From the NCBI GenBank assembly GCA_964528565.1, contig CAZGSP010000061.1, positions 1 to 48,072 of the forward strand: a stretch of 48,072 nt of DNA. Direction: 5' to 3'. Of this stretch, positions 1 to 48,072 are shown one piece after another. This DNA is from an uncultured Pseudomonadales bacterium. Its GTDB lineage: Bacteria; Patescibacteriota; Microgenomatia; UBA1400; MFAQ01. The translations under genes and the position numbers were made by a program. The notes below the pieces were generated by a model. That model did not search any database. It was given only the letters and a program-made list of their open reading frames with translations, and had not been told where the DNA came from. Position 1 is the first letter of the stretch. Each line of letters begins with the position of its first letter.

Positions 1-73
1 CCGGATTAAGGCTACAAGCCAAGGCCGATAAGATCAGAACGGCAATCAAAAACGGAAAAGCAAAACGTTTCAT
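1..73 (-). CDS. N-terminal fragment of a putative lipoprotein (gene continues past the window start)
   Basis: The reverse strand has GGAGG just upstream of an ATG (73..71). It then reads MKRFAFPFLIAVLILSALAC..., with a basic N-terminus, a hydrophobic core and an L-A-C lipobox-like cysteine. The ORF runs off the window edge. Confidence 0.5.
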   Translation of the reverse strand, partial: MKRFAFPFLIAVLILSALACSLNP

Positions 74-148
74 GAGCCTCCTTTTAAGGTACAGGGGTAT
101 TGTAATACAAAATAGCAATTATGGCGCAAGATGTTTGGGTTTTGTTAG

Positions 149-177
149 TTGACATTTGGGTATTGTTTGGTAATAAT
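149..177 (+). promoter_or_regulatory. Sigma70-like promoter of lexA (TTGACA, 17-nt spacer, AATAAT), apparently leaderless
   Basis: TTGACA lies at 149-154 and AATAAT at 172-177. The first plausible LexA start codon is at 184, only about 7 nt after the -10 element. Confidence 0.5.
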
Positions 178-183
178 GGATTT

Positions 184-804
184 ATGGCCGTAACACTATA
201 CAAAAGACAAAGACAGATAGTCGAGTTTATTTCTCAGTTTATCCAGAAGAACGGTTACTCCCCCACCCTGTCGGAGATCGCCAACGCCATCGGGGTTTCG
301 TCTCTAGCCACGATTCACGAACACCTCCAGGCCTTGGAAAAGAAAGGCATTATTCGGAAGTTTGACGGAGCAATCCGCGGGATCGAAGTGGTGGACAGAC
401 CCAGTGTGGAGCTAGCCTCTCTGGAATTGCCGATTCTCGGGTACATCGCCGCCGGGCGGCCGATCGAACCACTGACCGATCCAAATGCCACCATGAGAGT
501 TTCTTCTTCTATGGTATCAGGTAAGAAGCGGGCGTTCGTATTGCAGGTAAAAGGCGATTCGATGATCGAAGAGGGTATTTTTGACCATGATTATGTCCTG
601 ATAGAAGAGTGCGAGATTGGAGCCGTCAAGGATGGAGATATCGTGGTGGCTTTGCTAGAGAACGGTCTGGCCACGCTTAAAAGATTTTTCCGGGAGAGAA
701 CACGCGTACGCCTGGAGCCGGCGAACTCCTCCATGTCCCCTATTTTTGCCATCAACGTGAAAGTGCAGGGAAAATGTGTTGGGGTGATAAGGAAGTACAT
801 ATAA
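184..804 (+). CDS. lexA: LexA repressor (winged-helix N-domain plus S24 self-cleaving peptidase domain)
   Basis: The translation starts MAVTLYKRQRQIVEFISQFIQKNGYSPTLSEIANAIG...LQALEKKGIIRK (LexA DNA-binding domain). It carries the Ser/Lys dyad context VKGDSM ... ATLKRF. I moved the start from 121 to the ATG at 184 because the promoter lies inside 121-183. Confidence 0.9.
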   Translation: MAVTLYKRQRQIVEFISQFIQKNGYSPTLSEIANAIGVSSLATIHEHLQALEKKGIIRKFDGAIRGIEVVDRPSVELASLELPILGYIAAGRPIEPLTDPNATMRVSSSMVSGKKRAFVLQVKGDSMIEEGIFDHDYVLIEECEIGAVKDGDIVVALLENGLATLKRFFRERTRVRLEPANSSMSPIFAINVKVQGKCVGVIRKYI

Positions 805-807
805 AAA

Positions 808-825
808 CTCCCGCAAATGCGGGAG
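808..825. terminator. Hairpin between convergent genes (CTCCCGC-AAAT-GCGGGAG)
   Basis: A perfect 7-bp GC-rich stem sits directly after the lexA stop, between two convergent genes. A-rich sequence lies on its left side. Confidence 0.55.
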
Positions 826-833
826 CGGTAAGC

Positions 834-1061
834 TTACTTCGGAAGACCAATGTCCACGTTCTCGTGAGCAGTAGCAGTGATGGTTGTTTGAAATACCATG
901 CGGGTTGAGTTGTCGTCGTACACCGAGTTGTAATTCTCAACGACAATTTTAACCCGATATCCTTTCTTAACCAAATCTTCGACCAGCCTTTCAACATCTT
1001 CGGATACTTTGTCTGCATCTAATGAACGAATTGTTCTTTGAACGTAAGGCTTGTGTGTCAC
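834..1061 (-). CDS. Small hypothetical protein (about 75 aa)
   Basis: The ORF reads ...THKPYVQRTIRSLDADKVSEDVERLVEDLVKKGYRVKIVVENYN... A GTG start at 1061 is preceded by AAGGAG at suitable spacing. The longer 112-aa version would overlap the rsmI start region. No family was recognised. Confidence 0.45.
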   Translation of the reverse strand: MTHKPYVQRTIRSLDADKVSEDVERLVEDLVKKGYRVKIVVENYNSVYDDNSTRMVFQTTITATAHENVDIGLPK

Positions 1062-1111
1062 AATTACTCCTTTTGAGGTAAGGTGCGCTTCCAGGGTATT
1101 ATAATACATCA

Positions 1112-1813
1112 ATGAAACTGACAATTGTAGGCTTACCGATCGGGAATGTGGAGGATATTTCCGAACGGGCATTAAGGATTCTTTCCGAAACCAAGTTTAT
1201 TGTTTGTGAAGATACCAGAATGTTTAACAATCTGTGGAGTAAATTGGTTTCTTTGGGTAAGGTGGAGAAGCTGTCGGCTAGGCTAAAGTTTGTGAATGAC
1301 TTTAATGAGTATCGGGTGCTCCCCTCTTTACTGCAGGAGATGAATGGGTTGGAAGAAGCGGTGCTCGTGAGTGACGCCGGAATGCCTTTGATCTCCGATC
1401 CCGGATACAAATTGGTCCACGAAGGCTTAGGTATGGGGTGGGAAGTAAGTGTGGTTCCCGGACCGACGGCCGAAAGTGCTACCTTGGCGATCTCCGGTCT
1501 ACCGACCGATAAATACTTGTTTTTGGGCTTTTTGCCGAAGAAGGGGGGGAAGCGGCTCGAGATGCTAAAAAATGTCAAGATGATGTCGGAGACTATGAAA
1601 TTCTCGGTCGTGATTTATGAGTCTCCGGTTAGATTGGAAAAAATTATCTGTGAAATGGTAGAAGTTTTTGGAGCCGAGGCCAGGATGTGTCTAGCCCTTG
1701 ACCTGACCAAGGTCTCCGAAAAGATATTCCGCGGAAGTATGATTGAAATTCTCGAAGTGGTAAAAACCACAAAGCTCAAAGGTGAAGCAACGATGGTAGT
1801 TTCTTTGGCCTAA
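1112..1813 (+). CDS. rsmI: 16S rRNA 2'-O-ribose C1402 methyltransferase (tetrapyrrole-methylase fold)
   Basis: The N-terminus GLPIGNVEDISERALRILSETKFIVCEDTR and the SDAGMPLISDPGYKLV motif are typical of RsmI. Confidence 0.85.
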   Translation: MKLTIVGLPIGNVEDISERALRILSETKFIVCEDTRMFNNLWSKLVSLGKVEKLSARLKFVNDFNEYRVLPSLLQEMNGLEEAVLVSDAGMPLISDPGYKLVHEGLGMGWEVSVVPGPTAESATLAISGLPTDKYLFLGFLPKKGGKRLEMLKNVKMMSETMKFSVVIYESPVRLEKIICEMVEVFGAEARMCLALDLTKVSEKIFRGSMIEILEVVKTTKLKGEATMVVSLA

Positions 1814-3321
1814 TTTTCCCGCAAGATCAGATTTTTCCCGTTCATTTCCGGTGGTTGCGGAAGATCCAGTAGATTTAGGATCGTCGGGGCGATATCGCCA
1901 AGCTTACCTAACTCAAGCCGGAGGTGATAGTCGACCGGGTGATAAAGAATAAACGGGACGGGAAGGTTTGAGTGTTTGGTGTCAACCTCTCCCGTTTGAA
2001 GATTGATCAATTCTTCGGCGTTGCCGTGGTCGGCGGTGATGAGCAAATAACTACCGGTTTCTTTTGCTAAGTTTACTAAAGCTTTAATACCGTCGTCCGC
2101 GGCCTTTATCGCCTCGATGGTTTTATCGATCTTTCCCGTATGGGCAACCATGTCGGGGCAGGCAATGTTGATAACGGACAAACCAAAAGTGTCACTTTTG
2201 AAGTAGGCAGTGAACTCGGTGATCAACTTGTCGGTAGACATTCGGGGTTGCAGGTCATAAGTGGCAATTTTTGGAGAACCGACAAATAGCCGGGCTTCTC
2301 CCGGGAAGGCCAGTTCGCTTTGACCGTTGAAATAGTAGGTGACCATGGCGATTTTTTCGGTTTCGGCCGCTCTCAGTTGCAGTAGATGATTGTCGGAAAC
2401 GATCTGACCCAGTGTGTTTGTAAGCGTAGTGGTAGGAAACATAACGGGATTATCGAAGGCTTTTCGGTACTTGGTCATGGTTACGAATCTTAAATTGGTG
2501 AGGCCTGACTTAAGAAACAGCTCGGTAAGTTGTCTGGGGCGGTCAGTCCGGAAATTAAAGAATACCACTGCGTCTCCGGCTTTGATCCTGGTGTCGTTCG
2601 GGTTGTCCCCGATGGCCACCGGAGAGATAAACTCATCAAATACTCCACTGCGGTATTTTTTTTCCATGACCTCCACCGGATCATTTTCATATTTTTGGAC
2701 AGGTCCAACGAGACTATCGAAGGCAATTTGAGTTCTGTCCCAACGTTTATCCCGATCCATGGCATAATATCGACCCAAAAGGGTAACTATTTTTCCGGTG
2801 CCCAATTTATTAATTTCTTCCTGCACAAATTTAATTTGGGCGATCGAATTATCGGGTGGGCTGTCACGCCCGTCCGTGATCAGATGTAAATAGACTTCCT
2901 TAATGTCGTGATTTTTGGCAAAGAGCATAAGAGCATAAAGATGCTCGTTGTATGCATGGACTCCCGATGCTCCGATCATCCCCAAGATATGAAGCCGTGA
3001 ACCGAACGATTGTAGGTGTTTGACCGTATCAAGTAAGGCGCGATTGGTAAAAAAACTGCCATCCGCGATGGCCATGTTGATTTGGGCCAGATCCTGGTAG
3101 ACCACTCTCCCCGCACCAATATTAAGATGTCCGGTTTCACTGTTGCCATCCATACCTTCGGGGAGACCTACTGCCGGACCTGCGGCCAGAAGTTGGGTGT
3201 TAGGAAAGTTTTGCAGAAGATAGTTGAAGGTTTGTGGATCGGCTTCCGTAATCGCATTTCCGGGTGAGTCCGGCGCAACCCCCCAGCCGTCAAGAATACA
3301 CAGAATTACCCTTTTATTCAT
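1810..3321 (-). CDS. gpmI: 2,3-bisphosphoglycerate-independent phosphoglycerate mutase
   Basis: Motifs VILCILDGWG, NSETGHLNIGAGR (catalytic Ser region) and ITADHGNAE are present. The length of 503 aa fits the family. Confidence 0.9.
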   Translation of the reverse strand: MNKRVILCILDGWGVAPDSPGNAITEADPQTFNYLLQNFPNTQLLAAGPAVGLPEGMDGNSETGHLNIGAGRVVYQDLAQINMAIADGSFFTNRALLDTVKHLQSFGSRLHILGMIGASGVHAYNEHLYALMLFAKNHDIKEVYLHLITDGRDSPPDNSIAQIKFVQEEINKLGTGKIVTLLGRYYAMDRDKRWDRTQIAFDSLVGPVQKYENDPVEVMEKKYRSGVFDEFISPVAIGDNPNDTRIKAGDAVVFFNFRTDRPRQLTELFLKSGLTNLRFVTMTKYRKAFDNPVMFPTTTLTNTLGQIVSDNHLLQLRAAETEKIAMVTYYFNGQSELAFPGEARLFVGSPKIATYDLQPRMSTDKLITEFTAYFKSDTFGLSVINIACPDMVAHTGKIDKTIEAIKAADDGIKALVNLAKETGSYLLITADHGNAEELINLQTGEVDTKHSNLPVPFILYHPVDYHLRLELGKLGDIAPTILNLLDLPQPPEMNGKNLILREN

Positions 3322-4592
3322 GATGAAGGATTGATGCTTTGAAGATATTCTTGGATGAAGAGAAGACGATTGTATTTGGCCACTCTCTCTCCCCTACCCG
3401 GGGCACCAAATTTGACAAAATCGGCTCCAACCCCAACAGCAAAATCGGCCAGAAAGTCTTCATCCGTATCACCCGACCGGTGAGAGACAATGATAGAAAA
3501 ATCGTTCTTCCTGGCCAGTTTGATGACGGATACCGTTTCCGAAATGGTGCCAATTTGATTTGGCTTGATTAAAACTGTGTTGCAGGCGCCCTTTTTGATA
3601 GCCTCTTCAAGTCTGTTCCGGTTGGTTACCAGCAGATCGTCACCGACGACCATTAGCTGTTTGCCCACACTGATAGTAAAGTTCGTCCAGTCGTCCCAGT
3701 CGTCCTGGTCGAATGGGTCCTCAACGGATAGAAGACTGTATTTATGAACGAGATCGATGAGGAAATCCGCCAATTGGGAACCCGATAGGTTTTCTTTGAC
3801 ATCACTTATTTTGTACTTTCCGTTTGAAAAAAATGATGAAGCGGCGACGTCCAGCCCCAGATAAACGTCTTCATTAAGCTTGTACTTACTTTGCTCAATG
3901 GTTTCGACCAGGAGTTCGATGGCGTCGGAGTTGGAGAATAAGTTGGGGGCATATCCCCCTTCATCCCCCACCGAGTGAATGGCTTTTTTCTCCGTCAAAA
4001 CTTTCTTTAGCAGATGATATAGCTCGCTTCCCATTTCCAGGGCTTCGGAAAATTTTTTTCTGCTTGAGGGAATGCAATGGTATTCCTGAAAGTCCAGGTT
4101 GCCTGCTCCGTGTTTACCACCATTCACCATGTTAAAGATCGGTGTCGGCAGGTGTAGGGCCGAGGGAGTAGCCAGACCGTATTTTTGAGCAGTATATTCA
4201 AAGGTCGGCATTTCCGCACAGGATGCTCCCAACTCAAAACAAGCCTGGGAGACGGAAAGAATAGCGTTGGCTCCGAGTTTTGATTTGTTCGCTGTCCCGT
4301 CGGTATTTAAGAGAATTTGATCGATCTCGTTTTGTTTGGTTGGATCCTGCCCAATAAGATATTTACTGATTATTTGATTTACATTGGCACAAGCTTTGAG
4401 TACCCCCATACCGTCAAAACGATTGCGATCGCCGTCACGAAGTTCATAGGCTTCAAGCCGGCCCGTTGAAGCACCGCTGGGAATGGACGCCACGGCACCA
4501 TGGTCGGTGTCGGACCAGATGGTCGTCTCGATGGTCGGATTGCCCCGAGAGTCCAGAATTTCTCTGGCGTAAACGGATTTAATTTTTGACAT
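3318..4592 (-). CDS. eno: Enolase
   Basis: Motifs AREILDSRGNPTIE and SHRSGDTDEDFLADFAVG are present. It is 424 aa and has an ATGA overlap with gpmI. Confidence 0.95.
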   Translation of the reverse strand: MSKIKSVYAREILDSRGNPTIETTIWSDTDHGAVASIPSGASTGRLEAYELRDGDRNRFDGMGVLKACANVNQIISKYLIGQDPTKQNEIDQILLNTDGTANKSKLGANAILSVSQACFELGASCAEMPTFEYTAQKYGLATPSALHLPTPIFNMVNGGKHGAGNLDFQEYHCIPSSRKKFSEALEMGSELYHLLKKVLTEKKAIHSVGDEGGYAPNLFSNSDAIELLVETIEQSKYKLNEDVYLGLDVAASSFFSNGKYKISDVKENLSGSQLADFLIDLVHKYSLLSVEDPFDQDDWDDWTNFTISVGKQLMVVGDDLLVTNRNRLEEAIKKGACNTVLIKPNQIGTISETVSVIKLARKNDFSIIVSHRSGDTDEDFLADFAVGVGADFVKFGAPGRGERVAKYNRLLFIQEYLQSINPSS

Positions 4593-6865
4593 TATTTAAG
4601 TAAGTGTTTTTCAATGTGAGAGATGACCCTCCTGGTGTTGTCTACCGCATCGGGGCTGACCGAAACCGAGGTTATCCCCCAGCCAACCAGTTTCTCCACG
4701 AGATCCGGATAGAGACTGGCGGCTTGGCCGCAAAGAGAGCTCGTGATGTGATGCTTGTGGGCCGTTTTGACTACGTGTTCAAGGGCCCAGGTTACCGCGG
4801 GATTTCTTTCGTCAAATTCGGGCGCTACCGTTTCGTTATCCCGATCCGTGCCCAAAATAAGCATGGTCAGGTCGTTACTGCCGATCGAAACCCCGTCTAT
4901 TCCCACCCGAATAAAGTCTTCGAGGAGGATCACATTTGAGGGAATTTCCACCATCATCCAGAGTTTGAAGCTGTTGGATCTTGTTAAGCCGGAGGCAGAG
5001 ACAATTCTTTTTACCTTAACCAACTCATCGACTGTTCTAACAAAAGGGACCATTAGATGAAGATTTTTATGACCGAGCTTGTTTCGAACGATCTTGATCG
5101 CTTCCAGCTCCAGGTTGAAAACGGTCTCGTCGCTAATGTATCGATAAGCACCGCGGAAACCTAACATTGGATTTGGTTCGATGGGTTCGTACGCTTGTCC
5201 TCCGACCAGATTCCGGTACTCATTGGTCTTGAAGTCCGAAGCACGATAAACAATTGGTCGATCTCCGAAGCTATAGGTGAACTTGGCCAAACTTTCCGCC
5301 AGTTTCTCAATAAATATTTTTTCTTTACCGTCGTGGATCATTTTTTTGGGATGAACACCGATCTGTGCCATCATGAACTCTGCCCGCAGTAAACCAACCC
5401 CGTCGGCATTTCCCTGTGCCACTACGGAGGCGAGGTCCGGCTCTCCCAGATTGACATAGACATGGGTGGCAGTCTTAGGAAACTCTTCTTCCTTAAAATC
5501 TTTTGCTTCGACCGCCTTACCCTTTTCGGGGACGCCACCATAGATCGTACCGGTAGCTCCGTTCACGGTGATTATCTGATCGTCTTTTAGTTTTTGTGTA
5601 GCGATCTTGGTGCCCACAACAGCCGGTATTCCCAGCTCCCGTGACACTATAGCGGCGTGTGATGTCTGGCCACCTTTGTCGGTAACAATAGCCGCGGCTC
5701 TCTTCATGGCAGGAACAAAGTCGGGTGAAGTCATTTCCGTTACCAGCACATCTCCTTCTTTGACCTTATTGATCTCCGAAGCGCTCTTGATCTTGACCAC
5801 TTTGCCAAAGCCTATGCCAAATGACGCGGGCTCTCCCTGAAGAAGGGTGGTGAGTTTTAAAATTTGTTCTTCGGAAATATTCTTTATTCCTTTCCCCATG
5901 TCCAAAGTGGTGATGGGACGAGTTTGGACCAGATAGATCTTGCCGTCTTCGACCGCGAACTCGCTATCTTGGGGAAAGAAGTAGTGCTGATGAACTTTGA
6001 TAGATAGTTTGGCGACCTCAATGACTTGTTCGTCGGTGAGTTTGCGCCGGTCGACTTTCTCTTTGGGAACGTCAACTTTTTTGACACCGCTGGGGTACTG
6101 CATGATCTCCATGATCGATTGTGGGACCTTGTGTCTGGAGTGAATGGTTAAGGAGTCTTTGTTGACTATATAGTGATCGGGATTTACGACGCCTTGAACC
6201 ATATAGTCCCCCAAGCCCCAAACGGCCTCCACGACTACTTGATTTTTGTTCCGGGTCACGGGGTTCACCGAGAACACGACTCCCGAGACCTCAGACTGGA
6301 TCATGAGTTGAATGGGGACCGCCAGCTGAACTTTGAAGTGGTCGTAATTCTTGGTGGCACGGTAAAAGATGGCCCTGGCCCCCCAGAGGGATGCCCAGGC
6401 CTTTCTGACCGCTTGCAGGACATTTGACTCACCTTTGATATCGAGATACGACTCTTGCTGACCGGCAAATGAAGCATCCGGCAGATCCTCTGCGGTCGCG
6501 GAAGACCGGACTGCGACCAGGGGATTTTTTTCACCCGGTTTAAGACCGGCATAACTGCTAAATATTTCATCGGTTAACTCCGAAGGAATATTGGCGGTAT
6601 TAATAAGACGCTGAATTTTGATGGAGGCTTTCTGCAGACCCTTTTGATTGTTGACATCCGTCTGCCGAATGATCTCCCGGATGACAGGCTGAAGAGCGTT
6701 TTGATCTATAACATATTTGTAAGCCGCGGCCGTAACTACAAAACCATTGGGGACCGGGATCCCAAAGTGATACATCTCTCCCAGATTGGCTCCTTTACCA
6801 CCCACAAGCGGAATATCCTCTTTGCGTATCTTACTAAATGGTAGTACCAGGGCAGGCGTGGTCAT
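4592..6865 (-). CDS. ppsA: Phosphoenolpyruvate synthase (pyruvate, water dikinase) family enzyme
   Basis: It has an N-terminal ATP-grasp (VGGKGANLGEM), the phospho-histidine swivel motif GGQTSHAAIVSRELGIPAVVG and a C-terminal PEP-utilising TIM barrel (GSNDLT). Assignment to PpsA rather than PPDK rests on length (757 aa) only. Confidence 0.75.
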   Translation of the reverse strand: MTTPALVLPFSKIRKEDIPLVGGKGANLGEMYHFGIPVPNGFVVTAAAYKYVIDQNALQPVIREIIRQTDVNNQKGLQKASIKIQRLINTANIPSELTDEIFSSYAGLKPGEKNPLVAVRSSATAEDLPDASFAGQQESYLDIKGESNVLQAVRKAWASLWGARAIFYRATKNYDHFKVQLAVPIQLMIQSEVSGVVFSVNPVTRNKNQVVVEAVWGLGDYMVQGVVNPDHYIVNKDSLTIHSRHKVPQSIMEIMQYPSGVKKVDVPKEKVDRRKLTDEQVIEVAKLSIKVHQHYFFPQDSEFAVEDGKIYLVQTRPITTLDMGKGIKNISEEQILKLTTLLQGEPASFGIGFGKVVKIKSASEINKVKEGDVLVTEMTSPDFVPAMKRAAAIVTDKGGQTSHAAIVSRELGIPAVVGTKIATQKLKDDQIITVNGATGTIYGGVPEKGKAVEAKDFKEEEFPKTATHVYVNLGEPDLASVVAQGNADGVGLLRAEFMMAQIGVHPKKMIHDGKEKIFIEKLAESLAKFTYSFGDRPIVYRASDFKTNEYRNLVGGQAYEPIEPNPMLGFRGAYRYISDETVFNLELEAIKIVRNKLGHKNLHLMVPFVRTVDELVKVKRIVSASGLTRSNSFKLWMMVEIPSNVILLEDFIRVGIDGVSIGSNDLTMLILGTDRDNETVAPEFDERNPAVTWALEHVVKTAHKHHITSSLCGQAASLYPDLVEKLVGWGITSVSVSPDAVDNTRRVISHIEKHLLK

Positions 6866-7932
6866 TAGTGTAACTCCTTTTTTAAATAATCAACCCACGG
6901 ATTAATAGCCGGGTTGACTTTATTAACTATACCTAAATAATAACTAAACATCACCAAAAAGACCAGCGACTCGAATACTTGAAGAACCGTATCGGTGGCT
7001 TCCGGTTTGATCACGGACACCCGATATTTTTGTTTTAGTAAAATATCACGGGTAATCCGGGCTCTTTTTTGGATGATCTCCGGAAAATTTCCGGAGTTGA
7101 GGATGATAAAGGAGAGATCGTCTTTGAGAGAGGCCGGGAAGGTGAAGCCTTCCAACAAATGATGGTTCAGGTCCGGAAAGTCGAAATGAACGGCAAAGGT
7201 TTTGGCCGTCTCATTAAGATAGTTCCCAAATACATGGCCGATACCGGAAAGGTGATTGGCCGAAAGGAAGATGATACCCTGTCCTTTGTGTTTGGCGGCC
7301 AGTGATTTGGCCGGGTTATCCGGAGTGTCTTTGTCGATATTTACCATGTCCAGAACACGCTCAATGGTTTGGGTGATATCTTTTTGGATAAAGTATTTTT
7401 TGGCCAAAGGATTTAGTCTCAGCAAAAGACCAATGATGGCGCCCAAGGACAGACAAACGCCCGCTCTGGGGGACCGGGAGGGATTAAATTTTTCGTCCAT
7501 TTCGATAAGGGGGATCTGCTGACCCAGAGCGACCTCTTTTAACTTTCCGCCGGTGGTCAGACACACCGAAGGACAGCTTCTCATACCGGCATCTTGGGCG
7601 CAGGAAATGATCTCTTCCGTATTTCCGGAGTAACTGGATAAAATGATCAACGTGTGTTTGTCCGCGTAGGCCGGTAAGCGGTAGTTGGCGACTATTTCAA
7701 AGGGAACTTTCAGTATGTAGGGCGCCAGAGAGCGGATAATTTCGGCGGCCAAATTACTGCCTCCCATGCCGGTAAAAACAATATTTTTGATCTTATCCGG
7801 GTCAAAATCAAGGTTAACGAACTCGGCCGTATGCCAACCGGAGTCAAATTGATGACCAAACTTACCGAGCGACTCATATAAATCTATCGGGTCAAGTTTG
7901 CGATAATTTCTTCTATCATCCAGAAAATTCAT
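6865..7932 (-). CDS. SIS-domain sugar isomerase (bifunctional phosphoglucose/phosphomannose isomerase-like)
   Basis: A GMGGSNLAAEI SIS motif and a two-SIS-domain length are present. The start was moved to the ATG at 7932, directly abutting the upstream gene's stop at 7934. It has a TAATG overlap with ppsA. Confidence 0.6.
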   Translation of the reverse strand: MNFLDDRRNYRKLDPIDLYESLGKFGHQFDSGWHTAEFVNLDFDPDKIKNIVFTGMGGSNLAAEIIRSLAPYILKVPFEIVANYRLPAYADKHTLIILSSYSGNTEEIISCAQDAGMRSCPSVCLTTGGKLKEVALGQQIPLIEMDEKFNPSRSPRAGVCLSLGAIIGLLLRLNPLAKKYFIQKDITQTIERVLDMVNIDKDTPDNPAKSLAAKHKGQGIIFLSANHLSGIGHVFGNYLNETAKTFAVHFDFPDLNHHLLEGFTFPASLKDDLSFIILNSGNFPEIIQKRARITRDILLKQKYRVSVIKPEATDTVLQVFESLVFLVMFSYYLGIVNKVNPAINPWVDYLKKELH

Positions 7933-7933
7933 A

Positions 7934-9340
7934 TTATTTTTCCAATGCGTACGCATTGACATTTTCATTCCAGTCTATGACCGGATACTTGCTTAATATT
8001 ATTTTTAATTTGTTTCTGACTTCATTGTAGATCTTTTCATTTTTACCTTCAAATCTAACTGTAATATAGGGTCCGTTTTGAGAAGCCCGGGCGACGACCA
8101 TGTGATCGTCCGTGTCCAGTCTGATGCCGTCAAGTTCGTTTGTTTTTGCTTCCGGCCAGGCTACGACCAGGTCGTGCTTGACTTCCTTTTCGATAAGATC
8201 AAACTTGACGCTATCGGGAACCCCCAGTTTGATTTCCGGACTGCCGATAAGGGTTTCCACCGAGGAGGTGGCTTCCGACAAAGACTCGCCGTGCCGCTCC
8301 AAGAAAGACAGCAGTCTTAAGCAGGCGTAGGCGGCATCGTCATGTCCAAAAAAATTATCCATAAAAAAGATATGTCCCGAAAGCTCTCCGCCAAGCATGG
8401 CACCGGTTTCACGGATCTTTGACTTGATGTATGAATGTCCCGTCTTCCACATAATCGGATTCCCGCCAAGCCTGAGAATTGTTTCCGGGACCGCTCCGGA
8501 GCAAAGATTGTTGTAGATGATGGTGGCGTTTGGAAGGTTCTCCAGAACGTCAATAGCGAACAAGGTAACCATAATATCCATCCAGTGCAGGCGACCTTTT
8601 TCGTCGACGACGGCCATCCGGTCACCGTCGGCATCGAAAGCAAAGCCCAGATCGGCCTTCTCTCTCTCGACCTTCCGGCCCAGCTTTTTTAGGACATTGA
8701 TATCGGTTGGGTCGGTGCCATTTGGAAAATTACCGTCCAGCCGTTCGTTTTGGGTGATTACACGACAGCCGGCTTTGCGAAACAACCGGGGATAAAATTT
8801 ACCGGAGGAAGTATTTAGGGTGTCAACGACGATTCTCCACTTTTTGTTTAATTTGAAGTAATTGAGAATATGTTTTGAGTAGTATGGAAAGATATCCCGC
8901 TTTTGGTTTTGACCATAGCCGATCGAAAAACGGCCACTTTCAATTATCGATCTTAGCTCCTGGATTTCCGGTCCGGCCATGGTTCTCGAGTAGCCGATAC
9001 CCAGTTTTAGTCCGTTGAACTCTTTCGGGTTGTGAGATGCGGTGATCATGGCACAAGCCTTGGTAAGAAAGTGGTAGGAGGAAAAGTAAACGATCTGACT
9101 AAGAGAAAGCCCGATATCGATGGTGTCGATACCCCCGTCGTTCAGACCACGGATAAATTGCTTAGAGAGCGTGAGACTACTTTTCCGATTGTCTCGACCG
9201 ACCGGACAAAGTTTGATCCTTCTTTCGATAAGATAGGTGGCAAATCCCCTACCAAGCAAATAAAAAGTTTCTTCGTTTAAATCCCGGTCGACCAAACCTC
9301 GAATATCGTAACCGCGAAAAATATACGGATTTAACTGCAT
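7934..9340 (-). CDS. Phosphomannomutase/phosphoglucomutase (alpha-D-phosphohexomutase)
   Basis: It has the active-site TASHNP, the metal loop FDADGDR and the sugar loop GGELSGH. It is the first gene of the glycolytic operon on the minus strand. Confidence 0.8.
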   Translation of the reverse strand: MQLNPYIFRGYDIRGLVDRDLNEETFYLLGRGFATYLIERRIKLCPVGRDNRKSSLTLSKQFIRGLNDGGIDTIDIGLSLSQIVYFSSYHFLTKACAMITASHNPKEFNGLKLGIGYSRTMAGPEIQELRSIIESGRFSIGYGQNQKRDIFPYYSKHILNYFKLNKKWRIVVDTLNTSSGKFYPRLFRKAGCRVITQNERLDGNFPNGTDPTDINVLKKLGRKVEREKADLGFAFDADGDRMAVVDEKGRLHWMDIMVTLFAIDVLENLPNATIIYNNLCSGAVPETILRLGGNPIMWKTGHSYIKSKIRETGAMLGGELSGHIFFMDNFFGHDDAAYACLRLLSFLERHGESLSEATSSVETLIGSPEIKLGVPDSVKFDLIEKEVKHDLVVAWPEAKTNELDGIRLDTDDHMVVARASQNGPYITVRFEGKNEKIYNEVRNKLKIILSKYPVIDWNENVNAYALEK

Positions 9341-9415
9341 TAATTCAGTATACCAAGTACGGACTTGATTCCCAACCTTCCTGATATATACTCAAAGAAC
9401 TATTAATTGAAAATT

Positions 9416-10849
9416 ATGAAAATTAACCCATTAATTTTTAGAAATTACGATATCCGGGGAGTAGTTGATGTTGACCTGAATGTGGAGAGCGTAGAAGCCT
9501 TGGGGCGGGCTTACGGGACATTTCTTGTTAGAAGGAAAATAGGTCAGATGGTTTGTGGAAGAGATTGCCGGCTCTCCGGACCGGTATTCCAAAAGGCGTT
9601 TATGAAAGGGGTCGTCAGTACCGGAGTCGACATCATCGATCTGGGTTTGATCATGACACAGATGATGTATTTTGGGCAGTATAAATTTCAGACAAACGGC
9701 GGAGCCATCCTGACCGCTTCACACAATCCAAAGAACTTTAATGGGTTTAAATTGGCTGTTGGGTATTCCCAAACAACCGGCCCGGAGGACGTCCAAGAAC
9801 TGAGAAAATACGTTGACAATGATGAATATTTTATTTCTGCCCGTAAAGGCAAGATCTCGACTGCCGATATCAAAGAAGACTATATCGTAGACCTTTTGAA
9901 AAGAGTCAAGATCGGAAAGAAGTTCAAGGTCGTAGTCGACTCTCATTGTGGCACTACCGGCTTGTATGTTCCGGAAATATTACGAAGAGCCGGCTGTCTT
10001 GTAGTGGAGATGAATGCAGTCGTAGACGGCTCCTTTCCGGCAGGTACTCCGGACCCTACGGACGGCAAGCTGATGGAGGCTCTCGCGACCGTAGTGAAAA
10101 AAAAGAAGGCGGATTTGGGCCTAGCTTTTGACGGAGACGGCGACAGGATCGGATTGGTGGATGAAAAGGGACGCGTCCTTTGGAACGATGTGGCCGTAGC
10201 CATTTTTGCCGAAGAAATATTGGAGAGATTCCCGGGGTCTAAAATCATTTTTAATACTTTGTGTTCCCAAGTAGTGCGTGAAGTGATAAAAATTCACGGC
10301 GGAGTACCGATAGTATGGAAGACCGGTCATGCTTTTATCAAAAGTAAGATCGCCGAGGAGAGAGCCGCCTTCGGGGGTGAACTGTCCGGACATTTTTTCT
10401 TTGCCGATAATGCTTATGGGCATGATGACGGTGCCTATGCGGCCCTGAGGATCTTGGAGTATTTAGCGGAGAAAAAGCTATCTCTTTCTCAGCTGTATGA
10501 GAGTTTCCCCAGCTATATTTCTTCGCCGGAGATAAAGATCGGTTGTCCGGACGATAAGAAGATCGCGGTGGTCAAAGATCTGTCAAAAAGATTTATGGCT
10601 GATTTTCCCAAGGCTCAAATTACCGACGACTCGGTGATTCCGGGAGACGACGGGGTAAGAGCCGATTTCCCCGACGGAATGATGGTCTTCCGCTACTCGC
10701 AGAACGGCCCATACATTACCATCAAGTTTGAAGCAAAAGACCAAAAGGTATTTGACGAAAGAAGGGCTTATGTGAGCGCTATGCTTCATAAATATCCGGA
10801 AATGATATGGGAGGATCAGCTTTGCGTGAATCTTGATTTCCTGGATTAA
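9416..10849 (+). CDS. Phosphomannomutase/phosphoglucomutase paralogue
   Basis: It has TASHNP, FDGDGDR and GGELSGH. It is clearly alignable by eye to the divergently transcribed neighbour. I prefer the ATG at 9416 over the TTG at 9407. Confidence 0.8.
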   Translation: MKINPLIFRNYDIRGVVDVDLNVESVEALGRAYGTFLVRRKIGQMVCGRDCRLSGPVFQKAFMKGVVSTGVDIIDLGLIMTQMMYFGQYKFQTNGGAILTASHNPKNFNGFKLAVGYSQTTGPEDVQELRKYVDNDEYFISARKGKISTADIKEDYIVDLLKRVKIGKKFKVVVDSHCGTTGLYVPEILRRAGCLVVEMNAVVDGSFPAGTPDPTDGKLMEALATVVKKKKADLGLAFDGDGDRIGLVDEKGRVLWNDVAVAIFAEEILERFPGSKIIFNTLCSQVVREVIKIHGGVPIVWKTGHAFIKSKIAEERAAFGGELSGHFFFADNAYGHDDGAYAALRILEYLAEKKLSLSQLYESFPSYISSPEIKIGCPDDKKIAVVKDLSKRFMADFPKAQITDDSVIPGDDGVRADFPDGMMVFRYSQNGPYITIKFEAKDQKVFDERRAYVSAMLHKYPEMIWEDQLCVNLDFLD

Positions 10850-10872
10850 GACCGTTGTTTGATCACAAAAAA

Positions 10873-10894
10873 ACACCTCCTTGTTAGGAGGTGT
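10873..10894. terminator. Bidirectional rho-independent terminator hairpin (ACACCTCC-TTGTTA-GGAGGTGT)
   Basis: An 8-bp perfect stem lies between convergent genes. An A-run precedes it on the plus strand, which is a T-run after the hairpin on the minus strand. Confidence 0.6.
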
Positions 10895-10908
10895 CGTCAA
10901 GAAATTGT

Positions 10909-11586
10909 TCAGGATTCGTAAACCGAATAGCTTCCGTCACGCGTGTCGAGTATGACGAATAGCTTGTTGTATCTGATTGAGTAGATCTCGTATCTTAGTT
11001 CGGTATTTGCTTCGGATAGAAAGAAGCGATACTTATGTTTGGCTTGCGCAAACACCTCGTGGTCATCTGTATAGCCCGTCAGCATTTTTGGATCTTTTCT
11101 TGAGAAAATGTGACGGCTAAAGGTACCATTTGGATATTCCACATAACCTTGGCGAATAGCCTGTATTTTGAGCTCCTCCAGCCGGTTTGCCGCCTCTTTT
11201 TCAGTCTCTTCAGTGGTGGGCGTAGTAGAGAGCGCGACTAATATTAGTGCTACCCAGAGACACACTATGCCACCGATTAAACTGAGGATCGCCCAGACGG
11301 GTATGGTCCCGGGTGTGAAGGTCACTGCTATTAGTTTCCAGGCTACCAAAAAGAATGGTCCGGCCAAACCAAGAACGGTCAGATGGGACAGATCACGGGA
11401 CTTCGGACCATGGGTGAGAGTCAGCCATACGATCAGTACGCCAATTATGGAGAAAAAGAGCGCCGCGGGGACGGTGAGTAATAACAACATTGAACCTGTT
11501 TGACTTGCGACAGTCGTAAGAGCAAGCAAGCCATATGACAAGTAAAGATAGGTCCCCCCAAGAAGAGCGGTGATTACTTTTTGCAT
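10909..11586 (-). CDS. Hypothetical multi-pass membrane protein with a soluble C-terminal domain
   Basis: The N-terminal half has about four hydrophobic helices (e.g. LLLLTVPAALFFSIIGVLIVWL). No family was recognised. Confidence 0.5.
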   Translation of the reverse strand: MQKVITALLGGTYLYLSYGLLALTTVASQTGSMLLLLTVPAALFFSIIGVLIVWLTLTHGPKSRDLSHLTVLGLAGPFFLVAWKLIAVTFTPGTIPVWAILSLIGGIVCLWVALILVALSTTPTTEETEKEAANRLEELKIQAIRQGYVEYPNGTFSRHIFSRKDPKMLTGYTDDHEVFAQAKHKYRFFLSEANTELRYEIYSIRYNKLFVILDTRDGSYSVYES

Positions 11587-11670
11587 TTTACCTCCGATGT
11601 CAATTTGATGGGATGGGATATTATATAGGTCTTTCTATTTAAAGTCAAATGGGCCGGATTAGGCACAAAA

Positions 11671-11690
11671 ACACCCTCGGGTGAGGGTGT
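11671..11690 (-). terminator. Rho-independent terminator of pncB
   Basis: The minus strand reads ACACCCTC-ACCC-GAGGGTGT followed by TTTTTG, immediately after the pncB stop. Confidence 0.65.
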
Positions 11691-11698
11691 ATCGAAAG

Positions 11699-12937
11699 TT
11701 AGAAGTGATAAAGGAAGGGATGTCGGCTTTTGATCTCCATGATCTGGGCGATGACCTCAGGGTCACCGACGTTCTTACCGGCCGAGTCGGGCACCTTGGC
11801 CACTTTGGTCCACTCTTCACCTTGCTTGAACGGATCAAAAGCCCAGGGCTTGACCACCATGTTGAGCGGAGTGTAGGCAGGGGTCTTTTTAAAGTAGTCT
11901 TTGTTGTTGGTCCAGAAGCCGCCGATTCCATAAGCTGTCGGAAACCACCGGGTGACAACTTTTTCGATCGCTTTTGCCCCGGAAATGGAAAGTGAGTCGG
12001 TGAACATAAGCGTCACGGTCGCGGGATCGATGTCGTTTGTCGGATATTTTAAGAAGTGGAGAACGTCGGTAGCGAAGGTGATCGGATCCCCGCTATCGTG
12101 CCGATAACTTTTGATCAACCTGGCCATACCTGGGGTGAGGGTGGCGAAGAAGAAATCGGATCCCCATGTGTCCGGCAATGCAGTGCCCAGATTGTCGCCG
12201 TAGATAGCTCTCCAAGCGATCGAGGCGGCCATATTGGCATTTTCAACGCCGTACAAAGCACCATGGAATAGATACCATAAGTGGGCGACGGTCCCTTTTG
12301 GTGAGAGACCGGACATTCTGGCGTGATACGGAGAACTACTCCCGACATACGACTCCCCGCCATACTTAATCAGATTCTCCGTGACGATGTCTTGTATCCA
12401 GCTATAGGCGCGTCGACGGAGACCGAACTCGGATACCTTAAGTCCGGCGGCCCGCATTTCCCAGATATTTTTGAGTAGTTCATCGATCCAGTTATCATCG
12501 GGATAGTAACCCAGCTCCTCGTTCCTGGTCTGTGAAGTGACAGCCATGAAGATTTGTTCATCGAACATAATATCCGACCAGGGCCCGATAATTTTTCCGA
12601 ACAGATGACCCTCTTCGTCCTGCCAGACCTTGATGTATTCGGGAACAAAGCGGTATTTTTCCAGCCATTCGAAGAAATCGTTGGCCAGAAAGCCCCATTT
12701 TTCCCGGAGAAATTTCTGCAGACCCGGGTCAGAGCTCAGGGAGCGAAGATCCTGAAATTTTTCGGTCAAGAGACCGGCAAACCCCTTTGGATAGATCGCG
12801 TAATTACGGTCGACCACTTCATACCACGCCCAAGCACCAGGATATAGCTGAATGGCAGCATTGATCATGGAACAGTTGTAAACATCTGTTTCCAATACAT
12901 CACGAATGATATCGCTTCCGGAACTTCTGTGAGCCAT
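11699..12937 (-). CDS. pncB: Nicotinate phosphoribosyltransferase-like protein
   Basis: It has an N-terminal LETDVYNCSM (compare the TDxYKxTM of PncB) and EFGLRRR (compare DFGTRRR). The length is about 410 aa. Confidence 0.65.
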   Translation of the reverse strand: MAHRSSGSDIIRDVLETDVYNCSMINAAIQLYPGAWAWYEVVDRNYAIYPKGFAGLLTEKFQDLRSLSSDPGLQKFLREKWGFLANDFFEWLEKYRFVPEYIKVWQDEEGHLFGKIIGPWSDIMFDEQIFMAVTSQTRNEELGYYPDDNWIDELLKNIWEMRAAGLKVSEFGLRRRAYSWIQDIVTENLIKYGGESYVGSSSPYHARMSGLSPKGTVAHLWYLFHGALYGVENANMAASIAWRAIYGDNLGTALPDTWGSDFFFATLTPGMARLIKSYRHDSGDPITFATDVLHFLKYPTNDIDPATVTLMFTDSLSISGAKAIEKVVTRWFPTAYGIGGFWTNNKDYFKKTPAYTPLNMVVKPWAFDPFKQGEEWTKVAKVPDSAGKNVGDPEVIAQIMEIKSRHPFLYHF

Positions 12938-13034
12938 GCTTACCTCCGATTATTTTCGGCTTTAGCCGTTTTTAGAGTACGCTAAATTTCTACAGGATAT
13001 TATAGCGCATAGTGTAATAGTTACAAGATCTATC

Positions 13035-15500
13035 TCAGGTCCGTGCCCGATAAGCCATGAAGAGCTTAACGAATTCTACCCAGAGGATGGTAATGGCCGA
13101 AGCTATAAATGGATAAAGCCAGTGACCCAAACTCAGAGCTTCGACGCCGAGGATCTTATTTATGAAAGGGTGATATATACCAAGAAAGAGTAAAGTAAAA
13201 CCATAGACGACCGCGGCCAGGAGATATTTATTGTCCAGAAAGTTTATTTTTAAGATCGACCTCCTCAAATCTTTGTATGAAAAGATGTAGGTTAGGTCAA
13301 TTACCCCAATCACGGCAAAGGCAATGGATTGAGCAGACATTAGATTGTGACCGTTGAAGACGTGGACGAAGGCCAGAAGGGCGGTGAGGCCGGCAGTCAA
13401 ACTGATGGCGATTATCAAAAAGATCATGGGAAAATCCAAGATGCTTTCCTTAATGAGTTTTCTTGGCTTCTCATTCATAATTCCGTTTTCTTTCGGCTCA
13501 AAACCCAAGACGATATCCGGAGGCCCGTCGCAGATCAGATGGACAAATAAGATCTGAACAACGGTGAGCGGCAGCGGAACGTTTAACATTAGCGCCCCCA
13601 TGATCAAAACGATCTCGGCAAAAGAGTTTGAAAGCACATAGGCAACAACTTTTTTTATGTTGGCAAAAATAATTCGTCCTTCCTCGATGGCCGAGACGAT
13701 GGTTTTGAAGTCGTTGTCCAGAAGAATGATGTCAGAGGCCGCTTTGGCGACATCGGTGGCCGAGCCGACGGCAATTCCAATGTCGGATTTTTTTAGGGCG
13801 GGAGCGTCGTTCACCCCATCACCGGTCATGGCCACTACTTCTCCATTTGCCTGCAAAGCTTGAATGATTTTTAACTTTTGGATTGGAGCTACCCTGGCAA
13901 TCAGGGAAATACTTTTGATTTTTTGTCTTAGTTCGGCCGGTGATAATTTTTCCAGATCTTTACCCTCAAGCGACGAACCTTCCGAGACTTCCAAACCGAT
14001 CTCTTTAGCTACCCTGAGAGCTGTTTGCAGATGATCTCCGGTGATTATCTTAATGTCGATACCGGCCGCCCTGGCTCGAGAAATTGATTCCGATACCGTT
14101 TTCCTAACCGGATCTTTGATCCCGATCAATCCGGACCAGATAAAATCCGAGTTACTGTTTATATGAGAACCGTATCTTTTACACAAACCGACAACTCTAA
14201 GGCCCGATCTGGCCAAGTTCTCAAAATCCAGCAAGATGCCTGATTTTTGTTTTTTGGTCAGCCGGCAGAAATTGAGAATAATTTCCGGAGCTCCAATGAT
14301 GTGGGTATTGGTCTTGCCCGCAACTCTGGCGACAACCTTGGCGAATTTTTTATCACTGGCGAAGGCCTCTTCGTGGAGAATTTCGGCTTTATCAAGATAA
14401 TTTTGAGGATCATAGCCAAGCTCCTTTTTTAAATATTTCCAAATAGCGGTTTCCAGACTGGTTCTCTGAGTGTTTAAAAGAATTAACCCCCTGATGGCTT
14501 CCTTGTGGTTCTTAAAGTTCGTAGTAACTACTTTCATAACCCCTTCGGTAAGCGTACCTGTTTTATCGGTACAAATGACGGAGGTGGCACCCAGAGTCTC
14601 AATGGAGAGAAGTTTTTTAACCAAACCTCCCTTTTTTAATATTCTTCGAACCCCTATTGAAAGAATGACCGTAACGGCTATAGGAAGACCTTCGGGAATA
14701 GCGGCGACAGACAGAATGATGGAGTAACGCAACATGTTCCAAAGATCTTGTTTGTAAGCGAGACCAATGAGAAAAATCATTGTGGTTACCACGATGATAA
14801 TTAAAACAAGGGATTTGGAGAATGACTCAAGTTTTATCTGTAGAGGGGTGGGGGTGTCTACAATTTTGGTGAGACTCTTACCTATTTTTCCAATTTCTGT
14901 TTTTACTCCAGTATTTTCAACCAGCATCGTGCCTCTTCCGGCTACGACAGTGGTACCCATAAAGAGCCGACTGTTTTTGAGGTTGACCGATTTTTCGGAA
15001 GGCTCTTCTTCGCCGGTTAGAATTGCTTCATTGACCAGAATGTCGGTACCGTCGATCAGACGCCCATCTGCGGGGAGACTGTCACCCGAACCAAACAGAA
15101 CGATATCTCCGGGAACAATTGCCGACGCTTCAATGATTTGTCTGGCTCCATCCCGCATGACCGTGACGGTGGGTTTGATAATTTTTTTAAGAGCCAGCAG
15201 GGTTTTTTGGGCACTGTATTCCTGAAAAAAGCCCATGAGGACGTTTAGGATGATCACAGCGAATATCAGTATGGTGTCGAGGTACTCTTTAAAGAAGAGG
15301 GATATTAGGATGACTCCGAGGAGGATATAGATGAGGGGGCTTTTGAGCTGGGAGAGAAGAATCGACAAAACTCCGTAAGGCTTTTCTTCGGGAAGGGTGT
15401 TGGAACCATACTCTTTTTGCAGAGAAGGAATATCCGATGAATCCAGACCGGTATATTTCATAGTTATGTTTCTTACATAACTATACCTATTTTTCGCCAT
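13035..15500 (-). CDS. Cation-transporting P-type ATPase (P2-like)
   Basis: It has LTGEEEP (TGE), CTDKTGTLT (phosphorylation site), MTGDGVNDAPALKKSD and multiple TM helices. An alternative start is the ATG at 15461. Confidence 0.9.
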   Translation of the reverse strand: MAKNRYSYVRNITMKYTGLDSSDIPSLQKEYGSNTLPEEKPYGVLSILLSQLKSPLIYILLGVILISLFFKEYLDTILIFAVIILNVLMGFFQEYSAQKTLLALKKIIKPTVTVMRDGARQIIEASAIVPGDIVLFGSGDSLPADGRLIDGTDILVNEAILTGEEEPSEKSVNLKNSRLFMGTTVVAGRGTMLVENTGVKTEIGKIGKSLTKIVDTPTPLQIKLESFSKSLVLIIIVVTTMIFLIGLAYKQDLWNMLRYSIILSVAAIPEGLPIAVTVILSIGVRRILKKGGLVKKLLSIETLGATSVICTDKTGTLTEGVMKVVTTNFKNHKEAIRGLILLNTQRTSLETAIWKYLKKELGYDPQNYLDKAEILHEEAFASDKKFAKVVARVAGKTNTHIIGAPEIILNFCRLTKKQKSGILLDFENLARSGLRVVGLCKRYGSHINSNSDFIWSGLIGIKDPVRKTVSESISRARAAGIDIKIITGDHLQTALRVAKEIGLEVSEGSSLEGKDLEKLSPAELRQKIKSISLIARVAPIQKLKIIQALQANGEVVAMTGDGVNDAPALKKSDIGIAVGSATDVAKAASDIILLDNDFKTIVSAIEEGRIIFANIKKVVAYVLSNSFAEIVLIMGALMLNVPLPLTVVQILFVHLICDGPPDIVLGFEPKENGIMNEKPRKLIKESILDFPMIFLIIAISLTAGLTALLAFVHVFNGHNLMSAQSIAFAVIGVIDLTYIFSYKDLRRSILKINFLDNKYLLAAVVYGFTLLFLGIYHPFINKILGVEALSLGHWLYPFIASAITILWVEFVKLFMAYRART

Positions 15501-16691
15501 TTATTCTACAAAGGTCAGAGCCGTTCCCTGTTTTCCCGCTCTTCCGGTACGTCCAATGCGGTGAGTGTAGTCGTCGAAAGTCGCCGGTTCGTCGTAGTTG
15601 ATGACGTGAGAAATATCCTTGACATCAATACCTCTGGCCGCCACATCGGTGGCGATCAGGATACTTATTTGATTTGACTTGAATTTTCTCAGCACATTTT
15701 CCCTTTGATTTTGTCTCTTGTCACCGTGGATAGCGTCGGCAGGGAAACCGGATTTTTGTAGAGCAATAGAGATCTTTTCGACTCCATGCTTGGTCCGGCC
15801 AAAGATCAGCACCTTTTTGAACTCTTCTTTTCTGAGAAGATCGGTCAGCACTTCCATCTTGTTTCCGTGGGTACGGATCATGTTCTGCTCGACGTTGTGT
15901 GAGGTGGCACCGTTTTTGACCGAGATCTTTAACGGATTCGTGAGGAATCTTCTGGCGATATCTTCGACTTTTGGGTCGAGGGTAGCCGAGAAGAGTAAGG
16001 TCTGTCTTTCTTTGGGTAGAAAGGACAGTAGTTCCGTGATCTCTTTGATAAAGCCCATGTCCAGCATACGATCTACTTCATCCAAGACCACTGTTTTGGT
16101 AGCTTGAAGATTTAGAGCCCGACGGTTGTACAGATCCCTGAGTCTACCGGGAGTTCCAATGTAGATGTGCGGGCGGCGTCTGAGATCTTCCAGTTGACGG
16201 CGGATATCGGATCCACCGATGAGCACACACGAGTAAATGGGTAAATTGGTGGCCAGGTTTCGAATTTCGTCACGAATCTGGACGGCCAGTTCCCGGGTAG
16301 GAGCTACGATTAAACAGGTTTCATTGGGATTTGCCAGTAGTTTTTGAATGATGGGCAGAGCAAAGGTGGCGGTTTTACCGGTACCGGTGTCGGCCAAGCC
16401 AATGATGTCCTTTCCGGCCAGGGCGTGTTCCAGTGCCTGATCTTGGATCTGAGTAGGGGTGATCATACCTTTGTTCGCTAAATTGGTATGAACCTGAGGG
16501 TGTAGGTCAAAGTCGGAGAAAGCGTGGGTGATAACAGCCTCAGCCTCGGTTTCCGGGGTGGCGGCACAAACAAAGAATCTCGGGTCAAGAGACTTGGGCA
16601 TAAAACGATTGGGTCTTCGGAAATTACTTCCCGAAGGGCGGAAACCACGATTAGCGGGCCTCCGGCCATAGGACGGACGTGAATTAAACAT
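15501..16691 (-). CDS. DEAD-box ATP-dependent RNA helicase with an Arg/Gly-rich N-terminal tail
   Basis: It has a Q-motif region, ADTGTGKT, DEVD, SAT and HRIGRTGRAG. The N-terminus is MFNSRPSYGRRPANRGFRPSGSNFRRPNRF. Confidence 0.9.
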   Translation of the reverse strand: MFNSRPSYGRRPANRGFRPSGSNFRRPNRFMPKSLDPRFFVCAATPETEAEAVITHAFSDFDLHPQVHTNLANKGMITPTQIQDQALEHALAGKDIIGLADTGTGKTATFALPIIQKLLANPNETCLIVAPTRELAVQIRDEIRNLATNLPIYSCVLIGGSDIRRQLEDLRRRPHIYIGTPGRLRDLYNRRALNLQATKTVVLDEVDRMLDMGFIKEITELLSFLPKERQTLLFSATLDPKVEDIARRFLTNPLKISVKNGATSHNVEQNMIRTHGNKMEVLTDLLRKEEFKKVLIFGRTKHGVEKISIALQKSGFPADAIHGDKRQNQRENVLRKFKSNQISILIATDVAARGIDVKDISHVINYDEPATFDDYTHRIGRTGRAGKQGTALTFVE

Positions 16692-16795
16692 ATTTTGTGG
16701 GGATTTCCCCGATTGTCCTCCGGATAATAAAGCTAGACAATCGAGAGTGAGTCTACCTCAGAGCTAACAGCTCTACCTAAGAACAATTATGGGTT

Positions 16796-16804
16796 ATTAT
16801 AGCA
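16796..16804 (-). promoter_or_regulatory. Extended -10 promoter element (TGCTATAAT) for the DEAD-box helicase gene
   Basis: The minus strand reads GTGCTATAATAACCC about 100 nt upstream of the start codon at 16691, directly downstream of the preceding terminator. Confidence 0.45.
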
Positions 16805-16810
16805 CAAAAA

Positions 16811-16831
16811 TCCCCCGTTTATCACGGGGGA
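16811..16831 (-). terminator. Rho-independent terminator
   Basis: The minus strand reads TCCCCCG-TGATAAA-CGGGGGA followed by TTTTTGTG, 13 nt after the stop of the 135-aa ORF. Confidence 0.7.
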
Positions 16832-16843
16832 AAAGGTATGCGC

Positions 16844-17251
16844 CTATTCAGGCTCAGGGGGAGGATTGGGAATATCGAGCCCTTTGAACTTGATGGTGGG
16901 GTCGACATGATCGAGTTCGAGCTCAGCGAGAAGCTCGGCTTCTTCGGCTTCCATTTCCCTTCGCCGCTCGGAAGCTTCTTTTTCCATTTGTTTGGCTTCT
17001 TCTGAGATCTCAAAACGATCAAAGTGCCTGCCCGTGCGAATGAAGTCGCTGACGTTTAAGCAGGAGATCGCCGTACCATCAATGCAAAGAGCAGAGAAAC
17101 CGGCCAAGATCCAGACAATGGTGGTGGTCTCCTGCGCTACCGCCGGATATCCCTCACCTTTGAGGATAATGATTTCGTCCCCCGGCCTCAGTTCACTGAT
17201 ACGGACACCTAAGTTAGTGGGAAAGTACATTCCTCCACAACCCATACACAT
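16844..17251 (-). CDS. Hypothetical protein with an acidic coiled C-terminal region
   Basis: The 135-aa ORF has its own terminator. The C-terminal part reads EEAKQMEKEASERRREMEAEEAELLAELE. No family was recognised. Confidence 0.45.
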   Translation of the reverse strand: MCMGCGGMYFPTNLGVRISELRPGDEIIILKGEGYPAVAQETTTIVWILAGFSALCIDGTAISCLNVSDFIRTGRHFDRFEISEEAKQMEKEASERRREMEAEEAELLAELELDHVDPTIKFKGLDIPNPPPEPE

Positions 17252-17290
17252 AGTGAGCCTCCTTTTGAAAGTTCTTACGGGTAGATTGTA

Positions 17291-17974
17291 CTAGACTTTA
17301 AGAAAAAATTGTAGGAGAAGCTGTTCCAGAGGTAAAGACGATGATCCGGTTTTAATTTTTTTGTCGATTTCGTATAGTGTTTGGTGTAAGTCCAGAAGAT
17401 GAGATAAATCAAAAGAGGTGGCTTGAGCCGTAATCAATTTTTTGGGGTAAGGAGACAACTTCAGATACGACGGTCCGGACTTGGCTTGGATCAGGAGTCT
17501 CACTTGTCTAACCAACATGGCAAAGATATACTCCGGTTCGTGATCCAGGACCAGAAGTCGGTTCCAGCCCGTAAGTAAAGTCTTGGTATTCCCGGGACGG
17601 AGCAGGTCTAAAAATTTAAATATGACCGGGTTGATATTAAAACTTTCGATTTTGGCTTTGGCAAATGGCTTAAGAGCCGTGTCGGAGATCTTTTTGGTCT
17701 CGAAAAGAACAATTTCCGTGTTTTGGGATTGAGAAAGGATATCGAGAAAGACATCTTTTTGTTTGACTTTGTTTCCGGTAAGAAGATTTTTGATTACCAG
17801 GCATTTACTATTGCCAAACAAGTTGGTCGACTCGGATTCTTGTCTTAAGGTAGTCGGATTCAACTCGGTAGCCTCATTTATGACGACCTCGACTTGACTG
17901 TTCTTGAAAGAGTCAACAATCTCGGAGAGTCTCTTGTATGAAGATGCGGTATCCTCGCCATGAATAATTAACAT
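17291..17974 (-). CDS. holA: DNA polymerase III delta subunit-like protein (short form)
   Basis: The pattern fits HolA: N-terminal IHGED...LF...KCLVIKN, and a C-terminal helical region FAMLVRQVRLLIQAK ... LYEIDKKIKTG. At 227 aa it is shorter than E. coli HolA. Confidence 0.55.
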   Translation of the reverse strand: MLIIHGEDTASSYKRLSEIVDSFKNSQVEVVINEATELNPTTLRQESESTNLFGNSKCLVIKNLLTGNKVKQKDVFLDILSQSQNTEIVLFETKKISDTALKPFAKAKIESFNINPVIFKFLDLLRPGNTKTLLTGWNRLLVLDHEPEYIFAMLVRQVRLLIQAKSGPSYLKLSPYPKKLITAQATSFDLSHLLDLHQTLYEIDKKIKTGSSSLPLEQLLLQFFLKV

Positions 17975-17979
17975 TTAGT

Positions 17980-19113
17980 CTATATTGCTCCAAATAATGA
18001 TTTTAGGTTATTGTAGAACGTTTTGAGGTCCGAGTAAGGATCCGCATCCCTGGTAATCGGTTCGGATTTGGTAATGATCGGCGGCTCTTTAGCCAACTCG
18101 GGTGAGGTTTCGGTGGTAGGGAGAATCGGCAAGCCCATCCGGGCCAGCACCGAGAAAGTACCGGAAAACTCCTTCTTCTCCTGGCTTTGATTCAGGAAGG
18201 AAAACTGTTTGAATGGTCCTTCCTGGGCGTTTAATAAAAATGGGGTGACGGCGACAATGTTCGGGTCGGACCACACCTTAGAAAAGGCATACTGGTAATA
18301 GTAAGCGACCTGACTGTCACTTAGATTTCTGTTTGACCAGCCGGTTTCGGTGATAAATACCGGTAGTTTTTTTGCGGTGTACCGGGCCAATTGCCGAAGA
18401 TCATAACGGAACGAATCGATCTTGTTGCTTCCGGAAAGGTTCGGTCGGACAGAAAAATCGGGATTGGGATAAGCGTGCGAGGTCCAACCGTCGATCTTGT
18501 TGAAGATATCCGGTTGCCTCCGGTACATACGATAGAGAAAAGTGCTCCACGATATGGCGCCATTCCTAGTAATGGCCGCGTTGTCCAGGCCTGCCGGTAA
18601 GATAAAAAAGTCGGCGGATCTTTCTTTAAAAATATCCACCGCGTTATTTAGGATATCGGCGTATCTTTCCGGATTGGCAGACCCACCGTATTCATCGGGA
18701 CGGTTTACTTCGTTGAAGATGATGATGTAGCGGTTTTGAGTCGGCCATTTAAGATCGTTTAGAAAGTTGGCAAAATCGATCAAATCAAAACTGTTTGGCT
18801 CTACCCAGTTTGAACCTTCGGGAACGGTGGCGACGCGAATTAGGGGAATAACCCTTTCGATAACACATTGATTAAAGAAGTCCTGCCATTTTTTCCGGTC
18901 TCTATCGGTAGCTTGAATGGGAATGGTCACGTATCCCCAGGAAGCTTTTTCGGAGTTATTTATTATTTCCGCCGCCGTATGAAGCTCCGAGGGAAAGAGG
19001 ATGTGGATCCCGATCTTGTTGTTGGGGACGGACAGAGGATCGTAGATAGCCCGAACCGTCGACGGAGCCGAGAGAAATAGAAAAATACCGATGACAAACA
19101 ATAAAATGCGCAC
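17980..19113 (-). CDS. Secreted glycoside-hydrolase-like TIM-barrel protein (clan GH-A signature)
   Basis: It has a signal peptide (MRILLFVIGIFLFLSAPSTVRA). It also has IIIFNEVN (acid/base Glu context) and VFITETGWS (nucleophile Glu context), which are typical of clan GH-A enzymes. Confidence 0.5.
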   Translation of the reverse strand: MRILLFVIGIFLFLSAPSTVRAIYDPLSVPNNKIGIHILFPSELHTAAEIINNSEKASWGYVTIPIQATDRDRKKWQDFFNQCVIERVIPLIRVATVPEGSNWVEPNSFDLIDFANFLNDLKWPTQNRYIIIFNEVNRPDEYGGSANPERYADILNNAVDIFKERSADFFILPAGLDNAAITRNGAISWSTFLYRMYRRQPDIFNKIDGWTSHAYPNPDFSVRPNLSGSNKIDSFRYDLRQLARYTAKKLPVFITETGWSNRNLSDSQVAYYYQYAFSKVWSDPNIVAVTPFLLNAQEGPFKQFSFLNQSQEKKEFSGTFSVLARMGLPILPTTETSPELAKEPPIITKSEPITRDADPYSDLKTFYNNLKSLFGAI

Positions 19114-19166
19114 AATGAATTATACCAAGCTCATAATGACAAAGTAATTATGAGCGATGCAAGCTC

Positions 19167-20123
19167 TTATATCTTTGTAATTTTCAGATGTTGGTAAGCT
19201 TTCTCGGTTGCCACTCTTCCCTTCGAGGTCTTCGATAAAAATCCGGATTGAAGCAAGTATGGTTCGTACAGATCGGTAATAGTATCAACCGACTCGGAAA
19301 TCAGGGCCGCCAGTGTTTCGAGACCGACAGGTCCACCCTTGTGTTGCTCTATTATGGCTCTTAAGAGTCTTCGATCGGTTTCGTCCAGGCCTTCTTCATC
19401 TACCTGATAAAAGTCGAGTGAAAGTTTGATATTGCTTGGGGTAGTAATCGACCCGTGTTCGACCAGGGTATAGTCCCGGACACGACGAAGCAGTTTGAGA
19501 GCAATACGGGCGGTGCCACGGGAGCGCTGAGCGATTTCCAGAGCCGACTCATCATCAAGCTTGAGTCCGAATTTTTTGGCGGCATTCTGAACGATACCCC
19601 GGAGTTCTTCGGGGATATAAAAGCGGAGGCGGTGAACAATGCCAAAACGGTCGCGGAGCGGAGAACTGATCCTGCCTGCCTGAGTGGTAGCTCCGACCAA
19701 AGTAAAGGGATTAAGGTCCAAGCGAAGATTCTTCGCCGCCGGGCCTTTGCCCAAGATAATGTCGATGGCGAAGTCTTCCATGGCAGGATAAAGGGCTTCT
19801 TCAACGGTTTTGTTTAGCCGGTGGATCTCGTCAATAAAAAGGACATCACCCGGTTCGAGCGCGGTCAGAATGGAGGCCAAGTCCCCTGCACGGGTGAGTG
19901 CCGGCCCGGAAGTCATCTTAAGGTTGACTCCCATTTCGTTCGCGATGATATGAGCAAGAGTGGTCTTCCCGAGACCGGGAGGACCGTAGAGAAGCGTGTG
20001 TTCCATGGGTTCGCTTCTGGATTTGGCTGCCGAAATGGCAATTTTGAGAGACTTAACTACCTGTGGTTGTCCCGCGAAGTCTGTCCAGGATGATGGTCTC
20101 AGCGACTCGGCTTGGTTGATCAT
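19167..20123 (-). CDS. ruvB: Holliday junction branch-migration ATPase RuvB
   Basis: It has GPPGLGKTTLA and DEIHRL, and a typical RuvB C-terminal winged helix. It is 318 aa. Confidence 0.95.
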   Translation of the reverse strand: MINQAESLRPSSWTDFAGQPQVVKSLKIAISAAKSRSEPMEHTLLYGPPGLGKTTLAHIIANEMGVNLKMTSGPALTRAGDLASILTALEPGDVLFIDEIHRLNKTVEEALYPAMEDFAIDIILGKGPAAKNLRLDLNPFTLVGATTQAGRISSPLRDRFGIVHRLRFYIPEELRGIVQNAAKKFGLKLDDESALEIAQRSRGTARIALKLLRRVRDYTLVEHGSITTPSNIKLSLDFYQVDEEGLDETDRRLLRAIIEQHKGGPVGLETLAALISESVDTITDLYEPYLLQSGFLSKTSKGRVATEKAYQHLKITKI

Positions 20124-20677
20124 CGTCGAAGTTGTTTAAGGGCGGTTTTAACCTGGGTCGCAAGAGGCAGGGAGCTATCAATATCCGAAACGCACGACAT
20201 AATTTCCTGTTTTTGAAATCCGAGGGCGGATAGAGAGTCGATTAGGTCCGAAGAGCCTTCCATGTTTTTCATATTTATCTCTCCTTTACCGACTTTCGAC
20301 TTCAGATCGAGAATTATTTTTTGGGCGGTTTTTTTGCCAACACCGGAAATTGAAGTGAAGAAGCCCAGGTTGCTCGCCTCAATGGCCTTCAGGATATTTT
20401 CGGAAGAGGAGGCGGTGAAAATAGCCAAGCCTATCTTGGGACCGACACCGGACACGGAAATAAGGAGCTCAAACAGGTCCAAGTCCCCCGAGGTGGTAAA
20501 GCCAAACAGAGACAAATTATCTTCGCGAAGGTGGGTGTGGATATATAGCTGGGCACTTTCCTTTTCCAAAAAAACGAGACTGCCCGGAATATAGACGGTA
20601 AAGCCAATGCCATTGGCAAAAAGAATTATTTTCCCCTTGCCGGCATATTTTATTTCGCCTTCCAAGTAGCCGATCAT
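20120..20677 (-). CDS. ruvA: Holliday junction DNA-binding protein RuvA
   Basis: It starts MIGYLEGEI..., has helix-hairpin-helix motifs (LISVSGVGPKIGLAI, ISGVGKKTAQKII) and an ATGA overlap with ruvB. Confidence 0.85.
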   Translation of the reverse strand: MIGYLEGEIKYAGKGKIILFANGIGFTVYIPGSLVFLEKESAQLYIHTHLREDNLSLFGFTTSGDLDLFELLISVSGVGPKIGLAIFTASSSENILKAIEASNLGFFTSISGVGKKTAQKIILDLKSKVGKGEINMKNMEGSSDLIDSLSALGFQKQEIMSCVSDIDSSLPLATQVKTALKQLRR

Positions 20678-20698
20678 AGACTCATTCTAGCACGACCC

Positions 20699-21169
20699 CT
20701 ACCGAACCCGAAAGGCGTGGGTGAGAGCGATGGCAACGGCGTCGGCAGCATCGTCCGGTCTGATCTTGGCTTTCAGATGGAGAATTTTACCCACCATAAA
20801 CTCTACCTGGCTCTTTTCCGCTTTGCCGTAGCCGGTAAGTGAGGACTTGACTTGCAGTGGGGTGTATTGAAAAACGTCCAGACCGGCTTTTTGGCCGGCA
20901 AGGAGGATCACTCCACGGGCGGAGGCGACGTCGATCGCCGTTTTGGCATTTTTTTCAAAAAATAGTGATTCTACGGCCAAAACGTCCGGATGGTGAAGCT
21001 TGATCAGGTCTTCGATAAAGGCGTAAATTTTGACTAATCTTTCGGGAAGTTCGCTGTTGGCTTTGGTCTCGAAACAGCCACAATCGAGAAAAGAGTCCAC
21101 TCCTTTTTCGTGGGTAACTATCCCCCACCCCACCCTGCCGGTTCCGGGATCTATGCCAAGTATCTTCAT
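20699..21169 (-). CDS. ruvC: Crossover junction endodeoxyribonuclease RuvC
   Basis: It has MKILGIDPGTGRVGWGIV... and a C-terminal DAADAVAIALTH. The start is placed at the ATG at 21169; the ORF track begins at 21184. Confidence 0.9.
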   Translation of the reverse strand: MKILGIDPGTGRVGWGIVTHEKGVDSFLDCGCFETKANSELPERLVKIYAFIEDLIKLHHPDVLAVESLFFEKNAKTAIDVASARGVILLAGQKAGLDVFQYTPLQVKSSLTGYGKAEKSQVEFMVGKILHLKAKIRPDDAADAVAIALTHAFRVR

Positions 21170-21223
21170 GATTTGATTGTACACACTAGCTTTGAAAATG
21201 ATAAAATATGAGCGTGGTTTCTT

Positions 21224-21297
21224 GGGTCAGTAGCTCAGTCGGTTAGAGCACCTGCCTTTTAAGCAGGGTGTCGCGGGTTCGAGTCCCGCCTGACCCA
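21224..21297 (+). tRNA. tRNA-Lys (anticodon UUU)
   Basis: The cloverleaf was read by eye. Acceptor GGGTCAG/CTGACCC, D-arm GCTC-AGTCGGTTA-GAGC, anticodon arm CCTGC-CTTTTAA-GCAGG, T-arm GCGGG-TTCGAGT-CCCGC, discriminator A. CCA is not encoded. Confidence 0.9.
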
Positions 21298-21306
21298 CAT
21301 TTAATA

Positions 21307-21329
21307 ATTTTCCCCCTCGCGGGGAAAAT
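21307..21329 (+). terminator. Hairpin after tRNA-Lys (ATTTTCCCC-CTCGC-GGGGAAAAT)
   Basis: A 9-bp stem lies 10 nt after the tRNA. The downstream sequence is AT-rich but is not a clean T-run. Confidence 0.4.
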
Positions 21330-21475
21330 ATTAAATATTGACATAGCGGGATCTCGAATGACGGAGCCGTGTCGACGGCGAGTCGGGGCCTGAGGGAAAC
21401 TCAGCAGAGTTTTACCGAAAGGAGTCCCGCCTCTCGAGTTTTGGTCTGTCGGAGGAGTCCCGCATAAATATTTTT

Positions 21476-21548
21476 GGCCCCGTCGTCTAGTGGTTAGGAC
21501 GTCAGGTTTTCATCCTGAATATCGCGGGTTCGAGTCCCGCCGGGGTCA
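21476..21548 (+). tRNA. tRNA-Glu (anticodon UUC)
   Basis: Acceptor GGCCCCG/CGGGGTC (one G-U pair), anticodon arm TCAGG-TTTTCAT-CCTGA, T-arm GCGGG-TTCGAGT-CCCGC, discriminator A. CCA is not encoded. Confidence 0.9.
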
Positions 21549-23029
21549 CCCTCATTTTGATTACCACCTGAAAGGGTGGTAATTGCTTGAAAGAGCGGTC
21601 CAATTTGTGAGTTCGAAAAGCCTGGAAACGAGTAAATCACTCCATTTGGAAATACTGCTCTCTGTAAATCTGTTTTTGTTGATATATCAGCGTCAAACCA
21701 AAACAAGTGAAGGGTTCGAAAGAAGTTGTCGGCGAAAGACAATAACATGTCCAGTTTTATCTCTTCCCCGTGACTTTGATTTACCTCAAGCTTGAGTTGA
21801 AGTAATTTTGACTTTATCTTGGCTAGTTGCTCTCTTGCGTCGTCTTCATCCAAAACCTCACTACTAGCCAGGTCAATGACCCTTTGTTTTTTGGCTTCCC
21901 AAACAAGTATTTCTTTTCGCGCTCTCTTAGAAGTATCTTCCGCCGTTTCCATTTCGTCCTCAAACTTCTTGGTAAGTTTTACCTTGACGCTTTCCCACCG
22001 TTCAGGGTTGGGCCTCACGCCTTTGAGGAACTCTAGGAAGGCATTTTCTATGACGTGTTTGTCCACAGACTTGACCCCTGGATTGGTACAGGCTTTGTTA
22101 TGGCAGTAGTATTTATAGTATTGCTTGGTGTTACCTTTTACAGGAGAGGCTGTCATTTTCTTCCCGCAAAAACTACAAATAAGGTTGTCTCTCAGTGGGC
22201 ACAATTCATTTATAGTTAGTTTGGTGGCTTTGAGTGGGTTTATCCTCTCTTGGCAAGTTCGAAAGGTTTCTATATCAATCAGCGGTTTATGCCTGCCTTC
22301 GTATTCTTCCCCCACACTTGGCTTAAGTATTCCAATATAGAAGGGGTTTTGAAGGACTTTCAAAACGTACGTTCGCGAGAAGTTTATTTTTTGACCTTTG
22401 AAGTTCTTTATATTTTTCTCAGTCAGCCAATTTGATATTTCGGTAACGCTTCCGCCATTGGCGTGTTTCTGGAATATTTTTGTGAAGTAGTCCGCACAAC
22501 CTTTATCTAAAATGGCCACATCGGCTTTACCATTGTCGGTTTGTTTATTGATGTAACCACCTGGAGCTTTCCATGGCCATATTCCATGACTCAAAAGGTT
22601 CTTCATGGCTAGGTTTACTCTTTCTTTTTTAACTTCGTTTTCGAATTGGGCAATAGCGACCATTACTGCTTCTGTAAGCCTCCCTGAGGGCGAGTCTTCA
22701 AGCCTCTCAGAAGCCGAGACTATCGTCATTCCCTTTTTAGTCAGTTCGGATTTGATGTAGTAATAGACTGGAGAGCTCCTAGCTACTCTATCTATTTTGT
22801 AGAAAACAACAAAATCAGCTTGTCCTTTATATTTTTCGCAAAACTCCAATAGGCGGGCGACTCTTTTCTCATTTGTTTCTTTTGCACTTTCCGCCTCTAC
22901 AATGTCGGTTCCAATTACTTCCCAGCCTAAATTTTTACAGTGATTTCTACACTGCTCAAGCTGTACCTCAGTGGAGGTATTACCGATTTGCTTCGGGTCG
23001 GAGAATCTTGTCGTTATTAAAGCTTTCAT
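21494..23029 (-). CDS. Large serine recombinase (integrase)
   Basis: It has an N-terminal resolvase domain (ITTRFSDPKQ with catalytic Ser; KIDRVARS), a recombinase domain, a zinc ribbon (CSFCGKKMTASPVKGNTKQYYKYYCHNKAC) and a coiled-coil stretch. The last 55 nt of the ORF are antisense to tRNA-Glu. Confidence 0.9.
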   Translation of the reverse strand: MKALITTRFSDPKQIGNTSTEVQLEQCRNHCKNLGWEVIGTDIVEAESAKETNEKRVARLLEFCEKYKGQADFVVFYKIDRVARSSPVYYYIKSELTKKGMTIVSASERLEDSPSGRLTEAVMVAIAQFENEVKKERVNLAMKNLLSHGIWPWKAPGGYINKQTDNGKADVAILDKGCADYFTKIFQKHANGGSVTEISNWLTEKNIKNFKGQKINFSRTYVLKVLQNPFYIGILKPSVGEEYEGRHKPLIDIETFRTCQERINPLKATKLTINELCPLRDNLICSFCGKKMTASPVKGNTKQYYKYYCHNKACTNPGVKSVDKHVIENAFLEFLKGVRPNPERWESVKVKLTKKFEDEMETAEDTSKRARKEILVWEAKKQRVIDLASSEVLDEDDAREQLAKIKSKLLQLKLEVNQSHGEEIKLDMLLSFADNFFRTLHLFWFDADISTKTDLQRAVFPNGVIYSFPGFSNSQIGPLFQAITTLSGGNQNEGDPGGTRTRDIQDENLTS

Positions 23030-23246
23030 TTTTATTCGAACTTACGTCAATTTTACCACCAAAAGAGGTAGTTTGGATGGACTTTTTGAAGGCGTCAAAA
23101 ATCATTTGGACTAGCAGGTCTTCTTGGGCTTCTATAGAAAGTTTCTCTTTTGTGACCACGACATAAACGACTAATTAGTCGGCTAGTCATTCACAAAATT
23201 ACTTTTGGAATATTTCGGCCAATAATCGCTTACTGGTCCTTTCGAC

Positions 23247-23450
23247 TCAGGAACCGCTTGAGTCTTGTTCGCCTTGTTGGTTCTTTATTTCTCGAAATAT
23301 CTCAAACGACATTGCAGTACATCCACACTTTTGGCAAAGCACACCGTCTGTTTTTTTCTTATTCACCCATCCTCCACAAATTTGGCCATTGTGCTTGTGG
23401 TCGCATTTTATTTTGACTGTTTTGTCTTCTTCCATGAGGACAATATACAC
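23247..23450 (-). CDS. Small zinc-ribbon protein
   Basis: It has C-x-H ... C and C-x2-C-x-C (KCDHKHNGQICGG ... LCQKCGC). It is 67 aa, or shorter if the start is MEEDK. Confidence 0.4.
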   Translation of the reverse strand: MYIVLMEEDKTVKIKCDHKHNGQICGGWVNKKKTDGVLCQKCGCTAMSFEIFREIKNQQGEQDSSGS

Positions 23451-23548
23451 TTTATATACGGAGGTGTCAAGGAATATACTGATATATCAAGGTTTATATA
23501 CTACTATAATTTAGGCAGTTTGACAAGTGTCCGTGCTAGAATACTGAT

Positions 23549-24013
23549 ATGACAACCAAAAATGACCCAGAGGTGAAAGGGGGCGTTTTTACTAGACCTT
23601 TTAACTTACCTCAGCCTTTACTTTGGGTCATGTGGTCACTTTTTTTAGCGGTTTTAATTTTATTGATATTCATAGTTTCTTCTGACCCAGGGGCGGAAGA
23701 CGCGGGTTACACGATTTTGTTTATGGCTTTCCTGGTGGTTTTTACCTATCCTGGGAAAAATTTTCAGACAAAAGTACTTGCCTTAGGAAAAAAGTTAGAA
23801 GAGCTAGTGACCGTTGTGATTACATGGATTATTTATGCGGCGATAGGTTTAGGAGCTTTGTGGTTGTTGTTTTCGGGTGTGTCTTGGTTGTTTTCGGGAA
23901 GTAGCGGACCAAGCATTGAAGACCAAGTGGAAGACGCGGCTCAGGACGCCGTAGATGATTTTAAGTCAAACTGTTACGAGAAGGGCAGTGTCCTCATTTG
24001 TCCAAACGATTAA
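23549..24013 (+). CDS. Small multi-pass membrane protein with an acidic C-terminal tail
   Basis: It has three to four hydrophobic helices (LLWVMWSLFLAVLILLIFIV, ILFMAFLVVF, IIYAAIGLGALWLLFSGVSWLF). It is the only plus-strand gene in the leftward module. Confidence 0.5.
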   Translation: MTTKNDPEVKGGVFTRPFNLPQPLLWVMWSLFLAVLILLIFIVSSDPGAEDAGYTILFMAFLVVFTYPGKNFQTKVLALGKKLEELVTVVITWIIYAAIGLGALWLLFSGVSWLFSGSSGPSIEDQVEDAAQDAVDDFKSNCYEKGSVLICPND

Positions 24014-24378
24014 ACCAACCTAAACCTTTCGTACTTTGGGTTACCTCCTTTTGGAAAATATAAAAACCCTTTCCCGTGTGGCATTACCCATCGTGGTAGC
24101 CAGTAAAGCCTGCTAATCGCGAATTCGTCGTCCAAGACAAGTACGACAAAATCATCAGCGAAGCACCTCTCAAACCTGGTGAAGTTTATTTGGAAGAAAC
24201 CCCCCTTTCTTAACTTTCGTGTTTTTACTTCTAGTCTTCTTGTCTTCCCCTCAGTCGGTACCCGAACATCATAGGAGCGTTTTCCTGGTTCTGTACCTTT
24301 GAATAAATTTTTAATAATTTCCTGACCCAATACCCCAAGGTAGTAGGCTTTTCTTTTCTGTAGTGTGGTTTGTTTCAT
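24010..24378 (-). CDS. Small protein with a PD-(D/E)xK-nuclease-like motif
   Basis: SYDVRV ... RRLEVKTRK gives a D ... E-x-K arrangement at the spacing typical of restriction-endonuclease-fold proteins. This is motif-level evidence only. Confidence 0.35.
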   Translation of the reverse strand: MKQTTLQKRKAYYLGVLGQEIIKNLFKGTEPGKRSYDVRVPTEGKTRRLEVKTRKLRKGGFFQINFTRFERCFADDFVVLVLDDEFAISRLYWLPRWVMPHGKGFLYFPKGGNPKYERFRLV

Positions 24379-24416
24379 TGTTTTTATGTATGGTTAGTGG
24401 TCATGTACCCCAGAAG

Positions 24417-24716
24417 TTATTGAGAGACCGTGTTACAAGCCTCTCCCAGCCCTACCATTGATTTTTCTATGAGGTCGTAAACTTTAATAATTGTTTTCTC
24501 CATGTCTTTAAGCTGGGAAACTTTCTTGGCATTCTTTTTGAAGAGAATTTCAGCTAAATACTCAAAAAGATTGGCAAGGTTTGGGTGGTACGTTCTTTCG
24601 GACCATTCAATGTCCCCGTTTCCTCGAACTCTTTTATGGGTTGCCAGAATCCACTGGTATTCGTCCACCAGAACGGCGAACTTTGGTTTTTTTGACTCGA
24701 AAATGATTTTTGTCAT
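24417..24716 (-). CDS. Hypothetical protein (99 aa)
   Basis: The ORF is in operon context, with a 4-nt overlap with the upstream gene. No family was recognised. Confidence 0.45.
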   Translation of the reverse strand: MTKIIFESKKPKFAVLVDEYQWILATHKRVRGNGDIEWSERTYHPNLANLFEYLAEILFKKNAKKVSQLKDMEKTIIKVYDLIEKSMVGLGEACNTVSQ

Positions 24717-25156
24717 TTGTTTTTAGTATTGGTTTTGATAGTTTCATTTTTCTTCAGTTCCCGAACCTTATTCATGTACTGCCTCATGTAAATTCTTCTT
24801 TTCTCCCTTTGCTCCTCATTTCTTCTTTGGTAAATCAGTCTCAACAATGCCCGTCGATTAGCTACGCGACACTCCTCACACAGAATCTTTCTGAATTCTC
24901 TAGGTTTGCCACAGCGACAAAGTTTTTCTGTGAGAGAAGACTTTCTGTAGGCTTTTTGGTATTCCATGATGTGCTCGTGGTTTTTGGCAAGGTAGATTTT
25001 CCTTTTTTCCTTCAGCTCCTCCTTGTGCTTTAATTGGTAACGTTTGTTTGTCTCTTGCTTCCACTTCTTTTCTTTCTTGGTTCGACACTCCTCACAGAAA
25101 TGCTGATATGGCTTGCTTTGGAATGTGTGGTGGCAGGATGGGCAGGTTTTTTCCAT
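24713..25156 (-). CDS. Basic double zinc-ribbon protein with an internal duplication
   Basis: There are two modules, CPSC-x12-CEEC followed by a Lys/Arg-rich helix, and CRC-x10-CEEC followed by an Arg-rich helix. The HFCEECR / ILCEECR motif is repeated. Confidence 0.5.
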   Translation of the reverse strand: MEKTCPSCHHTFQSKPYQHFCEECRTKKEKKWKQETNKRYQLKHKEELKEKRKIYLAKNHEHIMEYQKAYRKSSLTEKLCRCGKPREFRKILCEECRVANRRALLRLIYQRRNEEQREKRRIYMRQYMNKVRELKKNETIKTNTKNK

Positions 25157-25171
25157 GGTTTTTAATAATTT

Positions 25172-26014
25172 TTAAAATCTTTCTTTTAGCCAGTCGTGTT
25201 GTTCTCCACGTCTCAGCCAGTTGTTTAGATACGCTTGGTAATTTTTTACGGTCTTACCTTCCGCTTCCAGGTAGTCGTAAGCTTTCTCCCCTTCCGTGAC
25301 TACGTCGTTAACTTCCATTTGGTAGACAATCGCCAAGTGTTCTAGTTCCTCATCGGGGATATTTTTGAGCCATTCCTTGTTTCCAGTTCCCGCTAATCGC
25401 GAATTGGGGGTGTCTGTATCTGAAGCTTCTACCTCTCCTACGTTATCTACGTTACTTACGTTATTTACATAAATACTTTTATTACTGATTACTTTGTTTA
25501 CCTTGAGAGAGAAACCTAAAGAAACACCCCTTATGTAGGCACGAATTCGTTTCACCCATGAAACAGACTGTTTCACCCATGAAACGGCAGGCACGAAATC
25601 CATGTAAAGAAAACTGTCATTTTGTGCGTAGTCCGTTTCACCTATGAAACGGAAGGCTTCCATAAATAGTTTCTTGTTACTTGCTCTGTGGCAGAATAAA
25701 TCAAGTGCGTCTGTGGGAATTAGCCGACCATTATCTAAGCGCAAGACTAGACCAACAGCGATAAGTTTGTTCACATCTCTTGAGATTGACGGCTTACTTC
25801 TTCCGCTCATTTCTGACAATTCGTCGTATGACTCTCTAACCTCAAGCCAGTCAATTTTTCTACAGTCCCACACGGCGAGCGTGAGAAGTAATTCCCAAAT
25901 AATGAACTCGCCCTCTGACAAGCTTTTTTCTTTTTTAACTGTCCATCTACTTCGTGGCATGGGTTGCCAACCTTTCAAACTGTTTTTATTGGTTATCTTT
26001 CTCCAGTTACCCAT
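25172..26014 (-). CDS. Replication-initiator-like protein (winged-helix N-domain, repeat-encoded linker, C-terminal helical domain)
   Basis: It has an HTH-like segment (SYDELSEMSGRSKPSISRDVNKLIAVGLV) and a C-terminal ...KNYQAYLNNWLRRG resembling the DnaD/replisome-organiser type motif. Iteron-like DNA repeats sit in the middle of the gene. Confidence 0.5.
   Translation of the reverse strand: MGNWRKITNKNSLKGWQPMPRSRWTVKKEKSLSEGEFIIWELLLTLAVWDCRKIDWLEVRESYDELSEMSGRSKPSISRDVNKLIAVGLVLRLDNGRLIPTDALDLFCHRASNKKLFMEAFRFIGETDYAQNDSFLYMDFVPAVSWVKQSVSWVKRIRAYIRGVSLGFSLKVNKVISNKSIYVNNVSNVDNVGEVEASDTDTPNSRLAGTGNKEWLKNIPDEELEHLAIVYQMEVNDVVTEGEKAYDYLEAEGKTVKNYQAYLNNWLRRGEQHDWLKERF
25439..25468. repeat. 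3.3 tandem copies of the 9-bp unit TACGTTAYY, next to an AT-rich stretch
   Basis: The sequence is TACGTTATC TACGTTACT TACGTTATT TAC, followed by ATAAATACTTTTATTACTGATTACTTTGTTTA. Confidence 0.7.
25549..25650. repeat. Three copies of a 16-bp dyad-symmetric iteron GTTTCACC(C/T)ATGAAAC
   Basis: The copies lie at 25549-25564, 25570-25585 and 25635-25650. The first two are exact and 21 bp apart start to start. Each has 6-bp inverted arms GTTTCA/TGAAAC. Confidence 0.7.
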
Positions 26015-26246
26015 TTAAGTTCTCCTTTCTCAAGGTAACTTTTTTACTTAGTTCCCCAGGTATTTTTTCCATGGTAATGAAGCCAGCTCTTTCTAATCTT
26101 TTGAAGGCGGCGTTTACATCCTGTTTTCTCGCCCCTAAGTCATCAGCTAGTCCAGACTGTTTACCGTTAAAAACTTCTTCACTTCTGAGAATATCCAGGA
26201 TTGTTCTTTCTATCCAACCTAATTTTTTTGGTGTGTTATAAACCAT
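26007..26246 (-). CDS. Small winged-helix DNA-binding protein (MarR/ArsR-like), first gene of the leftward operon
   Basis: WIERTILDILRSEE...QSGLADDLGARKQDVNAAFKRLERAGFI matches the wHTH recognition-helix pattern. Confidence 0.55.
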   Translation of the reverse strand: MVYNTPKKLGWIERTILDILRSEEVFNGKQSGLADDLGARKQDVNAAFKRLERAGFITMEKIPGELSKKVTLRKENLNG

Positions 26247-26273
26247 TTTGTATTTGTGTTAATAAATATTTTT

Positions 26274-26475
26274 GGAAGAAGTGGGGAGGCACAACCCATC
26301 CCCCACTCTTCCGATTGAGGCCCAAATGACTCATCAACATTTGGTAAAGCTAAAAAAATTAGCTCTTCAAGCAACTCTGTTTTTCCAATCCAGTAGCGGG
26401 ATAAGGAAATTCAAATTTGTTTGAAGAGCTTTTTAGTAAAGTCTCTTTAACCTGTAATAAGGTTTAACAGGTTAA
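26274..26475. promoter_or_regulatory. Divergent control region with three inverted repeats
   Basis: IR1 is GGAAGAAGTGGGG (26274-26286) / CCCCCACTCTTCC (26300-26312), imperfect. IR2 is AGCTCTTCAA (26361-26370) / TTGAAGAGCT (26421-26430). IR3 is TTAACCTGT (26447-26455) / ACAGGTTAA (26467-26475). Confidence 0.45.
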
Positions 26476-26517
26476 AAAGAGCTTGTCAATACCCTAATGG
26501 ACCTGTAGTCTATTCTT

Positions 26518-26757
26518 ATGGTAAGAGGAAAACCCAAAATACAAATCAGTTTAGAAAACAGATTGGCATTAAAACCAGGCATGTTGTACACCAGTAAGGA
26601 ATTAGGAGAAATATTTCGAGTTAGTTATAGTTCCGTCAAGAGGATAGTAAGGTCTGGTCTTATAAGTTTTTCTGTTGTAGGCAAGAGAAAAAGATTTTCG
26701 ACCGAAGATGTTATAGATTTTCTATCAAAAATTACTAAGGTTGGAATCATCGATTAG
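26518..26757 (+). CDS. Excisionase-family / MerR-like helix-turn-helix DNA-binding protein
   Basis: LYTSKELGEIFRVSYSSVKRIVRSGLISFSVVGKRKRFSTEDVIDFL is the classic excisionase-type HTH pattern. It is the first gene of the rightward operon. Confidence 0.6.
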   Translation: MVRGKPKIQISLENRLALKPGMLYTSKELGEIFRVSYSSVKRIVRSGLISFSVVGKRKRFSTEDVIDFLSKITKVGIID

Positions 26758-26765
26758 CAACGCCC

Positions 26766-27137
26766 ATGCCTAACAAACTCGACGAATACTTAGCCAGTGA
26801 AGCCCAGAGTCAATTCTCAGACTCCAAAAGACAAATTATTGAGAGTACCCGCCTGGGCAAGTCGGTTATGTCTCCCAGGGTTGAAGAACTCTACCGCCAA
26901 GGACTAGAGAAAGTCCGCTCCGTTTTTGACTGTGAATATTGTAAACAACCTTACCTCGAAAGGAACTCCAAAAGACAACCACATCTGTGCCCTGGATGTG
27001 AGCCAGGAAGAGACACAATAACCACATATTTAAGAAATAACAAGAAAGCCCACCTCACACAAGAAGACTGTGACAACATCAAAGCCAGTAAGACTGTGCG
27101 CCGTGGTCCTTTCTATTACGGAAGGAAACCCAAATGA
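26766..27137 (+). CDS. Zinc-ribbon protein (123 aa)
   Basis: It has CEYC-x16-CPGC. No family was recognised. Confidence 0.45.
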   Translation: MPNKLDEYLASEAQSQFSDSKRQIIESTRLGKSVMSPRVEELYRQGLEKVRSVFDCEYCKQPYLERNSKRQPHLCPGCEPGRDTITTYLRNNKKAHLTQEDCDNIKASKTVRRGPFYYGRKPK

Positions 27138-27286
27138 TTAAACCACTACCTAAAAAAACATTCTCGCCTACAAAAGAACAACTACAACAACTCCAAGAAC
27201 TGCTTGGGAATATGGCTAAGATAACGCTCAAGGCGGACAAAATATTAATTGAGCTAGATAAAATTCAGTTGAGATTAGAAAAGTAA
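27134..27286 (+). CDS. Small helical ORF (50 aa), not in the supplied ORF track
   Basis: It has an ATGA overlap with the upstream stop. It reads MIKPLPKKTFSPTKEQLQQLQELLGNMAKITLKADKILIELDKIQLRLEK, and the next gene starts 3 nt after its stop. Confidence 0.35.
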   Translation: MIKPLPKKTFSPTKEQLQQLQELLGNMAKITLKADKILIELDKIQLRLEK

Positions 27287-27288
27287 CT

Positions 27289-27606
27289 ATGACCCAGACT
27301 ACATCAAACTGTATCACCTCGCTATATCAATCAGTTGTCGAAGTTTCATACCAAGCCTTAGGCACCAAGCTCTCAATAGATTATCCCGAAACTCACAAAA
27401 AGAGCTTTGAACAAACCCTCAAAATTGTTGACACTTTAGGATTACCTTTAACAGACGATATTATCCAAAGTGAGAGAAGGTTCCTTGAGGCGGAAATAGA
27501 AAAGCGCTACCCTGGTCAACTCGAGGCATTGACCAAGAAGCTGGATAAGCTTATTACCTCCGAGATATTTCCTGTTGAAGTAATAAAGAAGTACAAAAGT
27601 AAATGA
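27289..27606 (+). CDS. Hypothetical protein (105 aa)
   Basis: The ORF is in a tightly coupled operon. No family was recognised. Confidence 0.45.
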   Translation: MTQTTSNCITSLYQSVVEVSYQALGTKLSIDYPETHKKSFEQTLKIVDTLGLPLTDDIIQSERRFLEAEIEKRYPGQLEALTKKLDKLITSEIFPVEVIKKYKSK

Positions 27607-27869
27607 CCGAAGCCAACAGATTAAAGATACTTAATCTTAAAAAGCTTATTTCCAACGTTCGTCAGTACGGTGCCCTGGACTTAGAGGAAGGACTTGACCG
27701 TCTTGAGGAAGCAATAAACAACATGGACACGTTAAATGAGAAAGTGCCCGAGGAGAGGATTAGCGATGTACTGGACTCCACGGAAATAGTCGCGGTAGAG
27801 TTGCTCAAGCAGGCCAAGAGAATTCACACCTATGCCAAACAACAACGCTTAGATAATAGATTAAAATGA
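27603..27869 (+). CDS. Hypothetical helical protein (88 aa)
   Basis: It has ATGA overlaps on both sides. No family was recognised. Confidence 0.45.
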   Translation: MTEANRLKILNLKKLISNVRQYGALDLEEGLDRLEEAINNMDTLNEKVPEERISDVLDSTEIVAVELLKQAKRIHTYAKQQRLDNRLK

Positions 27870-28345
27870 AACGAGAAGACAAGTCAGCCCTTTATGCTTT
27901 GGACCTATTTCAAAAAGCGTGGGACAAGCTAGATGAGGAGGAAATGCACAGCGTTAAGAAGCTCCCGCGTACCAGATACACCCCTCGTATAATTCCTCAA
28001 CACAGAACTTTGTCCGACGTCATTCTTGCCCTTCGAGGTTACAAAGACTATGCCTCTCTAGTAGAAATAATCCCTGCCTTTAAGTTTTTAATAGTTAATG
28101 GATGGGGTATCCGAAAATGCCATGTGTGTGGTCGTGGAGCATTCTGCCATACGACCATGAATCCTGTTATGTGTGCAACGTGCCAGAACCTTGAAGAGAA
28201 AATCTTAAAAGAAAAACCAAGAGCCAAAGTGGCAAGAGAGCTGAGGCGAATGAGGAAGCTTACTGAATTGTCTTTACAAGAAGCTATTTTGTTGGATAAA
28301 CCGAAGTATAGCGTTCCGCCTGTTAGTGCCGAGGTGATTGAGTAG
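27866..28345 (+). CDS. Zinc-ribbon protein (159 aa)
   Basis: It has CHVCGRGAFCH ... MCATC. It is the last gene of the rightward early operon. Confidence 0.45.
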   Translation: MKREDKSALYALDLFQKAWDKLDEEEMHSVKKLPRTRYTPRIIPQHRTLSDVILALRGYKDYASLVEIIPAFKFLIVNGWGIRKCHVCGRGAFCHTTMNPVMCATCQNLEEKILKEKPRAKVARELRRMRKLTELSLQEAILLDKPKYSVPPVSAEVIE

Positions 28346-28786
28346 AATTTGACCCTGGTTCAAAAAGTTTCTTTTGCGGAAGTGTTGTTTGTCCTGTGCG
28401 TAATTTGGTTGTTGGGTGGTCCTGAACTAACCGCCTGTTTTGGTGGATAAGAGACTTTCTTATCTAAGTATTCCAGAAACCCACGCCTACCCATTCACCT
28501 CGGGAATACTTTCACCCCGTATGCGTTCACCTTTCCCTCCCCACCCTAACAACATCCCCACAGAACAAGAGAATATAAAAACAAAATCATCCCGTCTGGG
28601 AGTGGGGGTTTCCTAAGAAGTCACACCCGCCATGCACAAAAGGTTCTTAAGGGGTTATATATACTATCCTACGGGCATGGTCGGTAAACCACTTTTTGAA
28701 GACCTAAAATATTTTTTCCAACACCACACCCCCTTTACAGCAAAAAGTCGATTTAAGAAAAGTTGCCAAAATTTTCCAGTGAATTT

Positions 28787-29386
28787 TTACCCCTTCCTAC
28801 TTAATGCCCAAACAGTTGCAATACCGCCACCCACTAAGACCAACGCCAGTAAGTCTCCTGAACTATCCTCACTTGCACTTTGGACTTCTGGTGTCGGAGT
28901 AATTAAGCGTGTAGGTGTTGGTGACGGCTTTACCCACTTAGGAACATCAATCGTCCAATAAGCAATCTCAGACCAATATCCACCCATATTCGCTTTTATA
29001 TTGACGTACCACCTGCCTGGTGCAATATTTCTAAATGTATATTCACTAGAAGCCGTGTCTGGATTAGGTCCAGGGTTACCGCCAGCGGTCTTGCTTATGG
29101 CGATACTGTAACTCAAGGCAGAGGTGTCGCCCCAGTCCATTTTTACATCATATAAAGCTTCGTCTTCGTGAGGGAAAAAGGTGTGGGTTCCTTGCCCTAC
29201 AGGGTTCTTTGGAGCTACAGGTGCCACATAACCTCCGTAACTTCCACCATTATGGCAATGATATTCTCCGTAGCAGTAACTCGTATAGCAGTTGTGGCAA
29301 CCTGAACTATCCGTTCGTCCAGAATGCGCCGAAACTGATGAGGCTAAGACAAAAAACAAAATAGGAATTAAAAGTAGTTTTTTCAT
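28787..29386 (-). CDS. Secreted YHYH-motif protein with a C-terminal membrane anchor
   Basis: It has a signal peptide (MKKLLLIPILFFVLASSVSA), then HSGRTDSSGCHNCYTSYCYGEYHCHNGG (YHYH-type motif), a beta-rich middle and a C-terminal hydrophobic segment (LLALVLVGGGIATVWAL). The start was moved to 29386, giving an ATGA overlap with the upstream gene. Confidence 0.55.
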   Translation of the reverse strand: MKKLLLIPILFFVLASSVSAHSGRTDSSGCHNCYTSYCYGEYHCHNGGSYGGYVAPVAPKNPVGQGTHTFFPHEDEALYDVKMDWGDTSALSYSIAISKTAGGNPGPNPDTASSEYTFRNIAPGRWYVNIKANMGGYWSEIAYWTIDVPKWVKPSPTPTRLITPTPEVQSASEDSSGDLLALVLVGGGIATVWALSRKG

Positions 29387-29862
29387 TCTAAAGTAATACC
29401 TTCGTAATCGGCCCATTCTTCTAAAGCTTCGTCGATGTCACTTTCGTCAACCTGAAAAGTCCAATAATCCCCATCGTCACTATCATCGTACCCGTCAGCT
29501 TCCCCATCACTATTTACTTCCGCTCCAATATTTACATATCCTCCATTAGGAAAATAAAGAGTTTCGATATCTCCACTGCTTATGTCGGCGTCTAGTGTGT
29601 AACAGTTTCCAGAGTTGTCAGAACAAGCTTCTACTGTGTAGGTCCCATCTAAATAATCTTTTATGTCGTCCCAGTTATCGGAAAGAGCGTCGTATCTATC
29701 CACTGTTTTTTGTGCATCATAAGAGTCGTTGTACGAATCGCTGTAATCCGCCCCACTCCACGAACCGCCCGAGTTTCCACTCCCATATAATCCAATGACG
29801 ATAAAAAATCCAACTACAATCCAGCCTATTATTTGTCCAAATATTTCTTTAATCTTATTCAT
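29383..29862 (-). CDS. Membrane-anchored, extremely acidic protein
   Basis: It has an N-terminal TM helix (IIGWIVVGFFIVIGLYG) followed by an Asp/Glu-rich ectodomain (e.g. DGEADGYDDSDDGDYWTFQVDESDIDEALEEW). Confidence 0.5.
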   Translation of the reverse strand: MNKIKEIFGQIIGWIVVGFFIVIGLYGSGNSGGSWSGADYSDSYNDSYDAQKTVDRYDALSDNWDDIKDYLDGTYTVEACSDNSGNCYTLDADISSGDIETLYFPNGGYVNIGAEVNSDGEADGYDDSDDGDYWTFQVDESDIDEALEEWADYEGITLE

Positions 29863-29865
29863 TTT

Positions 29866-30909
29866 CTATATTGACTCACACGCAATCCCATCATCAACCT
29901 TGACGCCGTCAAGCTTCATGGGGTCATTGGTGGCAGTAAAACCACAGCAGTTAAAAAATGTTTGAGCTTCGGAATGAGATGAGAAGTCAGAACAGTCTCT
30001 ATCTGGTGAAGAACAAGAGTATTTACAGGAACCCCCTGAAGTAGCAGGAGCGTTTGTGGGTGCGTTATTAGTTGTCTTGGTAGGTGTGGGGGTAGCTACA
30101 GGACAAGCGTCGTCTGCCCATAAACCTTCTTTATTTTCTTCAGCCGTCCTCTGCGCTTGTTTGTAAATATCACGGTATTTATAAGGGGTGTTGTAAGTGT
30201 ACTCATGGGCGTAACCGTATTCAATCATAGCTTTGCCAAAGTCCTCTCTTCCATCGGCAACCCAGACATACCTCAACAACCTGCTGTATTTATCTCGCTC
30301 TCCCTGTGTCGGGTCGGCTTCGAGCAATACAGTTTTATTGTTCCCCATTACTTCTTTAGCAAAATCAGAGGCCTCTTTTCCAAAACATTCAACAGGTTTT
30401 CTGGGGTCAACCACTTCAGGGGTGTCTATTCCGATTATTCTAATTCTTTCAGTTTTTCCATTTATCTCAACATCAATAGTGTCACCATCAACAACCTTCA
30501 CCATCTTGGCTTCTGTTTTGGTACTTGAGACTTCGGTGGTTGGTGTGACTTCTGGTCTTGTTTCAGCTTGTACTGCGGGGCTGACAGAAATGGTTGTTGT
30601 GGGTGTAACCTCGGTCTTCTCAACAGGAGGAGTGCTGATTGGACTACTCGGAACATTACCCATAAAGGCAAAGCTTAAAACGACACCCGTAATCACTTTC
30701 GCCTTGGTTGAGAGGGCAATGGGTTTCTTGAGGCTTAACAGGTATTTAGAAATTCTTTTCTCTATTGGAGGAACCAACAACGCTGTTACAAGTAAACCCA
30801 GAAGACCCGCTAGAGGTGAGGTTGGAAAGTAAACAATAGCCGAGAGTAAAAAGAAAACACCACCAACCCATCGCAAGAAATTTGTTGACCAAAAAATGGT
30901 TTTTTTCAC
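29866..30909 (-). CDS. Membrane-anchored thermonuclease (staphylococcal-nuclease fold) with a C-terminal Excalibur calcium-binding domain
   Basis: It has N-terminal TM helices and a Thr/Pro-rich linker. The SNase core is VVDGDTIDVE...RIRIIGIDTPE...RLLRYVW...GYA. The Excalibur motif is DCSDFSSHSEAQTFF...DPMKLDGVKVDDGIACE. The ORF starts at a GTG. Confidence 0.8.
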   Translation of the reverse strand: MKKTIFWSTNFLRWVGGVFFLLSAIVYFPTSPLAGLLGLLVTALLVPPIEKRISKYLLSLKKPIALSTKAKVITGVVLSFAFMGNVPSSPISTPPVEKTEVTPTTTISVSPAVQAETRPEVTPTTEVSSTKTEAKMVKVVDGDTIDVEINGKTERIRIIGIDTPEVVDPRKPVECFGKEASDFAKEVMGNNKTVLLEADPTQGERDKYSRLLRYVWVADGREDFGKAMIEYGYAHEYTYNTPYKYRDIYKQAQRTAEENKEGLWADDACPVATPTPTKTTNNAPTNAPATSGGSCKYSCSSPDRDCSDFSSHSEAQTFFNCCGFTATNDPMKLDGVKVDDGIACESI

Positions 30910-31017
30910 TTTACCTATATTTTACTCCTCTCTTGTGTGGGATTGACAAAACACTTTTAGTTTGATGTATTTCAATTATATAGGCTGATGGATTGCGCGT
31001 CCGACGCCTTGCAACTA

Positions 31018-31046
31018 AGAACCCAAAAGGTTCTTTTTTGTTTTTT
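31018..31046 (+). terminator. Orphan rho-independent terminator (AGAACC-CAAAA-GGTTCT + TTTTTGTTTTTT)
   Basis: A clean hairpin plus T-run lies on the plus strand with no plus-strand ORF upstream. A TTGACA lies at 30943-30948. This suggests a short non-coding transcript. Confidence 0.4.
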
Positions 31047-31208
31047 GGAAGTTGGGGTCACTTTCTGGAAGGAGGGTGACCCGAGTTTCCAAAACGGAGG
31101 GAGTGATGTCTGATACTCACAACCTTGCGAAGGAAACCACCTTTCTATCGTCCCCTGCCCTTATCAGGGGACACGAAATTTATTTAATTACAAAACAAAC
31201 ACAACACA

Positions 31209-32462
31209 ATGGCAGAAAAAGGTTTATGGTCAATCGGAAATTTCAATTTACCCGACTTTGGAATTAGTGAGGCGCTGAATATTGGTCCAAAAAATGCTTC
31301 GATAGTTTCTCCCGAAATGTCGAAATGGCAACAGTATTCTGGTCCCATAGGTTCAAATGTCCAACTTTCTCCAAACGCGTCCCCTATCTTGAAAGCAAAC
31401 CAAATCCAGACTCAGCCAAGTGGTGGGTCAGACGGTACACCTCCTAAAACATATTCTAATACTCCTACACCAGAGCCAACTCAAACAGGTGGTGGACTAA
31501 CAGCTGACGTTCTTAGAAGTAAATTTGGTTTCAGTGATGAAAATGTAATTCGCGGAATTTTAAACGACCCAGGTCAAAGACAAAGATATGAAAACGAAAT
31601 GGGTAGTAGTGCTCCGTCAGGACAAGACCCATTCGCCGAACTTTATCAAAGTTCAATCAGTGCTCTGACTGACGCTGAAAAAATGTTCCAAGGTCAAGCT
31701 GAAGAAGCTCGTAAAGGTGTTACCGAACAGGCAGGATTGGCAAGAAGTGCTTATGAAGAAGCTCTAGCAAAATCAAAGGAAGCATATACAACCCAGAGAG
31801 AAGACTTAACCAATGAAGAGAGAATGCTACAAGCTGAGAGTATCAGGGCTTACAACAATTTGAAGCAGTCCTATATGAACCGCTTTGGTGGTGGTTCTAG
31901 CACAGGAGCCGCTTTGGCTGATTTAGTAGGTCAACAATTCATCCGTTCCAGTGGACAACTTCGTGAGAAATATTTGTCAGGTGTCAAAGTTTTGCAGGCC
32001 GCCGAAAGAGACGCCTTCACCAACTTTAATCAAGCAGTCCAGACTCTTGAGCAAAGTATTGTTCAAAGTAACCGTGAGATAAATGCCAACTTGGCAACTG
32101 AACTTCAAAACATCTCAATGCAAAAGGCAGGACTGGAAGATAACAAGCGCGCCATGAGAGAAGAAGCAATGCGCACAGCAATGGCAAACGCTCAACAGCT
32201 ACAGGCGACAAGAGAGCAAAAAATATTCGATTTGGGTTTGTGGAAATTACAAAGGGACGAAGAAATTGGAAAAGGTTCCGCCTTCCTTGACGACTTAGCT
32301 AGTGAAGTAGCTTCAAGTATGAAGTCCCAAAAATACGCCATGCAGAGTGCGGTTCTTCAGCCAAATAGATTCTTTACAGAAAACGGTTCATACAGCATGA
32401 ACCGAACAAGTCCCAAGGGCACCGACCCATACGAAGACGCAGGATTATTAGGTAACCGTTAA
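31209..32462 (+). CDS. Hypothetical protein with a Pro/Thr/Gly-rich N-region and a long Gln/Ala-rich coiled coil
   Basis: The 417-aa ORF is the first gene of the long rightward block. No family was recognised and no clear SD was seen. Confidence 0.5.
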   Translation: MAEKGLWSIGNFNLPDFGISEALNIGPKNASIVSPEMSKWQQYSGPIGSNVQLSPNASPILKANQIQTQPSGGSDGTPPKTYSNTPTPEPTQTGGGLTADVLRSKFGFSDENVIRGILNDPGQRQRYENEMGSSAPSGQDPFAELYQSSISALTDAEKMFQGQAEEARKGVTEQAGLARSAYEEALAKSKEAYTTQREDLTNEERMLQAESIRAYNNLKQSYMNRFGGGSSTGAALADLVGQQFIRSSGQLREKYLSGVKVLQAAERDAFTNFNQAVQTLEQSIVQSNREINANLATELQNISMQKAGLEDNKRAMREEAMRTAMANAQQLQATREQKIFDLGLWKLQRDEEIGKGSAFLDDLASEVASSMKSQKYAMQSAVLQPNRFFTENGSYSMNRTSPKGTDPYEDAGLLGNR

Positions 32463-32465
32463 AAA

Positions 32466-35400
32466 ATGTCCTTTATCGACAATATTTTTAAGCTAGGTCA
32501 ACCTAAGGCGGCTGAAAAAGTTCAGGCCGATATACGGGCTAAGGCTGAGAAGGAAAAGCAGTTCAGCAAAGCTGGTCTTGGTTCTTGGTATTCCTCAATT
32601 GAGAAGCCCGTGGGTTCTTACAACTTCATTGACTATCCGACTCCAAAGCCTGAACTCCCGAAAAATATCACCATGCAAATTCAGGAAGCATTAGATAACT
32701 TCCATAATAAAAATCCCAAGGTGTCTTCATTTCTTGGTGGTGCGATTAGAAGCACCACGGAAATGCTAGCAAAAATTGAGAACACTCTTACCAATAAAGA
32801 GACTCCAATTGGATGGGTCGGTGGTTTTCCTAAAAGAACAGGAGAGGCAATGGCAGGCCAAGCAATAAGTGGTATAGAACAGATTAAGTCACAAACACCG
32901 TCTACGATTCCTTTTACCAATAAAAAAGTAAATGCAAATGTCGCAGGTGTAGGAAAAATAATGACTTCACCTTTAGCCGCTTTTGGAATGGGTTCAATGC
33001 TTGCTGGTGATACTACTGAAGCGTTGACAAAACCTATTTTTGGAAGAAATTCATTAGTTCCTCCATTACTAAATTTGGGAGTCTCCTTAATCACTCCAGG
33101 GAATGAGGTGAAAGATATTCAGAAAGCCCAATCGCTTTTACAAAAACTTGAAAGTGGTGGAGGCAAGCTAACTCAGATACAAAAAGAGTTTAGAGCCCTC
33201 CCCCTTGAGAAAAGATTATCCTACCTAACTGGAAAATTCAGTGACGTCGAACTTACAAAAATGTCAGCTTCATCAGCTTGGGCAAAAATCGAAAGAGTAG
33301 AAAAAGAAACCGAGAAAACTTCCAAGACATTTAATCCAATTTTCGCTAGATGGGTCGCTGGCCGAGACATGGCCAAGTCGTTAGGAGCTTACGAAGCCTT
33401 GTCGGTTCACGTTCCTAAAAACGTGACAGGTGAAACTTTCCTACATAGACTTGAAAACACAATTGGCAAGAGTACCCCCGAAGTCGAAAGAGCTGTTACT
33501 CAAATCAGGGCTAAGCTGGACACGTTACATCGTGAAGCGAAGTCTGCTGGTATTCCCTTGGGTTACTTGGAAAACTATGCTCCTCACTTGTGGAGACAAT
33601 CTAAAGAAGAAGTTGAGGCCATATTTAAGTCTGCTGGCAAATTCAAACACGCAGGAGAAAGAAAAATCCCGACTTATGCGGAAGGTATTGAATTGGGACT
33701 TACCCCATTATTTTCTGATGTTCGTCAGGTTGTCGGACTTTATTCTCAAAGGTTAAGTGAAGCAAAAGCGAATCTAAAATTTATTCAGGATTTAAAACAA
33801 AATAAACTCATTGCCTCAAGTGCAGACAGACTTCCTGGATGGGTCCAAGTAACAGCCGAAGGTTTTCCTAAGTCAGTTATAAAGACGGGAAGTAAAACAG
33901 CTGAGAGTAACTTTTACGCTTCTCCCGAAGTGGCTCAAGTTTTGAATTATATTTTTGGAGTTAAGACCCAAAGTGGCGCGGAGAAGATTATCGCTGGTGC
34001 CGCCAATATTTCAGGAAAACTTCAAGACTTTACTCTAAGCGGTGGTATTCCAAAAACTCCAATAAATGCATGGTCACTTAGTCAGTACTTATTTAAGGAA
34101 GTTCCTGCTGGCCGTCTTACAGGCGGTCCCAAAGCTTTGTACCACTCAATGGTCGATAGTGAAAAGTATTTCGAGACTAACCTACCCATCATCAAGAAAA
34201 TGCAGGAGGCAAATATTCCCATGAATACTTCACTTACTATTCAGAATATTGGCAAGAATTTATTTAGAAATATGGATGAGGGAGATAAGATAAAAACACT
34301 TGGAGGTAATGTCGCCGAGAACTGGAAGAACTTTAATCTGGACAATCCAGGTATTGGTCAAAAATTAGAGATTGTTTGGAACCAGGCAATGAATGAAACA
34401 ACTTTTAAGAAGTTTATGCCAGCCCTACAAATCGAATTTTGGAAGGACACCTACAATGCAATGATAAAAAGCGGTAAGGCAGAAGCAGAAGCCTCCCGCA
34501 TTGCCTCACAGGCCACTAAGAACTTCTACGGAATAACGTCCACAGACACTTTAGCCAAACAAAGTGAGTTAGGGAGAAATATTATCTCCACCATATTGTT
34601 CGCACCACGATATCGCGAAACGATGGTCAATTTTTTAGTGAACACCGCCAAGTCAGTAGCCCATCCCCTATCACCAGAATACGCCGCTAACCGTAACTTT
34701 ATTATTGGAAAAGTTTTGCAGTACGCCATGTATGACCAAGTAAACCAACAAACTACTGGTAACCACATTTGGGATAACCCAGCTGGATATAAAGATAAAA
34801 TTTTAATTAAGACCGACGATGGTTACACAGGAGTTCCTTTCGACTCTTCTATTCTTACCATCCCGCGCGCCATAGGTGCTGTAGGACAAAAGGTGGGCGA
34901 GGGTGACGTCCCTGGTGCCATGACTACAGCCGTTTCGAGGTTTGGGTCCACAGGAATAGCTCCACTTGGTGACTTGTTTAGAAATAAAGATTATTTTGAC
35001 CGCGAAATTGTCAAAGCGACGGACACACCAGAAGAAAAAGCCAAGAAGTCATTTATGTACTTGGTAGGCCGTTGGTCACATCCCTACGCTAGGGAGATTT
35101 TAGACCCCAGAAGTACAGACGACCCACTTTATCAACGCCTAAGCCGTGCCGCTGAATTACCTGTTAAATATTATTCGACAGCAAGTATTGAGTCCGCGAA
35201 TTACTTTAATAATTTAAAGGAGTCGCTTAAGAGTCTCAGTCCAGAGGAGAGGGCAATTGTTGAGAAAAACAACACTCTGAAAGCTGAGAAAAAATTAAAA
35301 CTGGATGAAGACGGTACACCTTCAAACGCCACAAACCAATTCGAGAAAATGGCCAAAGCCGCCGAAAGGTTAGCTTACCCTGGAATTATAAAGGCGGAAA

Positions 35401-35993
35401 CGGAAGCACAACTTAAGACACATGAACAGACAGGAGAACTTGTCAGTCCTTACTACTACTTGGCACCAGAACAGCAAAAGACCATTGAGATGTTAAAAAT
35501 GTTTTTCCCAGGTGACCCTGAGAAAGCAAAAATAATTAAAGCAAATGAGAACTGGATTCAAAGCTACTATTCCAAGCTAAGCGCATATTACGACTACATG
35601 AAAGCCAGTGGGAAGTTTGGCGACGTTATGCAGGAGTCAGGTGCGCCAGTCCAGACACCAGAGTTGAAAGCAAAAATAAATGAGTATTTTGCACTACCTA
35701 CAGGAACGGGTCAAAAGTCTCGTTACCTTATGGCAAATCCAGACTTACAAAAATATTTTACTGATAGTGCTAATTGGAAGAACGCCCAGAGAATGGAACT
35801 AGGTTTATCCCTTCTTCCTGAATATGGTTATGGAAGTGGCGGTAGTAAACCAAGGGGCGCGGTCAAGTCATTTGGTGCTGGTCCAAAACTAAAGACAAGT
35901 ACGCTGAAAATCCCTAAGGTCAAAGTGGCTAAATTAAAAACACTGAAAACACCAAAATTAAAAATTAAACCTTTAAAGGAGAAAAAATTATGA
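32466..35993 (+). CDS. Large hypothetical protein (1175 aa) with a periodic Lys-rich C-terminal tail
   Basis: It is an uninterrupted 3.5-kb ORF starting 4 nt after the previous stop. The tail is PKLKTSTLKIPKVKVAKLKTLKTPKLKIKPLKEKKL. No family was recognised. Confidence 0.55.
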   Translation: MSFIDNIFKLGQPKAAEKVQADIRAKAEKEKQFSKAGLGSWYSSIEKPVGSYNFIDYPTPKPELPKNITMQIQEALDNFHNKNPKVSSFLGGAIRSTTEMLAKIENTLTNKETPIGWVGGFPKRTGEAMAGQAISGIEQIKSQTPSTIPFTNKKVNANVAGVGKIMTSPLAAFGMGSMLAGDTTEALTKPIFGRNSLVPPLLNLGVSLITPGNEVKDIQKAQSLLQKLESGGGKLTQIQKEFRALPLEKRLSYLTGKFSDVELTKMSASSAWAKIERVEKETEKTSKTFNPIFARWVAGRDMAKSLGAYEALSVHVPKNVTGETFLHRLENTIGKSTPEVERAVTQIRAKLDTLHREAKSAGIPLGYLENYAPHLWRQSKEEVEAIFKSAGKFKHAGERKIPTYAEGIELGLTPLFSDVRQVVGLYSQRLSEAKANLKFIQDLKQNKLIASSADRLPGWVQVTAEGFPKSVIKTGSKTAESNFYASPEVAQVLNYIFGVKTQSGAEKIIAGAANISGKLQDFTLSGGIPKTPINAWSLSQYLFKEVPAGRLTGGPKALYHSMVDSEKYFETNLPIIKKMQEANIPMNTSLTIQNIGKNLFRNMDEGDKIKTLGGNVAENWKNFNLDNPGIGQKLEIVWNQAMNETTFKKFMPALQIEFWKDTYNAMIKSGKAEAEASRIASQATKNFYGITSTDTLAKQSELGRNIISTILFAPRYRETMVNFLVNTAKSVAHPLSPEYAANRNFIIGKVLQYAMYDQVNQQTTGNHIWDNPAGYKDKILIKTDDGYTGVPFDSSILTIPRAIGAVGQKVGEGDVPGAMTTAVSRFGSTGIAPLGDLFRNKDYFDREIVKATDTPEEKAKKSFMYLVGRWSHPYAREILDPRSTDDPLYQRLSRAAELPVKYYSTASIESANYFNNLKESLKSLSPEERAIVEKNNTLKAEKKLKLDEDGTPSNATNQFEKMAKAAERLAYPGIIKAETEAQLKTHEQTGELVSPYYYLAPEQQKTIEMLKMFFPGDPEKAKIIKANENWIQSYYSKLSAYYDYMKASGKFGDVMQESGAPVQTPELKAKINEYFALPTGTGQKSRYLMANPDLQKYFTDSANWKNAQRMELGLSLLPEYGYGSGGSKPRGAVKSFGAGPKLKTSTLKIPKVKVAKLKTLKTPKLKIKPLKEKKL

Positions 35994-36361
35994 GAACACA
36001 AATAAGTACATGGAAACAAGGCCAAACCATGGAACAAATTGCGGCCAGATTAGAAGACGTTCTTGGCTGGCAAGAAGCTGAGAAGAATGTCTACGAAGAA
36101 GTGATGGTTAAAAACGGAACCGTTCCTCAGTTTGTCAGTCAGACAGGTAACGCTACTGAGACTGAAATTGGTCGTATAGTCCACGAAAGAACTAACAGAC
36201 CTAATAGAACTTGGGACGAACGCGGACAAGACGCTGTGGAAGACGCCAAACAATTAGAGGCTGAGGAAGAAGCCAGACAAGTAGCCAATGAAAAGAAGTG
36301 GAAAACGAAAGAGCAGGAATACGAAAATATTCTGGACTCATTATCAAAACAAACTTACTAA
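35990..36361 (+). CDS. Hypothetical acidic protein (123 aa)
   Basis: It has an ATGA overlap with the 1175-aa gene. No family was recognised. Confidence 0.45.
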   Translation: MRTQISTWKQGQTMEQIAARLEDVLGWQEAEKNVYEEVMVKNGTVPQFVSQTGNATETEIGRIVHERTNRPNRTWDERGQDAVEDAKQLEAEEEARQVANEKKWKTKEQEYENILDSLSKQTY

Positions 36362-36517
36362 ATGTTTAAACAAAACCAAAAAATCAGTTACGAAGCTGGT
36401 TCGTTACCCAAACAGGGCTCAAGAGACCTGGCCCCTATTGTCCAGGTTCCTGTAACAAAAGAGCCTTTTAACTTGGGCTACGATAAAAACAAAGCTCCGT
36501 TTAAGAAGAAAAAGTAA
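36362..36517 (+). CDS. Small basic ORF (51 aa), not in the supplied ORF track
   Basis: It starts immediately after the previous stop and reads MFKQNQKISYEAGSLPKQGSRDLAPIVQVPVTKEPFNLGYDKNKAPFKKKK. The next ATG follows its stop directly. Confidence 0.3.
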   Translation: MFKQNQKISYEAGSLPKQGSRDLAPIVQVPVTKEPFNLGYDKNKAPFKKKK

Positions 36518-36694
36518 ATGTGGGGTTCTTGCCGAGAGTGTGGAGAGTATGCTTTTTTACGGAGTGACAAATTCTGTTCGGAAGAGTGTTCCAAGAAGCA
36601 AAATAAGCGACTAGCCACGGCCATAAAAGACGGTGTTGATGAGTGGAGAGCGCGGAATGATGTGCGAAAAACTTATGAGAGGCGGAAGGCGTGA
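36518..36694 (+). CDS. Small FCS-type zinc-ribbon protein (58 aa), not in the supplied ORF track
   Basis: It reads MWGSCRECGEYAFLRSDKFCSEECSKKQNKRLA... It has C-x2-C-x12-C-x3-C and the same FC(S)EEC motif as the 24713..25156 protein. Confidence 0.4.
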   Translation: MWGSCRECGEYAFLRSDKFCSEECSKKQNKRLATAIKDGVDEWRARNDVRKTYERRKA

Positions 36695-36711
36695 GGTGTA
36701 AAATCTAGCTA

Positions 36712-37182
36712 GTGGAAGCAACACCTTCGTCAATCACAATAAACCTTGACCCGACAACCTTAGCCGCCTGGTTCGGTGCCATTGTGTCTTTTTTCCTCTT
36801 TCTCTTCGAGATTTTTAAGTATAAAAATGACAAGGGCAAGCTGAGGTTTAGAATTAACTATGACATGGTTTTTGTCGGACAGACACTCAGTGGAGATATT
36901 AAGAAGGCGGAGCCAAAGATACTCTTCTGGACTATCGACCTTTCAAACCCAGGTACTAAAAATGTAGTTTTTAGTCAGATGTTTTTTGATTTTGTAGGAA
37001 CCAAGAAGCATGCCGTCATAACTCGTGACTACTATGGACCAATAAATAAATTTACGCTTCAGCCAGGAGAGTCCCACCAGTTTCTTATTCACCACTCTTT
37101 AGTTAACCCCAAAAAGGTCAAAAGAGTTATGGTCTTGGACGCCGTGGGTAACATATATAAGAAAAGGGTTAGGTATAAGTAA
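36712..37182 (+). CDS. Hypothetical protein with an N-terminal TM helix (156 aa, GTG start)
   Basis: It has a hydrophobic segment (LAAWFGAIVSFFLFLFEIF). It is the last AT-rich ORF before the proposed right end. Confidence 0.4.
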   Translation: MEATPSSITINLDPTTLAAWFGAIVSFFLFLFEIFKYKNDKGKLRFRINYDMVFVGQTLSGDIKKAEPKILFWTIDLSNPGTKNVVFSQMFFDFVGTKKHAVITRDYYGPINKFTLQPGESHQFLIHHSLVNPKKVKRVMVLDAVGNIYKKRVRYK

Positions 37183-37292
37183 GCCTGGCTTCCTGTCCGA
37201 ATAAGTCAAACAGCCTCCTCAACTCGTCAACAATGGTTCCAAAAAGTTCGAGTGAAGTAAATGTGGGGTCACAAATTGCTAAAACGCCGTTG

Positions 37293-37961
37293 ATGATCGA
37301 GTGTTATACTTCTCATCAAATGACTGAAATCGAAAATAAGTTTTCTTCGTTTAGGGATAGATGGAATAGTAGATCGTCTACATGGGACACCGATTTGTTA
37401 AATCCCGACCATTACGCCAATTTTGAGGAAGGATATCGAAAATTTCTCGATTTTGAAACAGTTGTTTTGGATGCTTTTCCAAAAGAACTGGTGGGAATTG
37501 ATCTTGGTTGCGGCACCGGAATTGCGGCAGAGCCTCTGTCCAAAAAGGTTAGCCAATTGATATTGCTTGATGTTGCCGAGCAAATGCTCGAAGAGGCAAA
37601 GAAAAAATATCCGGATGCGATCCTTCTTCATGAATCAGCCACGAACATTCCCCTGAATGATTGTTCGGTCGATGTGGCTGTCAGCCGGGGTGTGTTGATT
37701 TCTCATTTGCCACAAGGAGAATATTCAAACTTTTTAAGTGAGGTTCGGCGGATACTTAGACCGGGCGGTTTGTTTATTTTTGATTTTCTTAATAATCTAA
37801 AAACTGCCGATTTTCACTTATCGTCCGAGAAAACTGTTTTTACCAGAGAAAGCATTACGGAAGAACTAAAAAAGCATGGTTTCGGTGATTTGGTTTTTGA
37901 CGGCTCAGATAGCAATAGAGTTCTAAGAGTGGCTACCGTAAAAAGACTCTCAACCGGTTAG
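37293..37961 (+). CDS. Class I SAM-dependent methyltransferase (small-molecule/Methyltransf_11-like)
   Basis: Motif I is VGIDLGCGTGIAAEP, with an acidic post-I residue (LILLDVAEQM) and motif LRPGGLFIF. The start is uncertain (37233, 37293 or 37320). I avoid 37233 because that segment carries the att-like remnant. Confidence 0.65.
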   Translation: MIECYTSHQMTEIENKFSSFRDRWNSRSSTWDTDLLNPDHYANFEEGYRKFLDFETVVLDAFPKELVGIDLGCGTGIAAEPLSKKVSQLILLDVAEQMLEEAKKKYPDAILLHESATNIPLNDCSVDVAVSRGVLISHLPQGEYSNFLSEVRRILRPGGLFIFDFLNNLKTADFHLSSEKTVFTRESITEELKKHGFGDLVFDGSDSNRVLRVATVKRLSTG

Positions 37962-37992
37962 GTTTTTCTATACTTTGGGTCACAAATTTTGG

Positions 37993-38001
37993 TGGTACAA
38001 T
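37993..38001 (+). promoter_or_regulatory. Extended -10 element (TGGTACAAT) immediately upstream of the 38011 start
   Basis: TG-N-TACAAT ends 9 nt before the ATG at 38011, suggesting a leaderless or near-leaderless mRNA. Confidence 0.4.
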
Positions 38002-38010
38002 GTGATTACT

Positions 38011-38421
38011 ATGAGTGAAAAAGAACCCATAAAAGAAAAAGAAGGATATGAGGTTGTTAAGATCGTGTTCAACCACACTTACGACTTGAGTCTTGCCGGA
38101 CACGATCCATCGATGTTTGTTGATGAGCTGTATTCCCTGATAACACCAAACGGTTTGGAGTTAGTTCTGGCAAAGAGAGACGGTGATGGAAAATGGGGCC
38201 ATTGGAATTATGATTTTAAGACAAACAAAAAGACTTGGGTTGAGGTTGATATTCCGGAAAATCCTAGGGTAAAAATTATTGATTCTGATGGACAGTTTAC
38301 CGAAATGATGATACTGCTTGATAAATGGTCAGAAACGCATGAAGACACCGTAAGCAAGGAATGTAATGAATTCGTTGAAGCAGGATTATTGGATTTTTTA
38401 ACCAGAACCAATCAGATTTAG
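38011..38421 (+). CDS. Hypothetical protein (136 aa)
   Basis: The ORF starts MSEKEPIKEKEGYEVVKIVFNH... It is AT-rich and no family was recognised. The 148-aa version starts at a TTG inside the promoter-like sequence. Confidence 0.45.
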   Translation: MSEKEPIKEKEGYEVVKIVFNHTYDLSLAGHDPSMFVDELYSLITPNGLELVLAKRDGDGKWGHWNYDFKTNKKTWVEVDIPENPRVKIIDSDGQFTEMMILLDKWSETHEDTVSKECNEFVEAGLLDFLTRTNQI

Positions 38422-38439
38422 AGAAATCCTGGCCGGGTT

Positions 38440-38940
38440 TTACGGAACTCCCTGATTTTTATATTTTTTGAGATGCATCCAGGGTGCGGAGGGGAAATCG
38501 TTGATTAATCTTAGGATGTGACCAAAACGTTCTTGGTGCTGTTTGCGCCATTCCAGAAAACGATTTTTGGGGTAGTGAACCAAAAAGACAAAGCTTTTTC
38601 CTTTGGATATTAAGTCGGAGATTTTTTCATTTTGACCCAAGTCCCGGATATCAAACTCATCCACGACTATTATTTCCGAGTCTTCGAAATTATCATCATA
38701 AAGCCAACACGCGGGAAAGGTCTCTTTCCCCAGCTGGGCTCCCATAATCAAGGATACTTCGGGAACTCTTTCTCTTACCTCTACCCCAAAAGAAGTTTTG
38801 CCGTTTCCCGCCTGCGCATACACAAAAACTACCGGAGATCTGCTGAGACATTCAAGAACCTTAATAGTTTCTTCCCTTCGACAATACTCAAGTTGAAAAT
38901 TGTCTTCAGGTGTTCCGATATGTAGTTCTCTCTCCTTCAT
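38440..38940 (-). CDS. Small P-loop NTPase (166 aa)
   Basis: Walker A is AQAGNGKTS and Walker B is IIVVDEFD. No further family assignment was possible. Confidence 0.5.
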   Translation of the reverse strand: MKERELHIGTPEDNFQLEYCRREETIKVLECLSRSPVVFVYAQAGNGKTSFGVEVRERVPEVSLIMGAQLGKETFPACWLYDDNFEDSEIIVVDEFDIRDLGQNEKISDLISKGKSFVFLVHYPKNRFLEWRKQHQERFGHILRLINDFPSAPWMHLKKYKNQGVP

Positions 38941-38988
38941 GACACGATTGTATCAAGACGGATATCGATACGAAGTTATGATGTAAAA

Positions 38989-39010
38989 AAGTCCCGGGTT
39001 AGCGGGACTT
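38989..39010 (-). terminator. Rho-independent terminator of the PLD-like gene
   Basis: The minus strand reads AAGTCCCG-CTAACC-CGGGACTT followed by TTTTTAC, about 20 nt after the stop at 39030. Confidence 0.7.
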
Positions 39011-39029
39011 CGTAAGTAGTTTTCTGCGA

Positions 39030-40172
39030 TTATTTGGCTTGACAGGAATTGGCGAGAGTTTCGTGCGACATAGCTTTCATGCGTTCAAACTCTGCTTCAT
39101 AGGCGGATGCGAGTGACTCATCATATACGATCATAAGATTTTCGTCATTTTCCTTATCCGCACTGGCGGTGAAGTTGAAGGAGCCGAGAATGACTATCCG
39201 GCCATCGATGATGATAACCTTGTGGTGAAAAGTGCGGGGGTTCCCATCCAGGGTGACGTCGGCTCCTTGTTGCAGCAACGATGGACACTCGGAGTATTGA
39301 GTATCCGCGCCGCGTGTTTCGAAGATACCGGCGACCGAGACTCCCCTTTTAAGAGCGTTGATCATCGCCTCGCCCAAAGAATCGGCGGTAAAGGAAAAGG
39401 CCATAAAGTGAATGGATGTTCGGGCCGATCCAATGCGGCCGACAATTTTTTCCATGACATGATCTTCGGGGGCAAAGTAGATTTCGATTTTGATTCCGGC
39501 GACATTGATGATAGGGTGCGGAGTGTTCGCCGGAGACGAGGGACCAAACTGCCCGGAAAATAACTCTTCGAACTCGGTCGTGTAGTTCTCGGCGGCATCC
39601 GGTGAGCAGAAGTAGAGAGCGTTTTCGCTGTTCCGGTAAGCTGCGTTGACACTAATGTTAAAGGACCCGGTCCAGACACACTGTCCGTCAAACACAAAAA
39701 ACTTGTTGTGCATGAAGGCCGATCGATTGTCGGGAACTGCCGGTATGCCGGCACTTTTCAGCTTTCTTATCTGAGGATCCGGATCGGCAAACTCATCATC
39801 GTAGACGACTCGAACTTCGACACCACGGTTTTTGGCGGCTATCAAAGCCTGAGCTACATTTTCCAGTTCAAATTCGTAAACAGCCAGATCGATCGAAACC
39901 GACGACCGGTTTATTTTTTCGATTAGCCGGTCTTCTATTCCACCGGTGGTAACGTTATCAAAGGGAATTGCCGGAGAGGTGAAGTAAACTTCGTACCACA
40001 CATTTGAGGATCCGGCGGAGACCGTGGTGGGTGGCAGAAGAATCTCGGTAGGCGGAGAAGGCGGTATCTCTGGCGCGGTTTCAAATGTCGGACCAAGATA
40101 GAAATACATAGCGATAATGACAATGAGTGCCAGCAAAGGTGACCACTTAAGCTTGCTATTTGGATTGGGCAT
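39030..40172 (-). CDS. Membrane-anchored phospholipase D superfamily protein with two HKD motifs
   Basis: It has an N-terminal TM helix (LLALIVIIAMYFYLG) and a Pro-rich linker. The two motifs are HNKFFVFDGQCVWTGSFN and HHKVIIIDGRIVILGSFN, both fitting H-x-K-x4-D-x6-GSxN. Confidence 0.8.
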   Translation of the reverse strand: MPNPNSKLKWSPLLALIVIIAMYFYLGPTFETAPEIPPSPPTEILLPPTTVSAGSSNVWYEVYFTSPAIPFDNVTTGGIEDRLIEKINRSSVSIDLAVYEFELENVAQALIAAKNRGVEVRVVYDDEFADPDPQIRKLKSAGIPAVPDNRSAFMHNKFFVFDGQCVWTGSFNISVNAAYRNSENALYFCSPDAAENYTTEFEELFSGQFGPSSPANTPHPIINVAGIKIEIYFAPEDHVMEKIVGRIGSARTSIHFMAFSFTADSLGEAMINALKRGVSVAGIFETRGADTQYSECPSLLQQGADVTLDGNPRTFHHKVIIIDGRIVILGSFNFTASADKENDENLMIVYDESLASAYEAEFERMKAMSHETLANSCQAK

Positions 40173-40383
40173 AACGCTCCTCCAATCTGGATATAACTTT
40201 ATTGATCAGGTCCCGATTTAACGGATCGGTAGATATCCTATTGAGCAGTCGTACGACATGTATCTCATGATCCAGGTTTTGTGGTGACTGTTTTTCGACG
40301 TTATCCAAAAGTCGATAAATTCTTGAGGCGATCTCGTCGTCCAGGTTGTCCGTGAGAGTCTCATCGTCAAAATATCGGCACAT
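40156..40383 (-). CDS. Small hypothetical helical protein (75 aa) overlapping the PLD gene start
   Basis: The ORF has a 17-nt overlap with the downstream PLD-like gene. No family was recognised. Confidence 0.4.
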   Translation of the reverse strand: MCRYFDDETLTDNLDDEIASRIYRLLDNVEKQSPQNLDHEIHVVRLLNRISTDPLNRDLINKVISRLEERYAQSK

Positions 40384-40457
40384 ACAGCCTCCTTGTTAAG
40401 GTTCGGGTCGATTATATCAAGAAGCTAACCGGCTCTGTTAAATTAACCGAGTAAGTG

Positions 40458-40463
40458 TATAAT
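40458..40463 (+). promoter_or_regulatory. -10 element TATAAT 6 nt upstream of the Nudix gene start (leaderless configuration)
   Basis: TATAAT lies at 40458-40463 and the ATG at 40470. There is no room for a Shine-Dalgarno sequence. Confidence 0.45.
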
Positions 40464-40469
40464 TGACAC

Positions 40470-41144
40470 ATGACTGAAAAATATGACGTAACCAAGTACG
40501 AAAGACCGTCGGTTACGGTAGATGTTTTGCTATTTACGATCGAAGACGGGGAGCTAAAGATATTACTGGTTAAGAGAAACGAAGCTCCTTTTGAAGATTC
40601 TTGGGCACTTCCCGGTGGATTTGTCCGAATGGATGAGTCTCTGGATGAGGCGGCGAGTCGAGAATTGTCCGAGGAAACGGGAGTCAGGGATCTCTATCTT
40701 GAACAGCTTTATACGTTCGGAGACCCCAAGCGGGACCCCAGAACCAGAGTAATTACCGTTACCTATATGTCTCTGGCCTCAAATGCGGAGTGGAAGCTAA
40801 AGTCCACCGGTGATGTCAAGGAAGCAAGTTTCTTCCCGATCGATAGACTTCCCAAGCTTGCCTTCGATCATGCGGATATTGTTGACTATGGACTACAAAG
40901 ACTCAGAAGCAAGCTCGGATATACCAATATCGTGCTGGGTTTGTTGCCCGGATCGTTTACCTTAACCGAACTCCAGAGGGTTTATGAAATAATCCTAAAA
41001 ACGAGAGTGGATAAAAGGAATTTTAGAAAAAAGATACTGTCTACGGGACTGATTGTCTCTTCCGGCAAGAAACTGGAGGGAATCGCCCACCGGCCTGCTA
41101 TGCTTTACAGCTTCAAAGACAGAAAAATCGTCATCACGGATTAG
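40470..41144 (+). CDS. Nudix hydrolase fused to a C-terminal winged-helix domain (NrtR-like)
   Basis: The Nudix box GGFVRMDESLDEAASRELSEETGV is intact (G-x5-E-x7-REUxEExGU). The C-terminal part reads FTLTELQRVYEIILKTRVDKRNFRKKI, typical of NrtR-type regulators. Confidence 0.75.
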   Translation: MTEKYDVTKYERPSVTVDVLLFTIEDGELKILLVKRNEAPFEDSWALPGGFVRMDESLDEAASRELSEETGVRDLYLEQLYTFGDPKRDPRTRVITVTYMSLASNAEWKLKSTGDVKEASFFPIDRLPKLAFDHADIVDYGLQRLRSKLGYTNIVLGLLPGSFTLTELQRVYEIILKTRVDKRNFRKKILSTGLIVSSGKKLEGIAHRPAMLYSFKDRKIVITD

Positions 41145-41156
41145 ATCACCGAAAAG

Positions 41157-41684
41157 CTAGCGGACGAAGACTTTTTCCTTACGGACGATCTTCTTGGGAC
41201 CCTTCTTGATCTTTTTAACTTTAACCACTTCTACCTTAGGTGCGTTTTTGACTTTGACTGCTTCCGGTCTGGTCTTTTCTTCCTTTACGACTGAGTCCGG
41301 GATTTCTTTGGTAGCCTCAACAGGAACTTCGACCGCCGCCTTCTGGCCCTTCTTAACAAACACATCCTTGATCTTCGTGGCCTTCTTACCCAAAAGGCTT
41401 CTGAGGTAGTAGAGTTTGGCTCTTCTGACCTTGCCTTTTTTGACAATCTCAATACCGGTAATGGTAGGCGTGTTGATGGGTAGGATTTTTTCAACTCCTA
41501 CTCCCCCGGTGGCTATTTTACGGACGATGAAGTTTTTGCCTTCACCGATGCCACGGATGGCAATAACGATACCCTGAAATATTTGGATACGGGTCTTTTC
41601 GCCTTCTTTGACGGCCAAAGATACCTTTAGGGTGTCTCCAACACCGAAGCTAATTTTATCTTGCCATTTGATCTGATTTGCCAT
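41157..41684 (-). CDS. rplS: Ribosomal protein L19 with a Lys-rich C-terminal extension
   Basis: The L19 core is FGVGDTLKVSLAVKEGEKTRIQIFQGIVIAIRG...RRAKLYYLR. It is followed by about 60 extra residues rich in K/V/E. Confidence 0.9.
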   Translation of the reverse strand: MANQIKWQDKISFGVGDTLKVSLAVKEGEKTRIQIFQGIVIAIRGIGEGKNFIVRKIATGGVGVEKILPINTPTITGIEIVKKGKVRRAKLYYLRSLLGKKATKIKDVFVKKGQKAAVEVPVEATKEIPDSVVKEEKTRPEAVKVKNAPKVEVVKVKKIKKGPKKIVRKEKVFVR

Positions 41685-41695
41685 AGGTACACATT

Positions 41696-44600
41696 TTACC
41701 AGCCGCGAAGGGTTTTTTCCACTTGTTTTTCCAATACAGGGGTGTAATCTACCCTATAAGGAAGAGTAATTTTCTTAAGATTGTTACCGGACTCTATTGC
41801 CACTACTATTTCATGATCCCCGGGGTGGTCTTTGAGAAGGTCGCTAATTTCCTGCATAAGCTTTTTTGGCGTGCCGGATTTAATAAAGATCTCATGAATC
41901 ATGTCCCTCGGCGTCTTTTTGGTGTCGATCACGGTGGCGGAGTCGACGACGATCTGGAGTTTGTCTTCCCGGTTATCCACCCTTCCCTTAACGATAAGCG
42001 GGGAGTCTTCATGCCATAACTCAGGATTCTCGGCATAAAGCTGTGGGAAGACGATACAGTCGATGGTGCCGGTATCGTCCTGAAGCGAGACGAACGCCAT
42101 CTTGGAGTTACTTTTCTTGGTATTGACCAGTTTTTCCCGACAGACAACTCCGGCCAAGGTTACGGTTTGGTTGAGATGAAGAGTTGGATCCAGGTGGGAA
42201 ATCTTGTGGCTGATCAGGTCCGAGACGATCCTGACAATTTTTTTGACCGGGTTGTCCGACAGATAGAAACCCAACAGCTCTTTTTCGTTTTTTAGCTTAT
42301 CTTCCAGAGGCATTTCGGGAATGTTGGGAAGACGGTCGGAAAGATCGTCCACACCCGACGAGCCAAAAAGGCTCACCTGACTCTCGCCTTTCTTTTTTTG
42401 CATTTTTACCGAGTTGTCCCGAATTACCGGAAGAGCGGCCAGGAGCTGGGCCCGGTTACCGAAACGATCAAGGGCCCCGGCTTTGATCAGTGATTCCGCC
42501 ACTCTCTTGTTTACCTTTTGAAGATCCACTTTCTTCAGAAATTCGGTAAATGAACCGAATAAACTATCGCGTCTCGCTTCCAGTATGGCCGCAATAGCCG
42601 AGGTGCCGACATTTTTAATGGCCGACAAACCAAACCGGATGGCTTTTCCGGAGCCTCTGGCTCTACCTTCGGGGAGCCATTGGTCTTCCGGTAGGTCAAT
42701 GACGGTGAAGTCGGTAAGTGACTCGTTGACATCCGGAGGCATGACCTTGATGCCAAGCTTTTCGCACTCCGAGATAGCTTGAACTATCTTGTCCGTATCT
42801 CCCGCTTCGACAGACATGAGGGCGGTCATATACTCCACGGGATAGTGGGATTTAATGTAGGCTGTCCAGTAAGCGACGATACCGTATGAAGCGGCGTGAG
42901 CTTTGTTGAAACCATAGGCGGCAAAAGTTTCAATTTGCTTAAATAACTCTTCGGCTTTTTCTCTTGGGATGCCGGAGTGTGTCACACAACCATCTACAAA
43001 CTTGGAGTGCTGGGCCTCCATCTCCGAGACTATTTTCTTACCAATGGCCTTTCGGAATTTATCGGCTTCTTCCCAGTTGTAACCCGCCAACTCAATAGCC
43101 ATGAGAAGAACATCGTCCTGGTAGGTAATGATCCCGTACGACTGGTCCAGAATTTTTTCCAGTCCGGGAACGAAGTAGGAAATTTTTTCGGGAGAGTGTT
43201 TCCGGATAATATATTCGGGAATACTACCCATGGGTCCCGGACGATAAAGCGCCACCATGGCCATGACATCCTCAATTCTTTCGGGTTTCAAATCGATCAA
43301 GTACTTGGTCATGCCACCACCGGCCAGTTGGAAAACGCCAAACGTTTCTCCCCTCGCCAACATTTCAAAGGTTTCTTTGTCGTCCAAAGGAATTTTTTTA
43401 ATATTGATCTCTACTTTATCCAGTATTCTGACCAGTTTGACGGCGTTAGCGAGAATTGTAAGGTTGGCTATACCCAAGATATCAAGCTTGATCAGACCGA
43501 CATCTTCACAAGCATGCATTTCGTACTGGGTAATTACCCGGTCTCCACCACCGGTTTCTTGCTGAAGGGGGGTAAACTTAACAAGACTATCGGGACCGAC
43601 AATGACGGCGGCGGCATGAACAGAGATGTGCCGGGCATTGCCCTCCACTTTTTGAGCCATGTCCAAGAGACGTTTGACTTCCGGATCGTTGTCTTTCATT
43701 TTTTGAAGTTCGGGGGTTGTCTCTAGAGCCTTCTTCAGGGTCATGGGGAACCCCTGACTGCCCTCCGGGATGGTCTTGGATATCTTATCCACCTTGGAGT
43801 ACGGCATGCCCATTACCCGCCCGATATCCCGGACGGCGGCTCTCGCTTTCATAGTACCGAAAGTACAGATCTGACCAACTTTCTCCTGGCCATAGGTGTC
43901 GGCGAGATAATGGATCAAGGCGTCGCGATGAATATCGGCTACGTCGAGGTCAATATCCGGCGGTGAAGGGCGGAAAGGATTTAAAAAACGTTCAAAAGGT
44001 AACCGGAAGTATAAAGGATCAACCGTGGTGATCCCGACACAGTAGGAGACAAGGGATCCGGCGGCGGAGCCTCTGGTGTTGGTATAAATACCCGAGTCGT
44101 TGGCAAAATTGACGATGCCGGACTCGAGTAAAAAGTAAGGAGAGTAGCCCTTTTTCTCAATGACACCCAGCTCGTAATTTAGTCTCTCTTCTTGCTCTTT
44201 GTTGACGGAACCGAAAATTTCTTTACAGCCGTCGTAAGCCTTTTGCCGAAGAACCTCTCCGGCCGTTTTTCCGGAAGGAAGGTTTAATTTCGGAAAATAC
44301 CACTCTCCCAGTTTGATAGACACGTCGCAACGATCGGCGATTTTTTGTGTGTTTTCGAGAGCATCGGGAAGATCCCGAAACTCCGAGGCCATTTCCTCCG
44401 GACTCTTGAGGTAAAAATCCGGAGTGTCCACGTAACGCATGCGGTTGGTATCCTCCAGCATTTTACCGGTCTGGACACAGACCAAAGCATCTTGAGCGGC
44501 GGCATCTTCCTGATTTATATAGTGTGAGTCGTTGGTGGCGATAAGAGGAATCCCCAACTCTCTGGAAAGTTTGATGAGACCTTCTTCGCCTTTTAGCTCG

Positions 44601-45199
44601 TTTTGATACAAAGCGAGCAGTTTTGGTTTGATCTCTGCCGGAACCGAGGGATGGAGGGCGTATCGGTCATAGTGGTGGCGTTGAAGTTCGATAAAGATAT
44701 TTTCCGACCCGAATATTTGCTCGTATTCCCGTAGTTCTTTTTTGGCCGACTCCAGCCCCTCTTCGATCAGTAATTTTTGCACTCTTCCGGCCGGACAAGC
44801 CGTCGTGCAGATAAGACCGGAGTGATATTTGGCAAGGGTTTCTTTGTCGACGCGGGGCCGGTAATAGAAGCCTTCGGTCTGACCGATCGTCACGATCTTC
44901 ATTAAGTTTTGATAGCCTTCATAGTTTTCGGCCAACAAGATCAGGTGATTGGCGTCCATCTTGGTCTTGTCGAAGCGGGAAGATTTGGCTAAATATATTT
45001 CACAGCCAATGATGGGTTTAATTTCTTCTTTGGTGGTTTTTTTATAGAACTCGATCGCCCCATACATCGAGCCGTGATCGGTAATGGCGAGAGCGTTTTG
45101 ACCAAACTCTTTGGTCTTGGTGACGAGTTTACCGATCTTACTTAACCCATCCAAAAGGGAGAATTCCGTATGAACATGAAGATGGGTAAACTTTGGCAT
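41696..45199 (-). CDS. dnaE: DNA polymerase III alpha subunit
   Basis: It has the PHP domain FTHLHVHTEFSLLDG, a polymerase core and an OB-fold region. It is 1167 aa with no obvious intein. Confidence 0.95.
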   Translation of the reverse strand: MPKFTHLHVHTEFSLLDGLSKIGKLVTKTKEFGQNALAITDHGSMYGAIEFYKKTTKEEIKPIIGCEIYLAKSSRFDKTKMDANHLILLAENYEGYQNLMKIVTIGQTEGFYYRPRVDKETLAKYHSGLICTTACPAGRVQKLLIEEGLESAKKELREYEQIFGSENIFIELQRHHYDRYALHPSVPAEIKPKLLALYQNELKGEEGLIKLSRELGIPLIATNDSHYINQEDAAAQDALVCVQTGKMLEDTNRMRYVDTPDFYLKSPEEMASEFRDLPDALENTQKIADRCDVSIKLGEWYFPKLNLPSGKTAGEVLRQKAYDGCKEIFGSVNKEQEERLNYELGVIEKKGYSPYFLLESGIVNFANDSGIYTNTRGSAAGSLVSYCVGITTVDPLYFRLPFERFLNPFRPSPPDIDLDVADIHRDALIHYLADTYGQEKVGQICTFGTMKARAAVRDIGRVMGMPYSKVDKISKTIPEGSQGFPMTLKKALETTPELQKMKDNDPEVKRLLDMAQKVEGNARHISVHAAAVIVGPDSLVKFTPLQQETGGGDRVITQYEMHACEDVGLIKLDILGIANLTILANAVKLVRILDKVEINIKKIPLDDKETFEMLARGETFGVFQLAGGGMTKYLIDLKPERIEDVMAMVALYRPGPMGSIPEYIIRKHSPEKISYFVPGLEKILDQSYGIITYQDDVLLMAIELAGYNWEEADKFRKAIGKKIVSEMEAQHSKFVDGCVTHSGIPREKAEELFKQIETFAAYGFNKAHAASYGIVAYWTAYIKSHYPVEYMTALMSVEAGDTDKIVQAISECEKLGIKVMPPDVNESLTDFTVIDLPEDQWLPEGRARGSGKAIRFGLSAIKNVGTSAIAAILEARRDSLFGSFTEFLKKVDLQKVNKRVAESLIKAGALDRFGNRAQLLAALPVIRDNSVKMQKKKGESQVSLFGSSGVDDLSDRLPNIPEMPLEDKLKNEKELLGFYLSDNPVKKIVRIVSDLISHKISHLDPTLHLNQTVTLAGVVCREKLVNTKKSNSKMAFVSLQDDTGTIDCIVFPQLYAENPELWHEDSPLIVKGRVDNREDKLQIVVDSATVIDTKKTPRDMIHEIFIKSGTPKKLMQEISDLLKDHPGDHEIVVAIESGNNLKKITLPYRVDYTPVLEKQVEKTLRGW

Positions 45200-45233
45200 A
45201 ACTGATTTATCATACGGGAGTCTTTGGGTCTTG

Positions 45234-45863
45234 TCACCTCAGTTTTCTGAATCCCCAGTAATAAGTGGTAACACTATAATCATCCACCACTTGATTTAGT
45301 CGGGCTACTCTATATGGTAGATTAAAGCCCGTTTTTTCCCAGGTAACAATATTTTTATGTTCGTCGTGACCTAAGGCCAAAAATGAGTGCCACTGGGTTT
45401 TTTCGCCGTCAATATTTCCCAGTACTTCATTTACATGAACCACGCAAGGGAAGCCTACCGACTCGATTGCTTGTGCAACTTGGTATGCATTTGTTAGTTC
45501 AAAATATTCAGCATCATAGAACGCCTTAGGGTTCTCGGGTGGTTCGTAGCCTAACGGCTGGCCACTTTCAAGACTGGCGATAGCTCCATGACAGTCCCAT
45601 TGAATTATGTGTTGCAGACTCCCTTGGTACTTCGGACTGTATCCGCTTCGCTTATGCCAATCATAATACCAAGGATCGTTCTTGTGGTAAGGATCCATAT
45701 CCCTTTCGGCTCTAGCCTGGAGGAGCAGAGAGACACGAATTATTTTTCTTTGTCTAGGGGTGAGTAGGGAAAAACCCTCGGTCGCCTCCAGGATAGCCAA
45801 GTCCCGTTTGATCTTCTCTCTTTCAGCTTCCTGCGCTTCGTTTTGATAAGAATATTTTTCCAT
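45234..45863 (-). CDS. Hypothetical protein (209 aa)
   Basis: The ORF lies between dnaE and gatB. It contains QWDCHGAI and QWHSFLALGHDE, which could form a Cys/His catalytic pair, but no family was recognised. Confidence 0.5.
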   Translation of the reverse strand: MEKYSYQNEAQEAEREKIKRDLAILEATEGFSLLTPRQRKIIRVSLLLQARAERDMDPYHKNDPWYYDWHKRSGYSPKYQGSLQHIIQWDCHGAIASLESGQPLGYEPPENPKAFYDAEYFELTNAYQVAQAIESVGFPCVVHVNEVLGNIDGEKTQWHSFLALGHDEHKNIVTWEKTGFNLPYRVARLNQVVDDYSVTTYYWGFRKLR

Positions 45864-45919
45864 ATTTCTGCCTATAGTATACTATATATACGAGCTTCCT
45901 TACTATGGATAACCGGAGA

Positions 45920-47233
45920 TTATTTACTTAGTAGTTCTGTAACCAGATCGCTGAGGGTTTTGGGGTCGGCGGAGCCTTTGGTGGCTTTCATGGCTTGCCC
46001 GACAAAAAAACCGGCCACATTGGTCTTGCCTTTTTTGTACTCGATCACCACGCCGGGATTTTCTTCGATTATTTTCCTAACCACTTTTTCCAGCTCTCCC
46101 CTATCGGTTACCCCAATTTTGGTGAGCTTTTGATACTGTGATTTGATATCCCCGGAGATGTCCAATTTTCCGTTAACGATCAAACTGGCCAATTTTTTGG
46201 CCTCCATATCGAGAGCATGATCTTTGATCAATTGGATGGCTGTGCGGTTTCCGGCACTGACCAGTACCTTGGCATCTCTCTTATCCACACCCAGTTGCTC
46301 CAGGGACGAAATTTCCTGATCCGGTAACGTGGGTAATTCGCGGCGTAATTTTTCGACCAGATCATCTTCAATAATAAAGGGAGGAATGTCGGGTTCCGGG
46401 AAATACCGGTAATCCTTGGCTTCTTCTTTGGAGCGCTGGAGGAAGGTAATTTTTTTAACGGAGTCGTAACCGCGGGTAGTTTTGTTGGCGGAAGTCTTTT
46501 CGATACCGGTCTTTTCGAACTCCTCCGTCTGCCTTTTGATCTCGAACTCGATCGCCTGAACGGCAAAATTGAAAGAGTTAATGTTTTTAATTTCCGCCAT
46601 GGGGGTGAAGTGCGTGCCGGTCTCGTTTTCGATACAAACGTTGACGGTGGGCTCGAGGCGCATCTGACCTTTTTCCATATCGGCACTGGAGACCCCAATA
46701 GTTTTAATTATTTCGTGAATTTTCTTTAAATATTCCTTGGCCTCGGAACTGGAGGACATGTCGGGCTTGGAAACAATTTCGACCAGTGGTACGCCACAGC
46801 GGTTAAAGTCCACCAAGGTAACCTTTTTCCCATCGAGAGCGGTGTGCTGTAATTTCCCGGTATCTTCTTCCTGGTGAACTCTTTCAATACCGATCTTTTT
46901 CCCAGAATCAAGAGTAACGTAACCCTCGGAACAAAAAGGCTGATCGTACTGACTGATCTGATAGCCCTTGGCCAGATCGGGATAAAAGTATTGTTTACGG
47001 TCAAATTTGGAGAGGCGGTTGACGGAGCAGTTTAGGGCCAGGCCGATTTTCAAACAGGACTCGATGGCTTTTTTATTGGGAACCGGAAGTGCTCCGGGTA
47101 GTCCCAGACAAACCGGACAAGTTTGGGTGTTGGGAAGTTTTCCAAAATGATCCGCCGGACAACCACAAAACATTTTGGACTTTGTCTCCAACTCTACATG
47201 AACTTCCAAACCGATTAAAGGTGTAATTTTCAT
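45920..47233 (-). CDS. gatB: Aspartyl/glutamyl-tRNA amidotransferase subunit B
   Basis: It has IGLEVHVELETKSKMFCGC, GLPGALP and a C-terminal GatB/YqeY domain. It is 437 aa. Confidence 0.95.
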   Translation of the reverse strand: MKITPLIGLEVHVELETKSKMFCGCPADHFGKLPNTQTCPVCLGLPGALPVPNKKAIESCLKIGLALNCSVNRLSKFDRKQYFYPDLAKGYQISQYDQPFCSEGYVTLDSGKKIGIERVHQEEDTGKLQHTALDGKKVTLVDFNRCGVPLVEIVSKPDMSSSSEAKEYLKKIHEIIKTIGVSSADMEKGQMRLEPTVNVCIENETGTHFTPMAEIKNINSFNFAVQAIEFEIKRQTEEFEKTGIEKTSANKTTRGYDSVKKITFLQRSKEEAKDYRYFPEPDIPPFIIEDDLVEKLRRELPTLPDQEISSLEQLGVDKRDAKVLVSAGNRTAIQLIKDHALDMEAKKLASLIVNGKLDISGDIKSQYQKLTKIGVTDRGELEKVVRKIIEENPGVVIEYKKGKTNVAGFFVGQAMKATKGSADPKTLSDLVTELLSK

Positions 47234-48072
47234 AGTTTTTTTTCAATATCCGGGAACTTTTGAAAATTGGTATTTCTTTGATAGCAATCGGCGATGGTAA
47301 GGGCTTTGGTTTCCTCCAGCTGGGCACAGGTAATTTGCAAACCGATCGGAAGGCCGTCAACAAAGCCACAGGGAAGCCCGACGCTGGTCAGCCCCGCGAT
47401 AGAACTCTGCTCAACCAAGATATCCTCGAGTTCCCCGAACATTGGCTGACCTTTGGTGGCGCCCAACGGAAGAGCCGGTCCGGGTGAGACCGCACCAATG
47501 ACCGCGTCGTAGGTTTTAAATATTTCGTCCAGCTGATCGATCATTTTGGTTCTAACGGCTTCCGCTTTTTTGTAGTAGGCATCGTAGTAGCCGGCAGAGA
47601 GAGTATAGGTTCCTAACAAGATCCTCCGCTTGGTCTCCGGGCAAAAGGCGTCTCGGGTGTGACCGTAACGGATACCGTCAAAACGGGCGAGATTCGAACT
47701 GATCTCGGAACGGGATATTACGGTGTAAGTGCCGATCGCATATTTTGGATCCATAAGGGACACTTCTTCAACCGTAGCGCCGAGAGACCGTAATTTTTCG
47801 GCTGCATCCAAAACGAGTTGTTTGACATCGTCTCTCATAGTGGGCAGTAAATATTCTTTGACCAAACCAATTTTTATCCCCTTCAGGTCGCTTTTATTCA
47901 AATGATCCCGGTACTTTTCCACCGGTGTCGGTGAGGTGGTAGCGTCGCAAGCATCTTTACCAAAGATGACTTCGGCAACAAGGGCACAGTCTTTGACCGA
48001 CCGGGCAATGGGGCCGGGCTGATCGGTGGAGCTCGCCATGGCAATGACGCCATACCGGCTGGCCCGACCGTA
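47230..48072 (-). CDS. gatA: Glutamyl-tRNA amidotransferase subunit A (C-terminal part; gene continues past the window end)
   Basis: The reading frame stays open to the window edge. It reads YGRASRYGVIAMASSTDQPGPIARSVKDCA..., which is the amidase signature region. It has an ATGA overlap with gatB. Confidence 0.9.
   Translation of the reverse strand, partial: YGRASRYGVIAMASSTDQPGPIARSVKDCALVAEVIFGKDACDATTSPTPVEKYRDHLNKSDLKGIKIGLVKEYLLPTMRDDVKQLVLDAAEKLRSLGATVEEVSLMDPKYAIGTYTVISRSEISSNLARFDGIRYGHTRDAFCPETKRRILLGTYTLSAGYYDAYYKKAEAVRTKMIDQLDEIFKTYDAVIGAVSPGPALPLGATKGQPMFGELEDILVEQSSIAGLTSVGLPCGFVDGLPIGLQITCAQLEETKALTIADCYQRNTNFQKFPDIEKKL

Follow-up and report, generated by a model that had tools for sequence, protein, structure and literature searches.

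What happens to a tRNA gene, and to the recombinase beside it, when a large serine recombinase (LSR), a class not known for tRNA targeting, inserts its element there? The question arises from a DNA stretch of 48,072 nt (the window) of a host that is Candidatus Collierbacteria (CPR). A reading of the letters alone (the sequence-only reading) had raised the possibility of a CPR-type host and proposed a serine integrase that targets tRNA-Glu and has its C-terminal tail rewritten by integration. Our analysis indicates that positions 21550-37272 are probably an integrative element of ~15.7 kb in the Collierbacteria chromosome, which its own LSR inserted at the very 3' terminus of tRNA-Glu(UUC) (Table 1).

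Table 1. Coordinates of the tRNA genes, predicted attachment sites and genes in the window.
Feature	Position	Strand	Comment
tRNA-Lys(UUU)	21224-21298	+	Host gene of the conserved ruvC, tRNA-Lys, tRNA-Glu block; 177 nt upstream of tRNA-Glu
tRNA-Glu(UUC)	21475-21551	+	Host target (ARAGORN); intact after integration
LSR, integrated form, 511 aa	21494-23029	-	Pfam, alignment A1
attL core GGGGTCAC	21542-21549	+	Acceptor-stem 3' strand, discriminator A, C74
P' arm (predicted)	21550-21590	+	Also encodes LSR residues ~483-496
Two genes, 280 aa and 79 aa	25172-26246	-	Weak HTH-regulator matches, all under curated cut-offs
HTH_17 (MerR/excisionase-type) small DNA-binding protein	26518-26757	+	Pfam PF12728, 1.3e-8, above cut-off
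Staphylococcal-nuclease-domain protein, 347 aa, cargo	29866-30909	-	Pfam SNase, 3.9e-23
Cargo genes, 417 aa and 1175 aa	31209-35993	+	No family match
P arm of attP (predicted)	37169-37264	-	Also last 31 residues TFTSLELFGTIVDELRRLFDLFGQEARLTYT and stop of the predicted excised-form LSR; otherwise non-coding
attR core GGGGTCAC	37265-37272	+	Repeat of the tRNA's last 8 nt
B' arm (predicted)	37273-37292	+	Pre-insertion host sequence after tRNA-Glu, AAATTGCTAAAACG...
Host SAM-dependent methyltransferase	37293-37961	+	Pfam; ortholog in L037

The 511-aa protein is a genuine LSR, as had been called from the letters. Profile searches, which the sequence-only reading had recommended, matched Resolvase (1.5e-21), Recombinase (5.4e-13) and Zn_ribbon_recom (7.9e-8), all exceeding the curated cut-offs. 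The catalytic residues R8/S10 and R81/R84 and the zinc-ribbon Cys285/288/309/314 were invariant in alignment A1, and the structure model of a homolog matched full-length SPbeta-type, Bxb1, phiC31 and Listeria integrases (E 1e-18 to 1e-10). The protein thus has the same fold and the same architecture of catalytic domain, recombinase domain, zinc ribbon and coiled coil as Bxb1, phiC31, SPbeta SprA and Listeria A118/LI, with at most 27% identity to the phage and plasmid LSRs in the collections searched. The plus-strand tRNA-Glu(UUC) was recovered by ARAGORN and by Rfam (21476-21548; 67 bits, gathering score 29). The LSR reading frame overlaps it antisense by 55-58 nt, so that the final 17-18 sense codons and the stop fall within the tRNA sequence but are read from the other strand, in line with the coordinates and the approximately 18 antisense codons first noted. 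The LSR C-terminus reads ...GDPGGTRTRDIQDENLTS followed by the stop, residues 497-511 and the stop codon being derived from tRNA antisense.

The identity common to the element and the tRNA is only 8 bp, GGGGTCAC, with no long flanking direct repeat of the tRNA found at the element ends, and homology with unoccupied relatives stops exactly past the attL copy of this 8-mer. The crossover, a staggered 2-bp cut, would fall within it, and dyad symmetry suggests the T/C step as the centre of the cut. The predicted attP is GAGTGAAGTAAATGTGGGGTCACCCTCATTTTGATTACC and the predicted attB GAGTCCCGCCGGGGTCACAAATTGCTAAAACGCC, with the T-arm and acceptor 3' strand of tRNA-Glu as the predicted B arm of attB. 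The rejoined attP, AAATGTGGG-GTCA-CCCTCATTT, is a near-palindrome whose symmetry (11/20 positions) is moderately unusual, being attained at 0.5% of window positions; the reconstructed attB is without dyad symmetry. A perfect 9-bp inverted repeat, ATTACCACC-N6-GGTGGTAAT, lies at 21561-21584 inside the P' arm, and this stretch differs among family members at the equivalent position. The element brings along a copy of the nucleotides that end the tRNA, and insertion would therefore restore the tRNA gene. The recombinase gene would fare differently: attP appears to lie within its 3' end, and insertion would cut the reading frame ~31 codons ahead of its natural stop, so that the excised form would encode 527 aa. 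Indeed, when ...37272 is joined to 21550..., the frame stays open for 31 further codons, giving 527 aa. The integrated form of 511 aa would carry, as its last 15 residues, whatever the antisense of tRNA-Glu spells.

From the intact recombinase gene alone we infer that the element may be able to excise. No circular junction or excision product, which the sequence-only reading had suggested looking for, was seen, as would be expected if the block were a fixed remnant, no longer mobile, and the recombinase frame entering the tRNA a harmless leftover. Such a history would also suit the LSR-like reading frames at the same site in the relatives L026 and L024, which look truncated (aligning from residue 226 only and from residue 71 only, respectively), and the tRNA fragment that adjoins the intact tRNA in L024 and looks like decay. 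We nevertheless regard a remnant as unlikely, given that the LSR gene in the window is full length with its catalytic and zinc-binding residues complete, that both att cores are intact and that the 31-codon extension is still open. Moreover, the same block in all relatives, the outcome that the first reading had set against its own proposal, was not what we found. The block was missing from every relative sampled (none had any of the element genes besides the LSR); by this comparison it is counted as an insertion, and its absence argues for a recent arrival.

Composition and relatives also indicate where this insertion ends. GC content and CpG observed/expected (o/e) were 0.472 and 1.08 in the left flank, 0.418 and 0.76 in the element (21550-37272), and 0.476 and 1.11 in the right flank, and the tetranucleotide correlation was 0.945 between the flanks vs 0.60-0.64 between element and flanks. 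The profile thus contains the break that had been described, an abrupt shift from a housekeeping block (confirmed as ruvB, ruvA and ruvC) to AT-richer, CpG-poorer DNA. The originally proposed right end, 37272, coincides with the second copy of GGGGTCAC. It is quite unlikely, in our assessment, that the element instead reaches ~38.94 kb (~17.4 kb), including the methyltransferase and two small ORFs, with the 8-mer at 37265 coincidental. GC does remain low (~0.41) past 37272, rising sharply to 0.50 only at ~38.9 kb; in the relative L041, unrelated DNA of equal length (1.77 kb) separates tRNA-Glu from the PLD gene; and the window contains 3 copies of GGGGTCAC against an expectation of 1.2, which is not significant alone. 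However, CpG depletion ends at 37272, where o/e returns to the host value (0.99 directly beyond, 0.76 inside), and neither a core copy nor a mirror-image arm was found near 38.9 kb.

The element-free relative L037 likewise places the end at 37272, and supplies an empty site of the kind that the sequence-only reading had suggested looking for, with tRNA-Glu joined to the methyltransferase gene that lies right of 37272 in the window. Its tRNA-Glu is followed by AAATxGCTAAA and then by the methyltransferase ortholog, both matching the region right of 37272. The post-tRNA sequence is AAATAGCTAAAG in L037 vs AAATTGCTAAAA at 37273, with 11/14 matches over the first 14 nt (binomial probability 1.2e-4), and the ortholog is 77% identical, aligning from residue 23 only. 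This is a single empty site in a fairly distant relative (RuvC 72%), in which ~190 bp of extra DNA, bordered by two similar AAATWG motifs, separates tRNA and methyltransferase; relatives closer than L037 carry unrelated DNA downstream of tRNA-Glu. The mechanical methyltransferase ORF begins at 37233, its first 20 codons crossing attR, 13 of them within the element; the Met at 37293 is the probable native start.

Among the remaining element genes, the staphylococcal-nuclease-domain protein matches the PADLOC candidate family SNc+LTD (7e-52). Searches of Pfam, PHROGs, PADLOC and PDB sequences found nothing similar to the 417-aa and 1175-aa cargo proteins; the larger has 6 homologs only and its structure model is unusable (pLDDT 48). 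No conjugation genes were detected in the element. The HTH_17 protein, which matches PHROG excisionase families (4e-5), could be a regulator or recombination directionality factor. An excisionase-like gene would also suit insertion by another enzyme, such as a tyrosine integrase, with the serine recombinase serving resolution or inversion. P4-like and other tyrosine-integrase islands and prophages share the tRNA 3'-end niche and the carried copy of the tRNA end by which the gene survives. This niche is the classic target of tyrosine integrases, which ProBord (PMC13626063) reports to prefer RNA regions; of the 23 attB sites used by tyrosine integrases in M. abscessus, 16 coincide with tRNA or tmRNA genes, no such overlap being mentioned for the serine-integrase sites (n=6; PMC10654092). 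Still, a scan of the 27 element ORFs gave no match to a tyrosine recombinase; the repeat is 8 bp, whereas tRNA-targeting tyrosine islands typically have direct repeats of 15-60 bp; and the recombinase-beside-tRNA arrangement is kept in 11 independent loci despite otherwise unrelated cargo. We therefore consider another enzyme very unlikely. It is scarcely credible that tRNA-Glu is itself element-borne, with the true left end between tRNA-Lys and tRNA-Glu, where the 176-nt spacer holds odd T-arm-like repeats: ~20 Collierbacteria relatives, including ones without element or recombinase, keep the order ruvC, tRNA-Lys, tRNA-Glu, their tRNA-Glu is identical up to GGGGTCAC bar one D-loop polymorphism with divergence beginning right after, and composition shifts only past the tRNA.

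Insertion by the LSR at the tRNA end combines traits of several known systems. Canonical large serine integrases likewise have very short attP/attB identity without long flanking direct repeats, but the known examples target protein-coding or intergenic DNA, whereas the clade of the window's LSR uses tRNA 3' ends; in the window, moreover, attP would lie within the integrase ORF. SCCmec CcrAB are large serine recombinases that, like the window's LSR, use the 3' terminus of a conserved housekeeping gene, in their case rlmH/orfX, and leave that gene functional; they differ in targeting a protein gene, in working as two recombinase subunits and in having the att site outside the recombinase ORF. 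Myxococcus phage Mx8 integrates into a tRNA-Asp gene and thereby alters its integrase C-terminus (intP to intX), although Mx8 Int belongs to the tyrosine recombinases, uses a longer core and has another catalytic mechanism. Att sites inside integrase genes are thus already known: Mx8 attP is inside int, as cited by Ambroset et al. (2016; PMC4701971), and the streptococcal rumA-targeting ICEs described there have theirs within a single serine integrase gene. In these ICEs, as predicted for the window element, the excised and integrated integrases differ in length and C-terminus (PMC4701971), so a C-terminus rewritten by integration is less new than might be supposed. The ICEs differ in having Firmicutes hosts and a protein-gene target, rumA, whose own 3' end is swapped and frame-shifted; the window element, in CPR, would leave its tRNA gene unchanged.

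The wider family points the same way. At the 11 loci, the LSRs are 41-46% identical, their reading frames overlap antisense tRNA-Glu, and every junction passes from variable element sequence into GTGACCCC; these loci support the tRNA-targeting originally proposed. All integrated members examined at the DNA level have C-terminal tRNA-antisense peptides in differing reading frames, with tails in two frames, VTPxGIEPxxxG and DPGGxRTRD, and an overlap seen in each of the integrated homologs examined is not due to chance. The LSR-like ORF of L026 at the same tRNA is only 22% identical yet has the identical tail, DPGGTRTRDIQDENLTS, which indicates that the tail is dictated by the tRNA. Together with the two frames and the different 31-residue tail of the reconstructed excised form, this supports tail rewriting by integration. 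A T-loop-antisense motif was present in the last 35 residues of 109/141 full-length representatives (77%) vs 11% of internal control segments; the 150 LSR representatives are without genomic context, and their tRNA tails therefore rest on short peptide motifs.

Family members without a tRNA tail (excised-form) share a conserved C-terminal helix. Approximately 20 such tails align on LVx-x4-WNx[IL][IV]xx[LF]xx[LI], those of L017 and P0011 are significantly similar (16/5000 shuffles), and a 22-residue helix is predicted in the P0011 structure model. The excised-form tail of the window is weakly like these (0.8 bits, equalled by ~3% of shuffles; pairwise not significant). The attP-form genes of L017 and L004 are located in chromosomal contigs, which composite elements, the sole explanation we offer, can explain; a second LSR-like gene is present in L017. 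Sister LSRs in L005 and L016 read into tRNA-Lys. Overall, targeting of tRNA ends with rewriting of the recombinase tail is normal for this LSR clade, which is large and mostly uncultured, uses tRNA-Glu and tRNA-Lys, and probably has further tRNAs among its targets.

The proteins flanking the block point to a CPR/Patescibacteria host within the Collierbacteria, since RuvB is 89-92% identical to proteins named Candidatus Collierbacteria, in line with the CPR-type host suspected in the sequence-only reading. The features reported there (the tRNA-Glu, the 511-aa recombinase ORF running antisense into it, its domains and the ruvCAB flank) were all recovered with ARAGORN, Rfam and Pfam, and the Rfam scan of the window returned the two tRNAs and no other match. 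The windowed composition likewise showed the expected break, with the element AT-richer and CpG-poorer than the two host flanks. Tetranucleotide profiles correlated at 0.945 between the two flanks and at 0.60-0.64 between the element and either flank.

Features of the tRNA-Glu locus and base composition of its segments
Feature	Position	Strand	GC	CpG o/e	Remarks
Left host flank	1-21474		0.472	1.08	ruvB, ruvA, ruvC
tRNA-Lys(UUU)	21224-21298	+			ARAGORN
tRNA-Glu(UUC)	21475-21551	+			ARAGORN; Rfam 67 bits against a gathering score of 29
Recombinase ORF	21494-23029	-			511 aa, C-terminal end GDPGGTRTRDIQDENLTS
Probable element	21550-37272		0.418	0.76	
HTH_17 protein	26518-26757				
Nuclease-domain protein	29866-30909				
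Methyltransferase	37233-37961				
Segment right of element	37273-38940		0.405	0.99	
Right host flank	38941-48072		0.476	1.11	
Right flank genes	from 39030				PLD-like gene and NUDIX/NrtR gene

By every sequence and fold criterion tested, the fold being judged on the homolog P0011, the enzyme is a large serine recombinase (LSR). As had been supposed from the sequence alone, the Resolvase (PF00239; 1.5e-21, residues 7-145), Recombinase (PF07508; 5.4e-13) and Zn_ribbon_recom (PF13408; 7.9e-8) models all exceeded their curated Pfam cut-offs. In the LSR family alignment A1, residues R8, S10, D11, Q14, R81 and R84 and the zinc-ribbon cysteines C285, C288 and C309 are invariant, and C314 is nearly so. 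The structural model of P0011, which is 38% identical to the window protein, contains a coiled-coil hairpin (helices 347-394 and 400-427), and its top Foldseek matches are full-length serine integrases (E 1e-18 to 1e-10). The window ORF enters the tRNA-Glu gene from the opposite strand, and its last 17-18 sense codons and stop codon fall within that gene. The LSR has no close relative in sequenced phages (best match about 27% identity), sequenced plasmids (about 26%) or IMG/VR, where a scan with the family alignment gave a single match at 24% identity.

Tyrosine integrases are the enzymes classically associated with tRNA targets. The locus differs from tRNA-targeting tyrosine-integrase islands in its serine recombinase, its 8-bp identity and its lack of a long tRNA repeat. 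None of the 27 element ORFs scanned matched the tyrosine recombinase model PF00589, the tRNA-adjacent gene being the serine recombinase, and the far end carries only an 8-mer; a direct repeat of at least about 15 bp from the tRNA 3' part is lacking.

We conclude with good confidence that the block is an integrated element running from 21550 to 37272. Scanning metagenomes with RuvC yielded 80 loci, and about 20 close relatives (RuvC 61-86%) keep the order tRNA-Glu, tRNA-Lys, ruvC. Except for one D-loop polymorphism, the window tRNA-Glu is identical to that of unoccupied relatives through ...GGGGTCAC, its last 8 nt; immediately after this 8-mer the sequences of all relatives begin to diverge, the unoccupied ones continuing with AA, then a hairpin, then a T-run. 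A second copy of GGGGTCAC lies at 37265-37272, and these 8 bp are the only identity between the two element ends. Counterparts of element genes other than the recombinase were found in none of the fetched loci, and the window RuvC and PLD had no exact-protein matches. The contig of the closest RuvB relative (L099) stops just short of the tRNAs.

For the right end, one line of evidence came from L037, a relative without the element and the match to the empty site that the sequence-only reading had proposed to look for. Following its tRNA-Glu, AAATAGCTAAAGTG agrees with the window's AAATTGCTAAAACG at 37273 in 11 of 14 positions (binomial p about 1e-4), and a methyltransferase ortholog then follows that is 77% identical to the window gene; this alignment holds only from residue 23, its start falling just past an in-frame Met at 37293. 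CpG depletion stops at 37272. Rejoining the sequence left of 37272 to that right of 21549 gives the attP AAATGTGGG-GTCA-CCCTCATTT, in which 11 of 20 positions are mirror-symmetric, a level reached at 0.5% of window positions; the reconstructed attB has no dyad symmetry. Together, the repeated 8-mer, the L037 flank, the CpG break and the attP symmetry support the claim of an integrated element at tRNA-Glu with its right end at 37272. As an empty site, L037 has weak points: its RuvC is 72% identical, hence not close, it carries about 190 extra bp between tRNA and methyltransferase, and relatives closer than L037 have unrelated DNA after tRNA-Glu. The predicted attP junction is GTGAAGTAAATGTGGGGTCACCCTCATTTTGATTACC, which is absent from IMG/VR as an exact match, and the predicted empty attB is TCGAGTCCCGCCGGGGTCACAAATTGCTAAAACGCCG.

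Another copy of GGGGTCAC, at 31054-31061, was rejected as the junction because it scores 9/20 for symmetry, has a flank that does not resemble the empty site, sits in a local hairpin and is not the point at which CpG depletion ends, as this runs past it. Because GC stays low beyond the proposed right end, until 38.9 kb, the interval 37273-38940 may be an older variable segment. It holds the methyltransferase and two small ORFs and, despite its low GC, has a CpG ratio like that of the host; the DNA from tRNA-Glu to PLD is wholly different in relatives (L041, L038). The interval looks like a variable hotspot segment. Searching homolog loci for far ends through the mirror of the recombinase-proximal arm gave chance-level matches, several contigs probably being too short.

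Several further observations concern the surroundings of the tRNA genes. The extra segment of about 190 bp in L037 (1700-1906) is bounded by the similar motifs AAATAGCTAAAG and AAATTGACTCAA, and part of it resembles the window's P arm (GTACTAAATGCAC versus AGTAAATGTG); it could be a small insertion or an element remnant. In Collierbacteria relatives (L021/L022, L028-L031, L033, L035), a conserved GC-rich palindromic repeat, ATCGCCCGTGCGCCCGCCCNCGCACGGAGCGATGCGAAGGGCTT, lies just downstream of tRNA-Glu. The window itself has a perfect 9-bp inverted repeat, ATTACCACC-N6-GGTGGTAAT, at 21561-21584, 10 nt past the tRNA and inside the LSR coding region, which could be part of a P' binding site or a substitute tRNA 3' hairpin. 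The terminator scan did not flag this repeat and found no terminator-like site after tRNA-Glu in the integrated state. The tRNA-Lys/tRNA-Glu spacer (21299-21474, 176 nt; 4 to 293 nt among close relatives with RuvC of 72% or more) contains two T-arm-like repeats (AGGAGTCCCGCC) at 21420 and 21453 and a GGGATCTCGAATGACGGAGCC motif like sequences downstream of tRNA-Glu in relatives. An older element inserted at the 3' end of tRNA-Lys may have left this spacer as a scar, because LSRs that target tRNA-Lys exist: the second LSR gene of L005 extends 49 nt into tRNA-Lys, and that of L016 65 nt.

The arrangement recurs throughout the recombinase family. A word-indexed search returned ten homologs at 39-46% identity, whose aligned conservation stops at ...FPGFSNTKLSPxF and is followed by about 12 variable residues and then a tail of one of two types, VTPxG(I/V/F)EPxxxG or DPGGxRTRD.... 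Each tail type is what the antisense strand of a tRNA acceptor stem and T-arm encodes, in one of two frames. Examination of the DNA showed that all homolog genes with such a tail overlap tRNA-Glu in antisense (L001, L002, L003, L005/L006, L007, L009/L010 and L011, with L013 and L015 added from genome assemblies). The junction always consists of variable element sequence followed by GTGACCCC, and each gene borders a mobile-looking gene block, with housekeeping genes on its other side. Close relatives of the window host carry far more distant LSR-like ORFs (22-27% identity) at the same tRNA-Glu. Among these, the distant ORF of L026 ends in exactly the last 17 residues of the window protein; it is therefore the tRNA that sets the tail, which is not passed down with the protein.

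The scale of the family was assessed with an exhaustive profile search of 1.84 billion cluster representatives, which gave 3,668 matches at E 1e-30 or better, the best 150 all below 1e-88. A T-loop-antisense motif occurs in the last 35 residues of 109 of the 141 full-length representatives (77%), compared with 11% of control segments taken from inside the proteins; when only the commonest frame is counted, the proportions are 62% and 2.4%. In L005 (3780-7404), a divergent tRNA-Glu/tRNA-Lys pair is flanked by two convergent LSR genes, one reading into each tRNA, which therefore represent two different elements back to back; the LSR that reads into tRNA-Lys is 23% identical to the window LSR. 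In L024 (1380-1660), a 25-nt copy of the tRNA-Glu 3' end forms the end of an LSR-like ORF, with the intact tRNA-Glu about 120 nt on and the same post-tRNA flank as in L023 and L025; the extra fragment could be a decayed earlier insertion or a pseudo-attB.

We then reconstructed the excised form. Across the rejoined attP, the window ORF stays open for 31 further codons (TFTSLELFGTIVDELRRLFDLFGQEARLTYT) to a stop at 37169-37171, giving 527 aa instead of 511, and its open frame thus spans the reconstructed junction. About 20 family members lack a tRNA tail, and their C-termini align on ...LVx-x4-WNx(I/L)(I/V)xx(L/F)xx(L/I).... The LV ahead of this non-tRNA helix recurs ahead of the tRNA-derived part of integrated members, where it is the antisense of CCA and the discriminator base; the crossover is therefore placed just before the helix. 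L017, a member with the attP-type tail, is 72% identical to the integrated L013 and diverges from it exactly at GGTGACCC. The tails of L017 and P0011 are significantly similar (16/5000 shuffles), and in the P0011 model (mean pLDDT 75) the tail is a 22-residue helix, with a pLDDT of only about 51-62. The window's reconstructed tail scored 0.8 bits against the family tail profile, a value matched by about 3% of shuffles, and pairwise tests against the family's non-tRNA tails were not significant. We therefore claim the conserved C-terminal helix as a feature of the family, and for the window copy only an open frame and a similar hydrophobic pattern. The earlier suggestion that integration rewrites the tail thus finds support in the 527- and 511-aa reconstructions and in the split of the family into tRNA-antisense and conserved non-tRNA tails.

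Comparing the L017 post-junction sequence with the far end of L013 was uninformative, as only a 3.5-kb module ending at the core is common to both. The L017 gene lies inside a 468-kb Saccharibacteria contig (9923-15068), with a second LSR-like gene 1.7 kb downstream and a TraG-like ATPase nearby, and this region may be a composite or nested element.

What is shown directly is that the LSR gene lies against a host tRNA that is still intact, that the two ends share 8 bp and that relatives lack the block. In the mechanism we propose, an attP inside the recombinase gene's own 3' end would recombine with an attB whose left arm would be the T-arm and acceptor 3' strand of tRNA-Glu and whose right arm would be the variable downstream spacer. 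A 2-bp staggered cut would fall within GGGGTCAC, probably at TC and probably inside the tRNA gene, because a downstream cut would not need the element's copy of the tRNA end; with this copy of the terminal nucleotides, the gene end would be restored after insertion. Integration would sever the recombinase ORF, which would read on to a chance stop codon in the tRNA antisense. It is possible, though in our estimation unlikely, that a large, undescribed CPR-centred LSR clade, with the window enzyme as one member, holds the tRNA-3'-end niche and that integration, by swapping a conserved C-terminal helix for tRNA-antisense residues, acts as an enzyme switch written by topology. If so, free and integrated elements would make different enzymes, for example in integration/excision competence or in dependence on a directionality factor. 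An effect of helix loss on recombinase function is plausible, because C-terminal fusions of integrases to recombination directionality factors change directionality (PMC5737554). LSR directionality factors have no common signature (PMC11795197), and the sole candidate here is the small HTH_17 protein. More speculatively, transcription of the tRNA gene, which converges with that of the recombinase gene, might lower recombinase expression while the element is integrated.

The cargo says less about the type of element. It comprises the excisionase-like HTH_17 protein and weak HTH regulators, a staphylococcal-nuclease-domain protein matching the PADLOC candidate defence family SNc+LTD at 7e-52, and two large proteins for which no relatives of known function were detected; searches of Pfam, PHROGs, PADLOC and PDB sequences were otherwise mostly empty, and the 1175-aa protein gave no usable AlphaFold model (pLDDT 48, pTM 0.29). 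A prophage would be expected to show itself in structural genes, yet no capsid, terminase, portal or tail genes were found, PHROGs giving one weak tail-fibre match (4.8e-5) among 10 cargo proteins. Relaxase, coupling protein and type IV secretion genes were likewise not found in the window's element. Related elements carry primases, FtsK- or TraG-like ATPases or a Rep protein, and the wider group may be plasmid-like. The group thus looks more like integrative plasmids than prophages, and we leave the type open. A palindromic 16-mer, GTTTCACCCATGAAAC, occurs three times at 25549-25650, twice perfectly and once with one mismatch, at spacings of 21 and 65 nt. These repeats resemble operators or iterons and lie within the mechanically called ORF 25172-26014, so that this call may be wrong at the repeats.

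The published surveys consulted link RNA and tRNA targets to the tyrosine class. According to ProBord, RNA regions are preferred targets of tyrosine integrases (PMC13626063), and among the 23 tyrosine-integrase attB sites of M. abscessus, 16 show overlap with a tRNA or tmRNA gene, none being mentioned for the six serine-integrase sites (PMC10654092). The word tRNA is absent from the largest survey of LSR att sites (PMC10083194), and a tycheposon preprint lists an LSR in 27 of 937 elements without detail. Our limited literature search found no description of an LSR or LSR clade that uses tRNA genes, and an earlier report may exist. A precedent is provided by streptococcal ICEs targeting rumA, whose att site lies inside the serine integrase gene so that integration changes its C-terminus (PMC4701971, which also cites the Mx8 tyrosine integrase for this arrangement). 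Similarly, the window integrase ORF spans the reconstructed attP and would have different C-termini in its excised and integrated forms. The window's LSR integration module combines an unusual target class with a gene-spanning attP, an att site within an integrase gene being already known.

The LSR domains, the insertion evidence and the family-wide tRNA overlap show that the initial interpretation, a tRNA-targeting serine integrase, was essentially right, and the window module is representative of a large uncultured LSR clade. A family-wide helix swap on integration makes it worth asking if the integrated and excised proteins are unlike in activity or directionality. Since strongly conserved tRNA sequence makes up one half of every attB, natural landing sites recognised by these enzymes might exist across many genomes, which is what integrase-prospecting methods set out to find. 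To our knowledge, CPR bacteria cannot at present be genetically manipulated. Specialisation of an entire LSR clade on tRNA 3' ends would alter the picture that links tRNA targeting with tyrosine integrases, and would give the first defined integration module for mobile elements of CPR bacteria.

Follow-up and report, generated by a model that had tools for sequence, protein, structure and literature searches.

A candidate lambda-O-type replication origin inside the initiator gene of an integrative Patescibacteria element

A replication origin of the phage lambda O type is probably embedded in the initiator gene of a ∼17.5-kb integrative Patescibacteria element, as judged by sequence comparison and structure prediction across a 48,072-nucleotide stretch of DNA (the window). 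Phage lambda places its ori, comprising dyad-symmetric iterons and an AT-rich region, in the linker-coding part of the O initiator gene, where the dyad repeats precede the AT-rich tract in the direction of transcription; a lambda-type origin inside an initiator gene is a known design, encountered here in poorly known organisms. The lambda ori-type features present in the window are phased dyads of one orientation, a signal carried at the nucleotide level, an adjacent AT-rich segment and a location within linker-coding DNA. A first-pass annotation of this DNA had proposed the vegetative origin of the element; computational tests bear out a cis-acting site of the lambda ori type, whereas the term ‘vegetative’, which presupposes a phage, was not established, and the element is treated here as mobile or integrative.

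The host is a Collierbacteria-like bacterium of the CPR (Patescibacteria), uncultivated and ultra-small, and the element, which is integrated at tRNA-Glu, encodes a large serine recombinase. A repeat of the tRNA 3' end marking a right-hand attachment site was not found, as expected because integration is by a serine recombinase. No recognisable helicase, loader, primase or polymerase is encoded in the element, and searches of it for recognisable structural, packaging or tailed-phage genes and for a ParA-type ATPase were likewise negative; for its proteins of 417 and 1175 aa, searches of Pfam and PHROGs and tblastn against phages gave no match. GC skew, put forward earlier as a check on the origin, shows no inflection at 25.5 kb, a result that is uninformative for an integrated element as small as 17.5 kb. 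The genes and domain-coding regions concerned are as follows:

25172..26014, minus strand: initiator gene, encoding the 280-aa protein P0001 (N-terminal winged helix, disordered linker, C-terminal helical domain)
25640..25957, minus strand: winged-helix-coding DNA (residues ∼20–125; AlphaFold2)
25199..25393, minus strand: DNA coding for the C-terminal helical domain (residues 208–272; consensus YLxNIPxED...AxDWLxAKGKxYKNYxAFLRNWLR)
26007..26246, minus strand: upstream gene for a 79-aa winged-helix protein, overlapping the initiator start codon

Three 16-bp dyads (GTTTCACC(C/T)ATGAAAC), two of them exact copies, are present as first annotated, 360–470 nt inside the initiator ORF:

25635..25650, no strand assigned: iteron 1 (distal), GTTTCACCTATGAAAC, read as R-F-I-G-E-T in a frame that differs from that of iterons 2 and 3 (frame 0 vs frame 2)
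25570..25585, no strand assigned: iteron 2, GTTTCACCCATGAAAC, an exact copy of iteron 3
25549..25564, no strand assigned: iteron 3, GTTTCACCCATGAAAC, the iteron nearest to the AT-rich region

In each dyad, arms of 6 nt (GTTTCA/TGAAAC) flank an asymmetric CCYA centre, and all three dyads share one orientation, making them direct repeats of a dyad. Iterons 2 and 3 are separated by 21 bp start to start, equal to two helical turns, with iteron 1 a further 65 bp away, or about six helical turns. The chance expectation of exact dyad matches in the window was 0.00 (100 shuffles), and no further copy was found there, promoter region included, with up to 3 mismatches allowed. The iterons occupy residues 122–157, with iterons 2 and 3 in linker-coding DNA and iteron 1 at the domain/linker boundary. 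Permutation of synonymous codons, with protein and codon usage kept, yielded a mean of 0.30 dyad copies against the 3 observed (0 of 5000 permutations reached 3), and the 7 other homologous genes likewise showed motif enrichment (P ranging from 0/5000 to 0.08).

A repeat of the linker peptide alone (heptad-like A-x-[VM]-[KH]-x-x-x), with no DNA function, would account for the in-frame placement of the 21-nt-spaced copies and for the A-x-V/M-K/H/Q pattern of distant relatives in the same region, and the odd repetitive peptides noticed at first reading (AVSWVKQSVSWVK and NNVSNVDNV) are indeed encoded by the minus-strand gene. That explanation is scarcely credible and was rejected, being contradicted by out-of-frame distal copies in three loci (the window, L001 and L002) and by loss of the motif on codon permutation in all 8 genes (P up to 0.08); in addition, the linker is predicted to be disordered, and DNA geometry persists where the peptide has diverged. 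The signal of the repeats resides in the nucleotide sequence, where its geometry is conserved, rather than in the peptide, and they are taken to act as DNA because of the out-of-frame copy, the loss on codon permutation and the geometry retained in a homologue whose peptide has diverged.

This homologue, the initiator of locus L001, is the only close one of P0001 (51% identity), and its dyads at 10362, 10427 and 10448 preserve the 65/21-bp spacing and the centre nucleotide of the window, with the distal site (10362–10378) likewise out of frame. Half-sites change symmetrically between these related elements: T to G at positions 2 and 4 is mirrored by A to C at positions 15 and 13, generating GTGCAC-type half-sites in L001, the covariation evidence comprising this one close homologue together with distant relatives. 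Over the repeats the peptides have diverged (AVSWVKQSVSWVK in P0001 vs VCALVHQSCASMH in L001); residues 117–195 are 43% identical in amino acids and 65% identical in nucleotides, and codons are identical at 24 of the 33 identical residues of this segment, vs 54 of 106 elsewhere (Fisher P = 0.03). Retention of the peptide with loss of the DNA repeat had been named at the outset as the pattern that would speak for a protein repeat; the reverse is found in L001, where dyad positions, spacing and symmetry outlast the peptide.

A conserved RNA stem would also show compensatory changes of this symmetric kind (positions 2/15 and 4/13), and folding of the region is slightly better than that of shuffled sequence (z = −1.84); in this reading the palindromes would form hairpins in the mRNA (stem of 6 bp, loop of 4 nt) that govern its translation, stability or processing. 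A hairpin function is nevertheless highly unlikely: the z value is weak, the minimum-energy fold lacks three separate hairpins, an Rfam search of the region returned no match, and all four copies in L006 (TTGCA...TGAAA) place a G–A mismatch mid-stem; the 21-bp helical phasing is meaningless for RNA, and the half-site shared within each element, with T[GT]CA-N4-TG[CA]A family-wide, points to sequence recognition and not just pairing.

Two conserved blocks, an AT-rich segment and a 9-mer array accompany the iterons:

25603..25629, no strand assigned: spacer block TGTAAAGAAAACTGTCATTTTGTGCGT, 27 nt between iterons 1 and 2, with 26 of 27 nt identical in L001
25497..25524, no strand assigned: conserved block TTTACCTTGAGAGAGAAACCTAAAGAAA, holding GAAAC pentamers and nearly identical in L001
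25442..25501, no strand assigned: AT-rich segment, a candidate DNA-unwinding element and the easiest-to-melt 60-nt window of the 17.5-kb element
25438..25468, no strand assigned: 9-mer array, TACGTTAYY (CTACGTTAT), 3.4 copies by Tandem Repeats Finder, in the AT-rich segment

Nowhere in the element is the duplex less stable than in the flanking AT-rich DNA, the segment at 25442–25501 having melting rank 1 of 17441 windows, and its L001 counterpart (10515–10574) also ranks first (1 of 13493). The stretch singled out earlier as AT-rich (25466–25500) has an A+T content of 82.9%, vs 58% for both the gene and the element, and the tract encodes residues 172–191, inside the linker, whose coding DNA also holds both conserved blocks and the 9-mers. 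The tandem 9-mers, also described earlier, recur in L001 as TAATGTAAC in at least 6 copies; the copy number differs and the TAAYGTA core is kept. An E. coli-type DnaA box (TTATCCACA-like, at most 1 mismatch) was not found in 25172–26014, this being a consensus that may not be that of the CPR host; the 9-mers, which by eye match TTATCCACA at 6–7 of 9 positions, are not claimed as DnaA boxes. Conservation within the spacer extends to codon choice, with all 7 shared degenerate codons identical between the P0001 gene and L001 over residues 122–136. The GAAAC pentamers at 25511–25515 and 25521–25525 are present as annotated, but their assignment as iteron half-sites was rejected: in L001 the half-site becomes GTGCAC, yet the block stays TAAACCTAAAGAAAAC, without co-variation with the iterons. 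The block at 25497–25524 is possibly a site for a second factor, perhaps one of the host.

AlphaFold2 modelling of P0001 yields a confident winged helix at residues ∼20–125 (pLDDT > 90), a low-confidence linker at residues 129–202 (pLDDT < 50), predicted to be disordered, and, again with confidence, a helical domain at residues 208–272 (pLDDT ∼95); the placement of the repeats between the two folded parts, as originally described, agrees with this model, in which the two-domain layout with a flexible linker is that of Phage_rep_O. The winged-helix domain is presumed to bind the iterons, and the C-terminal domain is presumed to recruit host replication proteins. A Pfam scan of P0001 returned MarR, TrmB and HTH_36 at residues 41–100, all sub-threshold (MarR and MarR_2 at 12–15 bits vs cut-offs of 24.6–27), and PF04492 was not among the matches, even at E up to 1. 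No Pfam match was obtained for RepA_N and Rep_3, nor for DnaD_N, DnaB_2 and replisome-organiser models, DnaD and replisome organisers being among the families named earlier for comparison, and an NCBIfam search of P0001 was also negative; taken by itself, the Pfam scan would be compatible with a plain regulator role.

Profile–profile comparison with the lambda O family, which had been recommended at the outset, points to a relationship with O-type initiators that is remote at the N-terminus. Alignment with hhalign of a 12-sequence N-domain family to six proteins, each above the PF04492 threshold, gave a probability of 96.6% (E 5.8e-10) over 78 aligned columns spanning the whole domain, a result to be read with the caution that cross-matching among winged-helix families comes easily; on this evidence the N-domain is a remote homologue of Pfam Phage_rep_O. 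Foldseek with P0001 retrieved generic MarR-like winged helices and the RepA_N initiator 4pta, at E 4.5e-3 or weaker, with no match for the C-terminal domain, and a PDB sequence search also recovered generic MarR-like winged helices. Proteins with the PHROG labels ‘replication initiation O-like’ or ‘DnaD-like helicase loader’ share the C-domain, which is the only part matched by 23 of the 29 distant hits; Pfam Phage_rep_O is carried by 6 of the 26 proteins in the C-domain alignment, and DnaD_N proteins share the domain too. The domain itself is covered by no Pfam model and is essentially absent from PHROGs, the sole PHROG match being that of the C-domain segment of a relative, P0026, to phrog_13246 ‘replisome organizer’ (E 0.009).

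In-gene iterons are also found in two examined proteins' genes with the same C-domain and canonical PF04492 N-domains: P0013 (locus L012), with GTTATCAAAAGTGATAAC in 5–6 copies inside the gene, and P0026 (L011), with three copies of AGTTACCAATCTAGG at a 21-bp period. In both, dyad iterons lie between the N- and C-domains and are followed by A-rich repeats, a likeness to P0001 that includes, in part, the 21-bp period; the iterons themselves are unrelated (GTTATC-N6-GATAAC; GTTACC-type), and the loci, unlike the present element, look phage-like from their sequence, with L012 encoding SSB and a YqaJ-type exonuclease.

Binding of the dyads within the gene as transcriptional operators, by a dimer of the MarR-like winged-helix protein or of its 79-aa partner, would block or attenuate transcription of the genes downstream, among them that of the serine recombinase, or would act on an internal or antisense promoter, with no role in replication. 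The 79-aa protein has a 42%-identical homologue at the same place in L001, marking it as a conserved partner, and could be an alternative candidate for dyad binding or operon regulation. Palindromes of 16 bp are typical of MarR-type operators, and both site size and winged-helix fold match those of dimeric MarR-family repressors; the direct family matches of P0001 are only sub-threshold MarR, TrmB, Crp-type HTH and PHROG ‘transcriptional regulator’, the structure matches are MarR-type repressors, and the initiator gene lies 1–5 genes upstream of a large serine recombinase wherever the downstream region of a locus is visible. An operator function is nonetheless unlikely. The sites lie deep in coding sequence, no dyad copy is present in the promoter region or elsewhere in the window, and an internal promoter at the dyads was rejected, as no promoter-like site occurs in 25430–25660 on either strand; MarR-family membership was likewise rejected on this ground and on the sub-threshold scores. 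Operators would also leave unexplained the conserved, top-ranked easy-to-melt segment beside the sites, the O-type homology of both domains of P0001, which has a linker and an O-associated C-domain beyond the MarR fold, and the same layout in true Phage_rep_O genes.

Small-terminase genes are known to contain packaging (pac) sites, and HTH proteins are known to bind centromere repeats; the dyads might by analogy be another cis site of the winged-helix protein, either pac in a small-terminase-like gene or a partition centromere, in an element whose structural and packaging genes are unrecognisable and so provide no exclusion by elimination. Such a function is very unlikely: both domains of P0001 point to replication initiators rather than terminases or ParB, L011 has separate small and large terminase subunits besides its iteron-bearing O-like gene, and the search of the element for a ParA-type ATPase, as noted, was negative.

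The family to which P0001 belongs is very rare, with 2 full-length members among 5.8 billion proteins; scans of viral, genome and metagenome contigs with a two-sequence alignment, and tblastn against phage and plasmid records, found no further relatives. The motif T[GT]CA-N4-TG[CA]A occurs 2–4 times mid-gene in 8 of 8 genes, vs 3 matches in the ∼90 kb of the loci that lie outside these genes, and has a 21-bp period in L006 and in L008 (gene nt 351, 372 and 393). Short relatives (167–234 aa) lack the O-like C-domain, and their AT-rich segment is not the contig extreme. Across the 8 proteins, similar recognition helices go with similar iterons (L002 and L008 both have TGCAAAAATGCA), a pairing not used as evidence because it is confounded by phylogeny. 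In loci with a visible downstream region, a large serine recombinase always follows the family member within a few genes, and T[GT]CA-N4-TG[CA]A iterons are always present inside the member's own gene. The elements also have a conserved module made up of large proteins (417 and 1175 aa) that are unrecognisable.

For the lambda-O-type origin, a mechanism may be proposed in which the serine recombinase would excise the element, after which dimers of the 280-aa initiator would bind the three iterons through the N-terminal winged helix, and the resulting nucleoprotein complex would strain the adjoining easy-to-melt segment and its 9-mer array. The C-terminal helical domain would recruit host helicase or helicase-loading proteins to the opened DNA, and transcription of the initiator gene would pass through the origin, as in lambda. 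By inference, unwinding would take place at 25442–25501, the element would replicate as an episome, P0001 would be the dyad-binding protein, and the factors recruited would be those of the host.

Likeness to lambda extends from the mid-gene location of the origin in the linker-coding part of the initiator, through the several direct dyad repeats followed by an AT-rich tract along transcription, to an N-terminal winged-helix DNA-binding domain paired with a C-terminal recruitment domain, the latter function being presumed for P0001. Differences are the lack of a direct PF04492 match for P0001; 3 iterons of 16 bp, where lambda has 4 of ∼19 bp; a long conserved spacer of 49 bp between iterons 1 and 2; a C-domain absent from Pfam and PHROGs, with no P-like loader gene; and a CPR host, in which the element integrates by a large serine recombinase, not by a tyrosine integrase, and lacks recognisable tailed-phage genes. 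Repeat number varies in lambdoid and Stx phages, and linker length follows, with extra iterons in Stx phages lengthening O by 13 residues (PMC7466680); the comparable variation here is in the 9-mer array (3.4 vs at least 6 copies). Iteron plasmids and RepA_N initiators (pSK41 RepA, 4pta/4pt7) also combine a winged-helix initiator with repeats in or near its own gene, and match P0001 weakly (sequence E ∼0.15; TM-score 0.55 normalised to target), but this resemblance goes no further than a generic winged-helix fold, and P0001 has no match to the corresponding Pfam models.

The mobile elements of Patescibacteria (CPR) have been little characterised, and the present origin is of interest for its setting and for the clarity with which it can be read; the compact initiator-plus-origin cassette represents a concrete replicon candidate for CPR bacteria, for which, to our knowledge, replicating vectors are lacking. 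It may tentatively be suggested, as a proposal more doubtful than the origin itself, that the N-domain family marks out a previously undescribed class of integrative elements in Patescibacteria that replicate themselves and may be viruses of a new type; a 0.85–1.1-kb initiator-plus-origin cassette would then be a complete minimal replicon and could seed the first replicating vectors for these bacteria. The window and L001 together constitute a natural specificity swap, in which binding specificity is directly testable because the geometry is the same and the half-sites differ at two mirrored positions.

The iteron region inside the initiator gene is very likely a cis-acting DNA element bound by protein, and probably an origin of the lambda O type that a CPR integrative element carries within this gene; this origin reading, already proposed in the first-pass annotation, is favoured by a DNA-level signal, homology to O-type initiators, an unstable flank and comparator genes.

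Features of the initiator gene
25172..26014, minus strand: initiator gene, open reading frame of 280 aa
25635-25650: distal iteron 1, GTTTCACCTATGAAAC, 65 bp beyond iteron 2
25570-25585 and 25549-25564: iterons 2 and 3, two exact copies of GTTTCACCCATGAAAC, 21 bp apart
25603-25629 and 25497-25524: blocks near-invariant between the window element and L001, the locus of its close homologue
25511-25515 and 25521-25525: GAAAC pentamers
25438-25468: 9-mer array, 3.4 copies

The three dyads, the AT-rich stretch (83% A+T at 25466-25500 vs 58% gene-wide) and the 9-mer array had been noticed in the first-pass annotation, and all are present. Every dyad has an asymmetric CCYA centre flanked by 6-nt arms, and since all three share the same polarity the dyad is directly repeated. 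Not one exact 16-mer match arose when the window was shuffled 100 times with dinucleotides preserved, and no further copy was found in its 48 kb at up to 3 mismatches.

Four lines of evidence, namely reading frame, codon permutation, the close homologue and nucleotide constraint, show the repeats to be a DNA-level signal and contradict a pure peptide repeat. Iterons 2 and 3 encode V-S-W-V-K and the distal copy R-F-I-G-E-T, the latter being read in another frame, as the 65-bp spacing is not divisible by 3. When synonymous codons were swapped within the gene, keeping the protein and codon usage exactly, the motif T[GT]CA-N4-TG[CA]A (3 observed) occurred 0.30 times on average, with three copies reached in 0/5000 permutations. 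A search of 5.8 billion proteins gave a single close homologue, P0002 (51% identical), encoded in the syntenic element L001, where dyads at 10362, 10427 and 10448 repeat the 65 + 21 bp spacing of the window, the distal copy is likewise out of frame, and the codon alignment superimposes the dyad centres to the nucleotide. The encoded peptide has diverged (AVSWVKQSVSWVK vs VCALVHQSCASMH); a peptide kept without its DNA repeat, regarded in the first-pass annotation as speaking against a cis site, is the opposite of what L001 displays. Across residues 117-195 the two genes share 43% protein and 65% DNA identity, and identical residues use the same codon at 24/33 positions there vs 54/106 outside that stretch (Fisher P = 0.03).

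The geometry of the signal is conserved, and its sequence co-varies between relatives: half-sites are GTTTCA..TGAAAC in the window vs GTGCAC..GTGCAC in L001, the changes at dyad positions 2 and 4 being mirrored at 15 and 13, completely in the phased pair but not in the distal L001 copy, an imperfect dyad that still has T at position 2. Such mirrored covariation is by itself compatible with RNA hairpins formed by the palindromes, an explanation opposed by a fold z-score of only -1.84, by the same sequence recurring in every copy, by a G-A stem mismatch in all four copies of the more distant relative L006, and by the lack of any Rfam match. The GAAAC pentamers, previously taken for half-sites, do exist, but a role as initiator half-sites is not supported, as they do not change to the L001 half-site and sit in a block conserved as such; they are more likely part of another factor's site. 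Another short repeat, TAAAGARAACTGTC, is present in two copies in L001 (10394-10407 and 10482-10495, 88 bp apart) and as one full and one partial copy in the window (25604-25619, 25517-25526); its copies flank the phased iteron pair, and it may be a site for another factor.

Exhaustive HMMER searches returned 29 distant matches to the initiator, five sharing the N-domain alone, and a profile search added five N-domain relatives. All seven further loci with DNA fetched carry 2-4 mid-gene copies of T[GT]CA-N4-TG[CA]A, and the motif is nearly confined to these genes, with three matches in the ~90 kb outside them: L006 has four copies in strict 21-bp periodicity, L008 three with starts 21 nt apart (gene nt 351, 372, 393), L009 the half-sites of the window (GTTTCA-N4-TGAAAC), and L002 an exact 14-nt repeat read in two frames. 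Codon permutation of individual genes gave P from 0/5000 permutations up to 0.08; the motif was defined without L008, L009 and L010, which therefore provide an independent check, although L010 is a close relative of L006.

AlphaFold2, with a 36-sequence alignment, predicts a confident winged helix (residues ~20-125), a low-confidence linker (129-202) and a confident helical domain (208-272); the iterons (residues 122-157), conserved blocks and AT-rich/9-mer tract (~172-191) lie in or at the edge of the linker-coding DNA. Each of the two domains has relatives among O-type initiators, which ties the protein to lambda O. The C-domain, for which no Pfam or PHROG model was found, recurs in 23 other proteins; of the 26 sequences in the C-domain alignment, six exceed the Pfam threshold for Phage_rep_O (PF04492), and others carry DnaD_N or HTH_36, with PHROGs labels 'replication initiation O-like' or 'DnaD-like helicase loader'. 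Direct scans of the initiator gave MarR, TrmB and HTH matches, all sub-threshold, and its structure matches were generic MarR-like; the profile-profile comparison suggested in the first-pass annotation related the N-domain (12 members) to six Phage_rep_O N-domains at 96.6% probability (E 5.8e-10, 78 columns).

Two Phage_rep_O genes that share the initiator's C-domain, and whose DNA was fetched, likewise place classic iterons within the gene between the two domains, each followed by A-rich repeats. L011, on a contig with terminase subunits, has GTTACC-type dyads and three copies of AGTTACCAATCTAGG at a 21-bp period; L012, whose contig also encodes SSB and a YqaJ-type exonuclease, has 5-6 copies of GTTATCAAAAGTGATAAC.

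The duplex flanking the iterons is unstable: judged by nearest-neighbour stacking energies, no 60-nt segment of the whole element is less stable than 25442-25501 (rank 1 of 17441), despite its being coding sequence, and the homologous L001 segment 10515-10574 ranks 1 of 13493. The 9-mer array within it keeps a TAAYGTA core, in 3.4 copies vs at least six in L001, which accounts for the longer L001 linker; the AT-rich segment that lies downstream of the iterons in short-form relatives is no such extreme.

Initiator dimers would use the winged helix to bind the three dyads, the complex would destabilise the adjoining AT-rich/9-mer tract, where unwinding is presumed, and the C-domain would bring in host helicase or helicase-loading proteins as its presumed partners; transcription of the initiator gene itself would traverse the origin, and the element would replicate as an episome. 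The putative dyad binder is the initiator, with a 79-aa upstream winged-helix protein as the alternative. The main rival, an operator or roadblock function of the dyads, draws on the MarR-like fold and on the large serine recombinase found 1-5 genes downstream in every locus where the region is visible, but it leaves the AT-rich extreme, the O-type homology and the comparators unexplained, and no promoter-like site occurs at the dyads. A pac site or centromere is unsupported, the protein's relationships giving it no backing.

The 79-aa gene (26007-26246, minus) has an 8-nt overlap with the initiator start and a 42% identical homologue in L001 (9757-10008); in L002 and L006, too, small genes overlap the beginning of the initiator homologue, and the pair appears to be a conserved cassette. 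A 99-aa ORF (24417-24716, minus; phrog_154 'replication initiation protein', E 2e-5), located two genes downstream of the initiator, may also belong to the replication module. Between initiator and recombinase, 24713-25156 and 23247-23450 (both minus) encode small proteins that are rich in lysine, contain several CxxC zinc-ribbon motifs and have no family assignment.

Boundaries and flanks of the element
1-21400 and 39030-48072: host flanks, with PEP synthase, phosphoglycerate mutase, P-type ATPase and others
21475-21551: tRNA-Glu(ttc), left edge of the element
21494..23029, minus strand: large serine recombinase gene (PHROG integrase, E 3e-70)

G+C falls from ~0.48 to ~0.41 between ~21.5 and 39 kb. 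The last ~19 codons of the recombinase gene run antisense to the tRNA-Glu gene, across its 3' half; the right boundary (~38950-39020) is placed from the G+C shift alone, with no second copy of the tRNA end found at that site. The flank P-type ATPase is 75% identical to that of Candidatus Collierbacteria, with other Patescibacteria as the next matches, which identifies the window as a CPR chromosome with an integrated element of ~17.5 kb. The element shows no recognisable gene for a helicase, primase, polymerase, capsid, terminase or tail. Adjacent ORFs of 417 and 1175 aa (31209-35993), syntenic in L001 (205-4562; 406 and 1045 aa) and without Pfam, PHROG or phage tblastn matches, may encode structural or transfer proteins of an undescribed type of element or virus. 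A membrane-anchored thermonuclease (29866-30909, minus; SNase domain, NucI-like, E 1e-33), its spacer Thr/Pro-rich and its C-terminus Cys-rich, is conserved in L001 (4937-5980). The L001 end has no tRNA, and the serine recombinases (21494-23029 vs L001 11952-13553) are only ~21% identical; the integration module is exchanged between related elements, while the replication and large-protein modules are kept.
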